64,000 bases of DNA from Candidatus Marinacidobacterales bacterium (lineage in GTDB: Bacteria; Acidobacteriota; Vicinamibacteria; Marinacidobacterales; DATDRI01). The DNA is taken from assembly GCA_965219415.1 (NCBI GenBank), contig CBDCNP010000001.1, forward strand, positions 1-64,000, written 5' to 3'. The position numbers and the translations under genes were made by a program. Numbering within the stretch: position 1 is the first letter of the stretch; each line of letters begins with the position of its first letter. The notes beneath the pieces were generated by a model. It did no database searches and was not told the origin of the DNA. It saw only the letters and a list, made by a program, of their open reading frames with translations. This document shows positions 1-64,000 of this stretch, piece after piece.

Positions 1-141
1 GAGCGGTGCAAGCTGATTGCCAGGAAGCTCCGGGCGTGGATACCCAAGCGCTCCATCGACGAAGTCGGGGTGCGGCCACATGATGAAGACTACGACCCGG
101 ATGATCTGTCGCCCGGCGACGACCTCGATGCCGAAGAATAA
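1..141 (+). CDS. 3' end of an unknown protein with an acidic tail (runs off the window start)
   Basis: Open frame ERCKLIARKLRAW...DDLDAEE ending TAA at 139-141. Confidence 0.4.
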   Translation, partial: ERCKLIARKLRAWIPKRSIDEVGVRPHDEDYDPDDLSPGDDLDAEE

Positions 142-240
142 CTGTCGACGAAGCGTTCGTAACGTAAGTGACTGAGCGGGAAAGACGAGCTATCAACAAG
201 CTAGCCTAATATCCCAAGGGTCGAGGATTCAACTCCCTCC

Positions 241-670
241 CGTCCTGTCCAAAAACACAAACGAACTCAAGACCGGCTCGCCGGGACGTTTCGGAATAGA
301 CGGTGTCTAGGCTTGGTTGGCAATGGAAGCTAGAATCCCCGGTCATGAGGACACCGATCCCGTCCTGTGCCAAAACTCGGCCCTTTTGAAATAGACCATA
401 AATCAGCAGCTTAGCGACTGGGCCAAGGGCCCCCTAGGCTTTACAGTTACCCAACCCGCGGTCGACCTTCGAGAGAGCCGCGGCCGTTTCACCGGACGGC
501 AGAGGACGGCGAACTGCTGCCGAAGAGCGACATTGTCGAGAGCCAGCTCGCGATGAGCCTTGAAGGCGGAGATGAGAGCGCGAACAAACGACGAAATCAA
601 GCAGGTATGGTGCCGACAGACCGGAGACTAATCAAGTTCGGGGCGCCCGGATGAATAAATAGAAGGCACA
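241..670. mobile_element. Nested IS-end cluster: B end plus B-transposase 5' stub (241-360), A end (361), D-transposase 5' stub (minus strand, to 600) and D end (645-670)
   Basis: Matches the recurring end motifs; stub MISSFVRALISAFKAHRELAL..VALRQQ.AVL is the N-terminus of an rve-type transposase. Confidence 0.8.
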
Positions 671-1151
671 ATGGGAAAGCTTCTTTTGCTGTTCGTCATC
701 GTCCCCGCCGCGGAGCTCGCTCTTCTCATCCAAGCGGGAATCTATCTCGGTACGTGGCCGACGCTCGCGTTGATCGTCTTCACCGGCATCGTGGGCGCGT
801 ATCTGGCACGGCGGCAAGGTCTCTCGGTTTTGACCCGCGCTCAGGAGCAGATGGACCGTGGCGAGCTCCCCGCAGGCTCGCTCGCGGACGGCGTCATGAT
901 CCTCGTCGCGGGCGCACTGCTGATGACACCGGGGATCCTCACCGACGCATTCGGCTTCTCGCTGCTCGTGCCCGGCTTCCGCAACCTCATCAAAGACACC
1001 TTGCTGGCGCGCTTCCGTAAAGCGGTCGAAGAAAATCGATTGCACGTGCACGTCTCCGGGATGGGATTCGACGCCCGACTCGGGCCCGGTGGTGGACAGC
1101 CGACCCGAGAGCTTCGAGCCCGATCCGCCGAAATACAAAGTGCATTGACCG
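671..1151 (+). CDS. fxsA: FxsA family membrane protein; 3' end cut by a B end
   Basis: MGKLLLLFVIVPAAELALLI...GAYLARRQG...GALLMTPGILTDAFG is the FxsA signature; ATG directly abuts the D end. Confidence 0.9.
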
Positions 1152-1440
1152 CGTCGTGTCCAAAAATACAAACGAACTCTAAGACCCACGCGACGGGCCG
1201 TCGCCGAGTTCATCTATCATTATCATGGAGAGCACAACCATCAAGGGCTGGGCAACGCGTTTGTGTTTTTGGACACGACGCGCAAGGTAGATGAAGCCCG
1301 AATTGTTCCTGACGTGGCCGTCGTGTCCAAGAATACAAACGAACTCAAGACCCTTGGGCCGCCTTGGCCCGGTCGCGAACACAGACACTAAGCTGCTGAT
1401 TTATGGTTTATTTCAAAAGAGCCAAGTTTTGGCACAGGAC
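1152..1440. mobile_element. Two mini-elements: B-B (1152-1280, enclosing a transposase scrap YHYHGEHNHQGLGN) and B-A hybrid (1319-1440)
   Basis: Inverted end motifs read directly; no TSD. Confidence 0.8.
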
Positions 1441-1472
1441 AGAGTAGATTATCTTTTTCCAGGAGGTGCGAC

Positions 1473-1904
1473 ATGCGCAAGAACCTCAAACCCGAAGAGC
1501 TAGGCGACCTGCTCACCGGCTCGACCGTGGCGATTCTCGCGACCCACATGCAAAACGGCCACTCGTTGTTGTCGCCGGTCTGGCACGAGTTCAGGGAGGC
1601 GGGTTCACGGTGATGACCTTCGCAAAGGATGTGAAGACCAGGCACCTCGACCATAACCCCATGGCATCCGTCGTAGTAGCCGACAGCCAGCCGCCGTATC
1701 GGGGCATTGAAATACGAGGAGAAGCCAAGGTTTCGCACCCGACTGACGACCTCGACATCCTACGACGCCTTGCCATCCGCTATCTCGGTGAGGCTCGAGG
1801 AAACGATTATGCCGATGGTATGAAGGAAATCGACTTTGCGATGATCCGTCTCGAGCCGGGAACACTTCGCACCTGGGATTACAGCGACGAGGAGATGCTG
1901 ACCT
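1473..1904 (+). pseudogene. Pyridoxamine 5'-phosphate oxidase-like (PPOX class, F420/FMN-binding) protein; frameshift near 1595, stop removed by an A end
   Basis: AGGAGG RBS; MRKNLKPEELGDLLTGSTVAILATH..LSPVWHEF then second frame VKTRHLDHNPMASVVV..PPYRGIEIRG..RLAIRYLG. Confidence 0.75.
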
Positions 1905-2222
1905 CGTCCTGTGCCAAAACTCGGCCCTTTTGAAAGACCATGGCTGTAATTTAATGCACCGTAAAGTCTTAGCGTCATTTTACCAACACTTAATGGCGGA
2001 AGCACCCATGAGGTCTGTGTGAGCAGCAGGGCTGCCCGATCGAACAACGGCTGCCTGACCAACAGTAGGATTTGCACATGGTACGTCATGATGGATCCGA
2101 AGATAACACCCTCGGGCCAGACGATTGTAAAGTCCACAGCCCCTGGCAACCGTCCCAAAACACAGACGCTAAGCTGCTGATTTATCGGCTATTTCAAGAG
2201 GGCCGAGTTTTGGCACAGGACG
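1905..2222 (-). mobile_element. Composite non-autonomous element (A end + IS1-MITE piece + ~50 bp foreign DNA + transposase 5' stub + A end); inverted copy at 63452-63768
   Basis: Near-identical reverse-complement copy at the other end of the window. Confidence 0.9.
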
Positions 2223-2304
2223 GGATTAAGCGAAGAAGTGAGGAACGCCGCCTGACTTTGAAAATTGATCCACAACTCTTGACAATATCTCCGCACGAAC
2301 GGAT

Positions 2305-3360
2305 TCATGCACCAACGCTGTCCAAAAGGCCAATATCTCTTACAGCAAATTGAAAGATCTGCCTTACGCCCTCGGTATGACGGCCCGGATTGAGAAATTG
2401 CAGCGGCGTCGGGTAAATGATTTGTAGATCTTCCAAAACCCCGCGCAAAATGCCGATTGCAACTGCCTGCATCTTGCTGCCAGTTGGCGCGATTACGATT
2501 CGATCAAACGCCGAGTGGCGTTTATACAGATCCAGAATCAAATTCAGGGTTTCCCGATAGTCGAAAGTGCTAGCCTCGTGAACCTCTACGCGCTGCAGTG
2601 TCTTCACTGTCGAATGGTTCATCTGATCAATTGCAGCGGTACGCCAGGCCATTTCTTCACGTGGTGATTTACCACGCACTACATCGTTGTGGGTCGGTTG
2701 AACCTCTTGAACAAGATTCGACAGCTGACTTGGATCAAATGATGGAAACGAAATGAGACGAATAGCACTTCCTAACATAGAGACCGAGCTCAACTCTGGG
2801 CTTGAGACGATCTCGAAAATTCCACTGGAAATGAATGAAGGACTTGGGCTGTCACCTGTACGCGCCTCTACGTAATCTCTTTCAAGCGGCGGATAGACTT
2901 CGGCTTCCGCGTACAAGACGTGAAATTCCTTTACCTTTATGTTCTGCACCAAAGCCACGATGGTCTGCACAATCAGCAACCGCGACATTCCGGAGATATC
3001 TACATACACTCTATCAAAACGCGATCCGTAGTCCGCAAGCAACGAGCCTATGCCTGAGGGGCGCTCTCGGTCATACTCAAACTCCTGGACGTCTAGGCCG
3101 CACGCTATATTGAGAAATGCCGCTTCTTGGTTCTCATCCATTTTTAACAGATATCGAACCAAAGCGACATGAAAATCCGACGACGCTTCGCGCGCTCGCT
3201 TAAGCCCGGCCAGCGCTCTTTCCTCAAAACCCATTGCGGCGACAAAGCAATCCCCCGAACCAAGTACGACCTGGTCAATAGGTTCCAAGTCTGGCCAATC
3301 CATCGCGGATAGTTGTTCATCTGACCTGCGCAATACTTCTGGAATTGTCTCAGTCCCCAT
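2305..3360 (-). CDS. Uncharacterised protein with two CARF-like/Rossmannoid lobes
   Basis: 351-aa ORF, last in an operon; DISGMSR fits the CARF [D/N]x[S/T]xxx[R/K] motif, and IAPTGSK is a second degenerate copy. Confidence 0.6.
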   Translation of the reverse strand: MGTETIPEVLRRSDEQLSAMDWPDLEPIDQVVLGSGDCFVAAMGFEERALAGLKRAREASSDFHVALVRYLLKMDENQEAAFLNIACGLDVQEFEYDRERPSGIGSLLADYGSRFDRVYVDISGMSRLLIVQTIVALVQNIKVKEFHVLYAEAEVYPPLERDYVEARTGDSPSPSFISSGIFEIVSSPELSSVSMLGSAIRLISFPSFDPSQLSNLVQEVQPTHNDVVRGKSPREEMAWRTAAIDQMNHSTVKTLQRVEVHEASTFDYRETLNLILDLYKRHSAFDRIVIAPTGSKMQAVAIGILRGVLEDLQIIYPTPLQFLNPGRHTEGVRQIFQFAVRDIGLLDSVGA

Positions 3361-3363
3361 CGC

Positions 3364-6300
3364 TTACTCCTCATCGAATAATTCGCCTTGGTTTTCAACT
3401 CTCCGACTTCTCACTCTCGGGTCACCTACACCTTTGAGCCGCTTTCTCTCTTGAAAGGTATTAGGATCAGTCAGGAGCAACTCTATCTCCCTATTTTCGA
3501 GCTCAAGAGAGTCCCTTTTGCTAAACGTAAGATTGAAATGTGGTATTAAATATCTCCTCAGGTAAAACCGGGGAACGACTTCCCCGCGACGACTCTTGCC
3601 GCGAGGGTCTATCAATAGGATCGAGAACCGAATCAAATCATTCAATAAATCCTGTGCATCCTCCGATAAATGCAGCGCTTCATACGGTTCGATCCTCGAC
3701 GCTTGATGTGGCGGATTTCCTGTCACGTTGGCTGCGTTGCGAAACCGCATGTAAGAACTGGCTACGTTTCCTATTGCGCTAACGATCCTAGCCAGCTCTG
3801 TTCCACGGCGCGGCAGGTTACGCACCGATTCCATGAACTCGCCAGCTGCCACCCGAATGGTTTTCGATTGTTTTGCTAGTGGTATCCGCGGTGTTTCGGA
3901 GTGGGAATTCATGAACCCAACACCACCCACGTCTTCTACCATCTTTCCTACGAGTCGGATCATGTAATGAATGTCGCCACTACACATCGCCGTCACAGTC
4001 TGAACTCCATAAAAGGTGCTAGACGTCGTTCTTTCTCTGAGTCTCCTCGCCGCTTCGTTTTCGTTCCTCGTATTATCGCCGAGCAATTCTTCAAGAGATT
4101 TGCACGGAAAATCGTTAACCTTTTGAAAACGACGATGAAAAAGATCTCCCAGGAAAGCCTGCACCTGTTCGCCATCATTCTTGAGGTAGCGCAACCCCAA
4201 ATTTAATAGGTCGTATTCACGCTGTTCGACGTATTGCTTGCCGTCAATGTCGCTCCGTTCAAATGATATTGGGCTCTCCGTTGATAATTTATAAAATACG
4301 TCTGCGCTTCGATGCATGAATAATCTGTTGAGGTTACGCTGCAACGGTTCCGTGATTTTCGGTGTCGAATAGTCATCAATGAAATAAAAGAAAGGCCGCT
4401 CCCTCAGGAATGAAAATGTTGATCTGAGTTCTGTACAAAACTGGAACAACGCATTCGGACCGACGTAACCTTCGATTGGTTGATCCAGAACATCGCAGAC
4501 ACGCTGTTTGTTAGCCGCGCGTGCGCGTTGTTTCAAAAGCCTAGAAATCAAGGGCGCAAACCGGTTGGAAGTGGGTTCAGTAGGCTGCCGAAGCCCCATA
4601 ATGTGAAGTGACCCCGCTTTCGTGGACAGGTTAAGAGTTAGGGATCAAGCGTCGCGATAGTACCTCCTTTCGAATTGGATAGGCGAGCAATAGTCGATGG
4701 CGGAGTGTCGTCGTCGCAGGTTGTACCAGCCTTCGATGAAATCGAAGGTCGCCATGCGCGCCTCAGCGTGGTAGCGAAACGACCGGCGCTCGATCAGCTC
4801 GCACTCGAGCGTCGCGAAGAAGCTCTCGCACATCGCATTGTCGTAACAGTCCCCGACCGAACCCATCGACGGTCGCACCCCGGCCTCCCGGCATCGCTGG
4901 CCGAACGCTAGTGACGTGTACTGCGTGCCCTGGTCCGAGTGATGGATGACGTCGCCGGGCTTGCGTTGGAACAGCGCCATGTCGAGGGCGCTCAAGACGA
5001 GCGACGTCCGCAGGTGGGTAGCCATTGCCCATCCGACGATGCGTCGGCTGAAGGCGTCCAGCACGACGGCGAGGAACAAGAAGCCCGACCACGTGGGCAC
5101 GTAGGTGATATCGGCGACCCACAGGCGGTCGGGCCGGTCCACCTCGAAATTCCTGTCGACGAGATCGGGGGCGGGATGGGCGTCGTCACAGCGAATCGTA
5201 GTGTGCGCCCTCTTGCGCCGGTGAACACCTTGAATGCCAGCCTCGCGCATCAGCCGCGCTACACGCTTGCGTGAGACGTGGAGCTCGTGTGTCTCTCGTA
5301 GCTCGTGGAGGATCCTCGGCGCGCCGTACGTGCTCCGCGACGCGGTGTGAATCGCCCGGATCTTCTCAAGCAACTCCGCATCCGACACCGCGCGGGCCGA
5401 CGGGGCACGCTCAAGCCACGCATAGTAGCCGCTGGCGGAGACGTCCAGCAGTCGGCACATCGTGGCAACCGGTAGTGAATCCTGGTTCGCCCTCACGAAT
5501 CGGAAGGCTTCGGTGGTACCGACTCGGTCTCCCGAGCGAACCAGGCCGCGGCTTTTGAGAGGATCTCCCGCTCCAACCGTAGTTGACGGTTCTCCCGTCG
5601 CAGGCGGCGGAGCTCCGCACGCTCCTCACTCGTCAGACCGTCCTGCCTGCGACCCTCGTCGAGATCCGCCTGGTTCACCCAGTTCCGGATCGTCTGGCCC
5701 GAGGGCTCAAACTCTCGCGCCAGCTCTTCGGAGCCGCGGCCAGCTCGCACCAGCTCTACCATTTGGCGCCGGAACTCGGCCGCGTATCTGTTTCCCTGCT
5801 TTGACATCGTGGACTCCTGTCTCCCAAAGGATTAGGTGTCCACGAAAGCGGGTCAAGTCCAAATGTTCCAAAGTCGTCGCGTTATCATCGGTTCTTTTTG
5901 TTCGAACTCCGGTTGAAAATGTTTCTTCGCCCAACTGCTCACCCATTGCAAAGTCTCTGCCATAAGGCTAGATATAATAAAGTGCATCGGTATGTCGACG
6001 GCGGCTGGCCTTTTCGGCAATGCATAACGTGGAAATGAAAAATACAAATCATCGCAGCGATAGTAGATGCCAATAAATTGGAGATTGCATGGTTCATCCG
6101 CCTCTACGGAGATTAGGTAGTCCAAGCTCAACGCTCTAAATACTGTTGTTTTTCCGCAGCCTCGTGGCCCAGTAAGTACTAGATTTGACCGCGCCCTAAT
6201 CTCGGTCAAACCCAGCAATCGATCAGAATATAAACTTCTGAGTAGCAGATGGGAGTCTCCCATTTGCTCGCAATTGGGATAATCGAACGGGGTCACCATT

Positions 6301-7112
6301 TGAGTTGATGTGTGCTCGCTCTGAACGGTGAGAAACTCGTCATCAATCCCAAGTAATTTCTCATACAACTTTCTCGGGTTGCGGGCGAGAGGATCAGCAA
6401 TAGGATCGGTTTCGATCAAATGACGGCCCAGGAAATCGAGTCGCAGAATGTCGAATACGTAGCGGTCCCGAGATTGCTGCTCCTGGTAGTTAATGCACGC
6501 CAGTAAATCTTTGAGAATATGGGCAACGAACAGATAATCGCTATTGTGCTCCATTCCCGTTACTTCGGTAATGCCGAAGTCAGTAACCCTGAATGCTATT
6601 TCTCCACTCAAATCATATCTTGGCTTGGAAACCAACACGTTGCCTGCGTGGAGGTCGCCGTGAGCCATGCGGCGCTCGTCAAGTTCAAAGAGTAAACGGA
6701 ACATCGTGTTCAGGAATCGCTCTACAAACGCTATGCCGATATCATTGCGATTGTTTTTAATGAACCGTGCTAGAGACGAGCCCGCTACATAGTGGCAAAT
6801 GAACACCACAAAGGTCCTACCCAGAATGTCATCCTGCCAAGGCCGAACATCGATACACTGGACGACAGAATTGTTCTCCAGGGAGTTCGCTTTTCTCGCC
6901 TCTGCTAAGTAGAGTTGGCGTTGCTCTGGGTCCACCGGAAGATTTTCTGTCGGCACGAATTTGAAGGCGAGATCGCTTTTGATATTCTCGGCGTGCGCGC
7001 GATATACGTGACCATTAAGGCCAGAGCCGATGTGCTCTACGATTTTATAATTCGAAAACCCAGGTAAAGTCTTTCCCAAAAAGTGCCCTGGATCGGAGAG
7101 GTGTTTCCGCAT
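3364..7112 (-). pseudogene. Ser/Thr protein kinase fused to a P-loop (ORC/CDC6-like or STAND) ATPase, about 828 aa when restored; split by IS3
   Basis: Kinase motifs GSGLNGHVY, LAFK, HGDLHAGNVL, DFG; Walker A GPRGCGKT; Walker B-like FIDDYS; removing the IS and one AATG restores frame W-N-I-M-G-L. Confidence 0.85.
4604..5861 (-). mobile_element. IS3-family insertion sequence, 1258 bp (orfA 5493-5807, orfB 4645-5496)
   Basis: TG..CA imperfect IRs; HTH orfA; DDE orfB (WVADITY, HSDQGTQY, DNAMCESFF); 4-bp TSD AATG at 4600-4603 and 5862-5865. Confidence 0.97.
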
Positions 7113-7113
7113 G

Positions 7114-8238
7114 CTAGTGGCGTTGCTCATAAACGAGTATGTGTTCCATCTTCACGCCGCCGAGATGGCGCCTTGAGCGGCGAATGTCAGGAATACGGTC
7201 ACTGATAGTCTCTTTAATTTTTAAACCCGGTGCAAACTCGTCGATGACCTCTGAAATTATCTCCGAGGGGAAGCGCTCATTTTGCCGTTTGGTTTTCTCG
7301 CCCACAACGAACACACATTGACCCGCCTTGACCAACGTCGCGGAGAGCATTCGAGCATAGCATGTCATCATCCGACGAAATCCCGCGTCGCCATTAAGTC
7401 GTGTGTCAATGCGATCTTGTATATCCCCTGATAAGAACCAATTGCGCAGACGGTTATCCCGTCCATAGTCAAGCGCGTTCATGTAGGGCGGACTGGTGAT
7501 AAAACAGTTGACGGAGCGCGGCGGGGTAAGGAGTTCGACTGTTGATCGTCGAATCCCGACGACCAAACTTCTGTCCATTTTTTTATGCCGTTTCAACGCG
7601 CGCGCAACCTTCGCCCTGATGCGGGGCTCCACACTTCGATATTCATACATCTCGGGATAATCGTCTCGAGGGAATTTTCTCGATCGAAGATAGGGTACGA
7701 GGTGACTGCTCGGAAAAGATAAGAATCCGGGACGCTGATGGTGAGAAATACCCAGTAGGCAGGCCAACAGAAAATGGTGCCGACGCTTACGCAATACCGC
7801 TAACAACTGCAGCGCCTCTTTGAGTGTGTCTGGGTGATAAAAATCACGCACCCACGTTGGAACGCTGCGAAGGTCGACTTGGCGCGATTGCGCGGCGACA
7901 AGGCTGCTGTCAAGTGCCGCGTACGCCTTGGCGAGACTACTCGGCGCTCCCAATTTACCTTTGGTTAGGGTTACCGCGTAAAGGCTCGCATCGGCGGCAA
8001 ATGCCCGCCGCCCCATCTGCACGGATTCCAGCGCCACCGTACCACTGCCGCAAAAAACGTCCGCAACCAGTTCGCCTCTTCTGGAGTACTCCGCGATCAG
8101 GTCGTGCGCGATGGAACTCTTCAGCTTGCCAATGTATGGCGAAAGCTGATGCAACGTGGATTCGCTGTGAGTGCACGCCACCTGCCACCCTGGTGGCGCG
8201 TATTGAGGTTGGCTGATCAGGCTTTGATACGACCGCAC
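7114..8238 (-). CDS. DNA amino-methyltransferase (N4-C/N6-A type)
   Basis: Motif I DVFCGSGT, motif IV TSPPY, N-terminal LHQLSPYIGK; GGAGG RBS before the GTG start. Confidence 0.9.
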   Translation of the reverse strand: MRSYQSLISQPQYAPPGWQVACTHSESTLHQLSPYIGKLKSSIAHDLIAEYSRRGELVADVFCGSGTVALESVQMGRRAFAADASLYAVTLTKGKLGAPSSLAKAYAALDSSLVAAQSRQVDLRSVPTWVRDFYHPDTLKEALQLLAVLRKRRHHFLLACLLGISHHQRPGFLSFPSSHLVPYLRSRKFPRDDYPEMYEYRSVEPRIRAKVARALKRHKKMDRSLVVGIRRSTVELLTPPRSVNCFITSPPYMNALDYGRDNRLRNWFLSGDIQDRIDTRLNGDAGFRRMMTCYARMLSATLVKAGQCVFVVGEKTKRQNERFPSEIISEVIDEFAPGLKIKETISDRIPDIRRSRRHLGGVKMEHILVYEQRH

Positions 8239-8470
8239 TACTCAACCTCCAAGACGGAAATGGATTTCACAGCCGCGGGCTGTCACATCGTTGACGACGG
8301 GTTCCTCCGGTTCATCGCGAGCCATCTAGTCGAAGATATGAAACGTTCGCGCGCGTTCCCTGAAAGGGCGGACGGTGATTCGGGCAACTCCACGCGGCGA
8401 TCCTTGAGACCTAGGCGGGTTTCTGCGCGTAAGTTCGAGATCGGCTGGTTCTCGGTCAGTGGGCCTTCCC

Positions 8471-8562
8471 CGTCCTGTGCCAAAACTCGAATCTTTCGAA
8501 ATAGACCATAAATCAGCAGCTTAGCAAGTTCGGTGTGCGCGGATGAATAAATAGAAGGCACA
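8471..8562. mobile_element. 92-bp A-D hybrid mini-element
   Basis: A end forward fused to D end reverse. Confidence 0.85.
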
Positions 8563-8656
8563 ACCGTCTCGAACCGAAAAGGCGCCCTTGTCAATCCCGA
8601 TACCGCCTCTTCCACGACAATCGCCGCCCAAGAATGCCCTCCAGTTTGTCGAGGTA

Positions 8657-11437
8657 TCACAGTAACGACACCGTGCTGAGGTCTGTCCAGTTCAACTTCT
8701 GTAGGTCACCAATTAGCCAAGCATGTGCGAGATCCGTCACTGGTCGTGTAGTGTCTATGGCCGGTAGTGAGTCTCCCACGATCGGGCATGGTGTTGCGTC
8801 GATCCCGGATCGAACCGATCTCAAATTCTCTTCTTCTTCTCGCCAATAGGACAGCAGATCGAAGTCCTCGGACGCGCCCCACTCCAAGGCCACCTGCGAT
8901 GCGCCGTCTCGAGGTAGCGCCCTCGCACACCAGGTCAGACTAGGTGCCCCCTCCCAGTGGGACTGTTGTGACTTCGTCAGCCGACCCTCCAGTCTGATGG
9001 GAAACAGCCGGGCGAACCGAAAACGGTTCCGAAAACCGCCGAACCACCGATCGACCATCTCCATGTAGAGCTGCAAAGCGGACGAGTACACGGCGGTGGC
9101 GCGTTGTAGCAACCGCTCATCGCTGTAGAAGTCCCAGGTGTGGAGTCCACGCGTACCCTTTGAAGGTCTCCGGTCAAACCCCGGCCAGGGATCACGAACT
9201 ACGTCCTCGCCTTGCTCCAGTAGGCGTTCGAGTTTACCCCTCATGAGGTCAAGTTCGTACGGCGCTATCTCCAGCTGACGAATCTTGAACACTATAGTTT
9301 TTCGTCTCGCCTGCGTGGCCATCTGCCTGAACGGTCTCAAGCACCTCCCGCGCGCCCATCGGTCTCGGGCTGAACTCTCCTTGTCCGGCTATGGCCAAAG
9401 CAAACGCCCACACGAGTTCGCGTGTCGTGTGGTCGGACGGCAGTGCGAGCCGTCTCGTCAATATTGTCTTCGACAAAGAGTCTACTAGATAGCGTCTTGT
9501 TCTCTTCCATGGCCATTCCGCACCAAGTGGGGTCATTTCTGTATGAAGGATCGCCCAACCCGGGTCAAGATGCCGAAAACCAGTCTTCGCACCCTCTGGC
9601 AATTGCACGACGGGATGAGATAGCGTTCTCCCGCCGCTGTACCAAGAAGTCGTAATCGTTGTGGAGTCCATTCGGATGCCCACGGCAGCCGTGCTATCGT
9701 CAGCAGCAACTGGACCGATTTCTTGAAACAGCTTGCCCAGACCGCGGCGCCACGCGTCCATCGCGTTCCAGAGTTCGGACCCTAGCTGCTCGGCAGACGC
9801 GGGGGACCTATCGGTAACGTCCTCGTCGCCCCCTGCCGTGGCAGTGTCTTGGATCAGAAGAGCTGCAAGGCCGGGATCCGAAGAGGCGAGTTTGTGACGC
9901 AACGCATCTCGGGTATTTTCGTTTTCGGATTCAATAACGAGTTGGAAAGCCGTCATCCAACGGTCCGATGCGGGAACGATTTCGTCTATAGGGACGTTTT
10001 CTTCGATAAGCGCTCGCGCTGCGTACCACTCCCTCAACACCTCGTGGTTGAAATCGAACGTGTCTCCAGACTCGTCGATGAGACGAGAGTTTGCCAGCAA
10101 TCCCTGTCCAACGTGACTGAGCGTCACGTCCGACTTGCGTACACGTCTTCCGGTGCTGATCGCCTTTACGGCCAGTCTCTGCAGTAGGCAGTTGAGTCCC
10201 TCTCCTTTTTGTCGGCTCTGCTCGACGACTTGTTGGGCCAGCCGGTTGATTAGATCCACTGGACGGTCGAGGCCTATCGCCCGTCCGCGGCGCAATTCAG
10301 CCCCGATCATCACCGCGAACAGTGGGCGTCGAGCCGCGTTCCGAAGGGATTCCGACCAACTGTATAGTTCTCCCAGTTGGCATTTCCTGCAGGCGATCCT
10401 GCTGATCAAGTCGAGGGTCTCATCGTCATTCAACGCGGGAAGTATAGTGTGTTGCTCAGGTACCTTCAGGCCGGGTAGTGCGCTGCTTGTGGCTAGAACG
10501 CGTGATTTCGGGTGCGCGTCCATGTAATACTTAATCTGAGTAATCAATTCGTTTGCTTGAGACACTCCTGTTTCGTCGAGGCCGTCGAGGATCACCAATG
10601 TTGGTTGATAGTACGGCTGAACTAGCCCAGCGGTGCGCTTTTCGATGTACTCTTCTAGCGGGTCGGTCAGGTCTCTTGCATGCACAAAAAGTGGGAAGGG
10701 CTGGGTTCCGTCCTGTAGCGCGATTTCAATGGCGCGCTGAAAGAAGCGTGAAGCGGCCAGAGACTTGCCGGATCCAGTGGCCCCGACCACCATCTGGAAG
10801 TGGAAATCTCCTGCGGTCAGGACGTCGCCGACGGAGCGGTCATTGGCGAGTTCGGTAGCAAGGTCACTGGGGACGTCCAGTGTAATCCACAACTGCTTGC
10901 ACTTGGCGAAGGAGGAGTCGCGCCATTCTCGTAGCTTCTGGCGGCGAGCGGGCGGCGCGGGGTCTCGCAGGGCCGTGGTGATTTCATCAGATAGCGAAGC
11001 GGTAAGCGCTTCGTGGAGCGCCGGGCCGGAGTTGACGTTCCGCCATTTGCAATACCCAGACACCGTGGTGAGGAGCTCTCGGGTTAGCGGGTCTCGGTTT
11101 TCGGCCGGCAGCTTGAATACGAGGAGACGGCGGCCAGTGGCTATGCGTGCATTGATTTCGTCGACTACAGGTTGGGTAGTCTGTGAACCTACGAGCCACA
11201 CGAGAAGGTCGGCGTCTCTCGCCTTCTTCAAGTAGGCATCGACCGCAGATTCCGAACTCGCGGGAGTGAATTCAAATGCCCAGGGTTGCGCGCATGGAAA
11301 CCTATCGAACGTCCGAACTGCCTCGTCCCGCGCCCACTGCAATTCCTCCGTCACGCTGCTGATGAAGACAAGGAGATTGGACTCGGAGCGCAACAGGATG
11401 TCGTCGGGGGTTTGCTGAGACTTAGGCACAACAGTTA
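8657..11437 (-). CDS. DUF4062 (TIR/NDT-like) + NACHT-type NTPase; apparent frameshift near 9335; start uncertain
   Basis: LVFISSVTEEL..PWAFE..AYLKKARDADLLVWLVG..DEI; Walker A GATGSGKS; Walker B LVILDGLDE; C-terminus continues in ORF 8657-9340. Confidence 0.75.
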
Positions 11438-11515
11438 GTGAACCGCCCCGGGGGATGTGTCCCGAGGTCCGTGGAAAAAGAACGGCACCCTCCACTCCGT
11501 CGTCAGAGTATCATA

Positions 11516-11905
11516 TCAGGCGGCGACCTTCGCGTGTTCGAGAACCTCGCTCAGACGTTGGTAGCCGTCGATGCGTCGTGGTTGAATCTGGCCAGAGGCG
11601 ATAAGCCCAAACAGCAAAGCGACCGCGGACTCCTCGCTGGAGAACGACGCTTGGGTTTTCGTCCGGCGTCGAAACTCGCGGTTGAGATTCTCCAGAGCAT
11701 TGGTCGTTCGAATCGATTTCCACATGGCACGAGGGAATTCGTAGAAGGTCAGCAGCTGATTACCGGCCTCCTCTAGACTTCGGACGACGGCCGGCGCGAG
11801 AGGCGTCCGCTTGGCGACGAGTTCGTCATAGGCTTTGCGAGCATCGATCCCGTTCTTGGCGTAGACGATCCGGTTGTAGTCACGCCGGAGCTCACGGCGT
11901 GCGTG
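11516..11905 (-). pseudogene. IS256-family transposase C-terminal fragment
   Basis: LLTFYEFP..WKSIRTTNALENLNREFRRRTK; cut by a MITE at 11906. Confidence 0.85.
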
Positions 11906-12068
11906 GGTGCTTGCGCTGTTTGCTGTTGGTGATGTGTACGTATCCCTTTGCAAAAGAGGCGCTTAAGCTCCATTTAGCGCGCGGCGAAGGTCGTGAGCGC
12001 CATTTTGGCTGTAATTTAATGCGCCGTAAAGTCTTAGCGTCATCTCACCAACACTTAATGGCGGAAGC
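11906..12068 (-). mobile_element. 166-bp IS1-derived MITE; its last bases are displaced to 13331-13333 by IS3
   Basis: IRs GGTGCTTGCGC / GGTGCTTCCGC shared with IS1 copies; other copies at 20536, 38848, 40827 and 61023. Confidence 0.9.
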
Positions 12069-13326
12069 TGAAGTGACCCCGCTTTCGTGGACAGGTTAAG
12101 AGTTAGGGATCAAGCGTCGCGATAGTACCTCCTTTCGAATTGGATAGGCGAGCAATAGTCGATGGCGGAGTGTCGTCGTCGCGGGTTGTACCAGCCTTCG
12201 ATGAAATCGAAGGTCGCCATGCGCGCCTCAGCGTGGTAGCGAAACGACCGGCGCTCGATCAGCTCGCACTCGAGCGTCGCGAAGAAGCTCTCGCACATCG
12301 CATTGTCGTAACAGTCCCCGACCGAACCCATCGACGGTCGCACCCCGGCCTCCCGGCATCGCTGGCCGAACGCTAGTGACGTGTACTGCGTGCCCTGGTC
12401 CGAGTGATGGGTGACGTCGCCGGGCTTGCGTTGGAACAGCGCCATGTCGAGGGCGCTCAAGACGAGCGACGTCCGCAGGTGGGTAGCCATTGCCCATCCG
12501 ACGATGCGTCGGCTGAAGGCGTCCAGCACGACGGCGAGGAACAAGAAGCCCGACCACGTGGGCACGTAGGTGATATCGGCGACCCACAGGCGGTCGGGCC
12601 GGTCCACCTCGAAATTCCTGTCGACGAGATCGGGGGCGGGACGGGCGTCGTCACAGCGAATCGTAGTGTGCGCCCTCTTGCGCCGGTGAACACCTTGAAT
12701 GCCAGCCTCGCGCATTAGCCGCGCTACACGCTTGCGTGAGACGTGGAGCTCGTGTGTCTCTCGTAGCTCGTGGAGAATCCTCGGCGCGCCGTACGTGCTC
12801 CGCGACGCGGTGTGAATCGCCCGGATCTTCTCAAGCAACTCCGCATCCGACACCGCGCGGGCCGACGGGGCACGCTCAAGCCACGCATAGTAGCCGCTGG
12901 CGGAGACGTCCAGCAGTCGGCACATCGTGGCAACCGGTAGTGAATCCTGGTTCGCCCTCACGAATCGGAAGGCTTCGGTGGTACCGACTCGGTCTCCCGA
13001 GCGAACCAAGCCGCGGCTTTTGAGAGGATCTCCCGCTCCAACCGTAGTTGACGGTTCTCCCGTCGCAGGCGGCGGAGCTCCGCACGCTCCTCACTCGTCA
13101 GACCGTCCTGCCTGCGACCCTCGTCGAGATCCGCCTGGTTCACCCAGTTCCGGATCGTCTGGCCCGAGGGCTCAAACTCTCGCGCCAGCTCTTCGGAGCC
13201 GCGGCCAGCTCGCACCAGCTCTACCATTTGGCGCCGGAATTCGGCCGCGTATCTGTTTCCCTGCTTTGACATCGTGGACTCCTGTCTCCCAAAGGATTAG
13301 GTGTCCACGAAAGCGGGTCAAGTCCA
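12069..13326 (-). mobile_element. IS3-family insertion sequence, second near-identical 1258-bp copy
   Basis: Same sequence as 4604-5861; TSD AAGC at 12065-12068 and 13327-13330. Confidence 0.97.
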
Positions 13327-13333
13327 AAGCACC

Positions 13334-13521
13334 CATGATTTTGTAGTTTGTTCGCTCTCTCATCTCTGCCTTCAAGGCTCGTCGCGAGCTGGCTCTCAAG
13401 AATGTCGCTCTTCGGCAGCAGCTCGCCGTCCTCCGCCGTCGGGTGAAACGCGTCGTGTCCAAAAATACAACCGAACCCTCCAAGACTCTATCCACCAAGG
13501 GCCGAGTTTGGGCACAGGACG
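13334..13521. mobile_element. D-transposase 5' stub plus B-A hybrid mini-element (13451-13521)
   Basis: Stub homologous to 480-600; end motifs read directly. Confidence 0.75.
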
Positions 13522-13570
13522 CGGTGCGCCGTCTCATCCACACCACCGTGGCCGGTCCGGTGCGGTCACT

Positions 13571-13939
13571 CTAGAATGTGATCGCACCTACCCTCAGCAG
13601 ATTAGTTAGGTAGGCGATCCCGTTCGACTTGCGTCTTTTGAAGTAAAAGACCGTTCCTTGCTCATGCCCACTGACGTGATAGCACTCCCACCGCTCTCGT
13701 CCCATCTTATTGAGCCGCTCGTCCACGCCACCGAGATCAGCTTCTGTCACCTCGAGTGACGTGTATTCGATCGCCCAGAGGTCCTCGAGTTCTTCTGCTG
13801 ACAGTTCGCGCACTTCCTCTGCCCTCGTCCGCGCGTCGTCAAATACCTCCTGAGCATCTTCTTGCAACTCAGCCAACGGGTTCTGCCGACATCCAACAGA
13901 AAGCGCCGCCATTGACACGACAATCAATATAGTTCGCAT
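13571..13939 (-). CDS. Small lipoprotein with a DUF4177-like C-terminal domain
   Basis: Lipobox LSVGC; WAIEY...LNKMGRERWECY...FYFKR. Confidence 0.65.
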   Translation of the reverse strand: MRTILIVVSMAALSVGCRQNPLAELQEDAQEVFDDARTRAEEVRELSAEELEDLWAIEYTSLEVTEADLGGVDERLNKMGRERWECYHVSGHEQGTVFYFKRRKSNGIAYLTNLLRVGAITF

Positions 13940-14414
13940 GATCTCATCCTCTGTAGCTAGTGACAGCGAGACACCCGGCATGTGGCCGATGAGCAACATC
14001 CCCCGACGCACCGGCACCCCTGCCCGAATGAGGTCGCCTCCCGTCGTCGCCCACCTGGGTCTCGTCGCAGGTTCACTGACTCCGCCCACGCTACCGCCAC
14101 GCATGGTACCCTGTGCCTTCTATTTATTCATCCGCGCGCCCCGAACCTGATCGGTCTCCGATCTGCCGGGACTATGCCTGCATGATTTCGTCGTTTGTTT
14201 GCGCTCGGCCCTGGGCACGGCCGCAAACACAGACTCTTAAGTTGCTGATTTATGGTGTCCCTCCTATAAATTCCGTCCGGTGCAGAAATCCCGGCCTTTC
14301 AGGGTGATGCCCGATAGCGTTGGTGGCATGCACACGATCCTGCTTCACGGCGTCGTTTCGGCGAGCCAGTTGCGTCTGTCCGCGCCCGCCTCTCTCGTCG
14401 GCGCAAACGCTCCC

Positions 14415-15473
14415 CGTCCTGTGCCAAAACTCGGCCCTTTTGAAATAGGCCATAAATCAGCAGCTTAGTGTCTGTGTTTGCGACTGGGCTAAGGCCGTAG
14501 GCTTTACAATCGTCTGGACCGAGGGTGTTATCTTCAGCTTCCATGATGACCTACCACGTGCAATTCCTACTGCTCGTTGTGGCTGGCTGGGTCAACCGCC
14601 AGCAGCAGGATGTGATCGACTACCTGCAAGAGGAGAACCGTGTGCTCCGAGCCGGGCTTCGGGGCAAGCGTCTCAGGCTCTCGGACGACGACCGGCGCAG
14701 GCTCGCCGTCAAGGCCCAGGCTTTGGGCCGCGAGGCGCTGGCCCAGATTGCGTCGGTTGCCACACCCGCTACGCTTCTGCGCTGGTACCGCTACCTCATC
14801 GCAGCTAAGTACGATGGCAGCAAGAAGCGGAGCCCAGGCCGACCTCCGACGGCGAAGGATATCCGTGAGCTCATTGTACGCGTGGCGCAGGAGAACCCGA
14901 CGTGGGGATATACGCGCCTGCGGGGTGCACTCAAGAACCTCGGACATGAACTCGGACGCAACACCATCAAGAGGCTCCTCGCCGAGCACGGTATCGCGCC
15001 GGCTCCGGAGTGGGGCAAGAGCATGTCGTGGAGCACTTTCCTCAAGGCTCATTGGGGCGCTATCGCTGCGACAGACCTGTTCACCGTCGAGGTGGTGAAC
15101 CCGTTCGGGCTCGTCCGCTACCATGTCCTGTTTGTCATCGATATCGCCACTCGCTGCGTGTGCATCGGTGGGATGACCTCGGACCCAAACGGGGAGTGGA
15201 TGAAGCAGGCGGCAAGAAACCTCACGGACATGTGGGATGGTTTCCTCCTTGGCAAGCGGTACCTCATCCACGACCGGGACCCGCTATTCACCGAGGCGGT
15301 ACGTGGGCTCTTGAGAGATTCAGGTGTGAAGCCCCTCCGCCTTCCAGCGAACAGTCCGAATCTGAACGCATACGCGGAAAGATTCGTTCTCTCCATACGT
15401 CGAGAGTGTCTCGACCGCTTCGTACCTCTCAGTGAGCGACACCTGCGCACAGCGGTAACCGAATACGTAGTGC
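14415..15473 (+). mobile_element. A-family IS: left end plus rve/DDE transposase (14543-15473), 3'-truncated by a D end at 15474
   Basis: [44 protein letters not shown] motifs. Confidence 0.9.
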
Positions 15474-15644
15474 TGTGCCTTCTATTTATTCATCCGCGTG
15501 ATGGAGATCACGGATATACTCAGCCAGAACGTGCCCCTGGAGGACGTGCAGTATCTGGCCGGACACTCCAACCCCTCGGGCCACACAGTTCTATGACCTG
15601 CGTAGACAGCACGTCACTCGCAACATCGTGGAGCGTGTCTCGAT

Positions 15645-16202
15645 ATGAAAGAAGGACCAAGGAAGAGAGACATCCTTTCGAGGCCTGCTAGCAAGAAAGC
15701 CGCTGCACGGCCTCGTTCGGCTCCCCGCAATGAACCCAAGCCGGTGCCGGTTCCTCTGCCCGAAAGTGTCCGCCACCAGCGGGCGGGTGAAACGACGGAA
15801 CGTTCCGCGCATCTCGAAAAACTCAAACAACTCTTCGAGGCGGCTCCGATCAGCCGCTACCTGGGCATGACACTCAGCTATTGCGAGAACGGCTTGGCGC
15901 GCGTGCGTTTGCCGTTTCGGGCCGAGTTCGAAGAAAGGCATGGCGTCATCCACGGGGGTCTCATCGCTCTGCTGGCGGACACGGCGGGTAACTTCGCGGT
16001 GGGTTCGGTCTCGCCGGGCTCCACGGTCAAGACGGTGGAGTTCAAGATGAGCTTGCTGGCGGGAGTCCAGGGAGACCTGCTCGCCATCGGAGAGGTCGTC
16101 CGCAAGGGACGCTCGCTCGCCACCTGCCGGCTCGAGGTCGTTGGGGGCAACGACCATGTGGTGGCCATCGGGCTGGCCACTTATGCCCTCCAGGCTGTTT
16201 AG
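15645..16202 (+). CDS. PaaI-family thioesterase (hotdog fold)
   Basis: [16 protein letters not shown] and TVEFKMSLL motifs. Confidence 0.9.
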
Positions 16203-16267
16203 CCATCTGCACCTGCTTGTTGCAGTCCAGGCGAGTCTTGAGTTCGTTTGTGTTTTTGGACACGACG

Positions 16268-16702
16268 CCTTATAGGCTCCGGGAGTCTCGTCGAGAACCC
16301 TCACGTCCTTGCGGCACTCGACCCCGGCTGTCGCCGCGGCGTGATCGTCTAGAGTGAAGCGCTTCTTGGCTTCGTTGCGGGACATGACGCGCCCGGCACC
16401 GTGACTGCACGACTCGAAGCTCTCACGGTTTCCTTTCCCCCGGACGATATAGGAGCGCGCCCCCATGCTTCCTGGAATGATACCCAGGTCGCCCCGTCCA
16501 GCCCGCACCGCACCCTTCCGCGTGACAAAAACCTCCGACCCGTAATGGTGCTCCTTCGCGACGTAGTTGTGGTGGCAATTGACGACTTCTTTCTTGAGCC
16601 GAAACGCGGGCACGAGGCCGGTATCGTGAACCGCCTCGACGATCGCCTCCTTCATCAGTCGACGATTCGTCGCCGCGTAGCGCTGGGCCCAATCGATGGC
16701 GA
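16268..16702 (-). pseudogene. rtcB: RtcB RNA ligase internal fragment between a B end and an IS1 end
   Basis: CHHNYV, VTRKGA, IIPGSMG, SCSHGAGR, DETPGAYK. Confidence 0.92.
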
Positions 16703-17016
16703 GGTGCTTCCGCCATCAAGTGTTGCTACGCCGTGTTTGAATGCTAATGTCAGCTGGCCTGCCTGTGTCGGCGAACGCCATCAATAAGGATGTCGGCGTG
16801 CACACGAAGGTGTCCCTGAACGTCAGGCACCGTGTGGTCAGCCCAGCCCGCATCGCCGAAAGAACTGCGTGTGCCTTCTATTTATTCATCCGCCAGCCCA
16901 TGGGTCGGAAGTCAGCCCTGCGGCGCGAAATACCCTGGATTCTGCGCGGATTCCAAGGACGTCTAAGCTGCTGATTTGTGGTCTATTTCAAAAGGGCCGA
17001 GTTTTGGCACAGGACG
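16703..17016. mobile_element. IS1 right-end fragment (16703-16869) followed by the 147-bp D-A hybrid MITE (16870-17016)
   Basis: D-A unit recurs at 21770-21916 and 36338-36485, partly at 31575-31704. Confidence 0.85.
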
Positions 17017-17204
17017 GGGTCTATAAGCAAAATGTGGGAAGCGGAGCGACTGGCTTTCGAAGCGCTGCTTGACGACCCGGACTGGCGCATTGGACGTGTC
17101 GCTAAGAGCGGGGTTGAGTACGCGGCCGAACGTGAGCGGCAGGCTGCGAGAATCGAGCGCAGAGGTGCACGGCTTGGGATGAAGAGCTGGCTTTAATGAA
17201 AACA

Positions 17205-18589
17205 GGGTCTACGCGGATTCGTGTGGGTTGAAAACTGCATTTCTGGGTAATGGCGGAAGGAAAGCCGCCACGATCTTCAGCTTGAGATATTCCTCGTCGC
17301 GATAGCCGTAGGCGCGTCGTTGCAGAACACGGATTTTGTTGTTGACCCCTTCAACTAGGCCGAGACTGACTTTGTTCTCCGGATGACAGTAGGAGGCGAT
17401 ACCATCCCAATGGGACTCAATCATACCGGCGAACTTCTGGTACGGATGCAGGCGTTGCCATTTGAGGCTGTCTTTCCAACGGGTGAAAAAGGCGCGAGCG
17501 CCGCGTTCGGTGCGGTAATCCCAGAGTTGCCCGAAGGCCTCCTTCAAAATATAGGCGGTGTTCAGGCGCCGGTTGGCCTGGAGCAACTTTTTGAGTGCGC
17601 GGCGACCGTCTAGGCTCAGGTTCTCCCGCCGGGAAAGCAAAGTGTAACGCTGCCCCTTGATGTACGACCGGTCCTTGCCGCTGAGGCGTTTGTACTCACC
17701 GCGCCGGACCTCATCGAGGGCCTTTGACAGATGACGCATGATATGAAACTTGTCGAAGATGATCCGCGCATTAGGCGCGTTGTGAATCACCGAGTTCCGG
17801 AAGGGCTTCCACATATCCATGGCGGCCAGCTTGATACGGGCGCTTTTCTTTCCGCCCAGCGCCTTGAAGAACAAATCGATGTCGGTTTCTTTACGACCCT
17901 CACCGCCCACCCAGATGGGACGCGCCCGCTCCAGGTCGCTGACAATGACGCGATAGTTATGTCCCTTGCGGATGGAGATCTCATCGACACCGATGGCCCG
18001 AGGCGCCGGTAGCCCCGCCCGGTCGACCTGCTCTTGCATGTAGAGCGTATCCAGAGCCTTCACCGTACCGTGGTGCAGACGTTCCATCTCGGCCACCGCC
18101 TTGTTCGGCATATCCCGGCACAGCTTGCCCACATGCGTCGCAAAACGCTGGGTGTAGCGCGAGTTGTTCGCCAGCCAGTCTAGGTTGTTCTACATGCACA
18201 CCGCCGCACCCAGAACAGTTGACGCGCCGACGCTCGTATTCCAGATAGATCCGCCAGCCTGCCAACGACAGGTCGCGGACCCGGCACACTTGCTTGTCAT
18301 AGCGCCCCCGGCACCGTTGCCCACAGTAAGAGCACACAGCTGTTTTTTTCGCCTCTTGAGCTGGATGACGCGGGCGTATCGGTCACCGAATAGACCCTTC
18401 AATCCGGCACCAACCACGAAACCTGGCAGCGCAAACAGCGAGCGGATCGACTGGGAATTTTTCACTCGGTTAGCCTATCCTAAAAATGGACCACTTTTCA
18501 GCACCTGATGAAGTACTCGATACCTTTTCCACACAATGAGTTACACTGTTTTTCCGTCAGAACTTACCCACACGAATCCGCGTAAACCC
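17205..18589 (-). mobile_element. ISL3-family insertion sequence; transposase split over three frames
   Basis: 23-bp IRs GGGT(C/T)TACGCGGATTCGTGTGGG; 8-bp TSD TGAAAACA; IGVDE, AMDMW, DKFH, EGVNNKI motifs; zinc-finger N-terminus. Confidence 0.95.
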
Positions 18590-19089
18590 TGAAAACACAT
18601 GGGTCGATTTGGAGGTTTTGGGCATGGTTCGGATGGTAGCTTCTGGTCTGGAAATTGCGGGACAGTGGCCGGCTGGCGCGGTCTTCAAACCACTGTCCAG
18701 GAAATCGGGACCGGTACAAATGAAGGCTCGGTGAAAACGAAACTGGACGCATGGAACGTGTTTGGAGCGGTGATCCCCGAAGCAGCCTGTCCCCAAGCGA
18801 GGGCTTCATCTTCCCTTTGGTCCTTGGATGCGAATGAAGTGACGGACGAAGGAGGCGAGGACGCTATGATCAGCAAAACGGAAGCGAAGGAACTGAACAA
18901 CGGACCTCTTCGAGAGGGAGGCTTTCGTCATTGGTGGCCTGATCGCAGTCCACGAGATGGAGGACGACCTCGGCTGGCGGCGGTTTATTGCGGCCAAATC
19001 CTCACCCGCTGGCAAGCCTATGCGAAAGATGACGCCGAGCGGCTGGTGGATGGTCGGCCGGTGGACGCCCGGTGTCCAGACGCGGCGGA

Positions 19090-19965
19090 ATGAGTAGCGA
19101 CCGCAACACTCGTCTGCCCGGTCGCCCCCACGACCACAAAGTCAGCTACGGCACGCCGCCAACGGAGCACCGCTTCAAGAAAGGCCAGTCCGGGAATCCG
19201 GGCGGCCGGCCGAAGGGTGCGAAGTCCAGCGAACCTGCGCTACCTGGAGAGCGGCTGAAGGCCATGGTGTTCGAAGAAGCGTATCGCTCCGTCACCGTCA
19301 GCGAGGGAGACCGCAAGGTCACGCTGCCGATAGCGCAGGCTGTCATCCGCAGATTGACCCTCCAGGCCGCCAAGGGCGAGCCCCGTGCCCAACGGCTCTT
19401 TACCGAGATGCTGACCGTGACCGAGCGAGAGAGCCAAGCGGAGTACGAGACGTTCGTCAAAATGGCCATAGACTACAAGAGCGCTTGGGAAGACGAACTC
19501 GAGCGCCGCAAAAGGCACGGCATGACCGATGCCCCGGCGCCCTTGCCGCATCCCGATCATATCGAGATTAACCTGCAGGCCGGCACCGCACGGATCGTCG
19601 GTCCTTCGACGAAGGAGGAGAAGGTCGTCTACGATCTTTGGGTTGCGCAAAAGCAAGAATTGGTAGCGAAACTTGAGAAACTGCAGAAAAGATTGAAAGC
19701 CGCCCAAAAATATGCAGTGAAGAAAAAGCTGAGGAACGAGATTGATCTGACTATGGCGAGGCTGCGGGAGAACATCGAGAATCCACCCAAGCAGATCGGC
19801 ATAGGTGGAACTGTTGTTGCTGTTCCTGCGGCCACGCCGAATACAGAGATTCGTCCACCCACGACAAAGGCTGTGATGTGGCTCTTAGCGCGACGGTTCC
19901 CGAAGGAGTGGGAACAACAGGAGCAAGGAGAAGCTCACGATGGAGGACCCCGGGTCGTATACTAA
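19090..19965 (+). CDS. DUF5681 domain protein (mobile element/prophage-associated)
   Basis: YGTPPTEHRFKKGQSGNPGGRPKG. Confidence 0.8.
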   Translation: MSSDRNTRLPGRPHDHKVSYGTPPTEHRFKKGQSGNPGGRPKGAKSSEPALPGERLKAMVFEEAYRSVTVSEGDRKVTLPIAQAVIRRLTLQAAKGEPRAQRLFTEMLTVTERESQAEYETFVKMAIDYKSAWEDELERRKRHGMTDAPAPLPHPDHIEINLQAGTARIVGPSTKEEKVVYDLWVAQKQELVAKLEKLQKRLKAAQKYAVKKKLRNEIDLTMARLRENIENPPKQIGIGGTVVAVPAATPNTEIRPPTTKAVMWLLARRFPKEWEQQEQGEAHDGGPRVVY

Positions 19966-20287
19966 CATACTGGATAATGGGCGTATGCGGAAAATGCCGG
20001 GGGTCGAGATCGTGCAATTGCCAGAAGAAAAGCGAAATGGCTCAACGCGGTTCGAAGGAGATGAATGACGAATGAGCCAACCGGCAAAATCCCGCTTTGG
20101 TGGCCAGAATCCCCGCCAATCCTCACTATTGTCCAAAAAGTAGCAAAATGCTGAAGGCACCCGATATGCCCGCGGAGTATTCAGAAGGCGCCATTCGCGG
20201 CGAGTCATCCAATAGACGAGTTCGGGCATCCGCGTCCGACTGCATAGAGTCCGTGTCCACCCCGCCTATCGCGGAGCGGCCGTGGCC

Positions 20288-20534
20288 GAATCACGGCGGA
20301 GGACAACGATGGAGCCTGACCAGAAGCCCGCTGCGCCAGACGGTTCCCCCACTGATGCTCAGGGTGCCGACTATAGTAATGATGAAGGACACGCAACCGA
20401 TCCACCGATGGGTGCTTCCGCAGTCAAGTGTTGGCGGCCGCTGCGTAACCTGTTCGCGTGCTAGAGTTTTGCCTGATTTCGATAGACACAGTTCTTTCGT
20501 CGATGCCGGCTGGGCCGAGTTTTGGCACAGGACG
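20288..20534. repeat. ~250-bp composite (foreign DNA + IS1 left end + A end); diverged inverted copy at 40511-40758
   Basis: Direct comparison of the two segments. Confidence 0.8.
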
Positions 20535-20535
20535 G

Positions 20536-20701
20536 GGTGCTTACGCTGTTTCCTGTTGGTGATGTGTACGCATCCCTTTGCAAAAAAGGCGCTTACGCTC
20601 CATTTAGCGGGCAGCGAAGGTCACGAGCGGTATTTTGGCTGTAACTTAATGCACCGTAAAGTCTTAGCGTCATCTCACCAACACTTAATGGCGGAAGCAC
20701 C
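20536..20701 (-). mobile_element. 166-bp IS1-derived MITE
   Basis: Full-length copy with both IRs. Confidence 0.9.
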
Positions 20702-20736
20702 AACCCTTCATATCATATGCTGCTAGGATGAGCTGT

Positions 20737-20763
20737 TATCTGTCTATCGCTGTTTGACAGATA
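20737..20763 (+). promoter_or_regulatory. Palindromic operator overlapping TTGACA upstream of hicAB
   Basis: TATCTGTC-N11-GACAGATA; typical TA autoregulation layout. Confidence 0.5.
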
Positions 20764-20781
20764 GGAGCCATTCGCGACACC

Positions 20782-20997
20782 ATGCAGATTACTGGCAAGC
20801 AGCTTGTTCGACTCCTGACGCGGGACTTCGGCTGCGCAGTGCTGCGCCAGAAGGGGTCTCACGTGACGGTCGAGTGCGGCGCGTGCCGAGCGACGGTGGC
20901 GCTACACGCAAGGGAAACGATCCCGGCCGGGACGCTGCGGAAAATCGAGCGAGACCTTGCGCCATGCCTTGGGGCAGGGTGGCTGTGTCGGCGATAG
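20782..20997 (+). CDS. hicA: HicA family toxin
   Basis: RQKGSH...VALH..ETIPAGTLRKI. Confidence 0.9.
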   Translation: MQITGKQLVRLLTRDFGCAVLRQKGSHVTVECGACRATVALHARETIPAGTLRKIERDLAPCLGAGWLCRR

Positions 20998-21014
20998 ATA
21001 CGGGGAGGGTTCTG

Positions 21015-21401
21015 ATGGCACGGAAGCAGTATCGGGCGGTGTATGACCGCGACGCGGACGGGCGGTGGAACGTCGAGATCCAGGACGTGGCAGGCTGCTA
21101 CACCTACGGGCGGACCATCGCTCAGGCGCGCGAGCGGATCCGGGAAGCCCTGGGGTTGTACGTGCAGAACGCGGAGCACGCTACGATCGTGGACGACATC
21201 AAACTGCCAGCGCGGGCGCGGAAGCGGCTCGAGCGCTTGGCGCGGGCGCGGGCCGACGCTGAGCGGATGCAGCAAAACCTCAACGAGGAACAGCGCGCCG
21301 CGGCGCGGCAGCTACGAGAGGCGGGGTTCAGCTTCCGGGATAGCGGCGATCTCCTGGGCTGCACACGGCAACGGGTGGAGCAGCTGACCCGTAAGGCGTA
21401 G
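21015..21401 (+). CDS. hicB: HicB family antitoxin with C-terminal HTH
   Basis: GCYTYGRTIAQARERIREAL; SFRDSGDLLGCTRQRVEQL; directly after hicA. Confidence 0.88.
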   Translation: MARKQYRAVYDRDADGRWNVEIQDVAGCYTYGRTIAQARERIREALGLYVQNAEHATIVDDIKLPARARKRLERLARARADAERMQQNLNEEQRAAARQLREAGFSFRDSGDLLGCTRQRVEQLTRKA

Positions 21402-21595
21402 ATTCCTCGGAGTAGATCACTCAGGACGGTACTGTCAAGTTTTCCACGGCCTGACGGCCACCCCGAATGAATGAAACGCGGTAGTCTCTGGAGGTGGCAC
21501 CGGCTCAGAGGTCGGCTCAACGTTGGTGCGACTGAGCCCGTTGTCAAGTTTGGCTGGGAGTCCTGCGCGTACCCCAAATTGCGTTTTCTATCCCG

Positions 21596-21654
21596 GTAGG
21601 GTCGAGGGCTGGCGCGGTGCTCCGTAGGCGCGGCCTATCTGTTTCTCCCCGTTT
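21596..21654 (-). ncRNA. Group II intron domain VI / 3' end remnant
   Basis: Matches the longer DV-DVI remnant at 40374; ends ...ACCCTAC. Confidence 0.65.
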
Positions 21655-21916
21655 GGTGCTTCCGCCATCAAGTGTTGGTGAGATTACGCTAAGACTTTAC
21701 GGTGCATTAAAGTTACAGCCTAAATAGCGCTCGTGACCTTCGCTGCGCGCTAAGTGGAGCGTAAACGCCTGTGCCTTCTATTTATTCATCCGCCAGCCCA
21801 TGGGTCGGAAGTCAGCCCTGCGGCGCGAAATAGCCTGGATTCTGCGCGGATTCCAAGGGCGTCTAAGCTGCTGATTTGTGGTCTATTTCAAAAGGGCCGA
21901 GTTTTGGCACAGGACG
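21655..21916. mobile_element. Partial 166-bp MITE cut by the D-A hybrid MITE (21770-21916)
   Basis: End motifs read directly. Confidence 0.85.
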
Positions 21917-21924
21917 GGGTTAAA

Positions 21925-22971
21925 CTAACGCGGACCTATCTCGACGTTTCGGTAGACCGCACCCACGATCGATTCCCGTCGCTCCTGGATGCCGAGTTCC
22001 ACGTAAAGCACTGCCGTTTTGTAGGCGCGTCTGTAATTGATGCGGATCACGCTCTGCCCTTGCAAAAAAACGCGGACCACATGACCATCGCCTTCTTTCC
22101 CCCATTCGAGCCGCCAGCGGTACACTGTGTTGGCGTTCCACTCAATGAAATTGAATCCTCGATCAGATTCTTCGCCGTTGGAGATCCAGCGGAGGCGAAC
22201 GAACGGGGGACTATGCCGCCGGTCCAGCTTCTGTAGGTGCACCCGAAACGGGTTAGTGCGATACCGTCCCTCGGTCGGATCCCACATTCCTAACAGCATG
22301 AACTGATCCGGAGACGCGTTGAGTGGTTTGAGCCCCAAATTCTCCCACTCCACGAAGCCTTTCACCAAACTCGAGAGTTCGTAGCGGATGAAATCCTCGC
22401 TCCCGGTCACTTCCCACCCTCGAGGGGTGAACTTGCCACCACTCACCTGACCCAACGAGGTGCCGTTGGTGAGGGGGTCCACGATCTCCCCCGTCACCTC
22501 TGGCTCGGTTGGTGGCGGGGGCGGCGTGGCGTTCGGGTTTACGGTGAACCAAGAATTGCTGAACGGTCCCTCTCGATTCTCGAGATGTGCCTGAACCCTC
22601 CAATGATAGTCGCCTTCTGGAAGCGCCGACGGCACACGCCACTGGGCACGCCCATTTCCGCGCGGCTCGACCCTGCCCGAAGCTGCGATCAAACCGTCGA
22701 ATCGGGAGTTTCGGGACACCTGAAACGTGTAGACCGCTCCCGGGGCATTGGTCGCGTCGCCAGCGATCAGGGTTGGGCGGATACCCACTTCCTCGCCGGC
22801 ATCCGGCTTGTAAAGGGTTGGTGCGCCGAGGACGGGGCCCGGTTGATCGTCACCCGGAGGGGGATCACTGCCAATCGGGGTTTCGCCGCCCAAGCAGGAC
22901 AACTGAAAGAGCAAAAGAACGAAAGGCGGGAAAACGTATTTCGGTTGCTGAAGTAAGAAACCTCGTTTCAT
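21925..22971 (-). CDS. Secreted/lipoprotein with an Ig-like domain, Pro linker and lectin-like C-terminal domain
   Basis: Hydrophobic leader with Cys; YTFQVS..YHWRVQA; PPPPP linker. Confidence 0.6.
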   Translation of the reverse strand: MKRGFLLQQPKYVFPPFVLLLFQLSCLGGETPIGSDPPPGDDQPGPVLGAPTLYKPDAGEEVGIRPTLIAGDATNAPGAVYTFQVSRNSRFDGLIAASGRVEPRGNGRAQWRVPSALPEGDYHWRVQAHLENREGPFSNSWFTVNPNATPPPPPTEPEVTGEIVDPLTNGTSLGQVSGGKFTPRGWEVTGSEDFIRYELSSLVKGFVEWENLGLKPLNASPDQFMLLGMWDPTEGRYRTNPFRVHLQKLDRRHSPPFVRLRWISNGEESDRGFNFIEWNANTVYRWRLEWGKEGDGHVVRVFLQGQSVIRINYRRAYKTAVLYVELGIQERRESIVGAVYRNVEIGPR

Positions 22972-23047
22972 GATCGACATCATCCGGCAAACGATGCGCG
23001 GCACGCGTGTATCTAGCGCCGACACCCCTGCACTCGTTTGTCAGGGG

Positions 23048-24577
23048 CTAAAAGTGCAATCCGAACTTGATAATGCTGGAGTATCCTCGGTTGTTGGAAC
23101 CCAACGCCGCCAACGCCGTCCACGCTGTCACTTTCGCACCGACCGAGAAGCGGCTCTTCCGATAGACGCCGTCCAGCCCCAGCAGAATCCCGTCTTCAGG
23201 GGATTCCGTGCTCAGCCTCTCTGCCGATACCCAAGCGACAGTCTCCGTGCCACGGAACGTCCGCTCGATGTCCACTGAACTCCGCAGCGAAAGCTGTCCT
23301 CCACGCCCCAGACGCGCTCGGGCTTCTGCCACTGCCCCAAGGCCACCGATGAGACGATGCGCATGCGGGAACGAAACTCGAGAGTTCACCGCATCCGTGA
23401 AATTGTCTACGGCAACGCTGGTGCGAACCAACCACGCCCGAGGTGTCAGACTTATGTTTCTGTTTCTACCTAGATCGAAGCGGCGGCCCAACTCGGCACC
23501 CAGAGAGTAGCCATCTCCGTCGACGCTCCCCTTGAGCAGGCCCGGTCTGTTTGATGAGAAGTTGATGTTGTAATCGGTCAAAGAGCCGCAGCCGACCGCA
23601 TAGAAGTTACTCCTTCCCCTCCAGGAAACTCCGACCGAGGAGGCTGTCCCCGTCGCTTCGATCTCTCCGCCTCCTGTAGGTGCGGAAACATCCGCGGAAC
23701 CGAGCACGCGGCGCACGGAAAACCAACCGTCAATCCCGCCAAGAGGCACGTTGATGCCAACATCCACCGTGCGGCGCTCAAGACCGTATTCGGTGCCCAC
23801 GCTCGAGCGCACAGCCTCATACGCTACCTTCCCACCCGACAACTGGACCCAGACTGGCCAGCTAGGTGATTCGGGTGGTCCCGGTAACAAGAGACAATTC
23901 CTCGTTGGTCCCATCAGACGAAGCAGGAAATCCGGGACGGCCTCATAAAGGGCTGCTCGGGGTGCATACACTTCCATAAGGCTGGTGAATTCCTTAGGCT
24001 CGGGTTCTGGCTTAGGTTCCGGTTCGGGCTCCGGCTCAGGCGATCGCGTCGATCGATCCTCGTTGAAGTCCTCCACCGAGAAATCCCGATCGGCGATGAT
24101 GCTCGTGGATCTAGCAGAGAGGGTCCATGGGTTCGTGCTGGTATCCACGGTAACACCATCGTCTCTCACCATGACATCCCACGCCCCGTTCGGAGCCGTC
24201 AAACCGGTGCTACCCATCGCACCGTCGTGCAGTTTCACGTCGTTGACGACGATCGTAGTCTCACCGCCGTCGTTGATGATCCAGTCGTCACCGATGACTT
24301 TTTCCACTCGACGGCTGCGGAGAATGAAGAGTTCGTACGTTCGATCTCCGAAGATTGGCATCCCGCGCTCATAGAGGTGCCCGAGCTCGTAAACCTTGTC
24401 CGATTTGACGAGATGGACTGCCTCAAGGATCTTCTTCGGCGTGATCCAATTGGAGCCTCCCGCCTGATCGCCTTCTCCCCCAATAGGGTGGGGCCACCAG
24501 CGTTCCGTTTGCGCTTCGAGCGGAAGTGCCGTCCACACAACGATCAAGAAGCCTAGTCGCGATAACCCTTTCTTCAA
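23048..24577 (-). CDS. Chimeric ORF: cyclase-family N-terminus fused in frame to an autotransporter linker and beta-barrel
   Basis: WWPHPIGGEGDQAGGSNWITP..VYELG..GMP (cyclase-like); PE repeats; YAPRAALYE..; terminal LHF. Confidence 0.6.
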   Translation of the reverse strand: MKKGLSRLGFLIVVWTALPLEAQTERWWPHPIGGEGDQAGGSNWITPKKILEAVHLVKSDKVYELGHLYERGMPIFGDRTYELFILRSRRVEKVIGDDWIINDGGETTIVVNDVKLHDGAMGSTGLTAPNGAWDVMVRDDGVTVDTSTNPWTLSARSTSIIADRDFSVEDFNEDRSTRSPEPEPEPEPKPEPEPKEFTSLMEVYAPRAALYEAVPDFLLRLMGPTRNCLLLPGPPESPSWPVWVQLSGGKVAYEAVRSSVGTEYGLERRTVDVGINVPLGGIDGWFSVRRVLGSADVSAPTGGGEIEATGTASSVGVSWRGRSNFYAVGCGSLTDYNINFSSNRPGLLKGSVDGDGYSLGAELGRRFDLGRNRNISLTPRAWLVRTSVAVDNFTDAVNSRVSFPHAHRLIGGLGAVAEARARLGRGGQLSLRSSVDIERTFRGTETVAWVSAERLSTESPEDGILLGLDGVYRKSRFSVGAKVTAWTALAALGSNNRGYSSIIKFGLHF

Positions 24578-25881
24578 GGCGTCACCTCCATCATCGAATC
24601 CGTCGCTCGCCGATCCCGGACGATTTTCCCGCCCTGAATCACCAGAAGCGGCCGGGTGAGCACTTTGATGTCCTCGAGAGGATTGCCCGGGACCACGATG
24701 AGATCCGCGAGCTTTCCAGTTTCCAAAGTGCCGAGAGAGTCGGCCAAGCCGCACGCCATCGCTCCCACACGAGTTGCGGCCTCGATCGCTTCCTGGTGCG
24801 TGTACCCCCATTTGATGAACTGCTCGAGCTCCTGGATGTAGTAGTTACCGATCTCACCCTGCCTGCCGCCTTCGACATCCGTGGCGATCGCCATCGGCAC
24901 CCCGGCTCCCTGGAGTGCGCGAAATCGATCCTCGGTATCGGCCGGCGTCAACTGGAAGCGGATATCGGATTCGGTTGGCTCACGCGTTCTGCGGCCCACC
25001 CCTCGGATTGTCGGTACCACGATGGTGCCTTTTTCCCTCATCATGGCAATCACTGCGGCTTGGTTTTTCATCGGGTAGAGGTGCTCGATGGTGTCAGCCC
25101 CGGCCGCCACTGCCCACTCCACCATCATCATTTCCGGATCGGAGTACCAGTTGGGTGCCACTGGTTTTCCGCCTTTTCGCCCGCCCGCGTGAACGGCGAT
25201 CATCGCTCCCAAGTTGTGAGTTTCTTCGATCGCGACCTCAATCTCTTCGCGGGTGAAGGGCGAGGTTACCTTGGTAACGTCCGCACCCAGCTTGAAGTTG
25301 GTGCGTATGTTGCGTCGCCACTCGCCCAGCGAGTCCGAGGCCAGGAGCCACTTCGGCTCTACCATGAGCTCGAACTCGGAGGCATGCGCCCCGGTCTGCC
25401 CGATCACGCCGTTCGCGACGATGAGGCGCGGTCCTTCGATGTAGCCTTCGGTCAACGCATGCTTCAGACCGATGCCTACGTTATTGCGCGCTCCGAGATC
25501 GCGCATGAGCGTAATGCCGGCATCTAATGCCTGTCTGAGAATCGCGGAAGCGCGAAGGACGGAAAGAGAATCGTCTTCGAAGTCTCGCGGACCGGCGAGA
25601 TAGAAAGCGGGATGGACGTGAACATCCGCAAGTCCAGGAAGAACGGTTGCTCCCGACGTCGCGATGATTTCCGCGCCCGGGGGAATCCGCACGCTATCCT
25701 TGGGCCCGATCCCGACGATGCGGTCTCCCTCAATGACCACCGCATAGTTTTCTTTGGCGCTGGCACCGGTCGCGTCGATCATTCGGTCGCCGATAACGAC
25801 GATCGTGCTCGTTTCGGTATCCTGCGCGGCGGAGTTAGTGGCCAGCAGGAACGAGGAGAGAAGAAGCGTACCTGGTTTCAT
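24574..25881 (-). CDS. Secreted metal-dependent amidohydrolase (Xaa-Pro dipeptidase-like)
   Basis: LPGLADVHVH, IAVHA, TIEH, IATD, GKLADLIVV. Confidence 0.9.
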   Translation of the reverse strand: MKPGTLLLSSFLLATNSAAQDTETSTIVVIGDRMIDATGASAKENYAVVIEGDRIVGIGPKDSVRIPPGAEIIATSGATVLPGLADVHVHPAFYLAGPRDFEDDSLSVLRASAILRQALDAGITLMRDLGARNNVGIGLKHALTEGYIEGPRLIVANGVIGQTGAHASEFELMVEPKWLLASDSLGEWRRNIRTNFKLGADVTKVTSPFTREEIEVAIEETHNLGAMIAVHAGGRKGGKPVAPNWYSDPEMMMVEWAVAAGADTIEHLYPMKNQAAVIAMMREKGTIVVPTIRGVGRRTREPTESDIRFQLTPADTEDRFRALQGAGVPMAIATDVEGGRQGEIGNYYIQELEQFIKWGYTHQEAIEAATRVGAMACGLADSLGTLETGKLADLIVVPGNPLEDIKVLTRPLLVIQGGKIVRDRRATDSMMEVTP

Positions 25882-26054
25882 GGAATCCTCCGTTCTGATC
25901 CGGAGGATCATATCTCCACTTCCGACGCTACGGAAGCACAAGGGGAAGTCTATTCACCGCCCGCTCAACAGCCGCAAATCTGACGGTTGAGCTGAATTTC
26001 TCACTCCCTGGACTGTGAGTCACGCGAGTGCTCGACATGATCGTGACCCGACCC

Positions 26055-26240
26055 CGTCCTGTGCCAAAACTCGGCCCTTTTGAAATAGGCCATAAATCAG
26101 CAGCTTAGAGTCTGTGTTTGCGACCGGGCCAAGGGCCGTAGGCTTTACAATCGTCTGTCCCGAGGGTGTTATCTTCAGATCCATGATGACGTACCACGTG
26201 CAATTCTTACTGCTCGTTCTAGCTGGCTGGGTCAACCGCC
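26055..26240 (+). mobile_element. A-family left end with transposase 5' stub, cut by IS1
   Basis: Same sequence as 14415-14600. Confidence 0.85.
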
Positions 26241-27441
26241 GGTGCTTCCGCCATCAAGTGTTGCTACGCGGCTGCGGGCAGTGGTACAGGCGCGGAAGAG
26301 ACCGGGTTGCGCGCCCCAGTGAGCAGGAAAACCTCGATCCGCGACCACAAAGGAATCGTCGTCGCCAAGAAGATGTCTCGAAAGGTGAGCCGTCGCGTCG
26401 TCAGACCAGCCTGCATAGCCGGAGTTCGGATCTCACGTCCGAACTTCAGAGCTCCGTGCGGTCGGACGAAGTTGTAATAGCAACGGAGCAATTCCATGTG
26501 CTCATCGAGCTTCTCCGTCGAGCGAGCGTGGGAAAGCGTTCGTCTCGAAAGGTATGCCGAGCTTTGCCGGATGGTCAGATTCAACCGCTCGATGAACGAC
26601 GTGTTCAATGTCGAGGAGTCCTCGGAGTTATTGAGCGCGTCTTCGAATCGCCACGCGGCTCCGTGCAGCGCTCTGCGTTCGACCTTGATGATGCGATCGT
26701 TCCTGCGCGTTTTTAGGACCTGGCCGTAGAGACACGCTGGACCGAAGAAGCGACGGATGACCTTCTGGTAGAATTCGAATCCATCCGTGACGATCAGGGG
26801 AAGACGTCCGAAATTCATCCGCTTCGAAAGGTCGCGAAACAGAGCGTGAGTGTTCCGGTAGCTTCGCCTTCCCGTCACCGTCGATGGCCAGAGCCGAGAC
26901 CAGACCTCGATCGTAACGAAGACCCAACTCGGCGTCTTTTTGTTGCCCGCGAACGTGCGAATCTCGTCGGCTTGAAGCTCTTCGGCAGCGAAGCCGGCGA
27001 TCCTTGTGTGGTTGAATCGACGACACACTTGGGCTGCCTTCTCAAGCCAGCGGGCGACGGTATTCCAGGCAATCCCTTCGATCCGGGAAATCGCGGAAAT
27101 GCTGACACCCTCGACTCTGAGAGCGATGACCCCATCGAAAGTAGCTCTTCGATGTTGGAGACGGTAGTAGGGCGTGCCTTTCGTCGAGGAGAACGTCTTT
27201 CCGCACTCGCCGCACCGGTATCGACGGCGTTTCCCGGACCTCGTTCTGTTAGAATCCGTGGCGAACGATGTTTCCGGAACTGACTTTGCCCCGCAACGGA
27301 CATGCGAGATTGAGACATCTGCGATTCTTCACTTCGGCTCGGCCCTGACGATGAGAGAACTGTGTCTTCGGAATTTTGGTTCTAACTCTAGCACGCAGAC
27401 GGGTTAGGGGTTGGCCGCCAACACTTAATTGCGGAAGCACC
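26241..27441 (-). mobile_element. IS1-family insertion sequence, 1201 bp; +1 frameshift near 27250
   Basis: GGTGCTTCCGC IRs; zinc ribbon + HTH + LQADE, IVTDG, IERLN DDE motifs; no TSD. Confidence 0.9.
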
Positions 27442-27448
27442 CGGTGCG

Positions 27449-28528
27449 TCACCGAGGCCGGTCTCTTCCCAGGCTTTCTAGAAGTTCCACAAGTCTCTCG
27501 GCAAGGCCCTTGATGCCGTGCAAGCGCACGACCCGCTCGCGAAGGTAGAGCCCCATGTGCAGCCGCTCTTCCTCAGGGAGAGTCAGCAGCTCTAGCAGGC
27601 GAGAGGATAAATCGTTCGGATCTCCTGGGCGGAAGAGTAGCTGGTCTGAGTACTGGCCGAGCGTTTCGCGGAAGTCCTCGTTCGCGGTGAGCGTAGGCCT
27701 CGCGCACGCCTGTGATTCCAGCGCGACCTTGTCCCCGAAACCCACCCCGGTCAAGTTCACATGCACAGCACACCGTCGATACCATGTCGGAAGCTCTGCT
27801 GGCGTCACGCCATCGTGAAAATGAACGATATCCTCGATGTCGAGATCACGCGCAAGTTCTTTCAGAGAGCTCCGATAGTCGACATCCGACGGCCTCGCCG
27901 GGTTGCCGAGAATCACCACCTGGAATTGCCCTTGAAAACGTTGTCTGAGCATCGCGACCGCTTTCAGCAGCGTAACGTGATCCTTCACGGGAGAAAGTCG
28001 TCCCGCGCAAAGGATCAGGGCAGGAAGCTGTGGCCTAGTCTCGTCGGGCGCGAACCAATCGGTATCGATCCCGTGACCGAGCACGCGGAGCTTGTCCGGG
28101 TCGTAGGGATAGCTGGAAGGGAGGCTGGTCACCATCTGATCCGAGAGACGATGGGCGAGCCTCAACTGCAGCGTGAGGCTCGGGTGCGTGTACCAGGTGA
28201 CGATCGGAACGCCCTTGGGCCGGAGCAGGGGCGCCGCTAGAACTGTGAAAAGTGGAAACATGTGCGAAAAACAAGCGTCAATCGGCTCGTTGCGGAGGAC
28301 CTCTAACAGGATCCGGTAGAACTCCACGATGCGACGAGGCCGGCTATAACCCGCCTCCTTGCCGACGGAGTCACACCGGACGTTCTCAGGAAGCTCGATA
28401 CGGCCTGCACGCATCGTGATGACGTGAATCCGCTCGACCTTCGTCGCAATCGCCTGAATCCACCGACTGGTGAAACCCAGCACCGGATCGTCGACGTCGG
28501 TGGCGAGATTGAACCACAAGAGTCGCAC
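27449..28528 (-). CDS. GT4-family glycosyltransferase
   Basis: GHGIDTDWF, AGRLSPVKDH, DKVALES. Confidence 0.9.
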   Translation of the reverse strand: MRLLWFNLATDVDDPVLGFTSRWIQAIATKVERIHVITMRAGRIELPENVRCDSVGKEAGYSRPRRIVEFYRILLEVLRNEPIDACFSHMFPLFTVLAAPLLRPKGVPIVTWYTHPSLTLQLRLAHRLSDQMVTSLPSSYPYDPDKLRVLGHGIDTDWFAPDETRPQLPALILCAGRLSPVKDHVTLLKAVAMLRQRFQGQFQVVILGNPARPSDVDYRSSLKELARDLDIEDIVHFHDGVTPAELPTWYRRCAVHVNLTGVGFGDKVALESQACARPTLTANEDFRETLGQYSDQLLFRPGDPNDLSSRLLELLTLPEEERLHMGLYLRERVVRLHGIKGLAERLVELLESLGRDRPR

Positions 28529-28531
28529 AAG

Positions 28532-29815
28532 TCAGTCGGTTGCAACGCCTGATTGGTGCGAATCGAGAGCCAGCGAGAAGGCCTGCCGGTACCCCTGGAC
28601 ATAGCGGTGGGTCGAGAAGTAAACCCGCGCGAACTTTCTGGCGTCTCGCCCCATCTCAACGGCGCGATCTGGGTGGGCAAGTACCCAGCTCATTCGGGCC
28701 GCGAGTTCTCCGACATCTCCGGGCGGCACCAGGAATCCGGTCTCACCGTCGGAGACGAGCTCCACGATTCCTCCGACGCGGCTGGCTACGACGAGGGTCC
28801 CGGCCGCCATCGACTCGAACACGACCCGCCCGAGGCCTTCGGACAAGGAAGGAAGAACCAGTGCCGCCGCTCGTGCCATGTATCGGGCCAGCTCGGACTG
28901 AGGCATAGGCGGCAGGAAGGTCACGCATGTCCGCAGATGGAGCTGCTCGACCCTGGCTGTGAGCAAGCCGACGTACTCGGGATCGTCGATCCGACCTACG
29001 ATACAGAGTCGCGCCTCGGGCGCCTGCCGGGTAACGAGTGCGAAGGCCTCGATGAGCCGGTCCACCGCCTTTCCTGGCGTGAGCATTCCCGCGAAGAGAA
29101 TGAGCTTCGAATCCTTGGGCTCCTGCGCGTAGGCTGCGAGGAACGTTGCCATGTCGGTCCAGGCGGGAAAGCTCACGATGGGCTTTCCCGGAGCCCATCG
29201 TGAAAGCTGTTCGCTGGTGGAACGCGAGACGGCGCGAAGTGCATCGGCACGACGTAGCGCGAATCCGGATATTCGAAGAATGAGCCATCGGAAGAGTCCG
29301 GCGAAGCGAGGCCGCCTCTGCAAAAAAGGGGCCTGCTCAAAGTCACCGTGGCTTTCGACAAGAAGAGCTACATGCCTGCCAAAGAGCCGTGATATCCGCT
29401 TCGCAACCGCCCCGCAGAGACCTTCGTAGGGGCCTTGCGTCACGATCACTGTGACTCCATGAACGAGGATCCAATTCAAGGTGACAACAAGCCCCGCGGA
29501 ATACAGCATGAGGTATCGAAACACGGGTGACACAAGGGAAGGAAGCAGGAAGAAGGAGGCTCCATCCTTAAACCACACGGGTCGAAGGCTTGTCGCGAAC
29601 CCTACAACGAAGATTCTACCAATGGTCTCGAGTGATCGAAACTTCTTCGCGCTTGTCGCGTCCAGCGGCTGGCTGTAATAAACGCTGCTGACGAAGCACA
29701 CCTGGAACCGGGCGTCGGAAGCTTCTGCTTGCCCGTCCTCGCTTTCCACGAGGGGGGCCTCGCTGCAGGTGTGGTCGAGAGAGTGGTTGCTTTGAGGTGA
29801 GCCATCTCCTAGCAT
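28532..29815 (-). CDS. GT4-family glycosyltransferase
   Basis: PSLSEGLGRVVFESMAAG, SRVGGIVELV. Confidence 0.92.
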   Translation of the reverse strand: MLGDGSPQSNHSLDHTCSEAPLVESEDGQAEASDARFQVCFVSSVYYSQPLDATSAKKFRSLETIGRIFVVGFATSLRPVWFKDGASFFLLPSLVSPVFRYLMLYSAGLVVTLNWILVHGVTVIVTQGPYEGLCGAVAKRISRLFGRHVALLVESHGDFEQAPFLQRRPRFAGLFRWLILRISGFALRRADALRAVSRSTSEQLSRWAPGKPIVSFPAWTDMATFLAAYAQEPKDSKLILFAGMLTPGKAVDRLIEAFALVTRQAPEARLCIVGRIDDPEYVGLLTARVEQLHLRTCVTFLPPMPQSELARYMARAAALVLPSLSEGLGRVVFESMAAGTLVVASRVGGIVELVSDGETGFLVPPGDVGELAARMSWVLAHPDRAVEMGRDARKFARVYFSTHRYVQGYRQAFSLALDSHQSGVATD

Positions 29816-30043
29816 ATCGGCTTCGCTATGATACCAGGCTCGACTCTAATGCGTCACTGGGTGGCGGCAGCGATTCTCCGTTCTTGAAGACCCCTTTTTC
29901 GGACTCCTCAAGCGAAGAAGCCCGCAAGGTTTCCTCCGAGCTGGAAAGTCTGGCGCAAACGACATCCCGCGCCGTCGCGTGGAATGTCGCCCTCGTTCCA
30001 CTCCTGGCGATTCTCTCTCTTGAGCTCAGTGCTCGTAGCGCGA

Positions 30044-30138
30044 GCAGCCATCAAGTGTTGGCGGCCGCCGCATGACCCGCTTGACACTAGCATTCAAATG
30101 CCTCTAGCGGCGTAGCAACACTTGATGGCAGGAGCACC
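30044..30138. mobile_element. Degenerate IS1-type mini-element
   Basis: CCATCAAGTGTTGG ... TAGCAACACTTGATGG inverted ends. Confidence 0.65.
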
Positions 30139-30351
30139 CCCTCAATGTTAATCTTTGTGCCTCAAATAGCCGGAGGAGGATGTTAGGAGGAAGGGCAGGA
30201 AAATCAAGGCAGGAACTGCAGGAACACAGGAAAACGAAGAATCACGGGGAGCGCGCATGACGATTCCCTTTTTCCGTGATTTTCCTTTCCTGTGATTCCT
30301 ATCGTTCTTGTGTTTCTGCCGGACTTCAATTCTTGCTCCAGGGGAGGATGA

Positions 30352-31053
30352 ATGAGAAACGCGACGATAAACCACGCACTGGTCTTCATGCTGGCTCTGG
30401 CCGCCCACGCTGCAGCGCAAGCGCCAAGCGCCGCAACCAAAGCGGTGGAGGGGCTTTGGGCCTATACCACTCCCAAGCCGTGGGGAAATGAAGAGTTCGC
30501 TCTCACCGGAATGTTCGTCTTCAAGGACGGGAAGTTCGTCCAGCAATCCATTAACAACGGAGAACCCTTCGAAGCGCAAGGAGCGATGGCGCATGCGGGG
30601 ACCTATCGCGAGGGGCGGCACGGGATCGAACTGTTCGCCGAACAAACGATCAGTGTCTCGCCCGACAAGACACCGCCGTTCTCAGAGCTGGGTAGAACAG
30701 AGCACAAGCTATCGGTGGAGCGTTTTGGGGAAACCCTGGTGATCACGTTCGGCAGCGAAACGGTGCAGACCTTCAGGCGGCTCGGAGACGCCGAGGGTGA
30801 GATTTATTCCCTCGACGGTGGGATGCTGGCTCTTGTTGATGGTCGCTTCGTCTTGGTTGCAGCCCGAGACGACGGCGTGGTCACTGGGTGTGGGGCCTTC
30901 GAGCGTGAAGGAGACTACTACACTCTGGAAGTTCTGCGCTGGGCGGAAGCTCAGGCAACGAAGGTGTCCTACCGGCGCAACGACACGACGACCGCGAGCT
31001 TCGACGGTACACAACTCACATTGTCGGATGGAGAGAGCTTCCGAGTGAAATAG
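30352..31053 (+). CDS. Secreted protein of unknown function (lipocalin-like beta domains)
   Basis: Signal peptide ending AHAAAQA; VEGLW; GGAGG RBS. Confidence 0.7.
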   Translation: MRNATINHALVFMLALAAHAAAQAPSAATKAVEGLWAYTTPKPWGNEEFALTGMFVFKDGKFVQQSINNGEPFEAQGAMAHAGTYREGRHGIELFAEQTISVSPDKTPPFSELGRTEHKLSVERFGETLVITFGSETVQTFRRLGDAEGEIYSLDGGMLALVDGRFVLVAARDDGVVTGCGAFEREGDYYTLEVLRWAEAQATKVSYRRNDTTTASFDGTQLTLSDGESFRVK

Positions 31054-31061
31054 ACCGACCC

Positions 31062-31400
31062 CGTCCTGTGCCAAAACTCGGCCCCTTTGAAATAGGCCAT
31101 AAATCAGCAACTTAGTGTCTGTGTTTGCGACCGGGCCAAGGGCCGTGGGCTTTACAATCGTCTTGGGCGGGCGGGTCGTCACCATGCAGATGACCACCTA
31201 GCCGAGAGCGAATATCGAAGCGTGTGCCTGAAGCTGTTTCCACGCTACGCCGGTAGAGCGCACCGAGGGGCTACCGTCGCCGGCGACCATCTACGCAGCA
31301 CGGCAGTAGTAGTTGAGAATGCCCCCAAGTCGCTCTCGCGACACGATGGGGCCAGCGTCATTCGCACTTGCCTACAGAGGTGTGAGGAGCTTGTTGCCGA
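31062..31400 (-). mobile_element. A-family right end with transposase 3' tail
   Basis: Homologous to 55159-55500. Confidence 0.85.
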
Positions 31401-31704
31401 GAGAGGAGGCTCTCGCCGGTCTTACTTGCTCAAGGCCGGCACTCCGAGCCTCTTCAATCGCGCCGCGACATCCGCTCCCGCGCTGTGCGTGTTGACGCTT
31501 CTGTCGGATCTTGCCTTCGGCGTCGACATAGTAAGTCCAGCGGTGCGGCAATTCACGCTCCGCCGTTACGACCCCGTCCTGTGCCAAAACTCGGCCCTTT
31601 TGAAATAGACCACAAATCAGCAGCTTAGACGCCCTTGGAATCCGTGCAGAATCCAGGGTATTTCGCGCCGCAGGGCTGACTTCCGACCCATGGGGCTGGC
31701 AGAT

Positions 31705-31813
31705 GCGCGGCATTGCTCTCCGCATTCCGACGATCGAGTATTTTCGAGAACTCGTCGCTGTAACCCATGGTGTAGGAAGACGGGGGAGTATTCAGGTTCT
31801 GATTACTGTTCAT
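31705..31813 (-). pseudogene. 5' fragment of a probable SAM-dependent methyltransferase, cut by a partial D-A MITE (31575-31704)
   Basis: YTMGYSDEF..LDRRNAESNAAHL N-terminus. Confidence 0.5.
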
Positions 31814-31855
31814 TGTTTGTTCCCTCTTGGTCCGTTGCGCCCATTGATCCGTGCG

Positions 31856-34327
31856 TCAGAATTTGAACTTCACCTCGCCCAACACGGTCCGCAGCAGCAG
31901 GTCGCCGAAGATGTGCTGCTGGACGGTCTGGTTGAACAGGTTGTTTACCTTGACGGCCGTCGTGATGGCGCCTCCCTGCCACTTCACCCCGAAGCTGCCG
32001 TTCACCGTGGCGTACCCCTCGGTGTAGCCATGGAACCCGGCCGTGAGCACGTCGCTCCAGAACGCGCCGGTCGCGGCGTTCACCGAGGCAGAGCCCAGTA
32101 ACCGCGACCCGTTCCAGCTCATCTCCGCGTTGAACCGGTGCGTCGGGGGCAGGTTGAGCTCCGCCGGCAGATACGGGTTCGGATTGTCCAGGATCTCCGG
32201 TTTGGACTGCCATGAGTAGTTGATGGACGTGGCTAGCAACCGTGAGACCTTTTGATCGAGCCACAGCTCCACACCGGTCTGGCGGATCGGACCCAGATTC
32301 AGGTACGTGAACGCGGTTCGAGGCAGAAAAATCCCTAACTGCGCCATCTGCGTCAGCACGAACGGCGGGAGCTGCCATCCGGGCGGTGGACTCGCCGCGG
32401 TATATGGGTCGAGTGACTGCGGCAGTGCGGTGAAATTGATGGAGTCATCCCGCCGATTGACGAAGAACGAGCCGCCGAACGTCGTCCCGCGCGGGAGTAC
32501 GCCGGTGTAGCTCACTTCGTACGCCGTCAACGATTCCTCCGTCAGCTCGTCCTGAGGCATCCGGCCGATCGGGATGTCGCTGCCGACCGCGTTGACGATG
32601 AGCGGAAACGGCTGGGCGACCGCCGGCTGCAGCACCGGCGGCAGAAGTGGCGCCAAGCCGCTGAGATCCACTGGGGTAACGATGCTCGTCTGCAGGGCGT
32701 TGTTGATAGCCGACGGTGCGCGGTATGCTTGGTTGAACGACAGCGTGATGGAGTGGTCCTCTGTCGGCTTGACGATGAACGCGATGCGCGGTGAGAACTT
32801 CGGGGCAGACAGGTTGCCGAACTTATCGACGCGTCCGCCCAGAACGAGGCGGAACCGTTCCCAGAAGATTTCGTCCTGTAGGTACCCGCCTACCTCAAGG
32901 CGGTTCTCGCCAAGCGGTGTGAGGGTGATGTCGAAGTTGTTCTGTCGCACGTTGCCGCCGTAGCTTAGCCGGTGCCGGCTTCCGAGGAACACCGAGTGGC
33001 CGATCTCGCCGTCGTACGTCTGTGTTTTGAAGTTGAGTTGCAGCGGCATCCCGGTGGCGACGTCCGGCAGCAGCAGGTTCGGCGCCTTGCTGTCCCCGAA
33101 GTTCGTGAAGAACTGCAGCCGCAAGGCGCCCCGCGTATAGTTTACCTTGGCGTATCCCATATACGATCCCCGCTGGATATCGAATGGACCGATACCGCTG
33201 TGGATAAGCCCCTCCGTGCCAGCCACGCCGCCGGAATAGGTGATGGTGGCGTCGGACAACTCGTGGTCCACCCGCACATCGAATTTGGGCTGGCTGGTGC
33301 CCCGGTTCGCGAATCCGGTCCCAAAACCGACGGCAGCCGAGTCGAGCGGATAGAATGACCCGCCCACCGTCTGGCCCGGCTGCCGCGGGTCGTCACTCAC
33401 CGGGATCCGGCCGACCGGCCGCGAGAACGCGTCGGATGTGAAGTACCCGGCGCTGACGCGGTACGACAACCGGTCGCTTGGCGCCCGCGTCACCGTCGCG
33501 TTGGCGCCGAACATCGACCCGGCTCCGAGTCCGACGCCCGAACCGTCGTTGCGGTCGATATACCCGCCGCTGAGGGTCACCGTCGTGCCGACCGATTCCC
33601 GCGGCGGCTTGGTGATGATATTGACTGCCCCGGTCATCGCGTTAGCACCCCACACCGCCGAGGCTGGCCCGCGCACCACCTCGATCTGCTCCACGTCTTC
33701 GAGACTCGTCGGGACCAAGTCCCACATCACGAGCCCGAAGAAGTCGAGGTAGGCGCTGCGCCCATCCACCAGCAAGAGTTGCGTGTTGGTCAGCGTATTG
33801 CCGGCGCTGCGGCTAGCCACCTGTACGTCGCGCGCCGAGAGCTGGATGACGTTGACGCCCGGCGTCGCGCGTAGGAGGTCGCCGTAGTTTTGCGCCGACG
33901 TGGTTTCGAGCTTGGCCGCCGAGATGACAGACGTCGATACGGGCGCATTGAGCAATCGCACCTCATTGCGCGACGCGGTCACGACCACCGTCTCGCCAAA
34001 GCTGGTGAGCTGCAGTTCGACCGGCGCCAGCTCCAGCGCCCCGCCAGAAACCGTCACGTCCTCGACCGTTGCGTCGGAGAAGCTGGCCAGCGAAACGGTA
34101 AGCGTGTAGTTACCGGACGCGACCTCGTCTAGCTCGAAGTTGCCCTGCTCGTCGGTATACGTGGTGCGCGGTACCCCTTTGCCGCGTAATGTCACGGTGG
34201 CACCCCGCAACACCAGCCCGGTCTGGTCTATCACGCTGCCGGCAACGCTGCCGGTCTGCGCCGATCCGGACGCCGGCCATATGACGAACAGGAAAAGGCA
34301 CAAAATTCCAACGGGACGAATCATCAA
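31856..34327 (-). CDS. TonB-dependent receptor with N-terminal carboxypeptidase-regulatory-like domain
   Basis: ETVVVTASR TonB box; IEVVRGPASAVWGANAMTGAVNIITK; terminal F. Confidence 0.95.
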   Translation of the reverse strand: MMIRPVGILCLFLFVIWPASGSAQTGSVAGSVIDQTGLVLRGATVTLRGKGVPRTTYTDEQGNFELDEVASGNYTLTVSLASFSDATVEDVTVSGGALELAPVELQLTSFGETVVVTASRNEVRLLNAPVSTSVISAAKLETTSAQNYGDLLRATPGVNVIQLSARDVQVASRSAGNTLTNTQLLLVDGRSAYLDFFGLVMWDLVPTSLEDVEQIEVVRGPASAVWGANAMTGAVNIITKPPRESVGTTVTLSGGYIDRNDGSGVGLGAGSMFGANATVTRAPSDRLSYRVSAGYFTSDAFSRPVGRIPVSDDPRQPGQTVGGSFYPLDSAAVGFGTGFANRGTSQPKFDVRVDHELSDATITYSGGVAGTEGLIHSGIGPFDIQRGSYMGYAKVNYTRGALRLQFFTNFGDSKAPNLLLPDVATGMPLQLNFKTQTYDGEIGHSVFLGSRHRLSYGGNVRQNNFDITLTPLGENRLEVGGYLQDEIFWERFRLVLGGRVDKFGNLSAPKFSPRIAFIVKPTEDHSITLSFNQAYRAPSAINNALQTSIVTPVDLSGLAPLLPPVLQPAVAQPFPLIVNAVGSDIPIGRMPQDELTEESLTAYEVSYTGVLPRGTTFGGSFFVNRRDDSINFTALPQSLDPYTAASPPPGWQLPPFVLTQMAQLGIFLPRTAFTYLNLGPIRQTGVELWLDQKVSRLLATSINYSWQSKPEILDNPNPYLPAELNLPPTHRFNAEMSWNGSRLLGSASVNAATGAFWSDVLTAGFHGYTEGYATVNGSFGVKWQGGAITTAVKVNNLFNQTVQQHIFGDLLLRTVLGEVKFKF

Positions 34328-34728
34328 GTACCTCCACTACGATCCCGGGCGCATGACAGATGTGATCTCGCCATGACCATTACCTCGGGTTGTGTACGTC
34401 AAATTGTGCAGAAGCAGATTCATGGGTGCTTGCTCCATTTACTGTTGCGGGCTCGTCCACGTCGTCGTGCGAGGACGGCACTTATGCACAGCTTGGCGCA
34501 AGCTGAAGCCCGGTGATATTAGAATCTGATGTAACCTACTGCAATACAAAATCTTCCCCTTATGCGTCCCCGGCGCGTGGGTCTTGAGTATGTTTGTGTT
34601 TTTGGACACGACGCGATCGGCAAGTTGGTCGATGGAGATGTTGGTGTGTAGCCCTCGACCGCGCGAGCCGCTTCTCCCACACGTAGAAAAAGCTTCGAAC
34701 CAGGGACATCGACGAAATGCGGAGATGG

Positions 34729-35181
34729 CTAGTCGGTGCCGGACGCCTCGCTGTAGTCGCGGAGCATCTTCTTGAGCTCCATCTGGTGAAGCTCCTCTTG
34801 CCCGACCATGGTGCGCGCGAACTCCTCTAGGTAGATACTGGAATTCTCTACCGCTTCGAGGAGCTCGATATAGAGCTTCACAGCGTTTTTTTCGTGGTTC
34901 ACGCTTTCCTGGAGAATCGCTTTGAGCGAATGCTGAAAGGTCTCCTTGAGAGGTGCCACACTGAGCGATGGGTGGCCACCAAGGCCGGTCAGAATCTCAC
35001 CCACCTGTTGAGCATGGTCCAAGGACTCGGACGCCTGTGCCTTCATGAATTCCACGATCGGCAGCCGATTGGGGCCGGTCACCATGAGCGCATAATGCGT
35101 GTAGCGAACAACCCCCGCGAGCTCCTGCTCCAAGATCGTATTTAGTATTTTGACAGTCTTTTCGGTGTCGAGCTTTTCCAT
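34729..35181 (-). CDS. Ferritin-like / bacterioferritin family protein
   Basis: ELAGVVRY, ESLDH, HE, EELH di-iron ligands. Confidence 0.85.
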   Translation of the reverse strand: MEKLDTEKTVKILNTILEQELAGVVRYTHYALMVTGPNRLPIVEFMKAQASESLDHAQQVGEILTGLGGHPSLSVAPLKETFQHSLKAILQESVNHEKNAVKLYIELLEAVENSSIYLEEFARTMVGQEELHQMELKKMLRDYSEASGTD

Positions 35182-35213
35182 ACCCGCGCATTCTATCAAG
35201 TCCGGGGTCTTCC

Positions 35214-35426
35214 CGTCGTATCCGAAAACGCGAACGGAGCCGAAAGCTCGAATCCTGGAGGTGTTCTCGGAATTCGCGGAGACCAGCCGACGCAGCACTG
35301 GCGCTGCGATAGGCGACCCCGAGCAGATCTCTCCTCCAGACCATCCGTCCCGTCCAGCTTGCGTGCACGAACTCCTATGCGGCAGCGCGTGGGTCTTAGA
35401 GTTCGTTTGTATTCTTGGACACGACG
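35214..35426. mobile_element. B-family mini-element (right-end variant CGTCGTATCCGAAAAC plus B end)
   Basis: Imperfect inverted ends both starting CGTCGT. Confidence 0.65.
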
Positions 35427-35591
35427 CGTTCGCGTCATTCAGCGCTGCCGCGAGTTCCTCGCCTTTTAGCTGTGGTGCTTCGTCGATCATGTCGGTCGCC
35501 GATTCAGCCGGTTCGACCCGCGCCGATGAGGAAGCAGGCTTTACCGGACTTCCTGGATGAGCGATTCGACTCCGAATCTGTTGATGGGCAT

Positions 35592-35621
35592 TTGACTAAA
35601 TCCTAGCCTCTGCCCTATAGT
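35592..35621 (+). promoter_or_regulatory. Sigma70-type promoter
   Basis: TTGACT-N18-TATAGT. Confidence 0.6.
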
Positions 35622-35628
35622 CTCTCCT

Positions 35629-35739
35629 GCCAGAACAATCTACGGCTGGTCCGAAACCATCGGGCCACCCGCTGAATAGAACACCTATCCTTACCGGGAA
35701 ATAGGCGGGAACCTACAAGCAGTCGTAGGTTGTTCTGGC
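35629..35739 (+). ncRNA. Candidate structured RNA, family unassigned
   Basis: 20-bp closing stem with two G-U pairs, internal hairpins, starts 7 nt after the -10 box. Confidence 0.55.
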
Positions 35740-35790
35740 GAACGGCCCGGTGACCAATCAAAGTTGCCGGGAAGCCAGGAGAAATTTCAA

Positions 35791-36030
35791 ATGCCTAACC
35801 TGCGATCTGACGCATTCACAATTGCTCTCGTTTTCGCTGTTGGCTTGGCACTGGTGTTCGGCGCCCACCTATACGACCGTTCTCACGAGTTACCAACTGA
35901 GCCAATCATCAGTGCTGACGTCCAAGGCGTTGGGCAGCTCGATATAACCATCACGGCCATCGTGTATGTCGTGACGGCTCTAACCGTTTTGGTACTGGCT
36001 GGTGCGGCAATTACTGGTCGTCGAACATGA
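35791..36030 (+). CDS. Small two-TM membrane protein
   Basis: AGGAG RBS; two hydrophobic segments. Confidence 0.6.
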   Translation: MPNLRSDAFTIALVFAVGLALVFGAHLYDRSHELPTEPIISADVQGVGQLDITITAIVYVVTALTVLVLAGAAITGRRT

Positions 36031-36047
36031 GCCCAGTTGCACGTTAG

Positions 36048-36199
36048 TGAACCGCACCGGGTTTTCCGGAGACTGTTTTAGTTGAGTCTCGCCATCTCTA
36101 GCGAGCCTTCCTGCGACCGATAGTAGTTCATCTCGTACTCGACGGGGGAGACATTTCCGATCGGCTCCAAGAGTCGTTGCGTGTTGTACCAATGGACCC
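36048..36199 (-). pseudogene. IS3-family 3' end and right IR fragment
   Basis: WYNTQRLLEPIGNVSPVEYE; TGAACCGCACCGG end. Confidence 0.75.
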
Positions 36200-37412
36200 C
36201 GTCCTGTGCCAAAACTCGGCCCTTTTGAAATAGGCCATAAATCAGCAACTTAGTGTCTGTGTTTGCGACCGGGCCAAGGGCCGTGGGCTTTACAATCGTC
36301 TTGGGCGGGCGGGTCGTCACCATGCAGATGACCACCTCGTCCTGTGCCAAAACTCGGCCCTTTAGAAATAGACCACAAATCAGCAGCTTAGACGCCCTTG
36401 GAATCCCGCGCAGAATCCAGGGTATTTCGCGCCGCAGGGCTGACTTCCGACCCATGGGCTGGCGGATGAATAAATAGAAGGCACAGGGCAAATATCTCGC
36501 AGCGCTGCCATCCCGGTCGGCCTCGGATTGATGCCGAGATTTGTCGCGTCGTCCGCACGATGGCGCAAGACGGCTGGGGGGCGCCACGCATCCATGCTGA
36601 GCTCACCAAGCTCGGTTTCATCATCTCCGAGAGCACGGTGTCGCGATACCTGCCGCGGCGTCCCGCGGAGCCCGACCAGCTGAAACGATGGATGGCTTTC
36701 TTGCGCAACCATAAAGACGATATCGCCGCCATGGATCTGTTCACCGTGCCCACCGCGTCGCTCCGGCTGCTGTACGGCTTCTTCGTCATCGAGCACGGTC
36801 GCCGGCACATCGTTCACTTCAACGCCACGTTCCACCCGACGTCTGCTTGGGTTATTCAGCAACTACGCGAGGCGTTTCCCTACGACACCGCTCCGAGATA
36901 TCTCATCTTCGATCGCGACTTCATCTTTAACACTGCGGTCATCGAGTTCATCAAGGCAACGGGCACAAAACCCGTTCGCACTTCGTTTCGCAGCCCATGG
37001 CAAAACGGAACCGCGGAGCGGTGGGTCGGCAGCTGCCGTCGCGAGCTCCTTGAGCACGTCGTGGTTCTCGGTGCATGTCATCTCATCCGGCTCGTGCGAG
37101 CTTACATCAGCTACTATCATGAGGACCGTTGCCACTTGGGGCTGAACAAGGACACACCGAGCTTGAGAACGGTCACGCACCGACCGTCTCCTACGGCGAA
37201 AGTAGTCGCACTGCCGCGAGTCGGTGGACTGCACCATCGATACGAGTGGCGAGAGGCAGCCTGAGTCCGCTTGGTCGCTCGCGTTACTCGGCTGGTCGCC
37301 GAGAAGTTCGTCCTCAGCACCTTCCCTCGCGCGCTGACCACGCTCTCCAGCATGTGCTCGAGGGCGGTCCGGGCCCTAGAGTCCAGTCCCGGATTAATAA
37401 TGATGATGGACA
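36200..37412 (+). mobile_element. A right end, A-D hybrid (36338-36485), then 5'-truncated D-type rve transposase (to 37264) and its right end
   Basis: WGAPRIHAEL, AMDLFTV, LIFDRD, NGTAERWV; end GGATTAATAATGATGATGGACA resembles an inverted D end. Confidence 0.85.
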
Positions 37413-37487
37413 GGGAACGGGTCAGCCGGTCGACCTTGTAGACCACCACGGATTCTGCGCGGATTCTGGAGGGCTGGGCTGGTCGCC

Positions 37488-38579
37488 CTATTCTCTCGGT
37501 GACGACTTCTGCTTCTTCTTCGCCCTGGCCTTGGCCTCTCTCTCGGCCAAGATCCGGCGAGCGGCCTCATTAACCTCCTCTACAGTCGGCCCCTCATCTG
37601 CTGCTCGGATTCCCTCTGCGGGCTGGATAAATCGCTCCAGTCTCTTCTGCAGCTCCTTGCGACGCTCCGGGACCAGATACGGGTACTCCTTGGCAAAGTG
37701 GTCGTACGTCGTCTGGTCTCTCTCCGAGAGTTTTTTGCCATCGGCTTTGGCTTTCTCGGCCTTCTCGAAGATCTCGATAGCGCTCTTTCGGAGTGTTCTT
37801 TCTACCACCAGTCGGATTTCGGCCTGGCTCGGCGATGTGGCCGGATCCGCGATTTCTCGCGGGTCCAAGACAAAGCGATTGTACTTTCGCTTAGCCATTC
37901 TTACTCCTCTTCCTGCGCGAGCCGCATTCGCTTTGGCCTGTGCCTCGGCAGCAGTCCGAAGGGCAACCGCATTGATCTCTGCGGTCGTGGGGCCCTCCTT
38001 CGGTGTCAACTTCTGCTTCTGCTTCTTCTTCGTCCTAGCCTTGGCCCCTGTCTCGGCCAGAACCCGGCGAGCGGCCTCGTTGACCTCCTCTGTGGTCGGC
38101 CCCTCACCTGCCGCCCGGATTCCCTCCGCGGGCTGGATGAATCGCTCCAGCCGCTTCTGCAGCTCCTTGCGGCGCTCCGGGACCAGATACGGGTACTCCT
38201 TGGCAAAGTGGTCGTACCGATCCTGGTCTCTCTTCGATAGCTTCTTGCCACTGGACTTCGCCTTTTCGGCTTTCTCGAAGATATCAAGCGCACTTTTCCG
38301 AAGTGTTCTTTCGACCGCCATCCGGATTTCGGCCTGGCTCGGCGATGTGGCCGGATCCGCGATTTCTCGCGGGTCCAAGACAAAGCGATTGTACTTTCGC
38401 TTAGCCATTCTTACTCCTCTTCCTGCGCTTGCCGCATTCGCTTTGGCCTGTGCCTCGGCAGCAGTCCGAAGGGCAACCGCATTGATTTCTGCGGTCGTGG
38501 GGCCTTCCTTCGGCAAGCGGATCTCCTCGGCTCGTCCCCCATGGCCTCCCAGATCCGTTTGGCCGACACAACTGAGCAC
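37488..38579 (-). CDS. Basic repeat protein built from a 510-bp tandem duplication; start uncertain
   Basis: Two 170-aa units (TTAGCCATTC at 37891 and 38401). Confidence 0.55.
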   Translation of the reverse strand: MLSCVGQTDLGGHGGRAEEIRLPKEGPTTAEINAVALRTAAEAQAKANAASAGRGVRMAKRKYNRFVLDPREIADPATSPSQAEIRMAVERTLRKSALDIFEKAEKAKSSGKKLSKRDQDRYDHFAKEYPYLVPERRKELQKRLERFIQPAEGIRAAGEGPTTEEVNEAARRVLAETGAKARTKKKQKQKLTPKEGPTTAEINAVALRTAAEAQAKANAARAGRGVRMAKRKYNRFVLDPREIADPATSPSQAEIRLVVERTLRKSAIEIFEKAEKAKADGKKLSERDQTTYDHFAKEYPYLVPERRKELQKRLERFIQPAEGIRAADEGPTVEEVNEAARRILAEREAKARAKKKQKSSPRE

Positions 38580-38612
38580 GACGCCGCTGGCCTTGAATCA
38601 ATTGGCCTTGAA

Positions 38613-38847
38613 TCAATCCGCTGGCGACACACTGATCAGCTTGTCCAGACGCTCGAGCAGTGTTTCGTAGTCTTGCACCCACGAGGAGATCGCTTCGGCC
38701 GTAGCCGCCGGCAACGCCATTCGCCCCGCCAGGTCGTCGAGATACTGCCGTTCTTCAGCGCTCATCTCATCATCGACAAGAGCCAGCGTGACGGCATCGC
38801 GATAGACGAGAACCCGTGTGGCCCACGGGAGCGCCGACAAGTCATCG
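38613..38847 (-). pseudogene. TerB-like C-terminal fragment
   Basis: AVTLALVDDEMSAEERQYLDDLAGRMAL. Confidence 0.6.
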
Positions 38848-39013
38848 GGTGCTTCCGCCATTAAGTGTTGGTGAGATGACGCTAAGACTCTGCGATGCAT
38901 TAAATTACAGCCAAAATAGCGCTCGTGACTTTCGCTGCGCGCTAAATGGAGCGTATGCACATCTTTTGCAAAGGGATGCGCACACATCACCAACAGTAAA
39001 TAGCGCAAGCACC
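38848..39013 (+). mobile_element. 166-bp IS1-derived MITE
   Basis: Full-length copy joining two unrelated gene fragments. Confidence 0.9.
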
Positions 39014-40146
39014 CATCGTGGGACGTCGGCCCGTACGCCGTGCAGGGCTTCGTCTCCGGCTCCAACGGCTTTCCCGGATTTCCCGACTATACGGCCGGCA
39101 CCTGGACCCGCAGCAACGTCGCACTCTACGGCGACGTCGAGCTGCGGGACCCCGATGACCGGTGGACGGTCGGCGGTGCTGTCAGGTTCGAGCACTTCGA
39201 CATCTTCGGCGCCACAACGAACGGCAAGCTGTCAGCCCGCTACGGACTGGGCGACGCCGTCTCGGTGCGTGGCGGCGTGAGCACCGGGTTCCGCGCGCCG
39301 ACGCCCGGCCAGCAGAACACGCTCAACGTACAGACGACTATCGACCCTGAGACACTGGAACTGGTTGACAGCGCCAACGTGCCGTCCACCTTCAGGGCCG
39401 CGGAGTTGCGGGGCGGCCAGCCGCTCCAGCCCGAGACGTCGTTCAACTCGACGGTCGGGCTGGTCGTCGATACCGGGCCGTTCACGTTGACCGCCGACTA
39501 CTTCCGCGTCGATGTCTCCAATCGCCTCGCCCTGTCGCAGACCTTCACGCTCACGACGGACGAACGCGCGCTCCTTCTGTCAGAAGGTATCACCTCGGCG
39601 GGCACTCTGGCCTTCTTCCGGTTCTTCATCAACGACTTCTCGAGCCGGACTCAGGGGATCGACCTCGTCTCGACCTACACTCCAACCGCATTCGCCGGCG
39701 ACACGGTCTTCAGCGTCACCATGAACTACACCGACACGGCGGTGACGAAGGAATCGGACCTGCTCGGCCCCGGCGATATTCTTGGCCTGACGCGAGGCGT
39801 GCCCAAGACCCGCTGGAACGTCGCCCTCAGCCAGCGCGTCGGGCGGGTGGGCCTGCTCGGCCGCCTGAACTATTACGGCTCCTGGGTCGACCACTTCGAC
39901 GCACGGTTCGTCCGCGGCCCGGCCGCGCCGGTTCTGGACGGCCGGTACATCGTCGACCTTGAGGCCAGCATCCCACTCGCCAACGAGGTGACGCTGGCGG
40001 TCGGTGGCCAAAACATATTTGACGTCTTCTCGGACCGGATGGACCTTTTCGCTGCCGAGTTCGGCCTCCCCTACAGCCAGTTCACGCCTTGGGGTTTAAG
40101 TGGCGGGTACTACTACGCCCGCATCAACTACCAGTGGGGCCACTAG
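39014..40146 (+). pseudogene. TonB-dependent receptor, C-terminal barrel fragment
   Basis: RFEHF, STGFRAPT, LQPETS, GGQNIFD, YYARINYQW. Confidence 0.9.
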
Positions 40147-40373
40147 CTGCCATCACGGCCGATTCTTTCACTGTCCTTGGGGATACAGAGCCGGGCGAGG
40201 TTCCCGCCTAATCGACTTCTAGGCACCAGCCCTGAGCTAGTCTCGTGGGGGCTTCTTGGTCGTGCGACGGGCAGAATGAGAGGGGCGTTGCGCGTCGCGT
40301 CCGGGCGCCAAAACTCGGCCCTTTTGAAATAGACCATAAATCAGCAGCTTAGTGTCTGTGTTTGCGACCGGCG

Positions 40374-40510
40374 GTAGGGTTGAGGGCTGGCGCGGTGCTC
40401 CGTAGGCGCGGCCTGTCTGTTTCTCCCCGTTTCCTGTGGGAGTGCCTCACTAGCCGCACCGTAAGTCCGTTTCCAACCCCCGCCACATCGCACGCAGCGT
40501 GCGGCTTTCC
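40374..40510 (-). ncRNA. Group II intron remnant (3' part of domain V plus domain VI)
   Basis: Minus strand GGAAAGCCGCACGCTGCGTGCGATGTGGCGGGGG ... ACCGCGCCAGCCCTCAACCCTAC. Confidence 0.75.
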
Positions 40511-41350
40511 CGTTCTGTGCCAAAACTCGGCCCAGCCGGCATCGACGAAAGAACTGCGCCTCTTGAAATCAGGCTAAAACTCTAGCACGCGAACAGGTTA
40601 CGCGGCGACCGCCAACACTTGACTGCGGAAGCACCCATCGGTGGATCGGTTGCGTGTCCTTCATCATCATCATAGTCGGCACCCTGAGCATCAGCAGGGG
40701 AACCGTCCGGCGCAGCGGGCTTCTGGTCAGGCTCCTTCGTTGTCCTCCGCCGTGATTCGCGTCCTGTCCAAAAATACAAACGAACTCAAGATCAGACCCA
40801 AAATGGCCCCGAATTGCCTGTTTTTCGGTGCTTGCGCTGTTTACTGTTGGTGATGTGTACGCATCCCTTTGCAAAAGAGGCGCTTACGCTCCATTTAGCA
40901 CGCAGCGAAGGTCACGAATGCTATTTTGGCTGTAATTTAATGCACCGTAGGGTCTTAGCGTCATCTCACCAACACTTAATGGCGGAAGCACCGGTCACGC
41001 TGTAGCCAACCAGCGATGGCGACGACCAACAAGGTCAAGGGCTGGACCGGCGTGCTCATGACCGAGGATTCTAGCTCCCATTGGCCAACTAAGCGTAGAC
41101 ACGTTTATTACGAAACGTCCGGGCGAGCCGGTCTTGAGTTCGTTTGTGTTTTTGGACACGACGCGATAGCCGCCTGTTGGTCACGCTGGATCCAACCAGC
41201 GATAGCGACTAGCAACAGTGTCAAGGGCTGGATCGGCGTCCTCATGACCGGGGATTCTAGCTTCCATTGGCGAACCAAGCCTAGGCGCCTCTAATCCGAA
41301 ACGCCCCGGCGCGCGGGGTCTTGAGTTCGTTTGTATTTTTGGACACGACG
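40511..41350. mobile_element. End pile-up: composite 40511-40758, B end 40760, MITE 40827-40992, two tandem B-family left ends with transposase stubs (to 41163 and 41350)
   Basis: End motifs read directly; stubs homologous to 52480-52665. Confidence 0.85.
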
Positions 41351-41358
41351 ACAACTAT

Positions 41359-42606
41359 GTGATACAGCATATCGCTCCGGTGGGCAAGCTCGCGGCGACA
41401 CTCCGAAGCCTAGGTCCCGGCCTTCTCGTGACCGCAGCCTTCATCGGTCCGGGAACCATCGTTACCTCCTCACGCGCCGGGGCACGCTACGGCTTCGCGT
41501 TGCTCTGGGCCGTCGTCTTCTCGGTCATCGCTACTGCCGTTCTGCAGGAAATGGCCGCTCGCCTGGGGATCGTCCGCCGCTCGGGACTGAGCGACGCAAT
41601 CCGTCAGAGCTTTCGTCGACCACTCCTGCGCTACGCGGCACTCGGGCTGGTGGCGCTCGCCATTACGGTTGGCAACGCCGCCTACGAGGCGGGAAACCTG
41701 CTCGGCGCCTCGCTGGGGCTCGAGCTGACGCTCGGCTGGACACCCAGAGCCTGGGCGGTCGTGATCGCGGTCGCTGCGACCGTCCTCCTCGGCTCGGGCA
41801 CCTATCGCGTGATACAGAGCGTCTTGGTGGCGCTGGTCGTGGTCATGAGTGCCGTGTTCCTCTTCACCGCGGTCATGGTCGGGCCCGCTCCGGGAGAGCT
41901 CCTCGAGGGCATGCTGGTCCCGCAGATCCCAGCCGGCTCGCTCGTCACCATCATCGCCCTCATCGGAACCACCGTGGTCCCGTACAACCTCTTTCTGCAC
42001 GCGAGCGCCGTTCAGGAGAAGTGGTCCTCGGAGGTTCCGGCCGACGAAGCCCTCCCGGCCGCTCGGCTCGATACATATTTGTCCGTGACCCTCGGAGGTG
42101 CGGTGACGCTTGCGATCGTCGTGACCGCCACACCACTTTTTGGCCGAGGCATCGAACAGGCCGACGCACTCATGGTGACGGGGGTACTCGAGCCCATCCT
42201 AGGCTCCGCCGCGAAAACGTTCTTTGGCCTCGGCCTCTTCGCCGCCGGCCTCACCAGTGCGATCACAGCACCTCTGGCAGCGGCCTATGCGACGACGGGC
42301 GCGCTCGGCATGGACCGCGACATGAGGTCCACCGCCTTTCGCAGCGTATGGATCCTGGTCATCGTCGTCGGTGTCGCCTTGTCGCTCTCGGGCGGCAGCC
42401 CCACCGAAGCCATCCTCCTCGCGCAGGCTGCGAACGGGCTCCTGCTGCCGCTCATCGCCATCTTCCTGCTCGTCGTCGTGAACGACCGGTCACTGCTCGG
42501 GCGCCATCGGAACAGATGGTTTGCCAACCTGCTCGCGGGCACAGTGGTGCTCGTCGTCATTGGGCTGGGAGCGTTCCAGCTGTTGCGCGTGTCCGGCGTC
42601 GTTTGA
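41359..42606 (+). CDS. NRAMP-family divalent metal transporter
   Basis: LGPGLLVTAAFIGPGT, LQEMAARLG, IGTTVVPYNLFLHA. Confidence 0.92.
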   Translation: MIQHIAPVGKLAATLRSLGPGLLVTAAFIGPGTIVTSSRAGARYGFALLWAVVFSVIATAVLQEMAARLGIVRRSGLSDAIRQSFRRPLLRYAALGLVALAITVGNAAYEAGNLLGASLGLELTLGWTPRAWAVVIAVAATVLLGSGTYRVIQSVLVALVVVMSAVFLFTAVMVGPAPGELLEGMLVPQIPAGSLVTIIALIGTTVVPYNLFLHASAVQEKWSSEVPADEALPAARLDTYLSVTLGGAVTLAIVVTATPLFGRGIEQADALMVTGVLEPILGSAAKTFFGLGLFAAGLTSAITAPLAAAYATTGALGMDRDMRSTAFRSVWILVIVVGVALSLSGGSPTEAILLAQAANGLLLPLIAIFLLVVVNDRSLLGRHRNRWFANLLAGTVVLVVIGLGAFQLLRVSGVV

Positions 42607-42764
42607 GTTGTTTTCGCGTCTTCCTGGCAGCGGTTCTAGCCCAGATCGCCTGCATACGGGCTGTCGTCCGCAAAAAAGAAGTCGCAAACTCGCTGCGACA
42701 GAACCGGGAGGGCGATGCTCGTGAAATCGATCTCGAGGCGTCGTTGATGTCTGAACTCTCTTCC

Positions 42765-43250
42765 TGTCCTGTGCCAAAACTCGGCCCTTTTGAAATAGGC
42801 CATAAATCAGCAGCTTAGTGTCTGTGTTTGCGACCGGGCCAAGGGCCGTAGGCTTTACAATCGTCTGTCCCGAGGGTGTTATCTTCAGCTCCATGATGAC
42901 GTACCACGCGCAATTCCTACTGCTCGTTGTGGCTGGCTGGGTCAACCGCCAGCAGCAGGATGTGTCGACTACCTTTGCAAGAGGAGAACCGCGTCCTGTG
43001 CCAAAACTCGGCCCTGGACTTGACCCGCTTTCGTGGACACCTAATCCTTTGGGAGACAGGAGTCCACGATGTCAAAGCAGGGAAACAGATACGCGGCCGA
43101 ATTCCGGCGCCAAATGGTAGAGCTGGTGCGAGCTGGCCGCGGCTCCGAAGAGCTGGCGCGAGAGTTTGAGCCCTCGGGCCAGACGATCCGGAACTGGGTG
43201 AACCAGGCGGATCTCGACGAGGGTCGCAGGCAGGACGGTCTGACGAGTGA
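42765..43250 (+). mobile_element. Nested stubs: A left end, second A tip (42992), IS3 left end plus truncated orfA (43015-43250)
   Basis: Identity to other copies in the window. Confidence 0.88.
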
Positions 43251-44361
43251 GGTGCTTCCGCCATCAAGTGTTGCTACGCGGCTGCGGGCAGTGGTACAGG
43301 TGCGGAAGAGACCGGGTTGCGCGCCCTACTGAGCAGGAAAACCTCGATCCGCGACCACAAAGGAATCGTCGTCGCCAAGAAGATGTCTCGAAAGGTGAGC
43401 CGTCGCGTGGTGAGACCGGCCTGCATAGCCGGAGTTCGGATCTCACGTCCGAACTTCAGAGCTCCGTGCGGTCGGACGAAGTTGTAATAGCAACGGAGCA
43501 ACTCCAGATGCTCATCGAGCCTCTCCGTCGAGCGAGCGTGGGAAAGCGTTCGTCTCGAAAGGTATGCCGAGCTTTGCCGGATGGTCAGATTCAACCGCTC
43601 GATGAACGACGTGTTCATCGTTCCTGCGCGTTTTTAGGACCTGGCCGTAGAGACACGCTGGACCGAAGAAGCGACGGATGACCTTCTGGTAGAATTCGAA
43701 TCCATCCGTGACGATCAAGGGAAGACGCTCGAAATTCATCCGCCTCGAAAGGTCGCGAAACAGAGCGTGAGTGTTCCGGTAGCTTCGCCTTCCCGTCACC
43801 GTCGATGGCCAGAGCCGAGACCAGACCTCGATCGTAACGAAGACCCAACTCGGCGTCTTCTTGTTGCCCGCGAACGTGCGAATCTCGTCGGCTTGAAGCT
43901 CTTCGGCAGCGAAGCCCGCGATCCTTCTGTGATTGAATCGACGACACACTTGGGCTGCCTTCTCGAGCCAGCGGGCGACGGTGTTCCAGGCAATCCCTTT
44001 GATCCGGGAAATCGCGGAAATGCTGACACCCTCGACTCTGAGAGCGATGACCCCATCGAAAGTAGCTCTTCGATGTTGGAGACGGTAGTAGGGCGTGCCT
44101 TTCGTCGAGGAGAACGTCTTTCCGCACTCGCCGCACCGGTATCGACGGCGTTTCCCGGACCTCGTTCTGTAGAATCCGTGGCGAACGATGTTTCCGGAAC
44201 TGACTTTGCCCCGCAACGGACATGCGAGATTGAGACATCTGCGATTCTTCACTTTGGCTCGGCCCTGACGATGAGAGAACTGTGTCTTCGGAATTCTGGT
44301 TCAAACTCTAGCACGCAGACCGGTTAGGGGCTGGCCGCCAACACTTAATTGCGGAAGCACC
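43251..44361 (-). mobile_element. IS1-family insertion sequence, second copy with an internal deletion near 43617
   Basis: Both IRs present; about 90 bp shorter than 26241-27441. Confidence 0.9.
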
Positions 44362-44945
44362 CCGCGCTCAGCCTTTCTGTACCCCAGCTCATCACGAATG
44401 CCGTGAAGGCCGAGCGGGAAGGGGTGGATGGAATCGTCGTCAACTGCATGGCCGATCCCGGCGTGCGGGAGATGCGCGAGAATGTTGCCATCCCGGTGCT
44501 CGGGCCCGGCCAAACCTCGATGCATGTGGCCACCTTGGTGGGGCGACGGTTTAGTCTCCTGGTGACCAGCGAGTTCTCTGCGCGTTATTTCGAGGAACAG
44601 GCGGAGAAGGTAGGGCTGGGCGCGCGGCTTGCATCCTGCGAAGTAGTTGGTATTCCGCCCGATGAGATAGGGGCCGATCCGGGACGAACCACAGCTTTAC
44701 TGGTCGAAGCGGCCCGGAGAGCGATCTGCGGAGCGAATGCTGACACGCTGGTGCTTTGCTGCACGGGGTTCGCGTTTCTTGCCAGAGATCTCCGGAAGAA
44801 ACTAGAGGCCATGAAGTTGAGCGTGCCCCTCATCGACCCGCTTGCCGTCACCATCCATACACTGGCGGTTCTCCTGGATGCCGGGCTCACCCACAGCCGA
44901 GTCGCTTACCCCGGTATTCGTGCGTCCCTGACCTCCAAAACATAG
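44362..44945 (+). pseudogene. Asp/Glu/hydantoin racemase family protein, 5'-truncated
   Basis: IVVNCMADPG, LVLCCTG, PLIDP. Confidence 0.85.
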
Positions 44946-45203
44946 GGCCGGAAGCAAAAAAGCCAGCCCTTTCGGGCCGGTGCTGTGATCCGCAAAAAAG
45001 AAGATCGCGCATATCAGGGCGTCACTGCCACTTGTGAGCGACGGTGCCGCCCTGCCCTTCTTTCTGCGCCCGTGTGCCCGTCTTCATCCACGCGCTCAAA
45101 CGGCTGTATCGTTGAACCACAGATGGGCTTGGATCTCGTCCTGTGGAACGCCCTCGCCGGGCGATGTCGTACTGTGCCAAAAGATGAATAGATAGAAGGC
45201 GCA

Positions 45204-46300
45204 CCGCGGCCGACAACTATCTCAAGCACACCACCATCGGTGATCCCGAGCTCGACCCGATCATGGAGGAGCTCTCAGCGGAGTTGTCTCCAAGCGACCT
45301 GCACCGGTTCATCGGGGCCGGCATAGAGCAGAACGAGGAGGTTCTGCGCCTCGCGCCGCGTTCTCTGCGCGATTTCTTCAAGAATTTCAAGGAGCCTCCC
45401 TGGCTCTACTACGAAGGTTTTCGTTCCGGGATTCGCGCTTTTCATGAAAACGTAGACCTGATGCTCACCGCCTTCGTCACGGGAGTGCTGGTAGAAGGCT
45501 TTTCGACGCTCATCGCCAAGTCTTTCAATATTACCGGGCGAGTGGCGTCCACCAGAAGACGCCTCCAGCAGAACAACCGCCACATGCTGGAGATCTTCTT
45601 TCCCGGCAACTTGCAGAGAAACGGCGAGGGATGGAAGCTGTCCACGCGCATTCGGTTCGTTCATACTCGGATACGGGGCCTGCTGGCGAAGTCAGATGAC
45701 TGGAATCACGAAGCCTGGGGCACGCCGGTAAGCGCGGCGCACCTGGGTTTCGCCATCTCCGTCTTTTCCAAGCGCCTGCTGGAGTACTCGACGATGCTGG
45801 GCGCGAAGTTCAGCCAGGAAGAACAGGAGAGCGTTCTCGCCGTCTGGCGCTACGCCGGCTACCTCATGGGGATACCGGAAACCATCCTCTATAAGAACGG
45901 CGAGGAGGCGGAAAAAATATACGAGATCGGTTACCTGTGCGAGCCGAAGCCGGACGCCGATTCGGTAGCCGTGGCCAATTTGTTGATCCAGTCCATTCCA
46001 AAGGTTGCGGACGTCAAGGACCCGGCTGAGCAAAAGCAACTGGTGAAACTGGCCTACCGTCTGTCACGCGCCCTCATTGGAAAGGAGCTCGCGGACAGTT
46101 TCGAGTTTCCACCGGATCCCAAGTGGGCGACCCTATTCAAGTACCGGATGAAGCAGCGCGTTCTGCGATTGTTGCGAACCAACAAGATGATCAGATCGGA
46201 CAATTTCACCCAGCTTCTCCAGATATCGGTGTACGACGGCGAGGGACTGAGCTACAAGAGGCCGGACCACGTCTACACGTCGAAATCGAGCCCGTGGTAA
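45204..46300 (+). CDS. MpaB/DUF2236-like oxygenase family protein; 5' end clipped by a 36-bp A-D micro-element (45168-45203)
   Basis: GDPELD, RIRFVHTRIR, WGTPVS, WRYAGYLMGIP. Confidence 0.8.
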
Positions 46301-46331
46301 CAATCGAATAGCCCGTCGCTTCCAGTACGAG

Positions 46332-46473
46332 ATGGTAGAGGCGCTGACTCCTTCGCTGCTGGGCCGCTACGCCGCCGCCACTGTGCGCTACCGGTGGGTG
46401 GTTGTTGCGCTCGCTGCCTTATTCATGCTGGCCGTGACGGCCGGCGCCCGCTTCATCGTCGTTACGAACGACT
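46332..46473 (+). pseudogene. 5' fragment of a probable MMPL/RND transporter
   Basis: RYAAATVRYRWVVVALAALFML..GARFIVVTND, cut by a TGT end. Confidence 0.5.
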
Positions 46474-46535
46474 TGTCCCTTCCATAAACTCGAGCTGTAT
46501 GAGATTGGCGAACTGCCCTGCTATTCGCACGACCC

Positions 46536-46864
46536 CGTCCTGTGCCAAAACTCGGCTCTTTTGAAATAGACCATAAATCAGCAGCTTAGTGTCTGTGTTT
46601 GCGACCGGGCGAAGGCGGCGCAAGGCTCTTGAGTTCATTTGTATTTTTGGACACGACGAGGAACAACTGCTCTGGGTTCGCCACTTCCAATCAATTCCGG
46701 AACTGCTCGAAGCCCTTCAGCACTTCCGCGAACTCTACAACCAGAACTGGCTCATAGAGCGTCTTGGCTTTCAATCGCCCGTTCAGGCAAGACAACGCCT
46801 TGCTCTCGAACCGGCCGCTTGATTATGATGAGTTCAATCTGTCCAAGAAATCAGGGGCGGTACA
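46536..46864. mobile_element. A-B hybrid mini-element (46536-46658) plus IS3-family 3' end
   Basis: End motifs; EQLLWVRHF..YNQNWLIERLGFQSP; terminal ..GGCGGTACA. Confidence 0.75.
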
Positions 46865-46913
46865 GCCGCCAAAAGGTGCCGTGCGCGCACGAAAGGATTT
46901 TTGCACCAACACT

Positions 46914-48185
46914 TCAATACGCAACGATTTTCGCGACATTGTGATTTTGGAGCTGGCGACGAATCAACTCGCTGGAGACGAGAAATTCTTGTCCGAGCTC
47001 GTCAATTTGTTCGGTGTCTATGTATTCACTCGAAATTCGCTCGCGTAGCAAGTCAGCAGGGGCTAGGAATTCTGCCGCGAACGCCCGCGACTGTGCCTGA
47101 CGGTCCGTTGCCAGAGAACTGAGTAGACCGTGATTGGATACAGACCGGCCCAGGTAGTCGCCGAGCGCACGAGCAATGAGAAACCGGGTACCGGTTGCAC
47201 CTCGTGGCGCCGTCATGCAGGCGGGCGTATCTGTTCCCACGATCCCATGAATGCGCGACGACGGCGGAGTTGTTTGGCGCTGCGGGATCGTCAGCGACCC
47301 GAGTTGGTCGAAATCGATCCGCCCACCGTTGATGCCGATCTTGTCGCGGGCTACACGCGCCAGTTGGTAGCCCCGAGCCCACGGTTCAACCTCAAGGTGC
47401 GGCGGCAACGTCTGGCGAATCTCCGACCAGTGATTGTTTTTTTGGCCTTGCGCAAGCGTTTCTATAGCGTCACTCAACCAAACGCCGACGGGGTCCAATG
47501 AATCTACCCTAGCGAGGGCCAGAGCATCCTCTCGGACAGACGAGTCTGCGTTTTCCCAGAACATCACGATGGAATCGGCGACATGATCCCTCACGTCGAA
47601 AGGATCGACTCCGAGCAGGGCGGCGGCGCGGCTGAACTCAAGTTCGTCAGCATCCAGATCGTTGATCGCGTTCCAGACGCGACCAAGGTTTTCCGCTGCT
47701 TGGCCGGTCTCGGGACAGCTGCGGAGCCGTTCTAATACAGCGTCGATGAGGTTTCGGAATTGCAATTCCAGTTCCTCCCGCTCGACGCGATGCTGTCCCT
47801 CATCGACGAATTCGATCCCGGCGTACTGTGGTTTGTACCGAGTCCACTCCAGATCCATTCGCCCTGAAACGGGGATCATACTCAGACGCGGTAGTACGAA
47901 GCCGTCGGCGGCGAACGCCAGGTTGTGGCGGGACTCGAATTCAGGCCGTTGCTCGCTCGTGTCCCCGACCTCGTACCAAATGTGCCACCAGTTGGTGACC
48001 AGCCACTCGGCTACGCTGAACAGAGGAACGACGACCTCCTTGCTGTATATCCCGCTCCGACGATCCAGAACGGCAGTGACAGTCGTGCCGTCGGCTTCGA
48101 CGGAGAGTGCGGCCATAGTCGTTTGGGCCAGCTTGTCGGGTGACGGTCCCGCATCGACCCAGTTGAATCGAAAATCAACGCTCAT
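46914..48185 (-). CDS. Protein with a C-terminal ImmA/IrrE (peptidase M78)-like domain lacking HExxH
   Basis: RFLIARALGDYL and RAFAAEFLAP motifs. Confidence 0.7.
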   Translation of the reverse strand: MSVDFRFNWVDAGPSPDKLAQTTMAALSVEADGTTVTAVLDRRSGIYSKEVVVPLFSVAEWLVTNWWHIWYEVGDTSEQRPEFESRHNLAFAADGFVLPRLSMIPVSGRMDLEWTRYKPQYAGIEFVDEGQHRVEREELELQFRNLIDAVLERLRSCPETGQAAENLGRVWNAINDLDADELEFSRAAALLGVDPFDVRDHVADSIVMFWENADSSVREDALALARVDSLDPVGVWLSDAIETLAQGQKNNHWSEIRQTLPPHLEVEPWARGYQLARVARDKIGINGGRIDFDQLGSLTIPQRQTTPPSSRIHGIVGTDTPACMTAPRGATGTRFLIARALGDYLGRSVSNHGLLSSLATDRQAQSRAFAAEFLAPADLLRERISSEYIDTEQIDELGQEFLVSSELIRRQLQNHNVAKIVAY

Positions 48186-48577
48186 CCGAGACCTTGTACT
48201 CGCTGCATCGGTTCCAGTGGATATCCATGGTACTCGCCAGAACCAGGAGAGCCCTGCCGTGCTTCGAAAATAACGTCATCTTCGCGGTGCCAAACGTAGC
48301 GCGGAAAGCGTCCGTCCCACGCGCCGACGCGACCGGATCTCACCGCATCTCGGAGCCACCCCTCAACAAGGTCCCGACAGTGCACCAGCTTGCTAGGACA
48401 CAAGCTGGCGGTGGGCCGGCGGCCGCGAGGCATCCCGGCAAATCCCAAGGCATCCTTATGGTAGGGACTCCCGACGTACCGACAAGATTCGGCTACCTGT
48501 GTCAAGTCAGTGCCGTTAGGCGGTGCCTGTACCTTGCGCACCTTCGGGTTGTCACGCTGGAATCTCGGTCGCCTCAC
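48182..48577 (-). CDS. Small basic protein, putative toxin; overlaps the downstream gene by 4 bp
   Basis: YVGSPYHK ... FPRYVW ... EYHGYPL. Confidence 0.55.
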   Translation of the reverse strand: MRRPRFQRDNPKVRKVQAPPNGTDLTQVAESCRYVGSPYHKDALGFAGMPRGRRPTASLCPSKLVHCRDLVEGWLRDAVRSGRVGAWDGRFPRYVWHREDDVIFEARQGSPGSGEYHGYPLEPMQRVQGLG

Positions 48578-48643
48578 GACGCTTCGTCCGCATTATACGC
48601 ATCTTTCCGCGACAAATTGAACGCCACGTGTTGCTCGTGACAC

Positions 48644-48829
48644 TTCCCTGATTGACCCACCTCAATTCCCTGTTCGCCTATTGTAAATCCCCTGTTCGGT
48701 CATCTCAAATTCCCTGTTCTTTTGGAACAGGGAATTACCTGCTAACCATTTGAAATTTGGAAGGTTAGCACGTGAAAAAACAGCCCGATCGGCGCAAAAA
48801 AGGCCCAAATTCCCTGTTAATTCCCTGTT
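48644..48829. repeat. Cluster of AATTCCCTGTT direct and inverted repeats
   Basis: About 7 copies, the first four spaced ~21-22 bp apart. Confidence 0.7.
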
Positions 48830-49097
48830 TTTTGTGGTTTCCAGCCGAGACCGGGCCTGCCTGGAGTCCCTCCAGAACGGCCCCCAGGGTTACACATTCG
48901 TCCCGTGGCCGATCCGATCTCACTTCTCGCGTTCGGGCCACGAGCGAACGAGGGTTATTCGAACGAGATCGACGGCCGGGAGGAAGCAGAGCCCTGTTGA
49001 TCAAGAAATCGCTTTAGAATCCCCCGCCTGTTTCAGTTGTGTCCAGAGACGAATGCCTTCGCGAACGGACTCGCCTTAGGCGAAAAACGCCCTTCGC

Positions 49098-49895
49098 CTA
49101 CAAACGAGCTCCACAGTCCTTGCAGAACTTGACATCGGTATCGTGGCCTTCGCTGGAGCAGATGGGACAAGCCTGCGTGCTCACCGCAAGCCTTGCCGCC
49201 GCGTGCATCTCGACGCTCACGATCCCGGTCGGTACGGCGATGATTCCGTAGCCGAGGATCATGATCACAGTGGCCAAGAACTTACCCAAAACCGTTTGCG
49301 GGGCAATGTCTCCGTAACCCACCGTGGTCATGGTCACGATAGCCCAGTACATCGCCTGCGGAATGCTGGTGAAACCGCGCTCTTCTCCCTCGAGCAGATA
49401 GATAAGCGCCCCGACGATGAGAGCAATGGCGAGGATCGCACCGATGAAAATGACGATCTTGCGCGCGCTCGCGTGAAGCGCAGCGCTGAGCTGAGCCCCT
49501 TCTCCGACGAACCTCACCAGCTTCAGCACCCGAAAGACCCGGAGGAGCCGAAGAGCACGGATAACTAAAAGCGACTGAGCCCCGCCGAAGATCAGGCTCA
49601 AGTAGGTTGGCAGAATGGCTAGGAGATCGACCACACCGAAGAAGCTGGTGGCGTATGCAAGAGGTCTTCCCACCGAATACAGCCGTAAGATGTACTCGAT
49701 GGTGAAGAGAATCGTCACCAGCCATTCGAATCCGCGAAGCACGGTCCCGTAGTCCTCGCGGACGGCGGTCACGCTTTCCAGCATCACCGCGACAATACTC
49801 GCCAGAATGAGAACGAGCAGTGCCAGGTCGAAGACTTTCCCCGCAGGCGTATCCGCCTCGAAAATGATCTCGTGGAGCTTGGCTCGATGCCGCGT
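49098..49895 (-). CDS. Voltage-gated potassium channel / ion transporter; native start lost
   Basis: S4 RALRLLRVFRVLK; selectivity filter TMTTVGYGD. Confidence 0.92.
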   Translation of the reverse strand, partial: TRHRAKLHEIIFEADTPAGKVFDLALLVLILASIVAVMLESVTAVREDYGTVLRGFEWLVTILFTIEYILRLYSVGRPLAYATSFFGVVDLLAILPTYLSLIFGGAQSLLVIRALRLLRVFRVLKLVRFVGEGAQLSAALHASARKIVIFIGAILAIALIVGALIYLLEGEERGFTSIPQAMYWAIVTMTTVGYGDIAPQTVLGKFLATVIMILGYGIIAVPTGIVSVEMHAAARLAVSTQACPICSSEGHDTDVKFCKDCGARL

Positions 49896-50097
49896 CTTGA
49901 ACATCCTCCCAGCACAGGCCATGGATCCTCGTGAGCGAGAAGCGCGCCGAAGGCGGTCGGATCAGGAACGACCGCAACACCACAATACGGCCGTCGCAGC
50001 CGACCGCGAGGCCGACCGCGCATGCGCTGTCCCGTCGGTGATTGGCCGTCTCGAAGTCGATCGCCACGAAGGTGCTCATTGCATCCGGCTCTGTCAT
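49896..50097 (-). pseudogene. DnaQ-like 3'-5' exonuclease N-terminal fragment
   Basis: FVAIDFETAN..SACAVG..IRPP..IHG. Confidence 0.8.
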
Positions 50098-50210
50098 ACT
50101 CCATCATAAGGCAGATCCGGCGACGGAAAGGTCAAAGCGTTAGCCGCGGGAGACGTTGATCCATGGACAGGTGGGGAAAGCCGGATGCCTTCGCTCGGCC
50201 CCTGCGGAAC

Positions 50211-50297
50211 GTCGTCGGCCATCGCAGGGCCTACGGGTACGGCATGCTGCTCGTACGACCGCCGGCGGGGACGGCCTGTCGCACCTCACCATGTTGA
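50211..50297 (+). pseudogene. cas6e: Cas6e C-terminal fragment
   Basis: GHRRAYGYGMLLVRP glycine loop; stop overlaps the cas1 start. Confidence 0.7.
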
Positions 50298-51196
50298 AAG
50301 GGCGTCTCGGCCTTGACACGGCCCGGATCCCCCACACGGATCGGGCCGGGCTTCTCTGGCTCTCGCGCGGCGCGCTGACCGCGCGGGACGGAACCCTCAC
50401 CTTCGAGCGCGGCCCGTACGGAACGGAGAACGACCCCCTGGAACCGGGTCACTACGCCATACCGTTTCAGGGCGTCTCCATGATCTTGCTCGGTCCTGGC
50501 TCGACCGTGAGCCATGACGCGCTACGGCTTCTGGCCCGGCACGGTACCGCGCTCGCCGCTGTCGGCGAGGACGGAGTGCGCTGTTATACTGCTCCACCGT
50601 TGATCGCCGACCGGTCGGGCCTCGCGCGACGCCAGGCGCGCGTCTGGGCTGACGCCAAAACTCGGCTCCAAATCGCGCGACGCATGTACGCATGGCGCTT
50701 GGGTGACGTTCTTCCCCGCAGCGACCTCGCGGTGATGCGCGGCATTGAGGGCGCCAGGATGAAGGAGACCTATCGTCTCATGGCTACGACGATCGGAATC
50801 GAATGGCGGGGACGGCGCTACGATCGGTCACGGCCGATGGCGAGCGATCTGCCGAACCAAGCGCTGAACCACGCGTCGAGTGCGGTTGAAGCCGCTGCCG
50901 CCATTGCCGTCTCCGCGACGGCGACCGTGCCGCAACTCGGTTTCATCCATGAAGATGCAGGCCAGTCCTTTGTGCTCGACATCGCTGATCTGTTCCGCGA
51001 CTCGGTGACCATTCCCACTGCGTTCCGGGCTGCGAAGAAGGTCTTGGCGGCGCCCCGTGCGAACATCGAGCGCGTAACGCGGCGCGAGACCGGGTACGTC
51101 CTCAGCCGGGAGCAAACGATCCCGAGAATGATCGACCGGATTAAGGATTTGTTTGGAGATCCGAAGCCAAATAAGGAGTCGCGGTCATGCCCATGA
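50291..51196 (+). CDS. cas1: Type I-E Cas1
   Basis: LLGPGSTVSHDA, RGIEGAR, LGFIH, FVLDIADL. Confidence 0.95.
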   Translation: MLKGRLGLDTARIPHTDRAGLLWLSRGALTARDGTLTFERGPYGTENDPLEPGHYAIPFQGVSMILLGPGSTVSHDALRLLARHGTALAAVGEDGVRCYTAPPLIADRSGLARRQARVWADAKTRLQIARRMYAWRLGDVLPRSDLAVMRGIEGARMKETYRLMATTIGIEWRGRRYDRSRPMASDLPNQALNHASSAVEAAAAIAVSATATVPQLGFIHEDAGQSFVLDIADLFRDSVTIPTAFRAAKKVLAAPRANIERVTRRETGYVLSREQTIPRMIDRIKDLFGDPKPNKESRSCP

Positions 51197-51480
51197 CGGT
51201 CGTCGTCACGCGGGACGTCGAACCCAGATATCGTGGCTTCCTCGCCTCAGCGCTGCTCGAGGTCGCCCCGGGCGTCTACGTGTCGCCCAACCTCTCAGCC
51301 GGGGTGCGCGAGCGCATCTGGTCAGTGATCGAAGACTGGTTCGGTGCGCTTGGGAACGGCGCCATCGCCATAATCTGGCGGGACAGCACTGCCGGAGGCG
51401 GCCTCGCACTCCGCCATCTGGGTGACCCTCCGAAGGAGATCCGTGAAGCCGACGGCGTGCTGCTCGTCAAGAGGTTGTGA
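51187..51480 (+). CDS. cas2: Type I-E Cas2
   Basis: RYRGFLASALLEVAPGVYVSP..GVRERIW. Confidence 0.95.
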   Translation: MPMTVVVTRDVEPRYRGFLASALLEVAPGVYVSPNLSAGVRERIWSVIEDWFGALGNGAIAIIWRDSTAGGGLALRHLGDPPKEIREADGVLLVKRL

Positions 51481-51607
51481 GGTGCGGAAGTCTTGTCTTG
51501 CTAGCTCTTTGACAACTGAATAGAATTGTTTCTTGACAGGCTTCCCTTCTGTTTCGAAGAGGTAATTTTTACTCAGAGGGTTCCCCCGCATGCGCGGGGA
51601 TAGACCG
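51481..51607 (+). CRISPR. AT-rich leader plus a single type I-E repeat (51579-51607)
   Basis: GGTTCCCCCGCATGCGCGGGGATAGACCG, 29 bp with CCCCGC/GCGGGG stem, downstream of cas2. Confidence 0.88.
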
Positions 51608-51719
51608 ATTACAGCCAAAATAGCGCTCACGACCTTCGCCGCGCGCTAAATGGAGCGTAAGTGCTTTTTTTTTGCAAAGAGATACGTACACATCACCAAC
51701 GGCAAACAGCGCAAGCACC
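51608..51719 (+). mobile_element. 3' part of the 166-bp MITE fused to the CRISPR repeat
   Basis: Matches 61078-61188. Confidence 0.88.
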
Positions 51720-51857
51720 GCCAGATCGCATTCGCGAGGACGCACTCCGCATCCACGCGCCGTTCCGCTTGCGTCGACGCGGCGTCGAGACCAAGCTCGT
51801 TCTGGGCAACCCCACGAAATCCGTTGACCGCACCCTCCTGCGCAATATCGCCAATGC

Positions 51858-52785
51858 CGTCCTGTGCCAAAACTCGGCCCTTTTGAAATAGCCCATAAAT
51901 CAGCAACTTAGAGTCTGTGTTTGTGGCCGTGCCCAGGGCCGGGCACGAACGAACGACGAAATCATGCAGGCATGGTGCCCGCAGACCGGAGATCAATCAA
52001 GTTCGGTGCGCGCGGATGAATAAATAGAAGGCACAACCCAATGGGCGGTGAGAAACGTGCGCCACGGCGTCCGCTCTCCTCGTTCCGGCGCGGGCTCGAT
52101 GCCTTGTTCCCGCAGAATACTTGCGATGGTGCTCCTAGCTACGGCATGGCCGAGATTCGAGAGGGCACGCCGCGAATCCTAATCTATCCCCACCGCGGAT
52201 TTTCCTTCGCTAGACGTAGGACGAGCTCCGTACTCTCGACCATCACCCAGGGTCGTCCAAGCTGTTTCCGCCGTGTGCTGTAGTCCCACTTCCGCGCAAT
52301 GAGCCTTCGGTGCCAAGCCAGAAGGGTTTCCGGTGTGACGATACCGGCAACTTCTGCCAAGAGTTTCCGGCCAAGCGCCTTACCCTTTACCGCGAGCCGA
52401 CGTCGCTCGTCGTCCGTGAGGCGAAGCTTCCTCCCGCGAAGCCGAGCTTTGAGGACTCTGTTCTCCTCAAGCAAGTAGACGATAGCGGCTTGTTGGTCAC
52501 GCTGGACCCAACCAGCGATGGTGACCACCAACAATGTCAAGGGCTGGATCGGCGTGTTCATGACCGAGGATTCTAGCTTCCATTGGCGAATCAAGCCTAG
52601 ACACCTCTAATCCGAAACGTCCCGGCGCGCCGGTCTTGAGTTCGTTTATATTTTTGGACACGACGCCATCCGTTCCGTCTAACTGGCGCGACCGAACTCC
52701 TATGCGGCGGCACGGTGGTAATAACCCGTGCTCCGCAAAAAGTCGATCCAGGGTCTTGAGTACGTTTGTATTTTTAGACACGACG
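51858..52785. mobile_element. A-D hybrid (51858-52035), truncated B-family transposase (minus, 52036-52561) and B ends (to 52665 and 52785)
   Basis: TPETLLAWHRRL, ENPRWG; end motifs. Confidence 0.85.
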
Positions 52786-52928
52786 GGAATTACCAACGAA
52801 AGGCGCCATCCGTGCGGTAACTTGATTCGTAGGTACGACTACGGCAGAACCACCAAGCACGGCTGGGAAATTGACCACATCCGCTCTGTCGCCAAGGGCG
52901 GCACTGACATTCTCAGTAATCTTCAGCC
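52786..52928 (+). pseudogene. HNH endonuclease fragment between two B ends
   Basis: GWEIDHIRSVAKGGTDILSNLQP. Confidence 0.8.
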
Positions 52929-53021
52929 CGCCGTGTCCAAGAACACAAACGAACCCGAGACTAGCGCGCCCGCCTCAAATCAATGCTGGATCGACTTTTT
53001 GCGGAGCACAACACGGGTCAC

Positions 53022-53546
53022 TCAACTGTCTTCCGCCCAATCGAAGTGGACGTTCAGTGCCCGAAGCATGGCGAACGTGTTGTCGCGCCGCACTCCGAAC
53101 TGATCGCATACATCGGGCAGCTTGATCTCCTTCCTAGACTCCGGCGCACTTTGCTCGTTCGTCACGACGGTGGCGCCGTGAACCTGTGCGTAGGCGACGA
53201 GCCAGCCGTCCGCACCCGTCGCGAACTTTGCCTTCGCATAGTCGAAATATTTCGGGTGACGTTGAACCCACATCATGACGTCCGTATAGGCGCGCACCAC
53301 CACGTCGGTGTCCACTTGGACGAAGAACCCTTCCGGGACTTCATCCCTCACCCACCGAACGAGATCCTCCGTCCTGCGACCCACGAGTAGTTCGCTACGA
53401 ACTCTGTCGACGCTAAAGACTCGGCCCTCCCGGTGGTGATGAAGCACGCTCTTCCAGAAGCCGGGGCAGATGTCGAATGAGTAATACAGGTTCTTCGCCG
53501 TGATGAAGACGTCCGAATCCACAAGGTAGGTCCGATCCACCATCAT
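53022..53546 (-). CDS. DUF4411 family (PIN-like) protein
   Basis: YLVDSDVFI..YYSFDICPGFW..ADGWLVAYA..VVTNE..KLPDVC. Confidence 0.88.
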   Translation of the reverse strand: MMVDRTYLVDSDVFITAKNLYYSFDICPGFWKSVLHHHREGRVFSVDRVRSELLVGRRTEDLVRWVRDEVPEGFFVQVDTDVVVRAYTDVMMWVQRHPKYFDYAKAKFATGADGWLVAYAQVHGATVVTNEQSAPESRKEIKLPDVCDQFGVRRDNTFAMLRALNVHFDWAEDS

Positions 53547-54691
53547 GGGATATCCACCCCCAGCCGCTTGGCGTACTTCTGGAAGCTTCCTCCACGCAGC
53601 CCTGTCAGGTCATAGGCTTCCTTGAATCCGATACGGCCCTCCATCGCTGCGCGCAGCACCTGGATCGCAAATAGCTCGCCGACACGCGTGTTCTGGTTGT
53701 TATAGAAATCTCCCCCGCTCGGTGTCGTGCCACCCTTGCGTTCCCGATTGACGTAGCGCTCGTAGAAATCGAAGAAGGTGCTGCGGTCAACGAGATTCAG
53801 GTCGAGAGCTCGGCGGGCAGCGACTACGGGGCTCACCTTGAACGTCCGGGCGAGTGCCTCGAAGGGACTCGCCCTCCGTCTGACTTCCCCCCAGCGCGCT
53901 CTGAGCTCCCGTGCTGGCGCGAGGAGCTCCGCCGCCGCTCGGTTGCACCAGTCCTCCACGTCCGTACCGCCGGGGAGTAGGACTTCGAAGCCGGAAAGCC
54001 CCTCTGTGCCGAGCCAGATGTGCGCCAACTCGTGAGCGAGCGTGAACATCTGCGCCGACTTCGAATCCGCACCGTTCACGAAGATCAGCGGCGCGTAGGG
54101 ATCGGTGAGCGCAAAGCCGCGGAACTCTTTCACGCTCAGCGGGCGATGGGTATTGTTCCCCACCACACCGTTGATCACCGCCATCACGCCGAGCTGCTCG
54201 ATCGCGCGACGCAACTCGCTCACGGCATCCTGCCAAGTACGGACTCCCGCGGCCCATCCACCATCGAGGCCGAGCGCCCGTCGCATCTCGCGACCCACAG
54301 CGCCCGGCTCATCGCCAAGACGGGCGCTTGCCACGAAGGCCAATGGTTCCACCTCGTTCTCGACGAGGGAGTCCCGCAGCCACACCTGTCGGCGTTGCAT
54401 CGTGTACAGCGTGTCGAGCAGGTCGGGGCTCGGCTTTGCTTCCGCAGCGCCCCCCACGGTGCGATAGTCAGGAACCGGGAGGCGTTCGTCGGGGGGCTCG
54501 GGGAGGAACAGGTAGCCGAGCGGCGTATGGGTGAGTTTGGCCAGCTTCTCCAGCTGCTTCAGCGTCGGCTGTTTCTCACGTCGGACCCAGGCCGGGAGCT
54601 GTGGCATGCGCTCCGCAACGTGCGCCACATCGTAGCCGGCGCGTTCGCAAGCCCAGCGAAGCATCTCAGGGTGCACTGGGACGCGGGTCAT
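53543..54691 (-). CDS. XRE-HTH + ImmA/IrrE metallopeptidase
   Basis: N-terminal HTH (PTLKQLEKLA); FTLAHELAHIWLG. Confidence 0.92.
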   Translation of the reverse strand: MTRVPVHPEMLRWACERAGYDVAHVAERMPQLPAWVRREKQPTLKQLEKLAKLTHTPLGYLFLPEPPDERLPVPDYRTVGGAAEAKPSPDLLDTLYTMQRRQVWLRDSLVENEVEPLAFVASARLGDEPGAVGREMRRALGLDGGWAAGVRTWQDAVSELRRAIEQLGVMAVINGVVGNNTHRPLSVKEFRGFALTDPYAPLIFVNGADSKSAQMFTLAHELAHIWLGTEGLSGFEVLLPGGTDVEDWCNRAAAELLAPARELRARWGEVRRRASPFEALARTFKVSPVVAARRALDLNLVDRSTFFDFYERYVNRERKGGTTPSGGDFYNNQNTRVGELFAIQVLRAAMEGRIGFKEAYDLTGLRGGSFQKYAKRLGVDIP

Positions 54692-54738
54692 GGTCTTATC
54701 CTCGCGACACCATCCCGGCTGGGCCGAATGTGGGGTAC

Positions 54739-54832
54739 TGTGCTCCGTAAATAGTCGATCCAGCGCTGATTGTGCATTTTAGACTCGCTATGGTCGGCTG
54801 CTTCTGGCCGATCTTCTTTTTTGCGGATCACA
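54739..54832. mobile_element. 94-bp TGT...ACA mini-element of a further end family
   Basis: Related ends at 42662, 44984, 52728 and 52985-53010. Confidence 0.7.
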
Positions 54833-54949
54833 ATTGAAGGAATCAGGGGAAAGGACCAGTGCGGGGCGCCTCTTGGGCGACGTGAGGTCGGTGAAGGGGA
54901 AGGAGACCAGTACGATGTCGCCCTGTCTATAACCTGTCGTAGACGGCAT
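54833..54949 (-). pseudogene. PemK/MazF toxin 5' fragment
   Basis: QGDIVLVSFPFTDLTSPKRRPALVLS. Confidence 0.85.
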
Positions 54950-55127
54950 CCTCCTTATTCTTCCAGAACTCGAAGCTCCGCTCCGAGCCCTTCAGCCACG
55001 GCAGGTCCTCGGTGAGCCGCTTCAGCTCATCCTCTGAAAAGACTTGGTAGACCTTTCCCGAAGCGGCGTCGATCTCTTTCTCCAGTGGTCTGAAGACCCC
55101 ATTCCTGTACTCGACCTTAATGCTCAT
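54927..55127 (-). CDS. Antitoxin (AF2212/DUF104-like N-terminus)
   Basis: IKVEYRNGVFRPLE..FWKNKEDAVYD; overlaps the pemK start. Confidence 0.75.
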   Translation of the reverse strand: MSIKVEYRNGVFRPLEKEIDAASGKVYQVFSEDELKRLTEDLPWLKGSERSFEFWKNKEDAVYDRL

Positions 55128-55158
55128 TATCCAGATTATATCAGGCAAAGCTTGACCG

Positions 55159-56584
55159 CGTCCTGTGCCAAAACTCGGCCCTTTTGAAATAGGCCATAAA
55201 TCAGCAACTTAGTGTCTGTGTTTGCGACCGGGCCAAGGGCCGTGGGCTTTACAATCGTCTTGGGCGGGCGGGTCGTCGCCATGCAGATGACCACCTAGTC
55301 GAGAGCGAATATCGAAGCGTGTTCCTGAAGCGGTTTCCACGCTACGCCTGTCGAGCCCGCCGAGTGGCTACCGTCGCCGGCGACCATCTACGCGGCACGG
55401 CAGTAGTAGTTGAGAATGCCCCCAAGTCGCTCTCGCGACACGATGGGGCTAGTGTCATTCGCGCTTGCCGGCAGAGGTGTGATGAGCTCGTTGCCGAGAC
55501 CTTGGTGGTTCCGTTCTGTGTGATAGTGCACTACGTATTCGGTTACCGCTGTGCGCAGGTGTCGCTCACTGAGAAGTACGAAGCGGTCGAGACACTCTCG
55601 ACGTATGGAGAGAACGAATCTTTCCGCGTATGCGTTCAGATTCGGACTATTAGCGGGAAGGCGAAGGGGCTTCACGCCTGAATCTCTCAACAGCCCACGT
55701 ACCGCCTCGGTGAATAGCGGGTCCCGGTCGTGGATGAGGTATCGCTTGCCAAGGAGGAAACCATCCCACATGTCCGTGAGGTTTCTTGCCACCTGCTTCA
55801 TCCACTCCCCGTTTGGGTCTGAAGTCATCCCACCGATGCACACGCAGCGAGTGGCGATATCGATGACAAACAGGACATGGTAGCGGACGAGCCCGAACGG
55901 GTTCGCAACCTCGACGGTGAACAGGTCTGTCGCAGCGATAGCGCCCCAATGAGCCTTGAGGAAAGTGCTCCACGAACATGCTCTTGCCCCGCTCCGGAGC
56001 CGGCGCGATACCGTGCTCGGCGAGGAGCCTCTTGATGGTGTTGCGTCCGAGTTCATGTCCTAGGTTCTTGAGTGCGCCTCGCAGGCGCGTATATCCCCAC
56101 GTCGGGTTCTCCTGCGCCACGCGCACAATGAGCTCACGGATGTCCTTCGCCGTCGGAGGTCGGCCTGGGCTCCGGTTCTTGCTGCCATCGTACTTGGCTG
56201 CGATGAGGCAGCGGTACCAGCGCAGAAGCGTAGCGGGTGTGGCAACGGACGCAATCTGGGCCAGCGCCTCGCGGCCCAAAGCCTGGGCCTTGACGGCGAG
56301 CCTGCGCCGGTCGTCGTCCGAGAGACTGAGACGCTTGCCCCGAAGCCCGGCTCGGAGCACACGGTTCTCCTCTTGCTGGTAGTCGATCACATCCTGCTGC
56401 TGGCGGTTGACCCAGCCAGAACGAGCAGTAGGAATTGCACGTGGTACGTCATCATGGATCTGAAGATAACACCCCTCGGGCCAGACGATTGTAAAGCCCA
56501 CGGCCCTTGGCCCGGTCGCAAACACAGACGCTAAGCTGCTGATTTATGGCCTATTTCAAAAGGGCCGAATTTTGGCACAGGACG
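55159..56584 (-). mobile_element. Full-length A-family IS, 1426 bp, 102-bp terminal IRs, frameshifted rve transposase (55388 to ~56455); extra right end at 56585-56722
   Basis: 55159-55260 is the near-perfect reverse complement of 56483-56584; no TSD. Confidence 0.9.
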
Positions 56585-56739
56585 AGGTGGTCATCTGCAT
56601 GGTGACGACCCGCCCGCCCAAGACGATTGTAAAGCTCACGGCCCTTGGCCCGGTCGCAAACACAGACACTAAGTTGCTGATTTATGGCCTATTTCAAAAG
56701 GGCCGAGTTTTGGCACAGGACGCCATCGGACTTACAGAC

Positions 56740-58191
56740 TCAATCTTTTTCGGTAGCCGTGACGAGGCGCTCGGCGCTTCGTTGAGCGGCTCGCATCAAC
56801 TCGCTTTCACGCCATCCACGCAGCTCCCCGCCCTCAAGTAGGATCTTTCCGTCGACCAGAACCGTGTCCACGTCGCTGCCGTGTGCCGAGAAGACCAGCA
56901 GCGCATAAATGTTGCTGTAGGGCCCGCCCACGATGAGTGGACTCCAATGAGGCTTGCCCTCGGTGTCTAAGAGAATGATGTCCGCCTTCTTACCAACCTC
57001 CAAGGATCCAATCTGTTCCTCCAAGGCCAAGCCGAAGGCACCGTTCCGCGTGGCCATTCGCAGCACCTGCCGAGCAAGAAGCGCCTGCGGGTCCCGGTAC
57101 CGGATGCGCTGAAGAAGGGCAGCCAACCGCATCACTTCAAACATGTCCACTTTGAAGCTGCTCACCAAACCATCGGTCCCTAAGGAGACGTTCACCCCGG
57201 CGTCTATTAGCTCGCGCACCGGTGTAATAGGCATTCCTTCCTTGGAGACGCTTACCGGACAGTGAACGATCGTTGCCTCGGACTTCGCCAGGGCGGCGAT
57301 GTCCTCTTCGTTGACCCAGACTCCGTGGGCGAAGCTCACCCCTTTCCTGAGAAGCCCGATACGCTGCAGCATCGGGAAGGGTCGCTCCGAAAAATGCTGT
57401 GAAAAGAACTCAAGCTCTAGCAGGATCTCCAGCAGGTGGCCGTGGAAGCCGGTTCCGTAAGTCTTTGCTGCTTCGGAGACGACTTGGTACATGGGCGTGG
57501 TGCCCGATTCCTCGAACGGCTGCTTGTAAGACTCCCAGGTGAACCAAACCTGGACTCGATCATCGGTTTGCTGCTCGTGGCTTTCCAGATAACGAACCGT
57601 ATCGTTATAGTCGCCGTAGCCTTTTTCGTCCCGATGTAAAGCCAGTCGGGCACGGATTCCCATGTCTTGCGCCGCCTCGATACAACCGTCGAACAAGGCG
57701 GGCATGAGCGCGGTGGTGGTCGTTCCCGAGCGGATCGATTCCGCCAAACCGAGCATGCAGCCCGCGTAGGAGTCTTCCCGCGTCATGCTGTAGGTGATGG
57801 GGTCCACGATACGCACATGCCATTCCTCTTCGGTCATGCCGTCGCCGAAGCCCCGTGCCGGACGGGAGTGCATATGCCCGTTGACCAAACCGGGCATGAT
57901 GATCTTTCCGCTGGCATCGATGCGCTGGGCATGCTGCCACTGGCTCGGCGCCTCTCCTTCGCCTACGGCAACGATACGGTCTCCTTGCACCACGACATAG
58001 CCGCGCTCGAACAAGCTGTCTTGGTCGTCCAGGGTAACGATGATGCCGTTGGTGAAGAGGAGGCCATTCTCTTCTCCCGCCTCTTGTGCTTCGAGAGGTC
58101 GGGAGCCGAGCCAAGCGATCGCCGTGACGAGCAGTAGGATTGACGTAGAGACAACCCAGTGCCGAGTGGATCGAATACTTTCGTTCATCAT
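56740..58191 (-). CDS. Exported amidohydrolase (MTA/SAH deaminase-like)
   Basis: MPGLVNGHMH, HGHLLE, FAHGVW, HCPVS, LGTDG. Confidence 0.9.
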   Translation of the reverse strand: MMNESIRSTRHWVVSTSILLLVTAIAWLGSRPLEAQEAGEENGLLFTNGIIVTLDDQDSLFERGYVVVQGDRIVAVGEGEAPSQWQHAQRIDASGKIIMPGLVNGHMHSRPARGFGDGMTEEEWHVRIVDPITYSMTREDSYAGCMLGLAESIRSGTTTTALMPALFDGCIEAAQDMGIRARLALHRDEKGYGDYNDTVRYLESHEQQTDDRVQVWFTWESYKQPFEESGTTPMYQVVSEAAKTYGTGFHGHLLEILLELEFFSQHFSERPFPMLQRIGLLRKGVSFAHGVWVNEEDIAALAKSEATIVHCPVSVSKEGMPITPVRELIDAGVNVSLGTDGLVSSFKVDMFEVMRLAALLQRIRYRDPQALLARQVLRMATRNGAFGLALEEQIGSLEVGKKADIILLDTEGKPHWSPLIVGGPYSNIYALLVFSAHGSDVDTVLVDGKILLEGGELRGWRESELMRAAQRSAERLVTATEKD

Positions 58192-58238
58192 GTCATCCTC
58201 ATCAAGTTCGGTCTTCAAGAGTGCAGCATCAACGGCCG

Positions 58239-59290
58239 TCAGAACCGGAGAGACGTCGAGAGATTGAACCGTCGCGCCGCGTTGAGTCCCAGGATCTTCG
58301 CGATGTCCCCATCGCTGAAACGCTCGTAATAAAGACGATCGGCCCAGAGGTTGATATTGCGAACTTGGCCGACCACCGTCCCCGGATCGCAGATGCTGTG
58401 CTCGCTTCCAAACATCACCTTGTCCATGCAATCCACGTCACGGGCCAAGGCCAGCATGGCCATCAATTGTTGCGGTGGATAGGCGCACCATGAGGAAAGT
58501 CGAGAGAGAAATTCTCGTGCTTGGCCGTGACGAGTACTGCCTCCGGCCACTGGGCCGGCCCACCTGCATGGGCAACGTTGACCTTCAGCTCCGGGTAGCG
58601 CCGACCCAATTGATCTAGGCTATGGATCTCCGCGAGAGATCCATACTCGAGGGGCGCAGCGGCAACTGGCGCCCAGCCGGTGTGGAAATCTATCAAGATC
58701 TCGCGCTCCATGGCCCTCTCATAAAAAGACCAGATTTCCTCGTCGTAAGGATCATAACCTTCATAGGCGGCGAGGAGTTTGACCCCCTTGAAGCCCAAGT
58801 CCGCGATCTCATCCACAAACTCTGGTCCCCGCCAGGGCTCGAAGAGAGGGTCATACATGGGAACTCCCACCAGCCGGTCGGGATACTTTTCTAGCTGTTG
58901 GGCCAAGTACGCCAGCAGATTCCCGCGTCGCCCGCGTCTTCGTGAACCGCTCGTCACCATGACCAGCGAAACGTCGACTCCCCCTTCGTTCATTCGCTCG
59001 ATGATCTCTTCGGGAAGATACGAGTACTTCTTCGGATTGGGATGGCGCTTGCCCTCCCCATCATAGATAGCATCGAAATTCTTGAACAAAATGTCGCGAT
59101 AAGCCTTCCCCTGTTTGGCGCCCTCCGGGTCACTCATGTGGACGTGCATGTCGAACACGAAGGGGCGACTCGACGCACTTTGAGCAACGGGAGGCCCAGG
59201 CTGCGAACCGCTGTCGGCAGCGACGGCTGTGACACCACCGGTGGTTAACAGAGCACCTTTCAAGAATTCTCTCCGACCTACTACACTCAT
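58239..59290 (-). CDS. Tat-exported amidohydrolase_2 family protein; frameshift near 58497
   Basis: GRREFLK; DMHVH, FHTG, AHAG; C-terminus KVMFGSE in another frame. Confidence 0.8.
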
Positions 59291-59303
59291 CGCAGTTCCT
59301 CCT

Positions 59304-60905
59304 TTACCCGTGTTTCACTCCTTCAGGGGCGACGCCACTTGGCGATCCTGCTTCTGAACGCCTATGCACCTCCCCCGCACATCGGTATCCGGACTCGAGC
59401 GCACCGTTCATGTACGCATGCCAGAACGAGGTATGCTCTCCCGCGAAGTGCACTCGCCCCTCCGGTTTGACGAGCGCTGGCAGATGCGTCGTCATTTGCC
59501 CGGTCTCATACACCACGTAAGCCCCACGGTTCCATTCCTCGGCGTCCCAAAACCAAATCTGATGATCTTCGGCGTGCTTACCGACGTCGGGACTAACCCG
59601 GGCGATCTGATCCAGAATCTCTTCCCTTTGTCGCTGACCGCTCAGTGCGAAAATCTCCTGGGCGGCCGGGGCGGTCGTGTAGTTTCGCAGGATCCCTCGC
59701 GGTCCCGGCTGGTTGCCGGTCTCGTGGGACAAGATCCCGATGGGAAGATCGCCCCATAGGCTTCCATTCCATCCTTGCTCCTCCCAGTACCGTTGACGGA
59801 ATTGAAGGAAGAGCTTATGCAGTGAAACGTACGGGACTTCCTTGATGGCTCGGGTCTTCTTCTCGCTGAATGGCGGGAGGACCTCTACCAGCCGTAACGT
59901 GGGCAGCGGTAAGGTGCAGACCACGTAGTCGACGGAAATGCTTTCCAGAGCGTCCCCCTGCCGGACCACCACCCTTGCCTCATTGGCATCCTGTTCGATC
60001 CGAACGACCGGAGTGCCATAACGGATCTTGTCCGAGAGTCGCTTGGCGAACGCAAGGGGGAATTGATCGTTGCCGCCAATGATCCGAAACTTATGACCGG
60101 TGCGAAGCCCGATGGCGTCATCCATCAATAAGTAGAGAGGGGAGATCCGCTCCAGGGCGTTGCCGTTGTAGTAGTTGTCCAGTGACCGACCGAAGATCTC
60201 CAACAGCCCCTTCGAGGCACCTCGCTGCTTGAGGAACTCGCCGACCGGGACCTGGTCGAGATCTTTGAGATCTGCCAAATTGGGAATATCCGCGTTGACC
60301 AGCCGCGCGTAACTTTTGGAACCGAAGTGGTAGGCGTTGAAGTCCACGTAGGCGAGGGTCCCTATGGGGGGTGCACTTCTGAGAAAAGAGATGTCTTTTG
60401 AGGTCAAGTCGTACGGCAGAATGCTCGGATCGGCTTCGACTTCGGATTGCCGATACGCACGTCCTTTAAGATAGAGTATTCCAGTCGTTTTCTTGACCTG
60501 GGCGCGCGGGAACATCGGCTGCAGGGGCATGTCAAACTCCATGCAATAGTGCACGGAGTACCGGTGCATGGTGTAGAAGTTGGCCGCTCCCGCCTCCACA
60601 TAGAGCCCGTCACTGAATCCCTCTCGTAGGGTACAGACCCGGCCGCCGGGCCGGTTTCGCGCTTCGAGCACCACGACGTCGTGACCGAGCCGGGCGAGCT
60701 CGTAGGCGGCGCACAATCCCGCCAACCCGGCACCCAAGACCGCCACCTTTCTGGGCAGCTTTGCTCGCCGCGGGAGAATCGGAGGAATGTCCTCGAACAG
60801 GTGCTGGAGCGCCATCAGCCTGGGTGCATACCAGTGGGAGCTTGCTCCGGCGATGGAGCTGGTAATTAAGGCGGTAAGAAAACGCCGCCGACTCCAATGA
60901 GGCAT
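59304..60905 (-). CDS. Flavin monoamine oxidase family protein with Tat-like signal
   Basis: SRRRFL; VAVLGAGLAGL, EAR.RPGGR, HFAGEHT..MNGALESG. Confidence 0.92.
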   Translation of the reverse strand: MPHWSRRRFLTALITSSIAGASSHWYAPRLMALQHLFEDIPPILPRRAKLPRKVAVLGAGLAGLCAAYELARLGHDVVVLEARNRPGGRVCTLREGFSDGLYVEAGAANFYTMHRYSVHYCMEFDMPLQPMFPRAQVKKTTGILYLKGRAYRQSEVEADPSILPYDLTSKDISFLRSAPPIGTLAYVDFNAYHFGSKSYARLVNADIPNLADLKDLDQVPVGEFLKQRGASKGLLEIFGRSLDNYYNGNALERISPLYLLMDDAIGLRTGHKFRIIGGNDQFPLAFAKRLSDKIRYGTPVVRIEQDANEARVVVRQGDALESISVDYVVCTLPLPTLRLVEVLPPFSEKKTRAIKEVPYVSLHKLFLQFRQRYWEEQGWNGSLWGDLPIGILSHETGNQPGPRGILRNYTTAPAAQEIFALSGQRQREEILDQIARVSPDVGKHAEDHQIWFWDAEEWNRGAYVVYETGQMTTHLPALVKPEGRVHFAGEHTSFWHAYMNGALESGYRCAGEVHRRSEAGSPSGVAPEGVKHG

Positions 60906-61022
60906 GAGTGGCCTCCTTGCTACACGGTACAACCGTTCCCTGTCAAGCTGAATGTCGTCGACCCGCGTCAGATGGCATCTTGGTCGGCCTGAGTATCCGG
61001 CCGCGGTTATTGAAGTCGGAAC

Positions 61023-61188
61023 GGTGCTTCCGCCATTAAGTGTTGGTGAGATGACGCTAAGACTTTACGGTGCATTAAATTACAGCCAAAATGGCGCTCA
61101 CGACCTTCGCCGCGCGCTAAATGGAGCTTAAGCGCCTCTTTTGCAAAGGGATACGTACACATCACCAACAGCAAACAGCGCAAGCACC
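61023..61188 (+). mobile_element. 166-bp IS1-derived MITE
   Basis: Full-length copy with both IRs. Confidence 0.9.
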
Positions 61189-61568
61189 AAGACCGGAACA
61201 TCGACCAGCCGGAAGAAAGTGCGGTTTCCGAACCCGTCCTGACGGACGATGGCAAGCCCCTCCGGCATTGGCTCCTCGTCTCCGCCGGAGTCGTCGGGAT
61301 TCCTTTTGTCGTGGGGATCGTCCTGTACTTTCTCCTTACTGGCGGAGGTATCGACGAGACCGGGGAGGCTCCCGACGCACTTGAGGCGCCGACAAGCACC
61401 GTGGCAGAGTCGGCTGCGCCACCGTCCGGCGAGACGGAAGCTCTACCCGAGGCGGCGCCGATCGTTCTGCCACCGCTGTCCACCAGCGATGACTTCGTCC
61501 GCGCGATAGTCGAGAAGCTCTCCGCACATCCCGTGCTGGCGTCGTTTGTGGTGACCGAGCAGCTCATT
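61189..61568 (+). pseudogene. DUF3014-like membrane-anchored protein fragment
   Basis: TM segment, Pro/Glu linker, LPPLSTSDDFVR. Confidence 0.6.
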
Positions 61569-61794
61569 GGTGCTTCCGCAATCAAGTGTTGGCAGCAGAT
61601 GCCTAACCCGTTCGTGTACTAGAGTTTGAGCCTGATTTCGAGAGACTCAGTTCTTTCGGCGATGCCGGCTGGGCTGACGATGCGGTGCCTTACATTCAAG
61701 GACATCTTCGTGTGCACGCCGACATCCTTGTTAATGGCGTTCGAAGACACAGGCAGGACAACTAACACTGGTATTCAAACGCGGCTTAGCAACA

Positions 61795-63239
61795 TATCTG
61801 GACTCCTCTAGTCAAGCCCCTTTCTTTCTAGTCACGCCCCTTTCTTAATAAATCTTCCATCGAAGCTGCGCATCCATCGCGTCGTGACGAGTGGGTCAGA
61901 CTGCAAACGTATCTTCGGCCTCAGTGAGGAGCGTCTTGGGTGCTCCGGGCCATGATGGAAAATCCGCGCGCGAGGAGCCAATCACTTTGAACGACCTCTT
62001 AGGGCCAGTGTTGCTATTGGCTTGACCCCGCGCCGGTCCGACCGGTACGCCATCAGTTGGATGGGTATCGTCGCAGCCTCTTTTGGAAGGGAAAAAGGAA
62101 AACACGAAAGTGGAGCCTCTAAATCTAAGCGGCCACCGGCGACTGGAATTCACTCTCGCGGGTGGAGACGGCCCAGACGATCCGGGCGAGTTTGTTGGCG
62201 ACAGCAATCACGGCCTTGTTGTGTCCCCGCGAGCGGTGGACCTTCCGAGCCCAGGCGCGGAGCTTGTCGGGCGGGCTCTTGCTGACGTTCGCCGCGCGGA
62301 GCACGGCGCGCCCGCCCTGGGTGAGGAGCATACGGAGGTAGGAGTCGCCACGCTTGGTGATGCGTCCGAGGCGGCGAATGTCGCCACTGGAGTTTTCCTT
62401 GGGAACTAGGCCGAGGTAGCTCGAGAAGCGGCGCCCCGATGGGAAGCGGCGAAGATCGCCGACGAAGCCCACGATGGCGGTCGCGGCCAGAAGTCCGATG
62501 CCGGGAATGGCGAGAAGTCGTTGGACTTCAGGAAGCTGCTTGGTGAGCGCCTTGAGCTCGTGCTCGATGCTAGCGCACTTGTCCTTGAGTTCTCGAATCT
62601 CGGAGCAGGCATCACGGAGATGCGAACGGAGCACGTCGGGCAAATCAGAATCAGCGTCTTCGACGAGTTCGAAGAGGGCGGGCACGACGAAGTGAGCGCC
62701 CTTTGGGATGATGAATCCGAGTTCGCGCAGGAGCCCGCGTACGGCATTGATGCGTGCGGTCCGTGTGGAGAGCCATCCTGAGCGCAGGCGATGGAGCGCA
62801 GCGAGGGTGTGCTGGTGCACGGACTTGATGGGTACGGGAAGAAGCTCCTCGTTCCTGTAGGCCTCGAGCAACGCCTTCGTGTCGGCGCGGTCGTTCTTGC
62901 TCCCGCGTCGATACGGCCTCACGAGGTGAGGTGGGAGCAGGACGACGTCGTGTCCCAACCTTCGGAACGTCCTTGCCCAGAAGTGAGCCGAGCCGCAGGC
63001 TTCGAGAAGCACGGTGGCAGCGCTCTGTTTGGCAAAGAACGACACCAATTTGGGTCGACTCACACGGAGTTGCTTGGACACCTTCCCCGCTTCTCCCGAG
63101 ATGGCAATCTCGAAGACGTTCTTTGCAAGATCCACAGCGATTGTCGTATCTTTCATTTGGACTCCTCCTTTTCGATGCGTATTCGACTGACTTTGGCACA
63201 TCGATGCCGTCTATGTCAGTGGAGGAGTCCATTCCATCA
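61795..63239 (-). mobile_element. IS110-family (IS1111 group) element; recombinase at 62125-63156
   Basis: AVDLAK, LEAC, KNDRAD, GLVPKENSSG; sub-terminal IRs TGGACTCCTC; long 3' non-coding region; CA/TG core at both junctions. Confidence 0.95.
61895..62060 (-). ncRNA. Bridge/seek RNA of the IS1111 element
   Basis: Position downstream of the recombinase; contains segments matching the target and donor junction sequences. Confidence 0.8.
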
Positions 63240-63257
63240 CTTGATAGCGGAAGCACC

Positions 63258-63451
63258 AGACAGCGCGAAATGGAGTCGTGCATCGAACTTGGAACTGTTT
63301 CAATCCACTCCCCCCGCCGAAGCGAGGGGAGACGGCAAGTATTCCGACTCAATGTCACCGGGGGCGGAGAGTTTCAATCCACTCCCCCCGCCGAAGCGAG
63401 GGGAGACAACAAGTCATTCCGTTCCCGTCAACGCCACGTGAGTTTCAATCC
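63258..63451 (-). CRISPR. Orphan CRISPR fragment: two full 37-bp repeats (63297, 63371), two partial repeats, three spacers (35, 37 and 34 bp)
   Basis: GTTTCAATCCACTCCCCCCGCCGAAGCGAGGGGAGAC; reverse complement ends ATTGAAAC; not the I-E repeat. Confidence 0.9.
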
Positions 63452-63768
63452 CGTCCTGTGCCAAAACTCGGCCCTCTTGAAATAGCCGATAAATCAGCAG
63501 CTTAGCGTCTGTGTTTTGCGACGGTGCCAAGGGCTGTGGGCTTTACAATCGTCTGGCCCGAGGGTGTTATCTTCGGATCCATCATGACGTACCATGTGCA
63601 AATCCTACTGTTGGTCAGGCAGCCGTTGTTCGATCGGGCAGCCCTGCTGCTCACACAGACCTCATGGGTGCTTCCGCCATTAAGTGTTGGTAAAATGACG
63701 CTAAGACTTTACGGTGCATTAAATTACAGCCATGGTCTTTCAAAAGGGCCGAGTTTTGGCACAGGACG
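63452..63768 (+). mobile_element. Second copy of the composite element at 1905-2222
   Basis: Near-identical sequence, opposite orientation. Confidence 0.9.
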
Positions 63769-64000
63769 GGGTCCCGGTCGTGGATGAGGTATCGCTTGCC
63801 AAGGAGGAAACCATCCCACAGGTCAGTGAGGTTTCTTGCCACCTGCTTCATCCACTCCCCGTTGGGGTCCGACGTTATCCCACCGATGCACACGCAGCGG
63901 GTGGCGATATCGATGACAAACAGGACATGGTAGCGGACGAGCCCGAACGGGTTCACAACCTCGACGGTGAACAGGTCTGTCGCAGCGGATAGCGCCCGTC
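63769..64000 (-). pseudogene. A-family transposase internal fragment
   Basis: Matches 15060-15283. Confidence 0.9.

Follow-up and report, generated by a model that had tools for sequence, protein, structure and literature searches.

In the 64-kb stretch of DNA analysed here (the window), nearly all breaks between unrelated or truncated genes carry a short unit derived from a transposon. Within a compartment of 2.19 Mb that is packed with insertion sequences and miniature units, the window has the highest density of such ends. On balance, we consider that transposition coupled to deletion or duplication erodes and shuffles the accessory DNA there.

Transposon ends and gene fragments in the window

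The ends in the window belong to four families: A, D and E, which are IS481-like, and B, which is IS1-like. A search with the four cores located 75 ends (26 A, 24 B, 16 D and 9 E), the 26 matches to the A core comparing with 0.21 expected from shuffled sequences. By a nesting rule, 54 of these ends fall into two-ended units and 21 are solitary (625 of 1,715 genome-wide). The two-ended units span ~100 to 1,700 nt and are often chimeric, with A-E, A-D, A-B and B-B combinations among them (Table 1). An earlier note on this DNA had described a window-wide array of gene pieces joined by orphan ends of families A, B and D. The dense ends, the broken genes and the three families were borne out; the term orphan was overstated, given the two-ended units, and the E end had been missed.

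The full-length elements bearing these ends encode ordinary DDE transposases. The element A transposase scores 97.2 bits against the NCBIfam profile transpos_IS481 (cut-off 224) and 78.9 bits against the IS3 profile (cut-off 160), below the threshold in both cases; judging from these scores, element A is only a distant relative of the IS481 family. Members of that family have terminal inverted repeats with a TGT core and generate target-site duplications (TSDs) of several bp. The TGT core is found in A, whose full-length copies (n = 18) carry ~30-nt inverted repeats containing TGTGCC. For the element B transposase NCBIfam ranks IS1 first (transpos_IS1, 84.5 bits against a cut-off of 100; zinc-binding N-terminal domain, 19.9 against 28), a family that produces TSDs of 8-9 bp. 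Fragments of the B transposase also give weak matches to DDE_Tnp_IS240 (E 0.0099 and 0.0019), which we take to be an IS6-family domain.

Much of the cargo between the units consists of truncated genes, and certain pieces are present in 3 to 6 copies. As the earlier note maintained, the flanks of the elements derive from different genes (see fxsA, RtcB, element G, the TonB-dependent receptor and the racemase in Table 1), and cargo base composition varies, GC ranging from 0.488 to 0.650 over 22 segments of at least 300 nt. Three E ends are followed within 0-7 nt by a start codon (670/671, 52035/52041 and 14112/14104). Genes beside A-E units, according to crude ORF calls, point toward the unit in 57 cases and away in 37 on the A side, and away in 43 and toward in 50 on the E side. 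No match to an Rfam family was obtained.

Table 1. Features of the 64-kb window, with strand and supporting evidence
Feature	Position	Strand	Evidence or remarks
Solitary D-family left end (~100 nt)	241-345	+	Sequence read; D core match; unpaired by nesting rule
A-E two-ended unit (~312 nt)	357-670	+	E end abuts fxsA start codon
fxsA copy, directly after E end	671-1149	+	Pfam FxsA; homology to C1 copy (97.4%) and to C3:5594324-5595093 starts exactly at 671
D-D mini unit (~130 nt)	1150-1282	.	Retains transposase gene 3' end
D-A chimeric unit (127 nt)	1317-1445	.	Inverted copy 46532-46658
A-A unit (~325 nt) enclosing 66-nt B-end fragment	1900-2226	.	Inverted copy 63448-63772; 14 pairs near 320 nt
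Three ORFs matching consecutive segments of a single kinase-ATPase-CARF defence profile, interrupted by IS3	2305-7130	-	PADLOC, Pfam; PDLC01925 positions 41-358, 492-668, 890-1184; GC 0.49-0.51
IS3-family element, two-sided insertion	4604-5861	-	NCBIfam 339.9 bits; 4-bp TSD (AATG)
A-E unit (99 nt)	8467-8566	+
IS256-family transposase gene 3' fragment	11437-11905	-	Cut exactly at B end
B-B 166-nt unit	11906-12068	+	Interrupted by IS3 near right end
IS3 inside B-B 166 unit	12069-13326		TSD AAGC
A element, 5' part	14411-15473	+	E end cuts transposase gene after residue 316
E...D two-ended unit (795 nt)	15474-16269	+	At least 7 copies
RtcB fragment between D end and B end	16270-16702	-	Profile positions 273-398 of 426
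A-E 150-nt unit	16870-17020	-	Other copies 21770-21920, 36334-36485
ISL3-family element	17205-18589	-	8-bp TSD (TGAAAACA)
B-A 120-nt chimeric unit (20411-20534) and B-B 166 unit (20536-20701)	20411-20701	.	A end overlaps start of B-B unit
190-nt A-end fragment and 1.2-kb IS1-like B element (26241-27441)	26051-27441	.	Broken 254-aa frame in B element
Fifth TGT-ended element (G), 3' part	36486-37412	+	Cut by E end at 36485; eight other copies extend at least 185 nt further left
B-B 166 unit (38848-39013) capping TonB-dependent receptor C-terminal fragment	38848-40271	+	Receptor piece begins at 39013, the B-end outer edge; three 99%-identity paralogs run on upstream
IS1-like B element (43251-44361) capping Asp/Glu racemase gene that lacks its N-terminal part	43251-45048	.	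Racemase piece begins at 44362, after B end; five paralogs run on upstream
cas1 of type I-E, then short ORF	50156-51480	+	PADLOC Cas1e 478 bits; no further cas genes and no array downstream
A-E 179-nt unit	51857-52035	+
Full-length A element (1.43 kb)	55155-56588	-	Frameshifted transposase gene; one of 18 full-length copies
1,689-nt unit with B-type inverted repeats	61569-63257	-	Encodes an IS110-family RNA-guided transposase; 10 full copies
Two CRISPR repeats and one spacer	63297-63407	+	Between B end and A end

Confinement of the ends to a compartment

The density of ends, which the earlier note had proposed to compare between the window and the rest of the genome, is not uniform: 1,693 of 1,715 ends (98.7%) lie within 2.19 of 8.05 Mb (27% of the genome), distributed over 21 blocks. 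The window ranks first among 127 bins of 64 kb (54 motif hits, against 51 in the next bin), yet it lies within these blocks and is not unique. Inside the compartment 56% of random 30-mers are multi-copy, the median ORF is 221 aa (300 aa outside) and GC skew is flattened. Gaps between outward-facing ends measure 301-3,000 nt in 317 of 549 cases.

The compartment is populated by two unrelated transposase lineages, IS481-like and IS1-like, each with many short non-coding derivatives. The recurrent short units genome-wide (B-B 166 nt, n = 139; A-E ~150 nt, n = 68; A-E ~179 nt, n = 38; A-B ~120 nt, n = 41) have terminal inverted repeats matching those of autonomous elements and exist in tens to hundreds of copies; the median pairwise identity of the 100-170-nt units is 92-98%. 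Chimeric units comprise 106 A-E, 41 A-B and 10 A-D.

The source genome is that of a sponge-associated acidobacterium, and related records are titled 'Candidatus Marinacidobacterales'. The same end families abound in genomes under that name and were found in 10 of 31 genomes. In a same-genus genome assembled as a single contig (G001), 29 matches to the A end were counted, compared with 506 in the present one (G000), and nearly all of those listed are located close to one or other contig end. A defence ATPase gene matched a single genome among the 54 others of the order, and an amine oxidase gene has no close match in the genus.

Absent duplications and one-sided flanks

No TSD was found in 371 recurrent units (k of at least 4) beyond 1-3 chance copies, in keeping with the earlier note, which had seen no credible one. 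The same holds for unit copies that are 100% identical, which also lack shared flanks, and near-identical copies frequently have neither flank in common (39/41 pairs of A-E 150, 5/10 of B-B 166 and 2/2 of the 1.2-kb B element). For element A, a TSD match appeared in one of 11 adjacent pairs at k = 4 and in none at k of at least 6, and no TSD was seen in the 18 full-length copies listed; none of 189 B-B units (139 + 28 + 10 + 12) had one at k = 8. Only ~17 8-mers are shared among 674 B-end flanks genome-wide; several of these are hot spots inside A ends, where certain flank pairs overlap by 8 nt. As controls in the same DNA, IS3 copies have a 4-bp TSD in 18 of 37 cases, and ISL3 an 8-bp TSD by eye in six of eight listed copies (partial in the other two); the duplications AATG, AAGC and TGAAAACA, which the note had read in the window, were confirmed at their flanks. 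The absence of TSDs does not by itself demonstrate rearrangement, because A and B-B 166 can also insert simply with little or no duplication: alignment of two-sided insertions gave 0-2 duplicated bp with 5 filler bases for an A element (C3:5462703) and no duplication for a B-B 166 unit (C3:4186724).

The continuity of the flanks was assessed with paralogs that lack the unit, by asking whether they continue across it. Of 401 informative flank sides of the end-family units, 397 were one-sided and four two-sided; for IS3 the two- and one-sided counts were 29 and 12, and for ISL3 14 and 7, so that the error rate of the comparison is not small, ~30% of these control sides being scored as one-sided. 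Missing continuations show no enrichment next to other ends (284 of 835, compared with 308 in the +150-nt control), which fits loss and not reciprocal exchange. Both results agree with the extreme deletion/inversion hot spot that the earlier note had entertained. Homology between gene paralogs of 97-99% identity (fxsA, racemase, TonB-dependent receptor) stops precisely at ends. In 17 places a B end directly adjoins a 13-nt stub of A, and in none of them does the remainder of A lie on the far side of the B unit; the note's wording, that ends are joined one by one, describes these junctions fairly. The original observation largely holds, and its interpretation is supported in part.

Origin of the array and comparison with known systems

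Since TSDs are lacking and each end is joined to unrelated DNA, movement of A, B, D and E would normally be coupled to rearrangement. One candidate route is intramolecular (replicative) transposition, which would produce adjacent deletions and inversions; another is insertion at a deletion or duplication junction, a route put forward for IS481 and IS5 from laboratory evolution experiments. Through repeated rounds, horizontally acquired accessory genes may have been cut up and some pieces duplicated, an end being left at almost every break. The ends, their confinement, the missing duplications and the one-sided flanks are directly observed; the chemistry of transposition, and how loss and gain balance, we infer. 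Copy number is not increased by events of the deletion type, which also leave the multi-copy state of over half of the compartment unaccounted for.

Such cargo could instead have accreted as IS26-like translocatable units, circles that carry one element plus adjacent DNA and insert at, or next to, a further element, with cargo accumulating between like-oriented elements. The greatly varying compartment size among relatives, the accessory character of the cargo (the defence ATPase and the amine oxidase), its variable GC content, the multi-copy pieces and the weak IS240-type matches would all suit this process. However, IS1 is the top-ranking NCBIfam family for the B transposase, many cargo genes are truncated, 8-mers common to B-end flanks are few and partly A-end hot spots, and runs of like-oriented A-E units are not significant (longest 12, a length reached in 273 of 5,000 shuffles); we regard this origin as unlikely.

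It is improbable that ordinary, TSD-bearing insertions were later scrambled by homologous recombination among dispersed copies. Hundreds of copies in 2.2 Mb, a GC skew flattened as expected from inversions and the incomplete retention of TSDs by IS3 are compatible with such a history, but identical copies already lack TSDs and common flanks, reciprocal partners are not enriched, TSD halves are rare, and duplication is essentially absent from the two insertions known to be two-sided. Moreover, units of 100-170 nt with the pairwise identity given above are poor substrates for homologous recombination.

The assembly is metagenome-derived, with a contamination estimate of 8.45, and misjoined strain variants or repeats might have created false junctions; the 97-99% identity paralogs could be strain variants. 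Two window-specific junctions were absent from all 30 relatives, one of them also from public metagenome contigs, and short-read Logan contigs stop at the units without bridging them. Against this, the units (at most 1.7 kb) sit within contigs of 0.28 to 5.7 Mb, one of which alternates core and compartment stretches, and IS3 and ISL3 have clean TSDs in the same DNA. The end families recur in relatives, and the junction between A stub and B end occurs 54 times in the 31 genomes (in 7/31) against 10 for its other half (6/31), a 5:1 asymmetry repeated in relatives that include single-contig assemblies. An artefact is quite improbable.

An integron-like system with the ends as recombination sites for gene cassettes, the earlier note's accretion platform, is disfavoured and highly improbable despite the often gene-sized gaps and the three E ends at start codons, since no tyrosine recombinase or IntI was found in the 59 distinct ORFs scanned out of 79 picked in the window, unit orientation follows no rule relative to genes, cargo is often truncated, shared 8-bp duplications are few, the full-length elements encode ordinary DDE transposases, and there is no Rfam match. 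Composite TSDs are also absent, and the window does not look like the work of a dedicated capture device.

The array, for which we prefer an origin by rearrangement-coupled transposition, resembles several known systems in part. Like integron cassette arrays, it has gene-sized cargo between short repeated sites, and unlike them it shows no integrase in the ORFs scanned, no common orientation and no attC-like relation to genes, and its cargo is truncated. Like MITEs, the units are ~100-330 nt, non-coding and numerous, with terminal inverted repeats matching autonomous elements; unlike MITEs, they lack TSDs, are often chimeric and have unrelated flanks. IS26 translocatable units form cargo arrays separated by copies of one element, single copies lacking a TSD. 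The present array likewise has cargo between TSD-less copies of one element, but IS1, not IS6, ranks first for the transposase, and there are neither composite-level 8-bp duplications nor significant direct-orientation runs.

IS1, IS903 and IS26 cause adjacent deletions and undergo intramolecular replicative transposition. The products of such deletions are matched here: the element is intact, the DNA at one end is replaced, no TSD is present, the other half of the target is lost and the flanks would have been acquired in separate events, traits that are compatible with this mechanism without proving it. Unlike those cases, ~1,700 ends in 2.2 Mb and two unrelated transposase families are involved at once, full elements and miniature non-coding units are both affected, and there is duplication of cargo, for which deletions alone cannot account.

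Ngan et al. (2024, mBio, PMC11708052) describe IS-mediated adjacent deletions, together with TSD-less moves of IS481 and IS5 at rearrangement junctions, at the centre of large duplications or deletions; the explanation they offer is that the elements inserted at DNA breaks already present. The present junctions resemble these events, among which is that of an IS481-like element, in that new TSD-less copies lie at rearrangement junctions. The events described there are single and of laboratory origin, whereas here the condition, in which insertion and rearrangement would be coupled, is seemingly the usual state of whole families. Tentatively, and with some doubt, we suggest that duplication-free, rearrangement-coupled transposition is the normal mode in this lineage for two unrelated DDE families and their miniature derivatives, building and continually reshuffling a megabase-scale, repeat-rich accessory compartment beside an almost end-free core. 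If so, the compartment would be a bacterial counterpart to the transposon-rich compartments of 'two-speed' eukaryotic genomes, and a natural, genome-wide case of the break-associated insertion so far represented only by single laboratory events.

End families and where they lie

Four end families recur at the gene boundaries. Three are IS481-like, with the cores TGTGCCAAAACTCGGCC (A), TGTCCAAAAAYACAAACG (D) and TGTGCCTTCTATTTATTCATCC (E); the fourth is IS1-like, with the core GGTGCTTSCGCNNTNNRNTGTTG (B). The source assembly comprises 8,046,490 bases in three contigs (C1, 2.07 Mb; C2, 0.28 Mb, which carries the window; C3, 5.69 Mb; GC 0.59 in all). It contains 557 A, 239 D, 245 E and 674 B ends, against 18, 2, 1 and 3 matches for the reversed-pattern controls. 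The window holds 75 ends, and the A core alone matches it 26 times against 0.21 expected. Alignment boundaries pile up at sharp termini, outside which conservation falls abruptly. BLAST matches elsewhere in the genome cover 59.5% of window positions; no Rfam family reached its gathering score within the window.

The earlier note viewed these boundaries as orphan transposon ends, a description that is only partly right, since most ends can be paired. Under a nesting rule requiring an inward-facing partner at no more than 1,800 nt, two-ended units take in 54 of the 75 ends in the window and 1,090 of the genome's 1,715, leaving 21 and 625 solitary. The E family was absent from that list of ends; once it is added, many supposedly orphan A ends become part of two-ended A-E units.

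The ends are concentrated in one part of the genome, here called the compartment. C1 contains 8 ends in its 2.07 Mb and the first 1.8 Mb of C3 almost none, while 21 end-rich blocks (10-kb bins with at least two ends; largest 890 kb, total 2.19 Mb) contain 1,693 of the 1,715. End density, whose comparison with the rest of the genome had been proposed as a check, is thus not equal genome-wide. The window ranks first among 127 bins of 64 kb (54 long-motif hits, next 51, median 0) and, lying within the compartment, represents its extreme and not a unique locus. Random 30-mers from the compartment are multi-copy in 56% of cases, GC skew there is flattened, and crude longest-ORF picks have a median of 221 aa versus 300. 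IS3 and ISL3 elements occur on all three contigs. Ends do not generally attract ends: 28-34% of outer flanks are present in at least 10 copies, compared with 30% of random compartment 30-mers, and outward-facing neighbours are within 10 nt of each other in only 12 of 549 cases. Specific hot spots exist, without a general preference for other ends.

Relatives of the A-element transposase (381 aa, intact) are encoded by at least 471 of the 500 pattern-matching stretches listed from the species-representative genome collection. The best 80 loci fall into 'Candidatus Marinacidobacterales bacterium' records in 79 cases and a Gemmatimonadota MAG in one. The name 'Marinacidobacterales' was not found in the literature searched, nor was any paper on the lineage under sponge symbionts, Acidobacteria or IS elements. 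Transposases are described as abundant in sponge symbionts (PMC11410982). In a relative of the same genus (G001, a single 6.3-Mb contig), nearly all listed A-end matches cluster towards the two contig ends, at 0.6-24 kb and 6.22-6.34 Mb, and would amount to one island of ~140 kb were the contig a circular chromosome. The comparison suggests growth of the compartment in the source genome's lineage. The quality estimate of the source assembly is 96.33 for completeness and 8.45 for contamination. The latter value may come from gene copies duplicated into the compartment, for example fxsA (20 tblastn matching segments on C3, 1 on C1); it could come instead from a mixed assembly.

Units, junctions and target sites

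The A end terminates an element of 1.43 kb, present in 18 full-length copies, whose transposase is only distantly IS481-like (97 bits, cut-off 224). The B end terminates one of 1.2 kb, present in 35 full-length copies, whose transposase is IS1-like (84.5 bits, cut-off 100). The A transposase is intact (381 aa) at C3:5550138-5551568, and a B transposase of 392 aa is encoded at C3:4832837-4834036. D ends retain the C-terminal motif of an A-like transposase. Full elements account for a minority of the ends; the short units that recur are B-B of 166 nt (139 units) and ~240 nt (12), A-E of ~150 nt (68) and ~179 nt (38), A-B of ~120 nt (41), D-D of ~125 nt (10) and A-D of ~115 nt (10), many of them thus chimeric, with two ends from different families. 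A longer unit of 1,689 nt (window 61569-63257; 10 full copies, 98-99% identity) carries an IS110-family RNA-guided transposase gene inside B-type inverted repeats; either a B-type miniature unit serves as target for the IS110 element, or the element has itself acquired B repeats.

B ends are repeatedly joined at fixed positions inside A ends: after A base 13 in 17 junctions, two of which have common flanks, and after base 38 in 8. The B units at these hot spots vary in size, and their other side never holds the rest of A. The junction between the 13-nt A stub and a B end was counted 54 times across 7 of the 31 genomes compared, the source included, and its complementary half 10 times across 6 of them; the 31-genome end and junction counts, like the protein counts for the order, include one genome (G007) that matched none of the ends or junctions and gave a single weak protein match. 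Equal asymmetry in independent assemblies argues that the junctions are biological. Two relatives (G022 and G018) contain three B units with A stubs on both sides, where junction matches lie 169-247 nt apart on opposite strands. The 17-nt A-B junction gave 72 hits in metagenome contigs whose names suggest unrelated habitats, a 17-mer being expected by chance at that collection size.

A consistent A-end orientation in another relative (G003, an apparent run of 77 consecutive plus-strand ends) was rejected on finding minus-strand matches within the same stretch. Orientation runs of A-E units in the source genome are not significant, either in length (longest 12, reached by 273 of 5,000 shuffles) or in number (47 against 55.1 expected; 331 of 5,000 shuffles). 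A promoter or attC-like role of the ends was likewise rejected, as A-E units genome-wide follow no orientation rule relative to genes. In the window a start codon follows three of the nine E ends at a distance of 0-7 nt (670/671, 52035/52041, 14112/14104), and the AGAAGG just inside the E tip resembles a ribosome-binding site.

A scan over offsets and lengths revealed no target-site duplication (TSD) in any recurrent unit; the 166-nt B-B units scored 0 of 139 at k=8 and 3 of 139 at k=4. Nor did inspection of the 18 full-length A copies show one. In contrast, a 4-bp repeat flanks 18 of 37 IS3 copies and an 8-bp repeat 6 of the 8 ISL3 copies read by eye, the other two being partial; the three IS3 and ISL3 duplications named in the earlier note belong to these. 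IS3 and ISL3 are young (median identity to the window copy 99.6 and 99.4%) and the A and B families older (median pairwise identity 92-98%). Age is nevertheless not the cause of the difference, because near-identical copies of the latter also have neither a TSD nor common flanks (A-E 150, 39 of 41 pairs; B-B 166, 5 of 10; B 1.2-kb, 2 of 2). An empty-site search gave a spanning match for 10 of 371 joined flanks, two of which were aligned; these two insertions, two-sided by alignment, have a duplication of 0-2 bp (A) and 0 bp (B).

The strongest result is that paired and solitary ends alike sit where homology stops. For each side of the recurrent units we sought a flank paralog without the unit and asked whether its continuation lies across the unit. 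Of the 742 flank sides, no paralog existed for 288 and only unit-carrying ones for 53, 4 were two-sided (continuation across the unit) and 397 one-sided, figures to be read with a substantial error rate in mind, as the controls show (two-sided versus one-sided, 29 versus 12 for IS3 and 14 versus 7 for ISL3). The missing continuation adjoins another end for 284 of 835 informative ends, against 308 of 835 in a control placed 150 nt further, and there is thus no sign of reciprocal exchange.

Cargo of the window

The features of the window are collected in the table. Its 22 larger cargo segments range in GC from 0.488 to 0.650, and several pieces are present at 3 to 6 copies with 97-99% identity. 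The cargo is accessory and, from its distribution, probably acquired, since the 9-kb defence stretch matches three close genomes at the DNA level only in IS3 and an A-E unit, the defence ATPase gene found a match in 1 of 54 further genomes from the order, and nothing in the genus closely matches the amine oxidase gene.

In the defence locus three ORFs match consecutive stretches of the PADLOC profile (positions 41-358, 492-668 and 890-1184 of 1187); it looks like one large defence gene broken by IS3 and by a further break near 3360. The IS3-family element itself (4604-5861) shares 97% DNA identity with copies in G003, which belongs to another genus of the same family, suggesting recent horizontal spread. 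The stray CRISPR repeat has ~100 copies elsewhere in the genome. A 513-aa ORF (37129-38670) without a match in Pfam or NCBIfam gave 124 tblastn matches, all on C3, and includes a 510-nt tandem duplication (37506-37805 versus 38016-38315, 85% identity). At 53022-54691 a DUF4411 gene adjoins an IrrE/ImmA-type metallopeptidase gene (weak capP and RmrA hits), likely a toxin-antitoxin or defence-regulator pair.

Features and homology breakpoints of the window
Feature	Position	Remark
Kinase-ATPase-CARF-like defence gene in three pieces	2305-7130	Split by IS3 (TSD AATG); three ORFs versus one PADLOC profile
Element G, fifth TGT-ended element	36486-37412	
cas1 type I-E and short downstream ORF	50156-51480	478 bits; without other cas genes or array
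Two stray CRISPR repeats, one spacer	63297-63407	12 kb from cas1
Methylase gene; DUF4062-NACHT gene		Cargo
Glycosyltransferases, amidohydrolases, amine oxidase, ion channel		Cargo
TonB-dependent receptors		Cargo; one intact and a fragment of another
fxsA	671	Homology breakpoint at end
A transposase gene	15473	Homology breakpoint at end
RtcB piece	16270-16702	Homology breakpoint at ends
Element G	36486	Homology breakpoint at end
TonB-dependent receptor	39013	Homology breakpoint at end
Racemase	44362	Homology breakpoint at end

Possible origin of the junctions

The ends remain intact while the flank beside them is replaced, there is no duplication and the partner is lost, a pattern that resembles the products of adjacent deletions or of other intramolecular transposition. 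We favour, with moderate confidence, a common cause in transposition coupled to rearrangement. DNA must also be gained, since G001 of the same genus has a far smaller compartment than the source genome.

Movement by way of translocatable units appears unlikely; the composite TSDs and orientation runs looked for in this connection were not found. Scrambling by recombination is improbable, being contradicted by the near-identical copies and the missing partners. We give still slightly less credence to an assembly artefact, though one may affect the window's own junctions. The window-specific junctions between an E end and fxsA and between a B end and the racemase are found only in the source assembly among the 31 genomes, and the former has no hit in metagenome contigs; against this, A-B junctions recur in other assemblies and the IS3 and ISL3 insertions are clean. 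Parts of 36000-45900 are contained in public runs (15 rows from 8 studies, best share 0.58), several labelled as sponge metagenomes. Public-run contigs over 30001-50000, all short-read, did not bridge units and are neutral on assembly. An integron-like device is very improbable, every defining feature tested being absent.

Movement of insertion sequences without a TSD is usually taken as a rare exception or as the result of later TSD decay. Here ~1,700 ends from two transposase families have no TSD, identical young copies included, and almost all sit where homology breaks off, whereas IS3 and ISL3 elements in the same DNA behave classically. If the junctions are real, the source genome and its relatives offer a natural test bed for insertion into breaks versus obligate rearrangement by transposases, as well as for how a repeat-rich, fast-changing quarter of a chromosome persists beside a clean core. 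For annotators, gene pieces in such regions are to be read as rearrangement debris and not as genes. IS481 and IS5 elements have recently been proposed to be able to insert without a TSD at a duplication or deletion junction (PMC11708052), and the pattern described here matches that proposal.

What the first reader, a model, noticed from the sequence alone, without database searches (positions are those of the whole stretch)
50291..51719. Type I-E leader-repeat is joined base-precisely to the interior of the resident MITE
Seen: intact cas1-cas2, leader and one full 29-bp repeat; the very next base starts 112 bp of internal MITE sequence running to its IR. No IS tip lies at this joint, unlike most joints in the window. 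Known: Cas1-Cas2 joins DNA exactly at repeat borders. Inference: either a MITE-derived first spacer recombined with a MITE copy and deleted the array (escape from self-targeting, consistent with the loss of interference genes), or Cas1-Cas2 performed a half-site integration of long transposon DNA.
Basis: partly seen in the sequence, partly recalled or inferred. Interest (0 to 1): 0.7.

Follow-up and report, generated by a model that had tools for sequence, protein, structure and literature searches.

The report
Orphan CRISPR remnant joined to a MITE
A decayed type I-E CRISPR locus keeps only cas1, cas2, its leader and one repeat, and one base after that repeat the DNA runs into the middle of a small transposon; this is most likely an ordinary deletion scar, but a CRISPR-driven origin cannot be excluded.

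Summary
The anatomy is real. There is an intact cas1e (50291-51196) and cas2e (51187-51480), a leader, and one repeat. From 51608 the sequence is the right-hand 112 nt of a 166-nt MITE that has about 170-190 copies in this genome.

1. In this repeat family the conserved repeat is 28 nt (51579-51606). The 29th base, G at 51607, is the variable base that is copied from the spacer donor. It matches only 3 of 147 other MITE copies, so the joint is precise to within 1 nt, not to the base.
2. This is not the only joint here without an IS. The cas operon is cut inside cas6e (remnant about 50166-50295) and joined to a truncated dnaQ-like gene, which is in turn joined to a K-channel gene.
3. None of about 2,100 spacers examined derives from the MITE. 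No relative carries this allele.

The genome encodes Ku. The MITE side of the joint lies in an AT-rich spot that is also a breakpoint in another genome.

My estimates:
- Homology-free deletion or end joining: about 0.45.
- Recombination of a MITE-derived first spacer with a MITE copy: about 0.30.
- A break or joining made by Cas1-Cas2: about 0.15.

The data cannot separate these.

The parts
49890..50097 (-). truncated dnaQ-like (DEDD exonuclease) gene. Only the first ~69 codons match. It is joined downstream to a K-channel gene (49098-49922, minus strand).
   Evidence: NCBIfam PRK06195, residues 9-69 only, E 5.5e-14; K-channel NF040645. Translation turns to junk after about residue 68, and there is no paralogue in the genome.
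50166..50295 (+). 3' remnant of cas6e (last ~40 codons). Its stop overlaps the cas1 start. The left end of the remnant is approximate.
   Evidence: tblastn of the G039 Cas6e, residues 226-255, against 50178-50267: 67% identity, E 1e-8. The DNA lines up with four relatives.
50291..51196 (+). cas1e, intact
   Evidence: TIGR03638 at 277.4 bits (cut-off 215.6). Pfam PF01867. Full-length alignment to E. coli Cas1 (5dlj), E 7.9e-39, with the IEG / GFIH / DIAD motifs kept.
51187..51480 (+). cas2e, intact
   Evidence: TIGR01873 at 97.7 bits (cut-off 33.15). PF09707, E 5e-26.
51481..51578 (+). leader. It carries the conserved box shared with relatives but has about 34 extra nt between that box and the repeat.
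   Evidence: Alignment with the leaders of four relatives (sequences).
51579..51606 (+). the single 28-nt type I-E repeat (hairpin CCCCGC/GCGGGG)
   Evidence: The same 28-nt unit with a 61-nt period is seen in G039, G034 and 113 loci of other genomes.
51607..51607 (+). orphan G: position 29 of the repeat, which is spacer position 1. It is variable in this family and is not the consensus MITE base.
   Evidence: PMC3338789.
51608..51719 (+). right 112 nt of the 166-nt MITE, up to its right terminal inverted repeat. The left 56 nt are missing.
51720..51857 (+). internal fragment of a ~20-copy element ('F') into which the MITE had inserted. F continues without interruption from the MITE's end.
   Evidence: 21 matches. 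In intact copies the F sequence runs on leftwards where the MITE sits here.
51858..52038 (+). terminal sequences of another high-copy IS ('IS-B'), the start of a ~1.2-kb nest of repeated elements
   Evidence: copy number up to about 450.

Best explanation
This is the stump of a type I-E CRISPR-Cas locus in a genome that is being broken up by mobile elements and deletions. The interference genes were removed by a deletion that ends inside cas6e.

A second deletion needed no homology. It joined the DNA one base past the first repeat to the interior of a MITE that was already sitting in another repeated element downstream. That removed the array, if one was there, and the MITE's left arm. The joining was most likely done by end joining (the genome has Ku).

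On this reading the G at 51607 is either the first base of the lost first spacer or a filler base. The closeness to the repeat border is chance, or at most helped by the repeat's structure.

Shown: the anatomy, the missing genes, the neighbouring IS-free joints, the presence of Ku, and the recurrent breakpoint in the MITE. Inferred: the order of events and the joining pathway.
For: - Everything from 49361 to 51606 is single-copy, and everything from 51608 to about 52800 is nested repeats.
- No type I-E interference gene was found in the 8.05-Mb genome. Of 13 ORFs of the G039 locus used as tblastn queries, only cas1 and cas2 hit. A 3' cas6e remnant shows that the operon was cut within a gene, with no IS at the cut.
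- A dnaQ-like stump and a K-channel gene make further IS-free joints within 1.7 kb.
- The MITE's right end is continuous with element F, so the MITE was in F before the deletion. This excludes insertion of a 112-nt mini-element.
- There is no microhomology at the joint. The G is not part of the 28-nt repeat and fits 3 of 147 other MITE copies.
- Ku is present at 166 bits.
- The MITE breakpoint lies in its AT-rich stretch. In G034 an unrelated IS left end is fused to the same MITE at the same 5-nt stretch (4 copies). In this genome two other truncated copies begin 3 nt before and 1 nt after that site.
- The MITE copy belongs to one subfamily along its whole length.
Against: - A random break lands at offset 0 or +1 after a 28-nt repeat only about 2 times in 61.
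- In G034 a fragment of the same MITE family abuts the 5' border of the first repeat of an orphan I-E array, to within 1 nt.
- In this genome an IS end abuts the 5' border of another I-E relic, to within 1 nt.
- Taken together these hint that repeat borders are preferred breakpoints. A purely random model does not predict that. The count is small and was made after the fact.
- cas1 and cas2 are still intact, so an active integrase may have been present when the joint formed.
Confidence: 0.45

Rival explanations
1. The newest spacer had been copied from a MITE. Its 33 nt began with G followed by the sequence now at 51608. Recombination between that spacer and a same-sense MITE copy downstream on the replicon then deleted the rest of the array and everything up to that copy. 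The result is leader, repeat and MITE right part. This would also remove a self-targeting spacer.
For: - Homology ends at the spacer's edge, so a joint at the repeat border needs no coincidence.
- The partner is a repeated element with five further same-sense copies downstream on this 284-kb contig.
- Self-derived spacers exist. The leader-proximal spacer of this genome's I-C array is a perfect 39-nt match to a unique chromosomal site. In another genome, 2 spacers of an array with about 119 repeats of this I-E repeat family match their own chromosome perfectly, one of them a two-copy element.
- G is the second commonest first base of spacers in this family (22%), whereas A, the consensus MITE base at that position, is the rarest (2%). 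One of the three G-variant MITE copies is of the same subfamily as this one.
- Loss of interference genes and of spacers are known escapes from self-targeting (PMC6990116, passages).
Against: - The donor must be one of the 3 of 147 other copies that have G before ATTACAG. The common variant that offers an AAG motif (38 copies) would give a joint one base shorter than the one seen.
- No MITE- or IS-derived spacer was found among 228 + 32 + 1,848 spacers.
- There is no mosaic of subfamilies in the 112 nt.
- The PAM of this family could not be determined.
- The coincidence of the MITE breakpoint with a breakpoint in G034 is not predicted by this model.
- No intermediate allele was found.
Confidence: 0.3
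2. Cas1-Cas2 itself made the joint, or made the break that led to it. One route is a direct attack at the repeat-spacer border by the 3' end of a long broken DNA that ended inside the MITE (half-site integration). The other is an aborted spacer integration that left a nick at that border, which became a break and was then joined to a break at the MITE's AT-rich spot.
For: - Cas1 and Cas2 are intact. Cas1 keeps the motifs that align with those of E. coli Cas1 (that these are the catalytic residues is recalled, not tested).
- The joint lies within 1 nt of the position where I-E integrases cut the spacer side of the repeat (PMC3338789, passages). Half-site products and their reversal are documented in vitro (PMC8390005 and PMC4574026, abstracts only).
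- Two other I-E relics have foreign DNA within 1 nt of a repeat's 5' border.
- Ku could add the orphan base.
Against: - No example in vivo is known to me. Two searches of the paper library listed none in the titles and abstracts shown.
- Direct joining again needs the rare G variant at the DNA end.
- The leader has about 34 extra nt between its conserved box and the repeat, which may impair integration at this site.
- G034, which has the similar joint, has no Cas1e detectable with this query.
Confidence: 0.15
3. The joint is an assembly error: a mis-join of two repeat-containing regions.
For: The region to the right is high-copy DNA. In 3 of the 4 runs laid, the contigs stop at 51605/51606.
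Against: - One contig of run X9 (644 nt, no mismatch, 1 gap) runs from 50992 to 51636, which is 30 nt into the MITE. That run may be the source of the assembly.
- Contigs stopping at the end of a 28-nt repeat that many arrays in the same runs share is what word-based assembly should do.
- The genome is in 3 contigs despite hundreds of repeats.
Confidence: 0.03

Closest known systems
Type I-E CRISPR-Cas of Escherichia coli (adaptation module Cas1e-Cas2e, leader, repeat)
   Same: Cas1e and Cas2e family members, a leader followed by a palindromic repeat of 28+1 nt, a 61-nt unit in relatives, and a 29th base that varies with the spacer.
   Different: There is only one repeat and no spacer. There is no cas3, cas8e, cse2, cas7 or cas5, and only a stump of cas6e. 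The leader is about 34 nt longer than in relatives. The 29th base in this family is mostly C, not G.
Escape from self-targeting spacers by loss of the spacer or of cas genes (reviewed in PMC6990116)
   Same: The interference genes and the array are both gone. The DNA after the repeat is chromosomal mobile-element sequence.
   Different: No self-targeting spacer is present or shown to have existed. The known escapes delete spacers by repeat-repeat recombination, whereas here the proposed partner is the target itself.
Mobile elements that integrate into CRISPR repeats (phage AP1.1 in Streptococcus pyogenes type II-A arrays, bioRxiv 10.1101/2020.10.09.333658)
   Same: A mobile element abuts a CRISPR repeat and the array content is lost.
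   Different: There the phage uses an att site inside the repeat and its own integrase. Here the repeat is whole, the element is a MITE, and the joint is with the MITE's interior, so it is not a transposition or integration product.
Bacterial non-homologous end joining (Ku and LigD) and other illegitimate deletions
   Same: A joint without homology, with one base assignable to neither side, in a genome that has Ku, next to other joints of the same kind.
   Different: The pathway is inferred. LigD was not looked for, and the breaks themselves cannot be seen.

Membership tests
[quoted passage not shown] | Cas1e and Cas2e | tested here: met
   TIGR03638 at 277.4 bits (cut-off 215.6) and TIGR01873 at 97.7 bits (cut-off 33.15).
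[quoted passage not shown] | Cascade genes and cas3 (cas8e, cse2, cas7, cas5, cas6e, cas3) | tested here: not met
   tblastn with the six G039 proteins found nothing in the genome at E 1e-5. Only a 3' cas6e remnant is present.
[quoted passage not shown] | array of repeats and spacers with a 61-nt unit | tested here: not met
   There is one repeat only at this locus. The nearest other matches are on another contig.
[quoted passage not shown] | palindromic 28+1-nt repeat after a leader | tested here: met
   No Rfam family matched, which says nothing either way.
MITE (non-autonomous derivative of a DDE-transposase IS) | short, non-coding, many copies, terminal inverted repeats shared with a full-length IS | tested here: met
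   166 nt; 169 copies of at least 90 nt of the right part. The same ~24-nt ends occur in inverted pairs about 1.2 kb apart around an ORF with weak IS1/rve hits, which are below the Pfam cut-offs.
MITE (non-autonomous derivative of a DDE-transposase IS) | target-site duplications | tested here: not met
   Among 148 full copies there were no exact flanking duplications of 3, 4 or 6-13 nt, and 1 of 5 nt.
Product of spacer-protospacer recombination | the first 33 nt after the repeat are a faithful copy of the donor, including base 1 | tested here: inconclusive
   Bases 2-33 match the MITE. Base 1 (G) matches 3 of 147 other copies.
Product of spacer-protospacer recombination | donor site flanked by the system's PAM | not testable with these tools
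   The PAM is unknown. The only protospacers found are self-matches, with flanks AC[C] and GG[T].
Cas1-Cas2 half-site integration product | joint exactly between repeat base 28 and the incoming DNA | tested here: inconclusive
   This holds only if the incoming MITE carried the rare G.

The most novel reading that the evidence does not exclude
The type I-E integrase acted on the chromosome itself. Cas1-Cas2 cut the repeat-spacer border, or transferred a strand to it, and this joined the first repeat to broken MITE DNA and deleted the array. CRISPR adaptation enzymes would then be a source of genome rearrangement. The same process would have left similar scars at repeat borders in another relic in this genome and in another genome.
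Probability: 0.13. Interest if true: 0.8.

Novelty: new member of a known kind. Interest (0 to 1): 0.35.

Why it matters
As it stands, this is one more eroded CRISPR locus in a genome crowded with mobile elements, and that is expected. It would matter if repeat borders turn out to be preferred breakpoints. That would mean either that spacers copied from a cell's own transposons recombine with their sources and reshape replicons, or that the adaptation integrase damages its own locus. Both ideas can be tested. The means are deep long-read data from the natural population, or the two intact genes of this locus expressed with a leader-repeat target.

Tried and rejected
- **Related alleles.** No close relative of the locus was found among 60 relatives (best 71% DNA identity) or among the 55 genomes held for the order, searched with the repeat pattern. 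A leader-plus-repeat pattern had 0 hits in metagenome contigs. The best Cas1 in metagenome contigs is 80% identical. The joint pattern had no exact hit in 400 other genomes of the phylum, and one hit with 1 mismatch that looks like an ordinary spacer.
- **MITE-derived spacers.** None were found.
- **PAM.** Spacers searched against all fetched loci gave only one in-array duplicate and two short chance matches. Self-matches in G061 gave discordant flanks. Phage collections were not searched.
- **Mini-transposon idea.** The idea was that a 112-nt element inserted at the border. It is rejected because the MITE's right end is continuous with element F, and because only this copy among the 235 matches starts at that base.
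- **Parent-IS idea.** The recurrent '4-69' MITE form looked like a parent-IS end. It is rejected: that form is a chimeric MITE carrying another IS's tip.
- **IS200/IS605-type end.** The hairpin next to the MITE in G034 looked like such an end, perhaps mimicked by the CRISPR repeat. It is rejected: the hairpin lies inside the left end of a 1.7-kb IS, and the fusion has 5-nt microhomology.
- **Mosaic test.** The test on the 112 nt was negative.
- **Breakpoints in other arrays.** A survey of IS breakpoints in arrays of other genomes was not informative. Of 40 long gaps, nearly all were degenerate repeats and only 2 had inverted ends.
- **Rfam.** No match.
- **Earlier findings of this scan.** Nothing was shown.
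- **A contig of X10.** It joins 51606 to 51857, putting the repeat end next to another IS's tip. The shorter side is only 24 nt, which the tool warns is often another organism or a repeat.
- **Gaps in what I could see.** Supplementary files of papers were not consulted. Swarts et al. Table S1 may bear on how often base 29 deviates.

Full report
**Where the window lies.** The window is the first 64 kb of a 284-kb contig (C2). The genome is 8.05 Mb in 3 contigs with 59% G+C.

**What is at the coordinates.**
- ORF 50291-51196 is a type I-E Cas1: TIGR03638 at 277.4 bits against a cut-off of 215.6, and PF01867.
- ORF 51187-51480 is Cas2e: TIGR01873 at 97.7 bits against 33.15, and PF09707.
- Cas1 aligns over residues 13-288 with E. 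coli Cas1 structures (E 7.9e-39). It keeps the IEG, GFIH and DIAD motifs that align with those of the E. coli enzyme. That these are the catalytic residues is my recollection, not a test.
- After cas2 come 98 nt of leader and one repeat with the usual I-E hairpin.
- From 51608 to 51719 the sequence is the right-hand 112 nt of a 166-nt MITE. A search with these 112 nt gave 198 matches in the genome. Of these, 169 start at query base 1 or 2 and 180 end at base 112.
- In most of the copies printed, the match continues leftwards into a conserved 56-nt left arm that begins with the terminal inverted repeat. That arm is absent here.
- With a full MITE as query (235 matches), only this copy starts at that base.

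**How precise the joint is.**
- In the closest arrays the unit is 61 nt, made of 28 invariant bases plus 33 variable ones.
- The base after ...GACC is C in 17, G in 8 and T in 1 of 26 spacers in G039.
- Over 1,895 spacers of this repeat family from 113 loci of other genomes, it is C 1198, G 417, T 246 and A 34.
- In E. coli this 29th base is copied from the donor's PAM (Swarts et al. 2012, PMC3338789, passages read).
- The repeat proper is therefore 51579-51606, and the G at 51607 is formally the first base of a spacer.
- Of the 147 other MITE copies caught by a motif search, the four bases before ATTA... are TTAA in 87. In 38 the MITE reads TTAA|GTTA. Only 3 read TTAG|ATTA.
- The G is thus neither conserved repeat nor consensus MITE. 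The joint is exact only if the MITE partner was one of the rare G variants. Otherwise one orphan base lies between the two.
- There is no microhomology.
- A random break in an array would fall at one of these two offsets about 2 times in 61.

**The surroundings.**
- DNA from 49361 to 51606 is single-copy. From 51608 to about 52800 everything is nested repeated elements.
- The 142 nt after the MITE are an internal piece of a ~20-copy element, and they continue that element exactly from the MITE's end. The MITE had therefore inserted there before the joint was made, and the 112 nt cannot be a separately transposed mini-element.
- Upstream of cas1 the last ~40 codons of cas6e survive, with the usual stop/start overlap.
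- The rest of the operon is gone. Of 13 ORFs of the G039 locus used as tblastn queries, only cas1 and cas2 found anything in this genome.
- The cas6e stump is joined, with no IS end, to the upstream side of a dnaQ-like gene. Only the first ~69 codons of that gene remain, and it runs into a K-channel gene.
- The joint under study is therefore one of at least three IS-free, homology-free joints within 1.7 kb.
- The leader has about 34 nt more between its conserved box and the repeat than the leaders of the four relatives aligned.
- The genome encodes Ku (166 bits).

**Tests of the MITE-spacer model.**
- No close allele exists in the collections. The best DNA relative among 60 is 71% identical. 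No array with this repeat was found in the 55 genomes of the order apart from a variant in G034. There was no hit to the leader-repeat pattern in metagenome contigs, and the best Cas1 there is 80% identical. The joint motif gave no exact hit in 400 other genomes of the phylum.
- None of the 228 spacers of this genome's other arrays matches the MITE or any IS. Nor does any of the 32 spacers of G039 and G034, or any of the 1,848 unique spacers of the same repeat family.
- The 112 nt carry the markers of one MITE subfamily along their whole length. Their rare changes lie at positions 55-94. This is not significant, and it is no sign of a spacer-derived patch.
- On the other side, self-derived spacers are real here. 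The leader-proximal spacer of the I-C array is a perfect 39-nt copy of a unique chromosomal site. In one other genome, 2 spacers of an array with about 119 repeats match their own chromosome perfectly. The flanks of those two sites disagree, so the PAM remains unknown.
- Among spacer first bases in this family, G is fairly common and A is rare. That would favour the G-variant copies as donors.

**Other scars.**
- The genome has four more relics of I-E repeats. In one, an IS end lies within 1 nt of the first repeat's 5' border. In another, a whole MITE ends 4 nt after the repeat. In two, IS ends lie inside a repeat or 23 nt into a spacer.
- In G034 a six-repeat orphan I-E array has a fragment of the same MITE family against the 5' border of its first repeat, with one irregular base. 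No Cas1e was found there with this query. That fragment has a 26-nt internal deletion seen nowhere else in that genome. The other end of the array is fused within a spacer to a I-C array.
- Counted after the fact, three or four of about eleven boundaries lie within 1 nt of a repeat border, against about one expected. This is suggestive only.
- The MITE side of the joint also recurs. In G034 the left end of an unrelated 1.7-kb IS is fused to the same MITE at a 5-nt microhomology that spans the very site of this joint, in four copies. Two other truncated copies in this genome begin 3 nt before and 1 nt after it. The site is the most A+T-rich part of the element.

**Reads.**
- Four runs were laid as Logan contigs.
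- In one run, a 644-nt contig without mismatches, but with one gap, covers 50992-51636, which is 30 nt beyond the joint.
- In the other three, contigs from the leader stop at 51605/51606. That is what word-based assembly should do where many arrays in the sample share the 28-nt repeat.
- The joint is therefore supported, but thinly, and perhaps by the source data of the assembly itself.

**Weighing.**
- A homology-free deletion needs a 1-in-30 coincidence at the CRISPR side. It fits everything else: neighbouring joints of the same kind, Ku, the orphan base and a fragile MITE site.
- The MITE-spacer model explains the border for free and explains why the partner is a repeated element. It needs an unobserved spacer from a 2% variant, and it leaves the MITE-site coincidence to chance.
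- Integrase-made breaks or joins explain border scars in general, but they have no direct support.
- I put these three at 0.45, 0.30 and 0.15, with 0.03 for mis-assembly and the rest unassigned.

**Literature.**
- Self-targeting spacers, their frequency and the escapes from them: PMC6990116 (passages).
- Base 29 of the repeat being PAM-derived: PMC3338789 (passages).
- Half-site integration and disintegration in vitro: PMC8390005 and PMC4574026 (abstracts in the listing).
- Phage integration into CRISPR repeats: bioRxiv 10.1101/2020.10.09.333658 (abstract and passages).
- A paper on recombination between phages and CRISPR loci through spacers is cited in several papers of the listing. I did not read it, and its content is recalled.
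- I found no report of a CRISPR array deleted by recombination of a spacer with a chromosomal transposon, or by Cas1-Cas2, in the listings. Those are listings of titles and abstracts only.

Noticed in passing
L001:3034-3072 (G000 contig C3:4746509-4746547): The leader-proximal spacer of the large I-C array is a perfect 39-nt match to a unique site at C3:3613644-3613682. The upstream flank of that site is GGA. It was the only self-match among 228 spacers.
   Followed up: partly
window 1941-2006 (-) and 63667-63732 (+): A chimeric mini-element made of the first 66 nt of the MITE fused to the tip of another IS. It is present in about 22 copies with different flanks, so it seems to move on its own.
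   Followed up: partly
L049:9370-9800 (G034:C1:404370-404800): An orphan six-repeat I-E array. Its left end abuts a MITE fragment, and its right end is fused, 37 nt after the last repeat, directly to a I-C array that has no leader.
   Followed up: partly
L013 (G000 C3:5547535-5547650, minus strand): An I-E relic of two repeats plus 8 nt of a third. An IS end lies within 1 nt of the first repeat's 5' border, and another IS cuts the third repeat.
   Followed up: partly
window 51481-51578: The leader has about 34 nt more than the leaders of four relatives between the conserved box and the repeat. The 5-nt string AGAGG occurs at 51565 and again, 17 nt later, at the repeat junction (51576).
   Followed up: partly
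window 49890-50097 (-): A dnaQ-like exonuclease stump lies back to back with the cas6e stump. DnaQ-type exonucleases are reported to trim prespacers in Cas4-less systems (title and abstract of PMC10470216). Whether this gene once belonged to the locus is unknown.
   Followed up: no
window 53022-54691 (-): A gene pair: DUF4411 (E 8.8e-45) followed by a protein with a Peptidase_M78/IrrE-type domain. The pair is single-copy and sits just beyond the repeat nest.
   Followed up: no
whole genome: The MITE is absent from the 2.07-Mb contig C1 and from the first 0.75 Mb of C3. There are 159 copies in the rest of C3 and 10 in C2. Genome contamination is given as 8.45%.
   Followed up: no
148 full MITE copies: No target-site duplication of 3, 4 or 6-13 nt flanks any copy, and one copy has a 5-nt duplication. 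This is unusual for an element with 24-nt inverted ends and a DDE-type parent.
   Followed up: partly

What the first reader, a model, noticed from the sequence alone, without database searches (positions are those of the whole stretch)
61569..63257. RNA-guided IS1111 programmed against the terminal repeat of the resident IS1: guides readable in the sequence
Seen: the element sits inside an IS1 right IR (minus-strand target ATCAAG-TG-TTGCTA; TG core at both junctions; predicted circle joint AGATA-TG-ATGGAA). Its 3' non-coding region contains AGTGTTGCTA (62007-62016, 10/10 to the target), CACTT (61983-61987, other target half), ATGATGGAA (61952-61960, 9/9 to the donor joint) and CGTATCT (61908-61914, near-match to donor CATATCT). 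Empty targets remain at 16718, 26256, 30113 and 43266; MITE and left ends read GTTGG and mismatch. Known: IS110/IS1111 use bridge/seek RNAs, and IS4321/IS5075 target Tn21 IRs. Inference: a hyperparasite that disables IS1 ends, and a natural recombinase with a decoded 11-bp specificity.
Basis: partly seen in the sequence, partly recalled or inferred. Interest (0 to 1): 0.85.

Follow-up and report, generated by a model that had tools for sequence, protein, structure and literature searches.

The report
RNA-guided IS1111 element targeting IS1 ends
This is an insertion sequence of the known RNA-guided IS110/IS1111 kind that has landed about thirty times in one end of another mobile element, with its guide sequences readable in its own DNA; it is a clear new example, not a new mechanism.

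Summary
Window 61795-63239 is a 1445-bp IS1111-group insertion sequence on the minus strand. It has a DEDD transposase, 9-10-bp subterminal inverted repeats and a 330-bp non-coding region 3' of the gene. It sits at ATCAAG-TG-TTGCTA in the right terminal repeat of a 246-bp MITE derived from an IS1-family element.

All four guide strings lie at the stated coordinates. Two flank a conserved hairpin inside an internal loop with a conserved closing helix. The other two flank a second conserved hairpin.

The genome holds about 30 near-identical copies:
- 28 of 28 readable left flanks are the same repeat.
- 26 of 28 right flanks read TGTTGCTA.
- Ends reading TTGCTA are occupied 28 of 104 times; ends reading TTGGnn, 1 of 63.

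Two relatives with different guides sit in different sites that match their own guides, which amounts to a natural guide swap. Relatives carrying the same guides also sit in non-IS sites reading CAAG-TG-TTGCT. The specificity is therefore a short sequence, not IS1 as such.

This is the bridge/seekRNA mechanism published in 2024, and targeting of another transposon's repeats is known from IS4321/IS5075. I rate it a new member of a known kind. Neither the RNA nor any disabling of IS1 was shown here.

The parts
61795..63239 (-). IS1111-group insertion sequence, 1445 bp including one copy of the TG core (equally 61793-63237)
   Evidence: Junctions read. Empty sites. 30 full-length copies with 0-1 differences in the own genome.
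62125..63156 (-). Transposase gene, 343 aa from the ATG at 63156 (an upstream in-frame ATG at 63201 would give 358 aa). Contains GLVPKENSSG, which fits the GL-P----SG motif.
   Evidence: Pfam PF01548 (7.8e-12) and PF02371 (3.4e-24). NCBIfam NF033542 'IS110 family RNA-guided transposase' at 302.9 bits against a cut-off of 140. Motif as described in PMC11187229 section 6.
63222..63231 (-). Left subterminal inverted repeat (TGGACTCCTC on the element strand), 6 nt inside the left end ATGGAA
   Evidence: Read.
61799..61808 (-). Right subterminal inverted repeat (GAGGAGTCCA on the element strand), followed by the terminal GATA
   Evidence: Read.
61899..62036 (-). Predicted bridge/seekRNA core, 138 nt, within the 330-bp 3' non-coding region 61795-62124
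   Evidence: Fold. Covariance model R1 finds it in 8 of 55 genomes of the order. Pair counts.
62007..62016 (-). Guide 1 (RNA UAGCAACACU). It is complementary to the element-sense strand of the target, AG-TG-TTGCTA, and lies on the 5' strand of the first internal loop. U at 62016 is in the closing helix.
   Evidence: Cognate against non-cognate matching (10 against 4 and 4).
61983..61987 (-). Guide 2 (RNA AAGUG). It has the same sense as the target left half plus core, so it would pair with the other strand. It lies on the 3' strand of the first loop, directly before the closing helix.
   Evidence: L047 has CAGCG here beside a left flank CAG-TG. Weak on its own.
61976..62022 (-). First (target-binding) internal loop with closing helix AGCCAAU/AUUGGCU (62016-62022 with 61976-61982) and inner hairpin GGCC..GGUC (61993-62006)
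   Evidence: Helices 2 and 3 are 91.7% and 100% paired, and helix 3 has 2 pairs changed on both sides.
61952..61960 (-). Guide 3 (RNA UUCCAUCAU), complementary to the predicted circle joint A-TG-ATGGAA (left end)
   Evidence: In G040 the guide reads UCCCAU and the left end ATGGGA, a compensatory change.
61908..61914 (-). Guide 4 (RNA AGAUACG), same sense as the right end AGATA-TG but with C for T at the first core position
   Evidence: The 93% relatives have AGAUAUG with right end AGATA-TG, and G040 has AGAUACG with AGATA-CG.
61917..61951 (-). Conserved stem-loop between guides 3 and 4 (GGCC-C-GGAGC...GCUCC...GGCC)
   Evidence: Helices 4 and 5 are 100% and 96.2% paired but nearly invariant.
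61569..61794 (.). Body of the interrupted 246-bp MITE (left repeat GGTGCTTCCGCAATCAAGTGTTGG...) up to and including the core CA at 61793-61794
   Evidence: 21 near-full-length copies at 82-87% identity to the window copy, 10 occupied and 11 empty.
63240..63257 (.). Outer 18 bp of the MITE's right terminal repeat (GGTGCTTCCGCTATCAAG on the minus strand), cut off from the rest by the insertion

Best explanation
An active IS1111-group (IS110 family) insertion sequence whose target is chosen by an RNA encoded in its own 3' non-coding region.

Proposed mechanism. Transcription runs in the transposase direction. This would probably be driven from a promoter formed when the ends join in a circle, which is an inference. 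It yields an RNA with two guide-bearing modules.
- In the first module, guide 1 on the 5' strand of an internal loop (AGCAACACU) pairs with one strand of AG-TG-TTGCT. Guide 2 on the 3' strand (AAGUG) pairs with the other strand of AAG-TG.
- In the second module, UUCCAUCAU and AGAUACG pair in the same way with the abutted ends AGATA-TG-ATGGAA of the excised circle.
- The DEDD/serine recombinase then exchanges strands at the TG core. The element is inserted in one orientation without target duplication.

Biological outcome. The programmed sequence occurs almost only in the right terminal repeat of the genome's abundant IS1-family element and its MITEs. The element has therefore accumulated there, and each insertion splits that repeat after base 20.

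Shown here: the anatomy, the site specificity, the guide-site complementarity and its co-variation among relatives.
Inferred: that the RNA exists and that the recombination chemistry is as described, both by homology to ISEc11, ISPa11, ISKpn4 and IS621.
For: Protein family: PF01548 and PF02371; NF033542 at 302.9 bits; the closest named relative is an ISPa25-family transposase at 45.9% identity.

IS1111 anatomy: subterminal repeats, a short left end and a 330-bp 3' non-coding region.

Copies: 30 full-length copies with 0-1 differences. Of the 28 loci whose ends could be read, 28 have the left flank ..ATCAAG-TG and 26 the right flank TG-TTGCTA.

Recent, independent insertions: the host MITE copies are only 82-87% identical to the window copy, while the inserted element is about 100% identical between copies.

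Census of ends: ATCAAG/TTGCTA 28 occupied of 104; ATCAAG/TTGGnn 1 of 63; one-mismatch-left/TTGGnn 0 of 243; Fisher p = 1e-5.

Guides against chance: 9 of 2000 and 45 of 2000 shuffles, 0 of 2000 jointly.

Structure: the target loop appears in the minimum-energy fold. 94.5% of cells pair, against 37-51% when partners are slid; 4 pairs change on both sides; G-U pairs fit only the minus-strand transcript.

Guide order: the top-strand complement comes 5' of the bottom-strand match, as PMC11187229 sections 4 and 9 state for IS1111 seekRNAs.

Natural guide swaps:
- L047 has guide 1 AUAACAAUCG and right flank TG-ATTGTTATC. The longest exact run in the cognate pairing is 10, against 4 and 4 for non-cognate pairings.
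- G040 has two identical copies with guide 1 CAACUGCG and right flank CG-CAGTTG, guide 2 CGUCCGGACG and left flank CGTCCAGATG (8 of 10), guide 3 UCCCAU and left end ATGGGA.

Target logo from relatives with the same guides: of 14 intact right flanks read from the listing, 13 begin TTGCT. Position +6 varies, and that position faces a base in the closing helix. Some of these sites are not in any IS (L049, L050).
Against: - No RNA was observed. Runs from RNA libraries are held only as contigs and show pieces of the transposase gene at low depth. Rfam has no family that matches.
- The closing helix of the donor loop is not established. The minimum-energy fold of the 138-nt core pairs AUUUUC (start of guide 3) with GAAGAU (start of guide 4). 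That helix is not conserved, though: its position 122 is A, U or C in relatives without a compensating change.
- Guide 2 is only 5 nt and does not discriminate by exact-run length.
- Guide 4 has a C-A mismatch at the first core position in this lineage.
- In the 93% relatives the changes in the donor guide and the left end are compatible with wobble pairs, not compensatory.
- The register of the core in guide 1 differs by one base between this element and L047.
- Four more distant matches to the model (L138, L140, L141, L142) have flanks that do not match their loop sequences. They look truncated or decayed, so they neither support nor test the model.
- Covariation support comes from few distinct sequences (12), aligned to the model's own structure.
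Confidence: 0.85

Rival explanations
1. The recombinase protein alone recognises the target, for example the sequence or shape of the IS1-family repeat, and the matches in the non-coding region are coincidental or have another role.
For: No RNA was seen. Guides 2 and 4 are short or imperfect.
Against: A joint match to target and donor occurred in 0 of 2000 shuffles. Relatives whose loop sequences differ sit in different sites that match their own loops. Relatives with the same loop sit in non-IS sites sharing only CAAG-TG-TTGCT. Members of the family were shown by experiment to need the RNA (PMC11187229 abstract and sections 4 and 9).
Confidence: 0.05
2. There was a single ancestral insertion into one IS1-family end, and it was then spread by transposition, gene conversion or duplication of the host element. 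On this reading there was no repeated site-specific insertion.
For: A few occupied sites share outer flanks (TTGAAATAGACC twice, ACCGATGCAGAG twice), so not all copies need be independent events.
Against: The occupied hosts belong to at least two sequence types: the IS1-type end ..TTGCTACGCGGCTGCGGGCAG and the MITE-type end ..TTGCTACGCCGTGTTTGAATGC. Host MITE copies are 82-87% identical to the window copy while the inserted elements differ by 0-1 bases. Most outer flanks differ. An element with a split terminal repeat is unlikely to transpose (inference).
Confidence: 0.05
3. The region 61569-63257 is one composite element whose own terminal inverted repeats are the GGTGCTTCCGC..ATCAAGTG arms and which carries an IS110-type gene as cargo.
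For: The two 20-bp arms at 61569-61588 and 63238-63257 are inverted repeats with one mismatch.
Against: Empty 246-bp MITEs exist without the 1445-bp insert (11 of 21). The same insert sits in full-length IS1-family ends and, in relatives, outside any such element.
Confidence: 0.02

Closest known systems
IS1111-family elements with a seekRNA (ISEc11, ISPa11, ISKpn4, ISPst6, ISPa25; Siddiquee et al. 2024, PMC11187229)
   Same: DEDD transposase of 330-350 aa with the GL-P----SG motif, subterminal inverted repeats, a long non-coding region downstream of the gene, one orientation at one specific site, and the top-strand complement 5' of the bottom-strand match in the RNA. The closest named protein is an ISPa25-family transposase at 45.9% identity.
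   Different: Host phylum: Acidobacteriota, named 'Candidatus Marinacidobacterales' in the record titles of relatives. The target is different. The subterminal repeats are shorter (9-10 bp against the usual 11-13) and the terminal extensions are 6 and 4 bp outside the core, not 7 and 3. Nothing was tested by experiment.
IS4321/IS5075, which target the 38-bp terminal repeats of Tn21-family transposons (Partridge and Hall 2003; seen only as a title in reference lists)
   Same: An IS1111-family element that inserts at one position and in one orientation inside the terminal inverted repeat of another transposable element.
   Different: The victim here is an IS1-family insertion sequence and its MITEs, not a Tn3-family transposon. 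Here occupancy can be counted across more than 100 target ends in one genome.
IS621 bridge RNA (Durrant et al. 2024, PMC11208160; structures 8wt6 and related)
   Same: Two guide-bearing modules, one for the target and one for the donor. Each reads both strands around a dinucleotide core that is included in all four pairings.
   Different: The RNA lies 3' of the gene, not in the left end. The order of top-strand and bottom-strand guides is reversed. The core is TG, not CT. The protein matches IS621 only over the C-terminal domain (E = 9e-8).
ISPpu9 of Pseudomonas putida (PMC12288879, abstract only)
   Same: An IS110-family element with a small-RNA gene downstream of the transposase, and extra copies of the RNA module elsewhere. 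Relatives here carry tandem extra copies of the 3' module (L031).
   Different: ISPpu9 targets REP sequences. The modular copies here are tandem and adjacent, and they join at internal pseudo-targets.

Membership tests
IS110 family, IS1111 group | N-terminal DEDD (RuvC-like) transposase domain | tested here: met
   PF01548, E = 7.8e-12, residues 22-161 of the 358-aa ORF. NF033542 at 302.9 bits against a cut-off of 140.
IS110 family, IS1111 group | C-terminal PF02371 domain with the GL-P----S(T)G motif | tested here: met
   PF02371, E = 3.4e-24. GLVPKENSSG is in the translation. It aligns to GLTPRRYESG of ISCro4. The motif is as given in PMC11187229 section 6.
IS110 family, IS1111 group | Subterminal inverted repeats with short asymmetric terminal extensions | tested here: met
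   TGGACTCCTC and GAGGAGTCCA (10 bp), 6 nt from the left end and 4 nt from the right end, not counting the core. This is shorter than the usual 11-13 bp quoted in PMC11187229 section 4, but within the 7-17 bp range quoted in PMC11208160.
IS110 family, IS1111 group | Long non-coding region downstream of the transposase gene | tested here: met
   330 bp downstream (61795-62124), against 83 bp upstream of the ATG at 63156.
IS110 family, IS1111 group | One specific target, one orientation, no target duplication beyond the shared core | tested here: met
   28 of 28 left flanks and 26 of 28 right flanks. Empty sites.
IS110 family, IS1111 group | Circular intermediate with abutted ends | not testable with these tools
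   It would need reads across an AGATA-TG-ATGGAA joint.
seekRNA / bridge RNA | RNA from the non-coding region carries segments complementary to both strands of the target, overlapping at the core, top-strand complement first (IS1111 order) | tested here: met
   At the DNA level only. UAGCAACACU then AAGUG, on the two strands of one internal loop. The order is as in PMC11187229 section 9.
seekRNA / bridge RNA | Second loop with guides for the donor (abutted ends) | tested here: inconclusive
   UUCCAUCAU (9 of 9) and AGAUACG (6 of 7) flank a conserved hairpin, and they co-vary with the ends in G040. The outer closing helix is not established, and the minimum-energy fold pairs the two guide starts with each other.
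seekRNA / bridge RNA | Guides co-vary with target among relatives | tested here: met
   Three guide classes with three different sites: own, L047 and G040. Four decayed relatives were uninformative.
seekRNA / bridge RNA | The RNA is made, binds the transposase and is required | not testable with these tools
   RNA-library contigs cover only parts of the gene.
IS1 family (the host element) | DDE_Tnp_IS1 transposase | tested here: inconclusive
   The window copy scores below threshold: PF03400 at 22-24 bits against 24.1, and NF033558 at 38 bits against 100. Homologues of about 355 aa mostly carry precomputed PF03400, and 11 of the 120 listed are named 'IS1 family transposase' by JGI.

The most novel reading that the evidence does not exclude
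The element acts as a true hyperparasite of the genome's dominant transposon family. Each insertion splits the right terminal repeat and immobilises that IS1-family or MITE copy. The target loop is re-programmed over evolutionary time to follow whichever repeat is abundant in the host, as the re-targeted relatives L047 and G040 suggest. On this reading, bridge-RNA elements in these Acidobacteriota shape, and perhaps restrain, the expansion of other mobile DNA.
Probability: 0.2. Interest if true: 0.55.

Novelty: new member of a known kind. Interest (0 to 1): 0.33.

Why it matters
It is a clean natural case in which the four guides of an IS1111-type RNA can be read directly. It also offers a large internal control set in one genome: 104 perfect target ends of which 28 are occupied, and 306 near-target ends of which 1 is occupied. 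Naturally re-programmed relatives are available as well. This could serve as a specificity data set and as a source of a bridge recombinase from an unexplored phylum. It does not change what is known about the mechanism. The ecological idea, one mobile element disabling the ends of another, has a precedent in IS4321/IS5075.

Tried and rejected
- Rfam. A scan of 60500-64000 at E up to 1 gave only a chance miRNA match inside the gene. I recognised no bridge or seekRNA family among its output.
- Sigma-70 promoter scan of 61500-63400: 0 sites. The idea of a junction promoter (TTGACT in the right end, TGGAAT in the left end, 18-bp spacer) is my reading of the sequence, untested, and fails that tool's -10 rule.
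- RNA evidence. The look-up of sequencing runs listed three runs on record as RNA and one guessed. All four are held only as contigs. Laid on 61500-63330, they gave short pieces of the transposase gene and of the MITE, and one 152-nt contig over 62070-62221. This says nothing on a small RNA, its ends or its strand.
- Distant matches to the model. L138, L139, L140, L141 and L142: the loop sequences differ, but the left ends are missing or the flanks do not match. I judged them decayed and dropped them from the guide-site comparison. L122 holds only the donor half.
- Empty site for the G040 element. A pattern search found only the two occupied sites, so its exact junction, and whether its core is TG or CG, remains open.
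- Exact-run comparison for guide 2 does not separate cognate from non-cognate pairs.
- The repeat-context flag printed was misaligned and is not used.
- PDB sequence search: only the C-terminal domain matches ISCro4 and IS621. No structure was predicted, since the family is not in doubt.
- Supplementary files of the papers were not opened. The ISfinder-wide target lists of PMC11187229 and PMC11208160 might already include a relative of this element or an IS that targets IS1-family ends.
- Literature. Two searches returned no paper whose title or abstract start describes an IS1111 element that targets IS1-family repeats. That is not proof of absence.
Full report
**What is there**

The minus strand of window 61795-63239 is a 1445-bp insertion sequence. 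Its single long ORF (62125-63156, 343 aa from the ATG at 63156) carries the two Pfam domains of IS110-family transposases: PF01548 at E = 7.8e-12 and PF02371 at E = 3.4e-24. It scores 302.9 bits on NCBIfam NF033542, 'IS110 family RNA-guided transposase', against a cut-off of 140. The translation contains GLVPKENSSG. This fits the GL-P----SG motif that Siddiquee et al. give for IS1111-family enzymes (PMC11187229 section 6).

The ends read ATGGAA-TGGACTCCTC... and ...GAGGAGTCCA-GATA, so there are 10-bp subterminal inverted repeats. The long non-coding region of 330 bp lies downstream of the gene. These are the marks of the IS1111 group.

The closest named relative in the plasmid collection is an ISPa25-family transposase at 45.9% identity. 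Solved structures (ISCro4, IS621) match only over the C-terminal domain.

**Where it sits**

The flanks are the two parts of a terminal inverted repeat. On the element strand they read GGTGCTTCCGCTATCAAG-TG-[element]-TG-TTGCTAAGCC. The host is a 246-bp MITE. The genome holds 21 near-full-length copies at 82-87% identity to the window copy. Eleven are uninterrupted and ten carry the same insert at the same base. That fixes the boundaries and shows that only the TG core is shared between the junctions.

The MITE shares its ends with a 1.1-1.2-kb element, for example 26241-27441. The stop-to-stop frame of that element (354 aa) gives only sub-threshold hits to IS1 models. Its homologues of about 355 aa mostly carry precomputed PF03400, and 11 of the 120 listed are named 'IS1 family transposase' by JGI. 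'Resident IS1' is therefore acceptable as 'IS1-family element', but the window copy interrupts a MITE derivative.

**The guides**

All four strings are at the stated coordinates. Read as a minus-strand RNA, their order is:
1. UAGCAACACU (62016-62007), complementary to AG-TG-TTGCTA;
2. AAGUG (61987-61983), same sense as AAG-TG;
3. UUCCAUCAU (61960-61952), complementary to A-TG-ATGGAA of the abutted ends;
4. AGAUACG (61914-61908), same sense as AGATA-TG with one mismatch.

In 2000 dinucleotide-preserving shuffles of the non-coding region, a target match of 10 or more occurred 9 times, a donor match of 9 or more occurred 45 times, and both together never. The two short guides are not significant alone.

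**Structure**

The minimum-energy folds place guides 1 and 2 on the two strands of one internal loop. The loop is closed by AGCCAAU/AUUGGCU and caps a GGCC..GGUC hairpin. Guides 3 and 4 flank a second conserved hairpin.

I built a covariance model from six variants. It finds the RNA in 8 of the 55 genomes scored in the order, G000 included. On 12 distinct sequences:
- 94.5% of cells form standard pairs, against 37-51% when partners are slid.
- 4 pairs change on both sides.
- Several positions are G-U in some sequences and G-C or A-U in others. This fits a minus-strand transcript and not its complement.

Three caveats apply. The sequences are few. The alignment was fitted to the model's own structure. 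The outer helix that should close the donor loop is not established. In the single-sequence fold, the start of guide 3 pairs with the start of guide 4. That pairing is not kept in relatives, where position 122 is A, U or C without compensation.

The own genome (8.05 Mb, 3 contigs) has 30 full-length copies that differ by 0-1 bases. Exact end motifs located 28 of them. All 28 have ..ATCAAG-TG on the left, and 26 have TG-TTGCTA on the right. One (L012) has TG-TTGGCGGCC, a left-type end. One (L023) abuts a partial copy of the element itself.

A census of all repeat-like ends:

| End type (left/right half) | Empty | Occupied |
|---|---|---|
| ATCAAG/TTGCTA | 76 | 28 |
| ATCAAG/TTGGnn | 62 | 1 |
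| one mismatch on the left/TTGGnn | 243 | 0 |

Fisher's exact test between the first two rows gives p = 1e-5. The ends are not fully independent. All 78 empty ATCAAGTGTTGCTA 14-mers in the genome lie in such repeats. Positions +4 to +6, which pair with guide 1, therefore decide occupancy.

**Natural guide swaps**

Relatives occur in 'Candidatus Marinacidobacterales' MAGs.

- The 98% group has the same guides and the same site.
- The 92-94% group also has the same target guides, but some copies sit outside any IS, for example ttCAAG-TG-TTGCTT (L049) and ATCAAG-TG-TTGCTG (L050). Of the 14 intact right flanks that I read from the listing, 13 begin TTGCT and position +6 varies. That position faces U at 62016, which belongs to the closing helix. 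The effective site is therefore about AAG-TG-TTGCT.
- L047 has guide 1 AUAACAAUCG and right flank TG-ATTGTTATC, and guide 2 CAGCG beside CAG-TG.
- G040 has two identical copies with four informative pairings:
  - guide 1 CAACUGCG beside CG-CAGTTG;
  - guide 2 CGUCCGGACG beside CGTCCAGATG (8 of 10);
  - guide 3 UCCCAU with left end ATGGGA (own: UUCCAU with ATGGAA);
  - guide 4 AGAUACG with right end AGATA-CG.

In a cross-comparison of guide 1, cognate pairs give exact runs of 10, 10 and 7. Non-cognate pairs give 3-5.

**Results that do not fit neatly**

- Four further matches to the model are truncated or have non-matching flanks and were set aside.
- The core register of guide 1 differs by one base between the own element and L047.
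- The own guide 4 has C where the right end has T.
- In the 93% group, the donor-guide and left-end changes are wobble-compatible, not compensatory.

**Comparison with what is known**

The order 'top-strand complement first' is the one Siddiquee et al. report for IS1111 seekRNAs, and the reverse of IS110/IS621. Durrant et al. predicted bridge RNAs in the right end of 93% of IS1111 elements in ISfinder. IS1111-family elements that insert into the terminal repeats of another transposon are known from IS4321/IS5075 in Tn21-family repeats; I saw that paper only as a title in reference lists. This is therefore a new member of a known kind.

**What remains inference**

The following were not shown here:
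- that the RNA is made (searches gave only contigs from RNA libraries);
- the recombination chemistry;
- the junction promoter;
- that the insertion disables the host element.

The last point is plausible, because the repeat is split after base 20. It was not tested.

Noticed in passing
window 63297-63407: Two perfect 37-bp CRISPR-type repeats (GTTTCAATCC...GGGGAGAC) 74 bp apart, with what looks like a truncated third repeat near 63445. They lie directly beside the interrupted MITE, and another MITE end follows at 63667. The array looks eroded by mobile elements.
   Followed up: partly
L031 3623-4844 (four RNA modules); L039, L040, L044, L045, L056; own genome C3:3315127-3315411: Full copies are followed by tandem partial copies of the 3' module (end of the gene, non-coding region and right end). 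The joints are AGATA-TG followed by internal sequence of the element that itself contains G-TG, for example CCG-TG-ATTGCT. This suggests recombination into pseudo-targets inside sister copies. It recalls the modular RNA copies of ISPpu9 (PMC12288879, abstract).
   Followed up: partly
window 61908-61914 and relatives (alignment A1): Guide 4 reads AGAUA-CG in this lineage although the right end reads AGATA-TG. The 93% relatives read AGAUA-UG. L047 and G040 also carry CG at core positions of several guides. It is unexplained whether the C is a tolerated mismatch or has a role.
   Followed up: partly
window 16703-18700: An IS1-type right end at 16703 is followed by other repeats and by an ISL3-family transposase gene (17209-18132, PF01610 at E = 2e-69). 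That ISL3 element is present in about 50 copies in the genome. These are nested insertions.
   Followed up: partly
window 1987, 20682, 21655, 38848, 40973, 61023, 63667: A second, very abundant MITE type shares the first ~25 bp of the repeat but reads ATTAAG-TG-TTGGTGAGATGACGC. The genome has 118 empty ends of this exact 14-mer and none occupied.
   Followed up: partly
L092, L093 (contig ends): The exact 17-nt left end ATGGGATGGACTCCTCC occurs in contigs titled Longimicrobium and Gemmatimonadales, beside a different left flank (CTGCAG-TG). The encoded protein start is only 44% identical. The contigs stop before the non-coding region.
   Followed up: no
L108, L115 (G040): The re-targeted relative sits in what looks like a hairpin-forming repeat (CGCAACTG ... 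CAGTTGCG), in either orientation relative to the surrounding 265-bp repeat. Its left junction reads TG and its right junction CG.
   Followed up: partly
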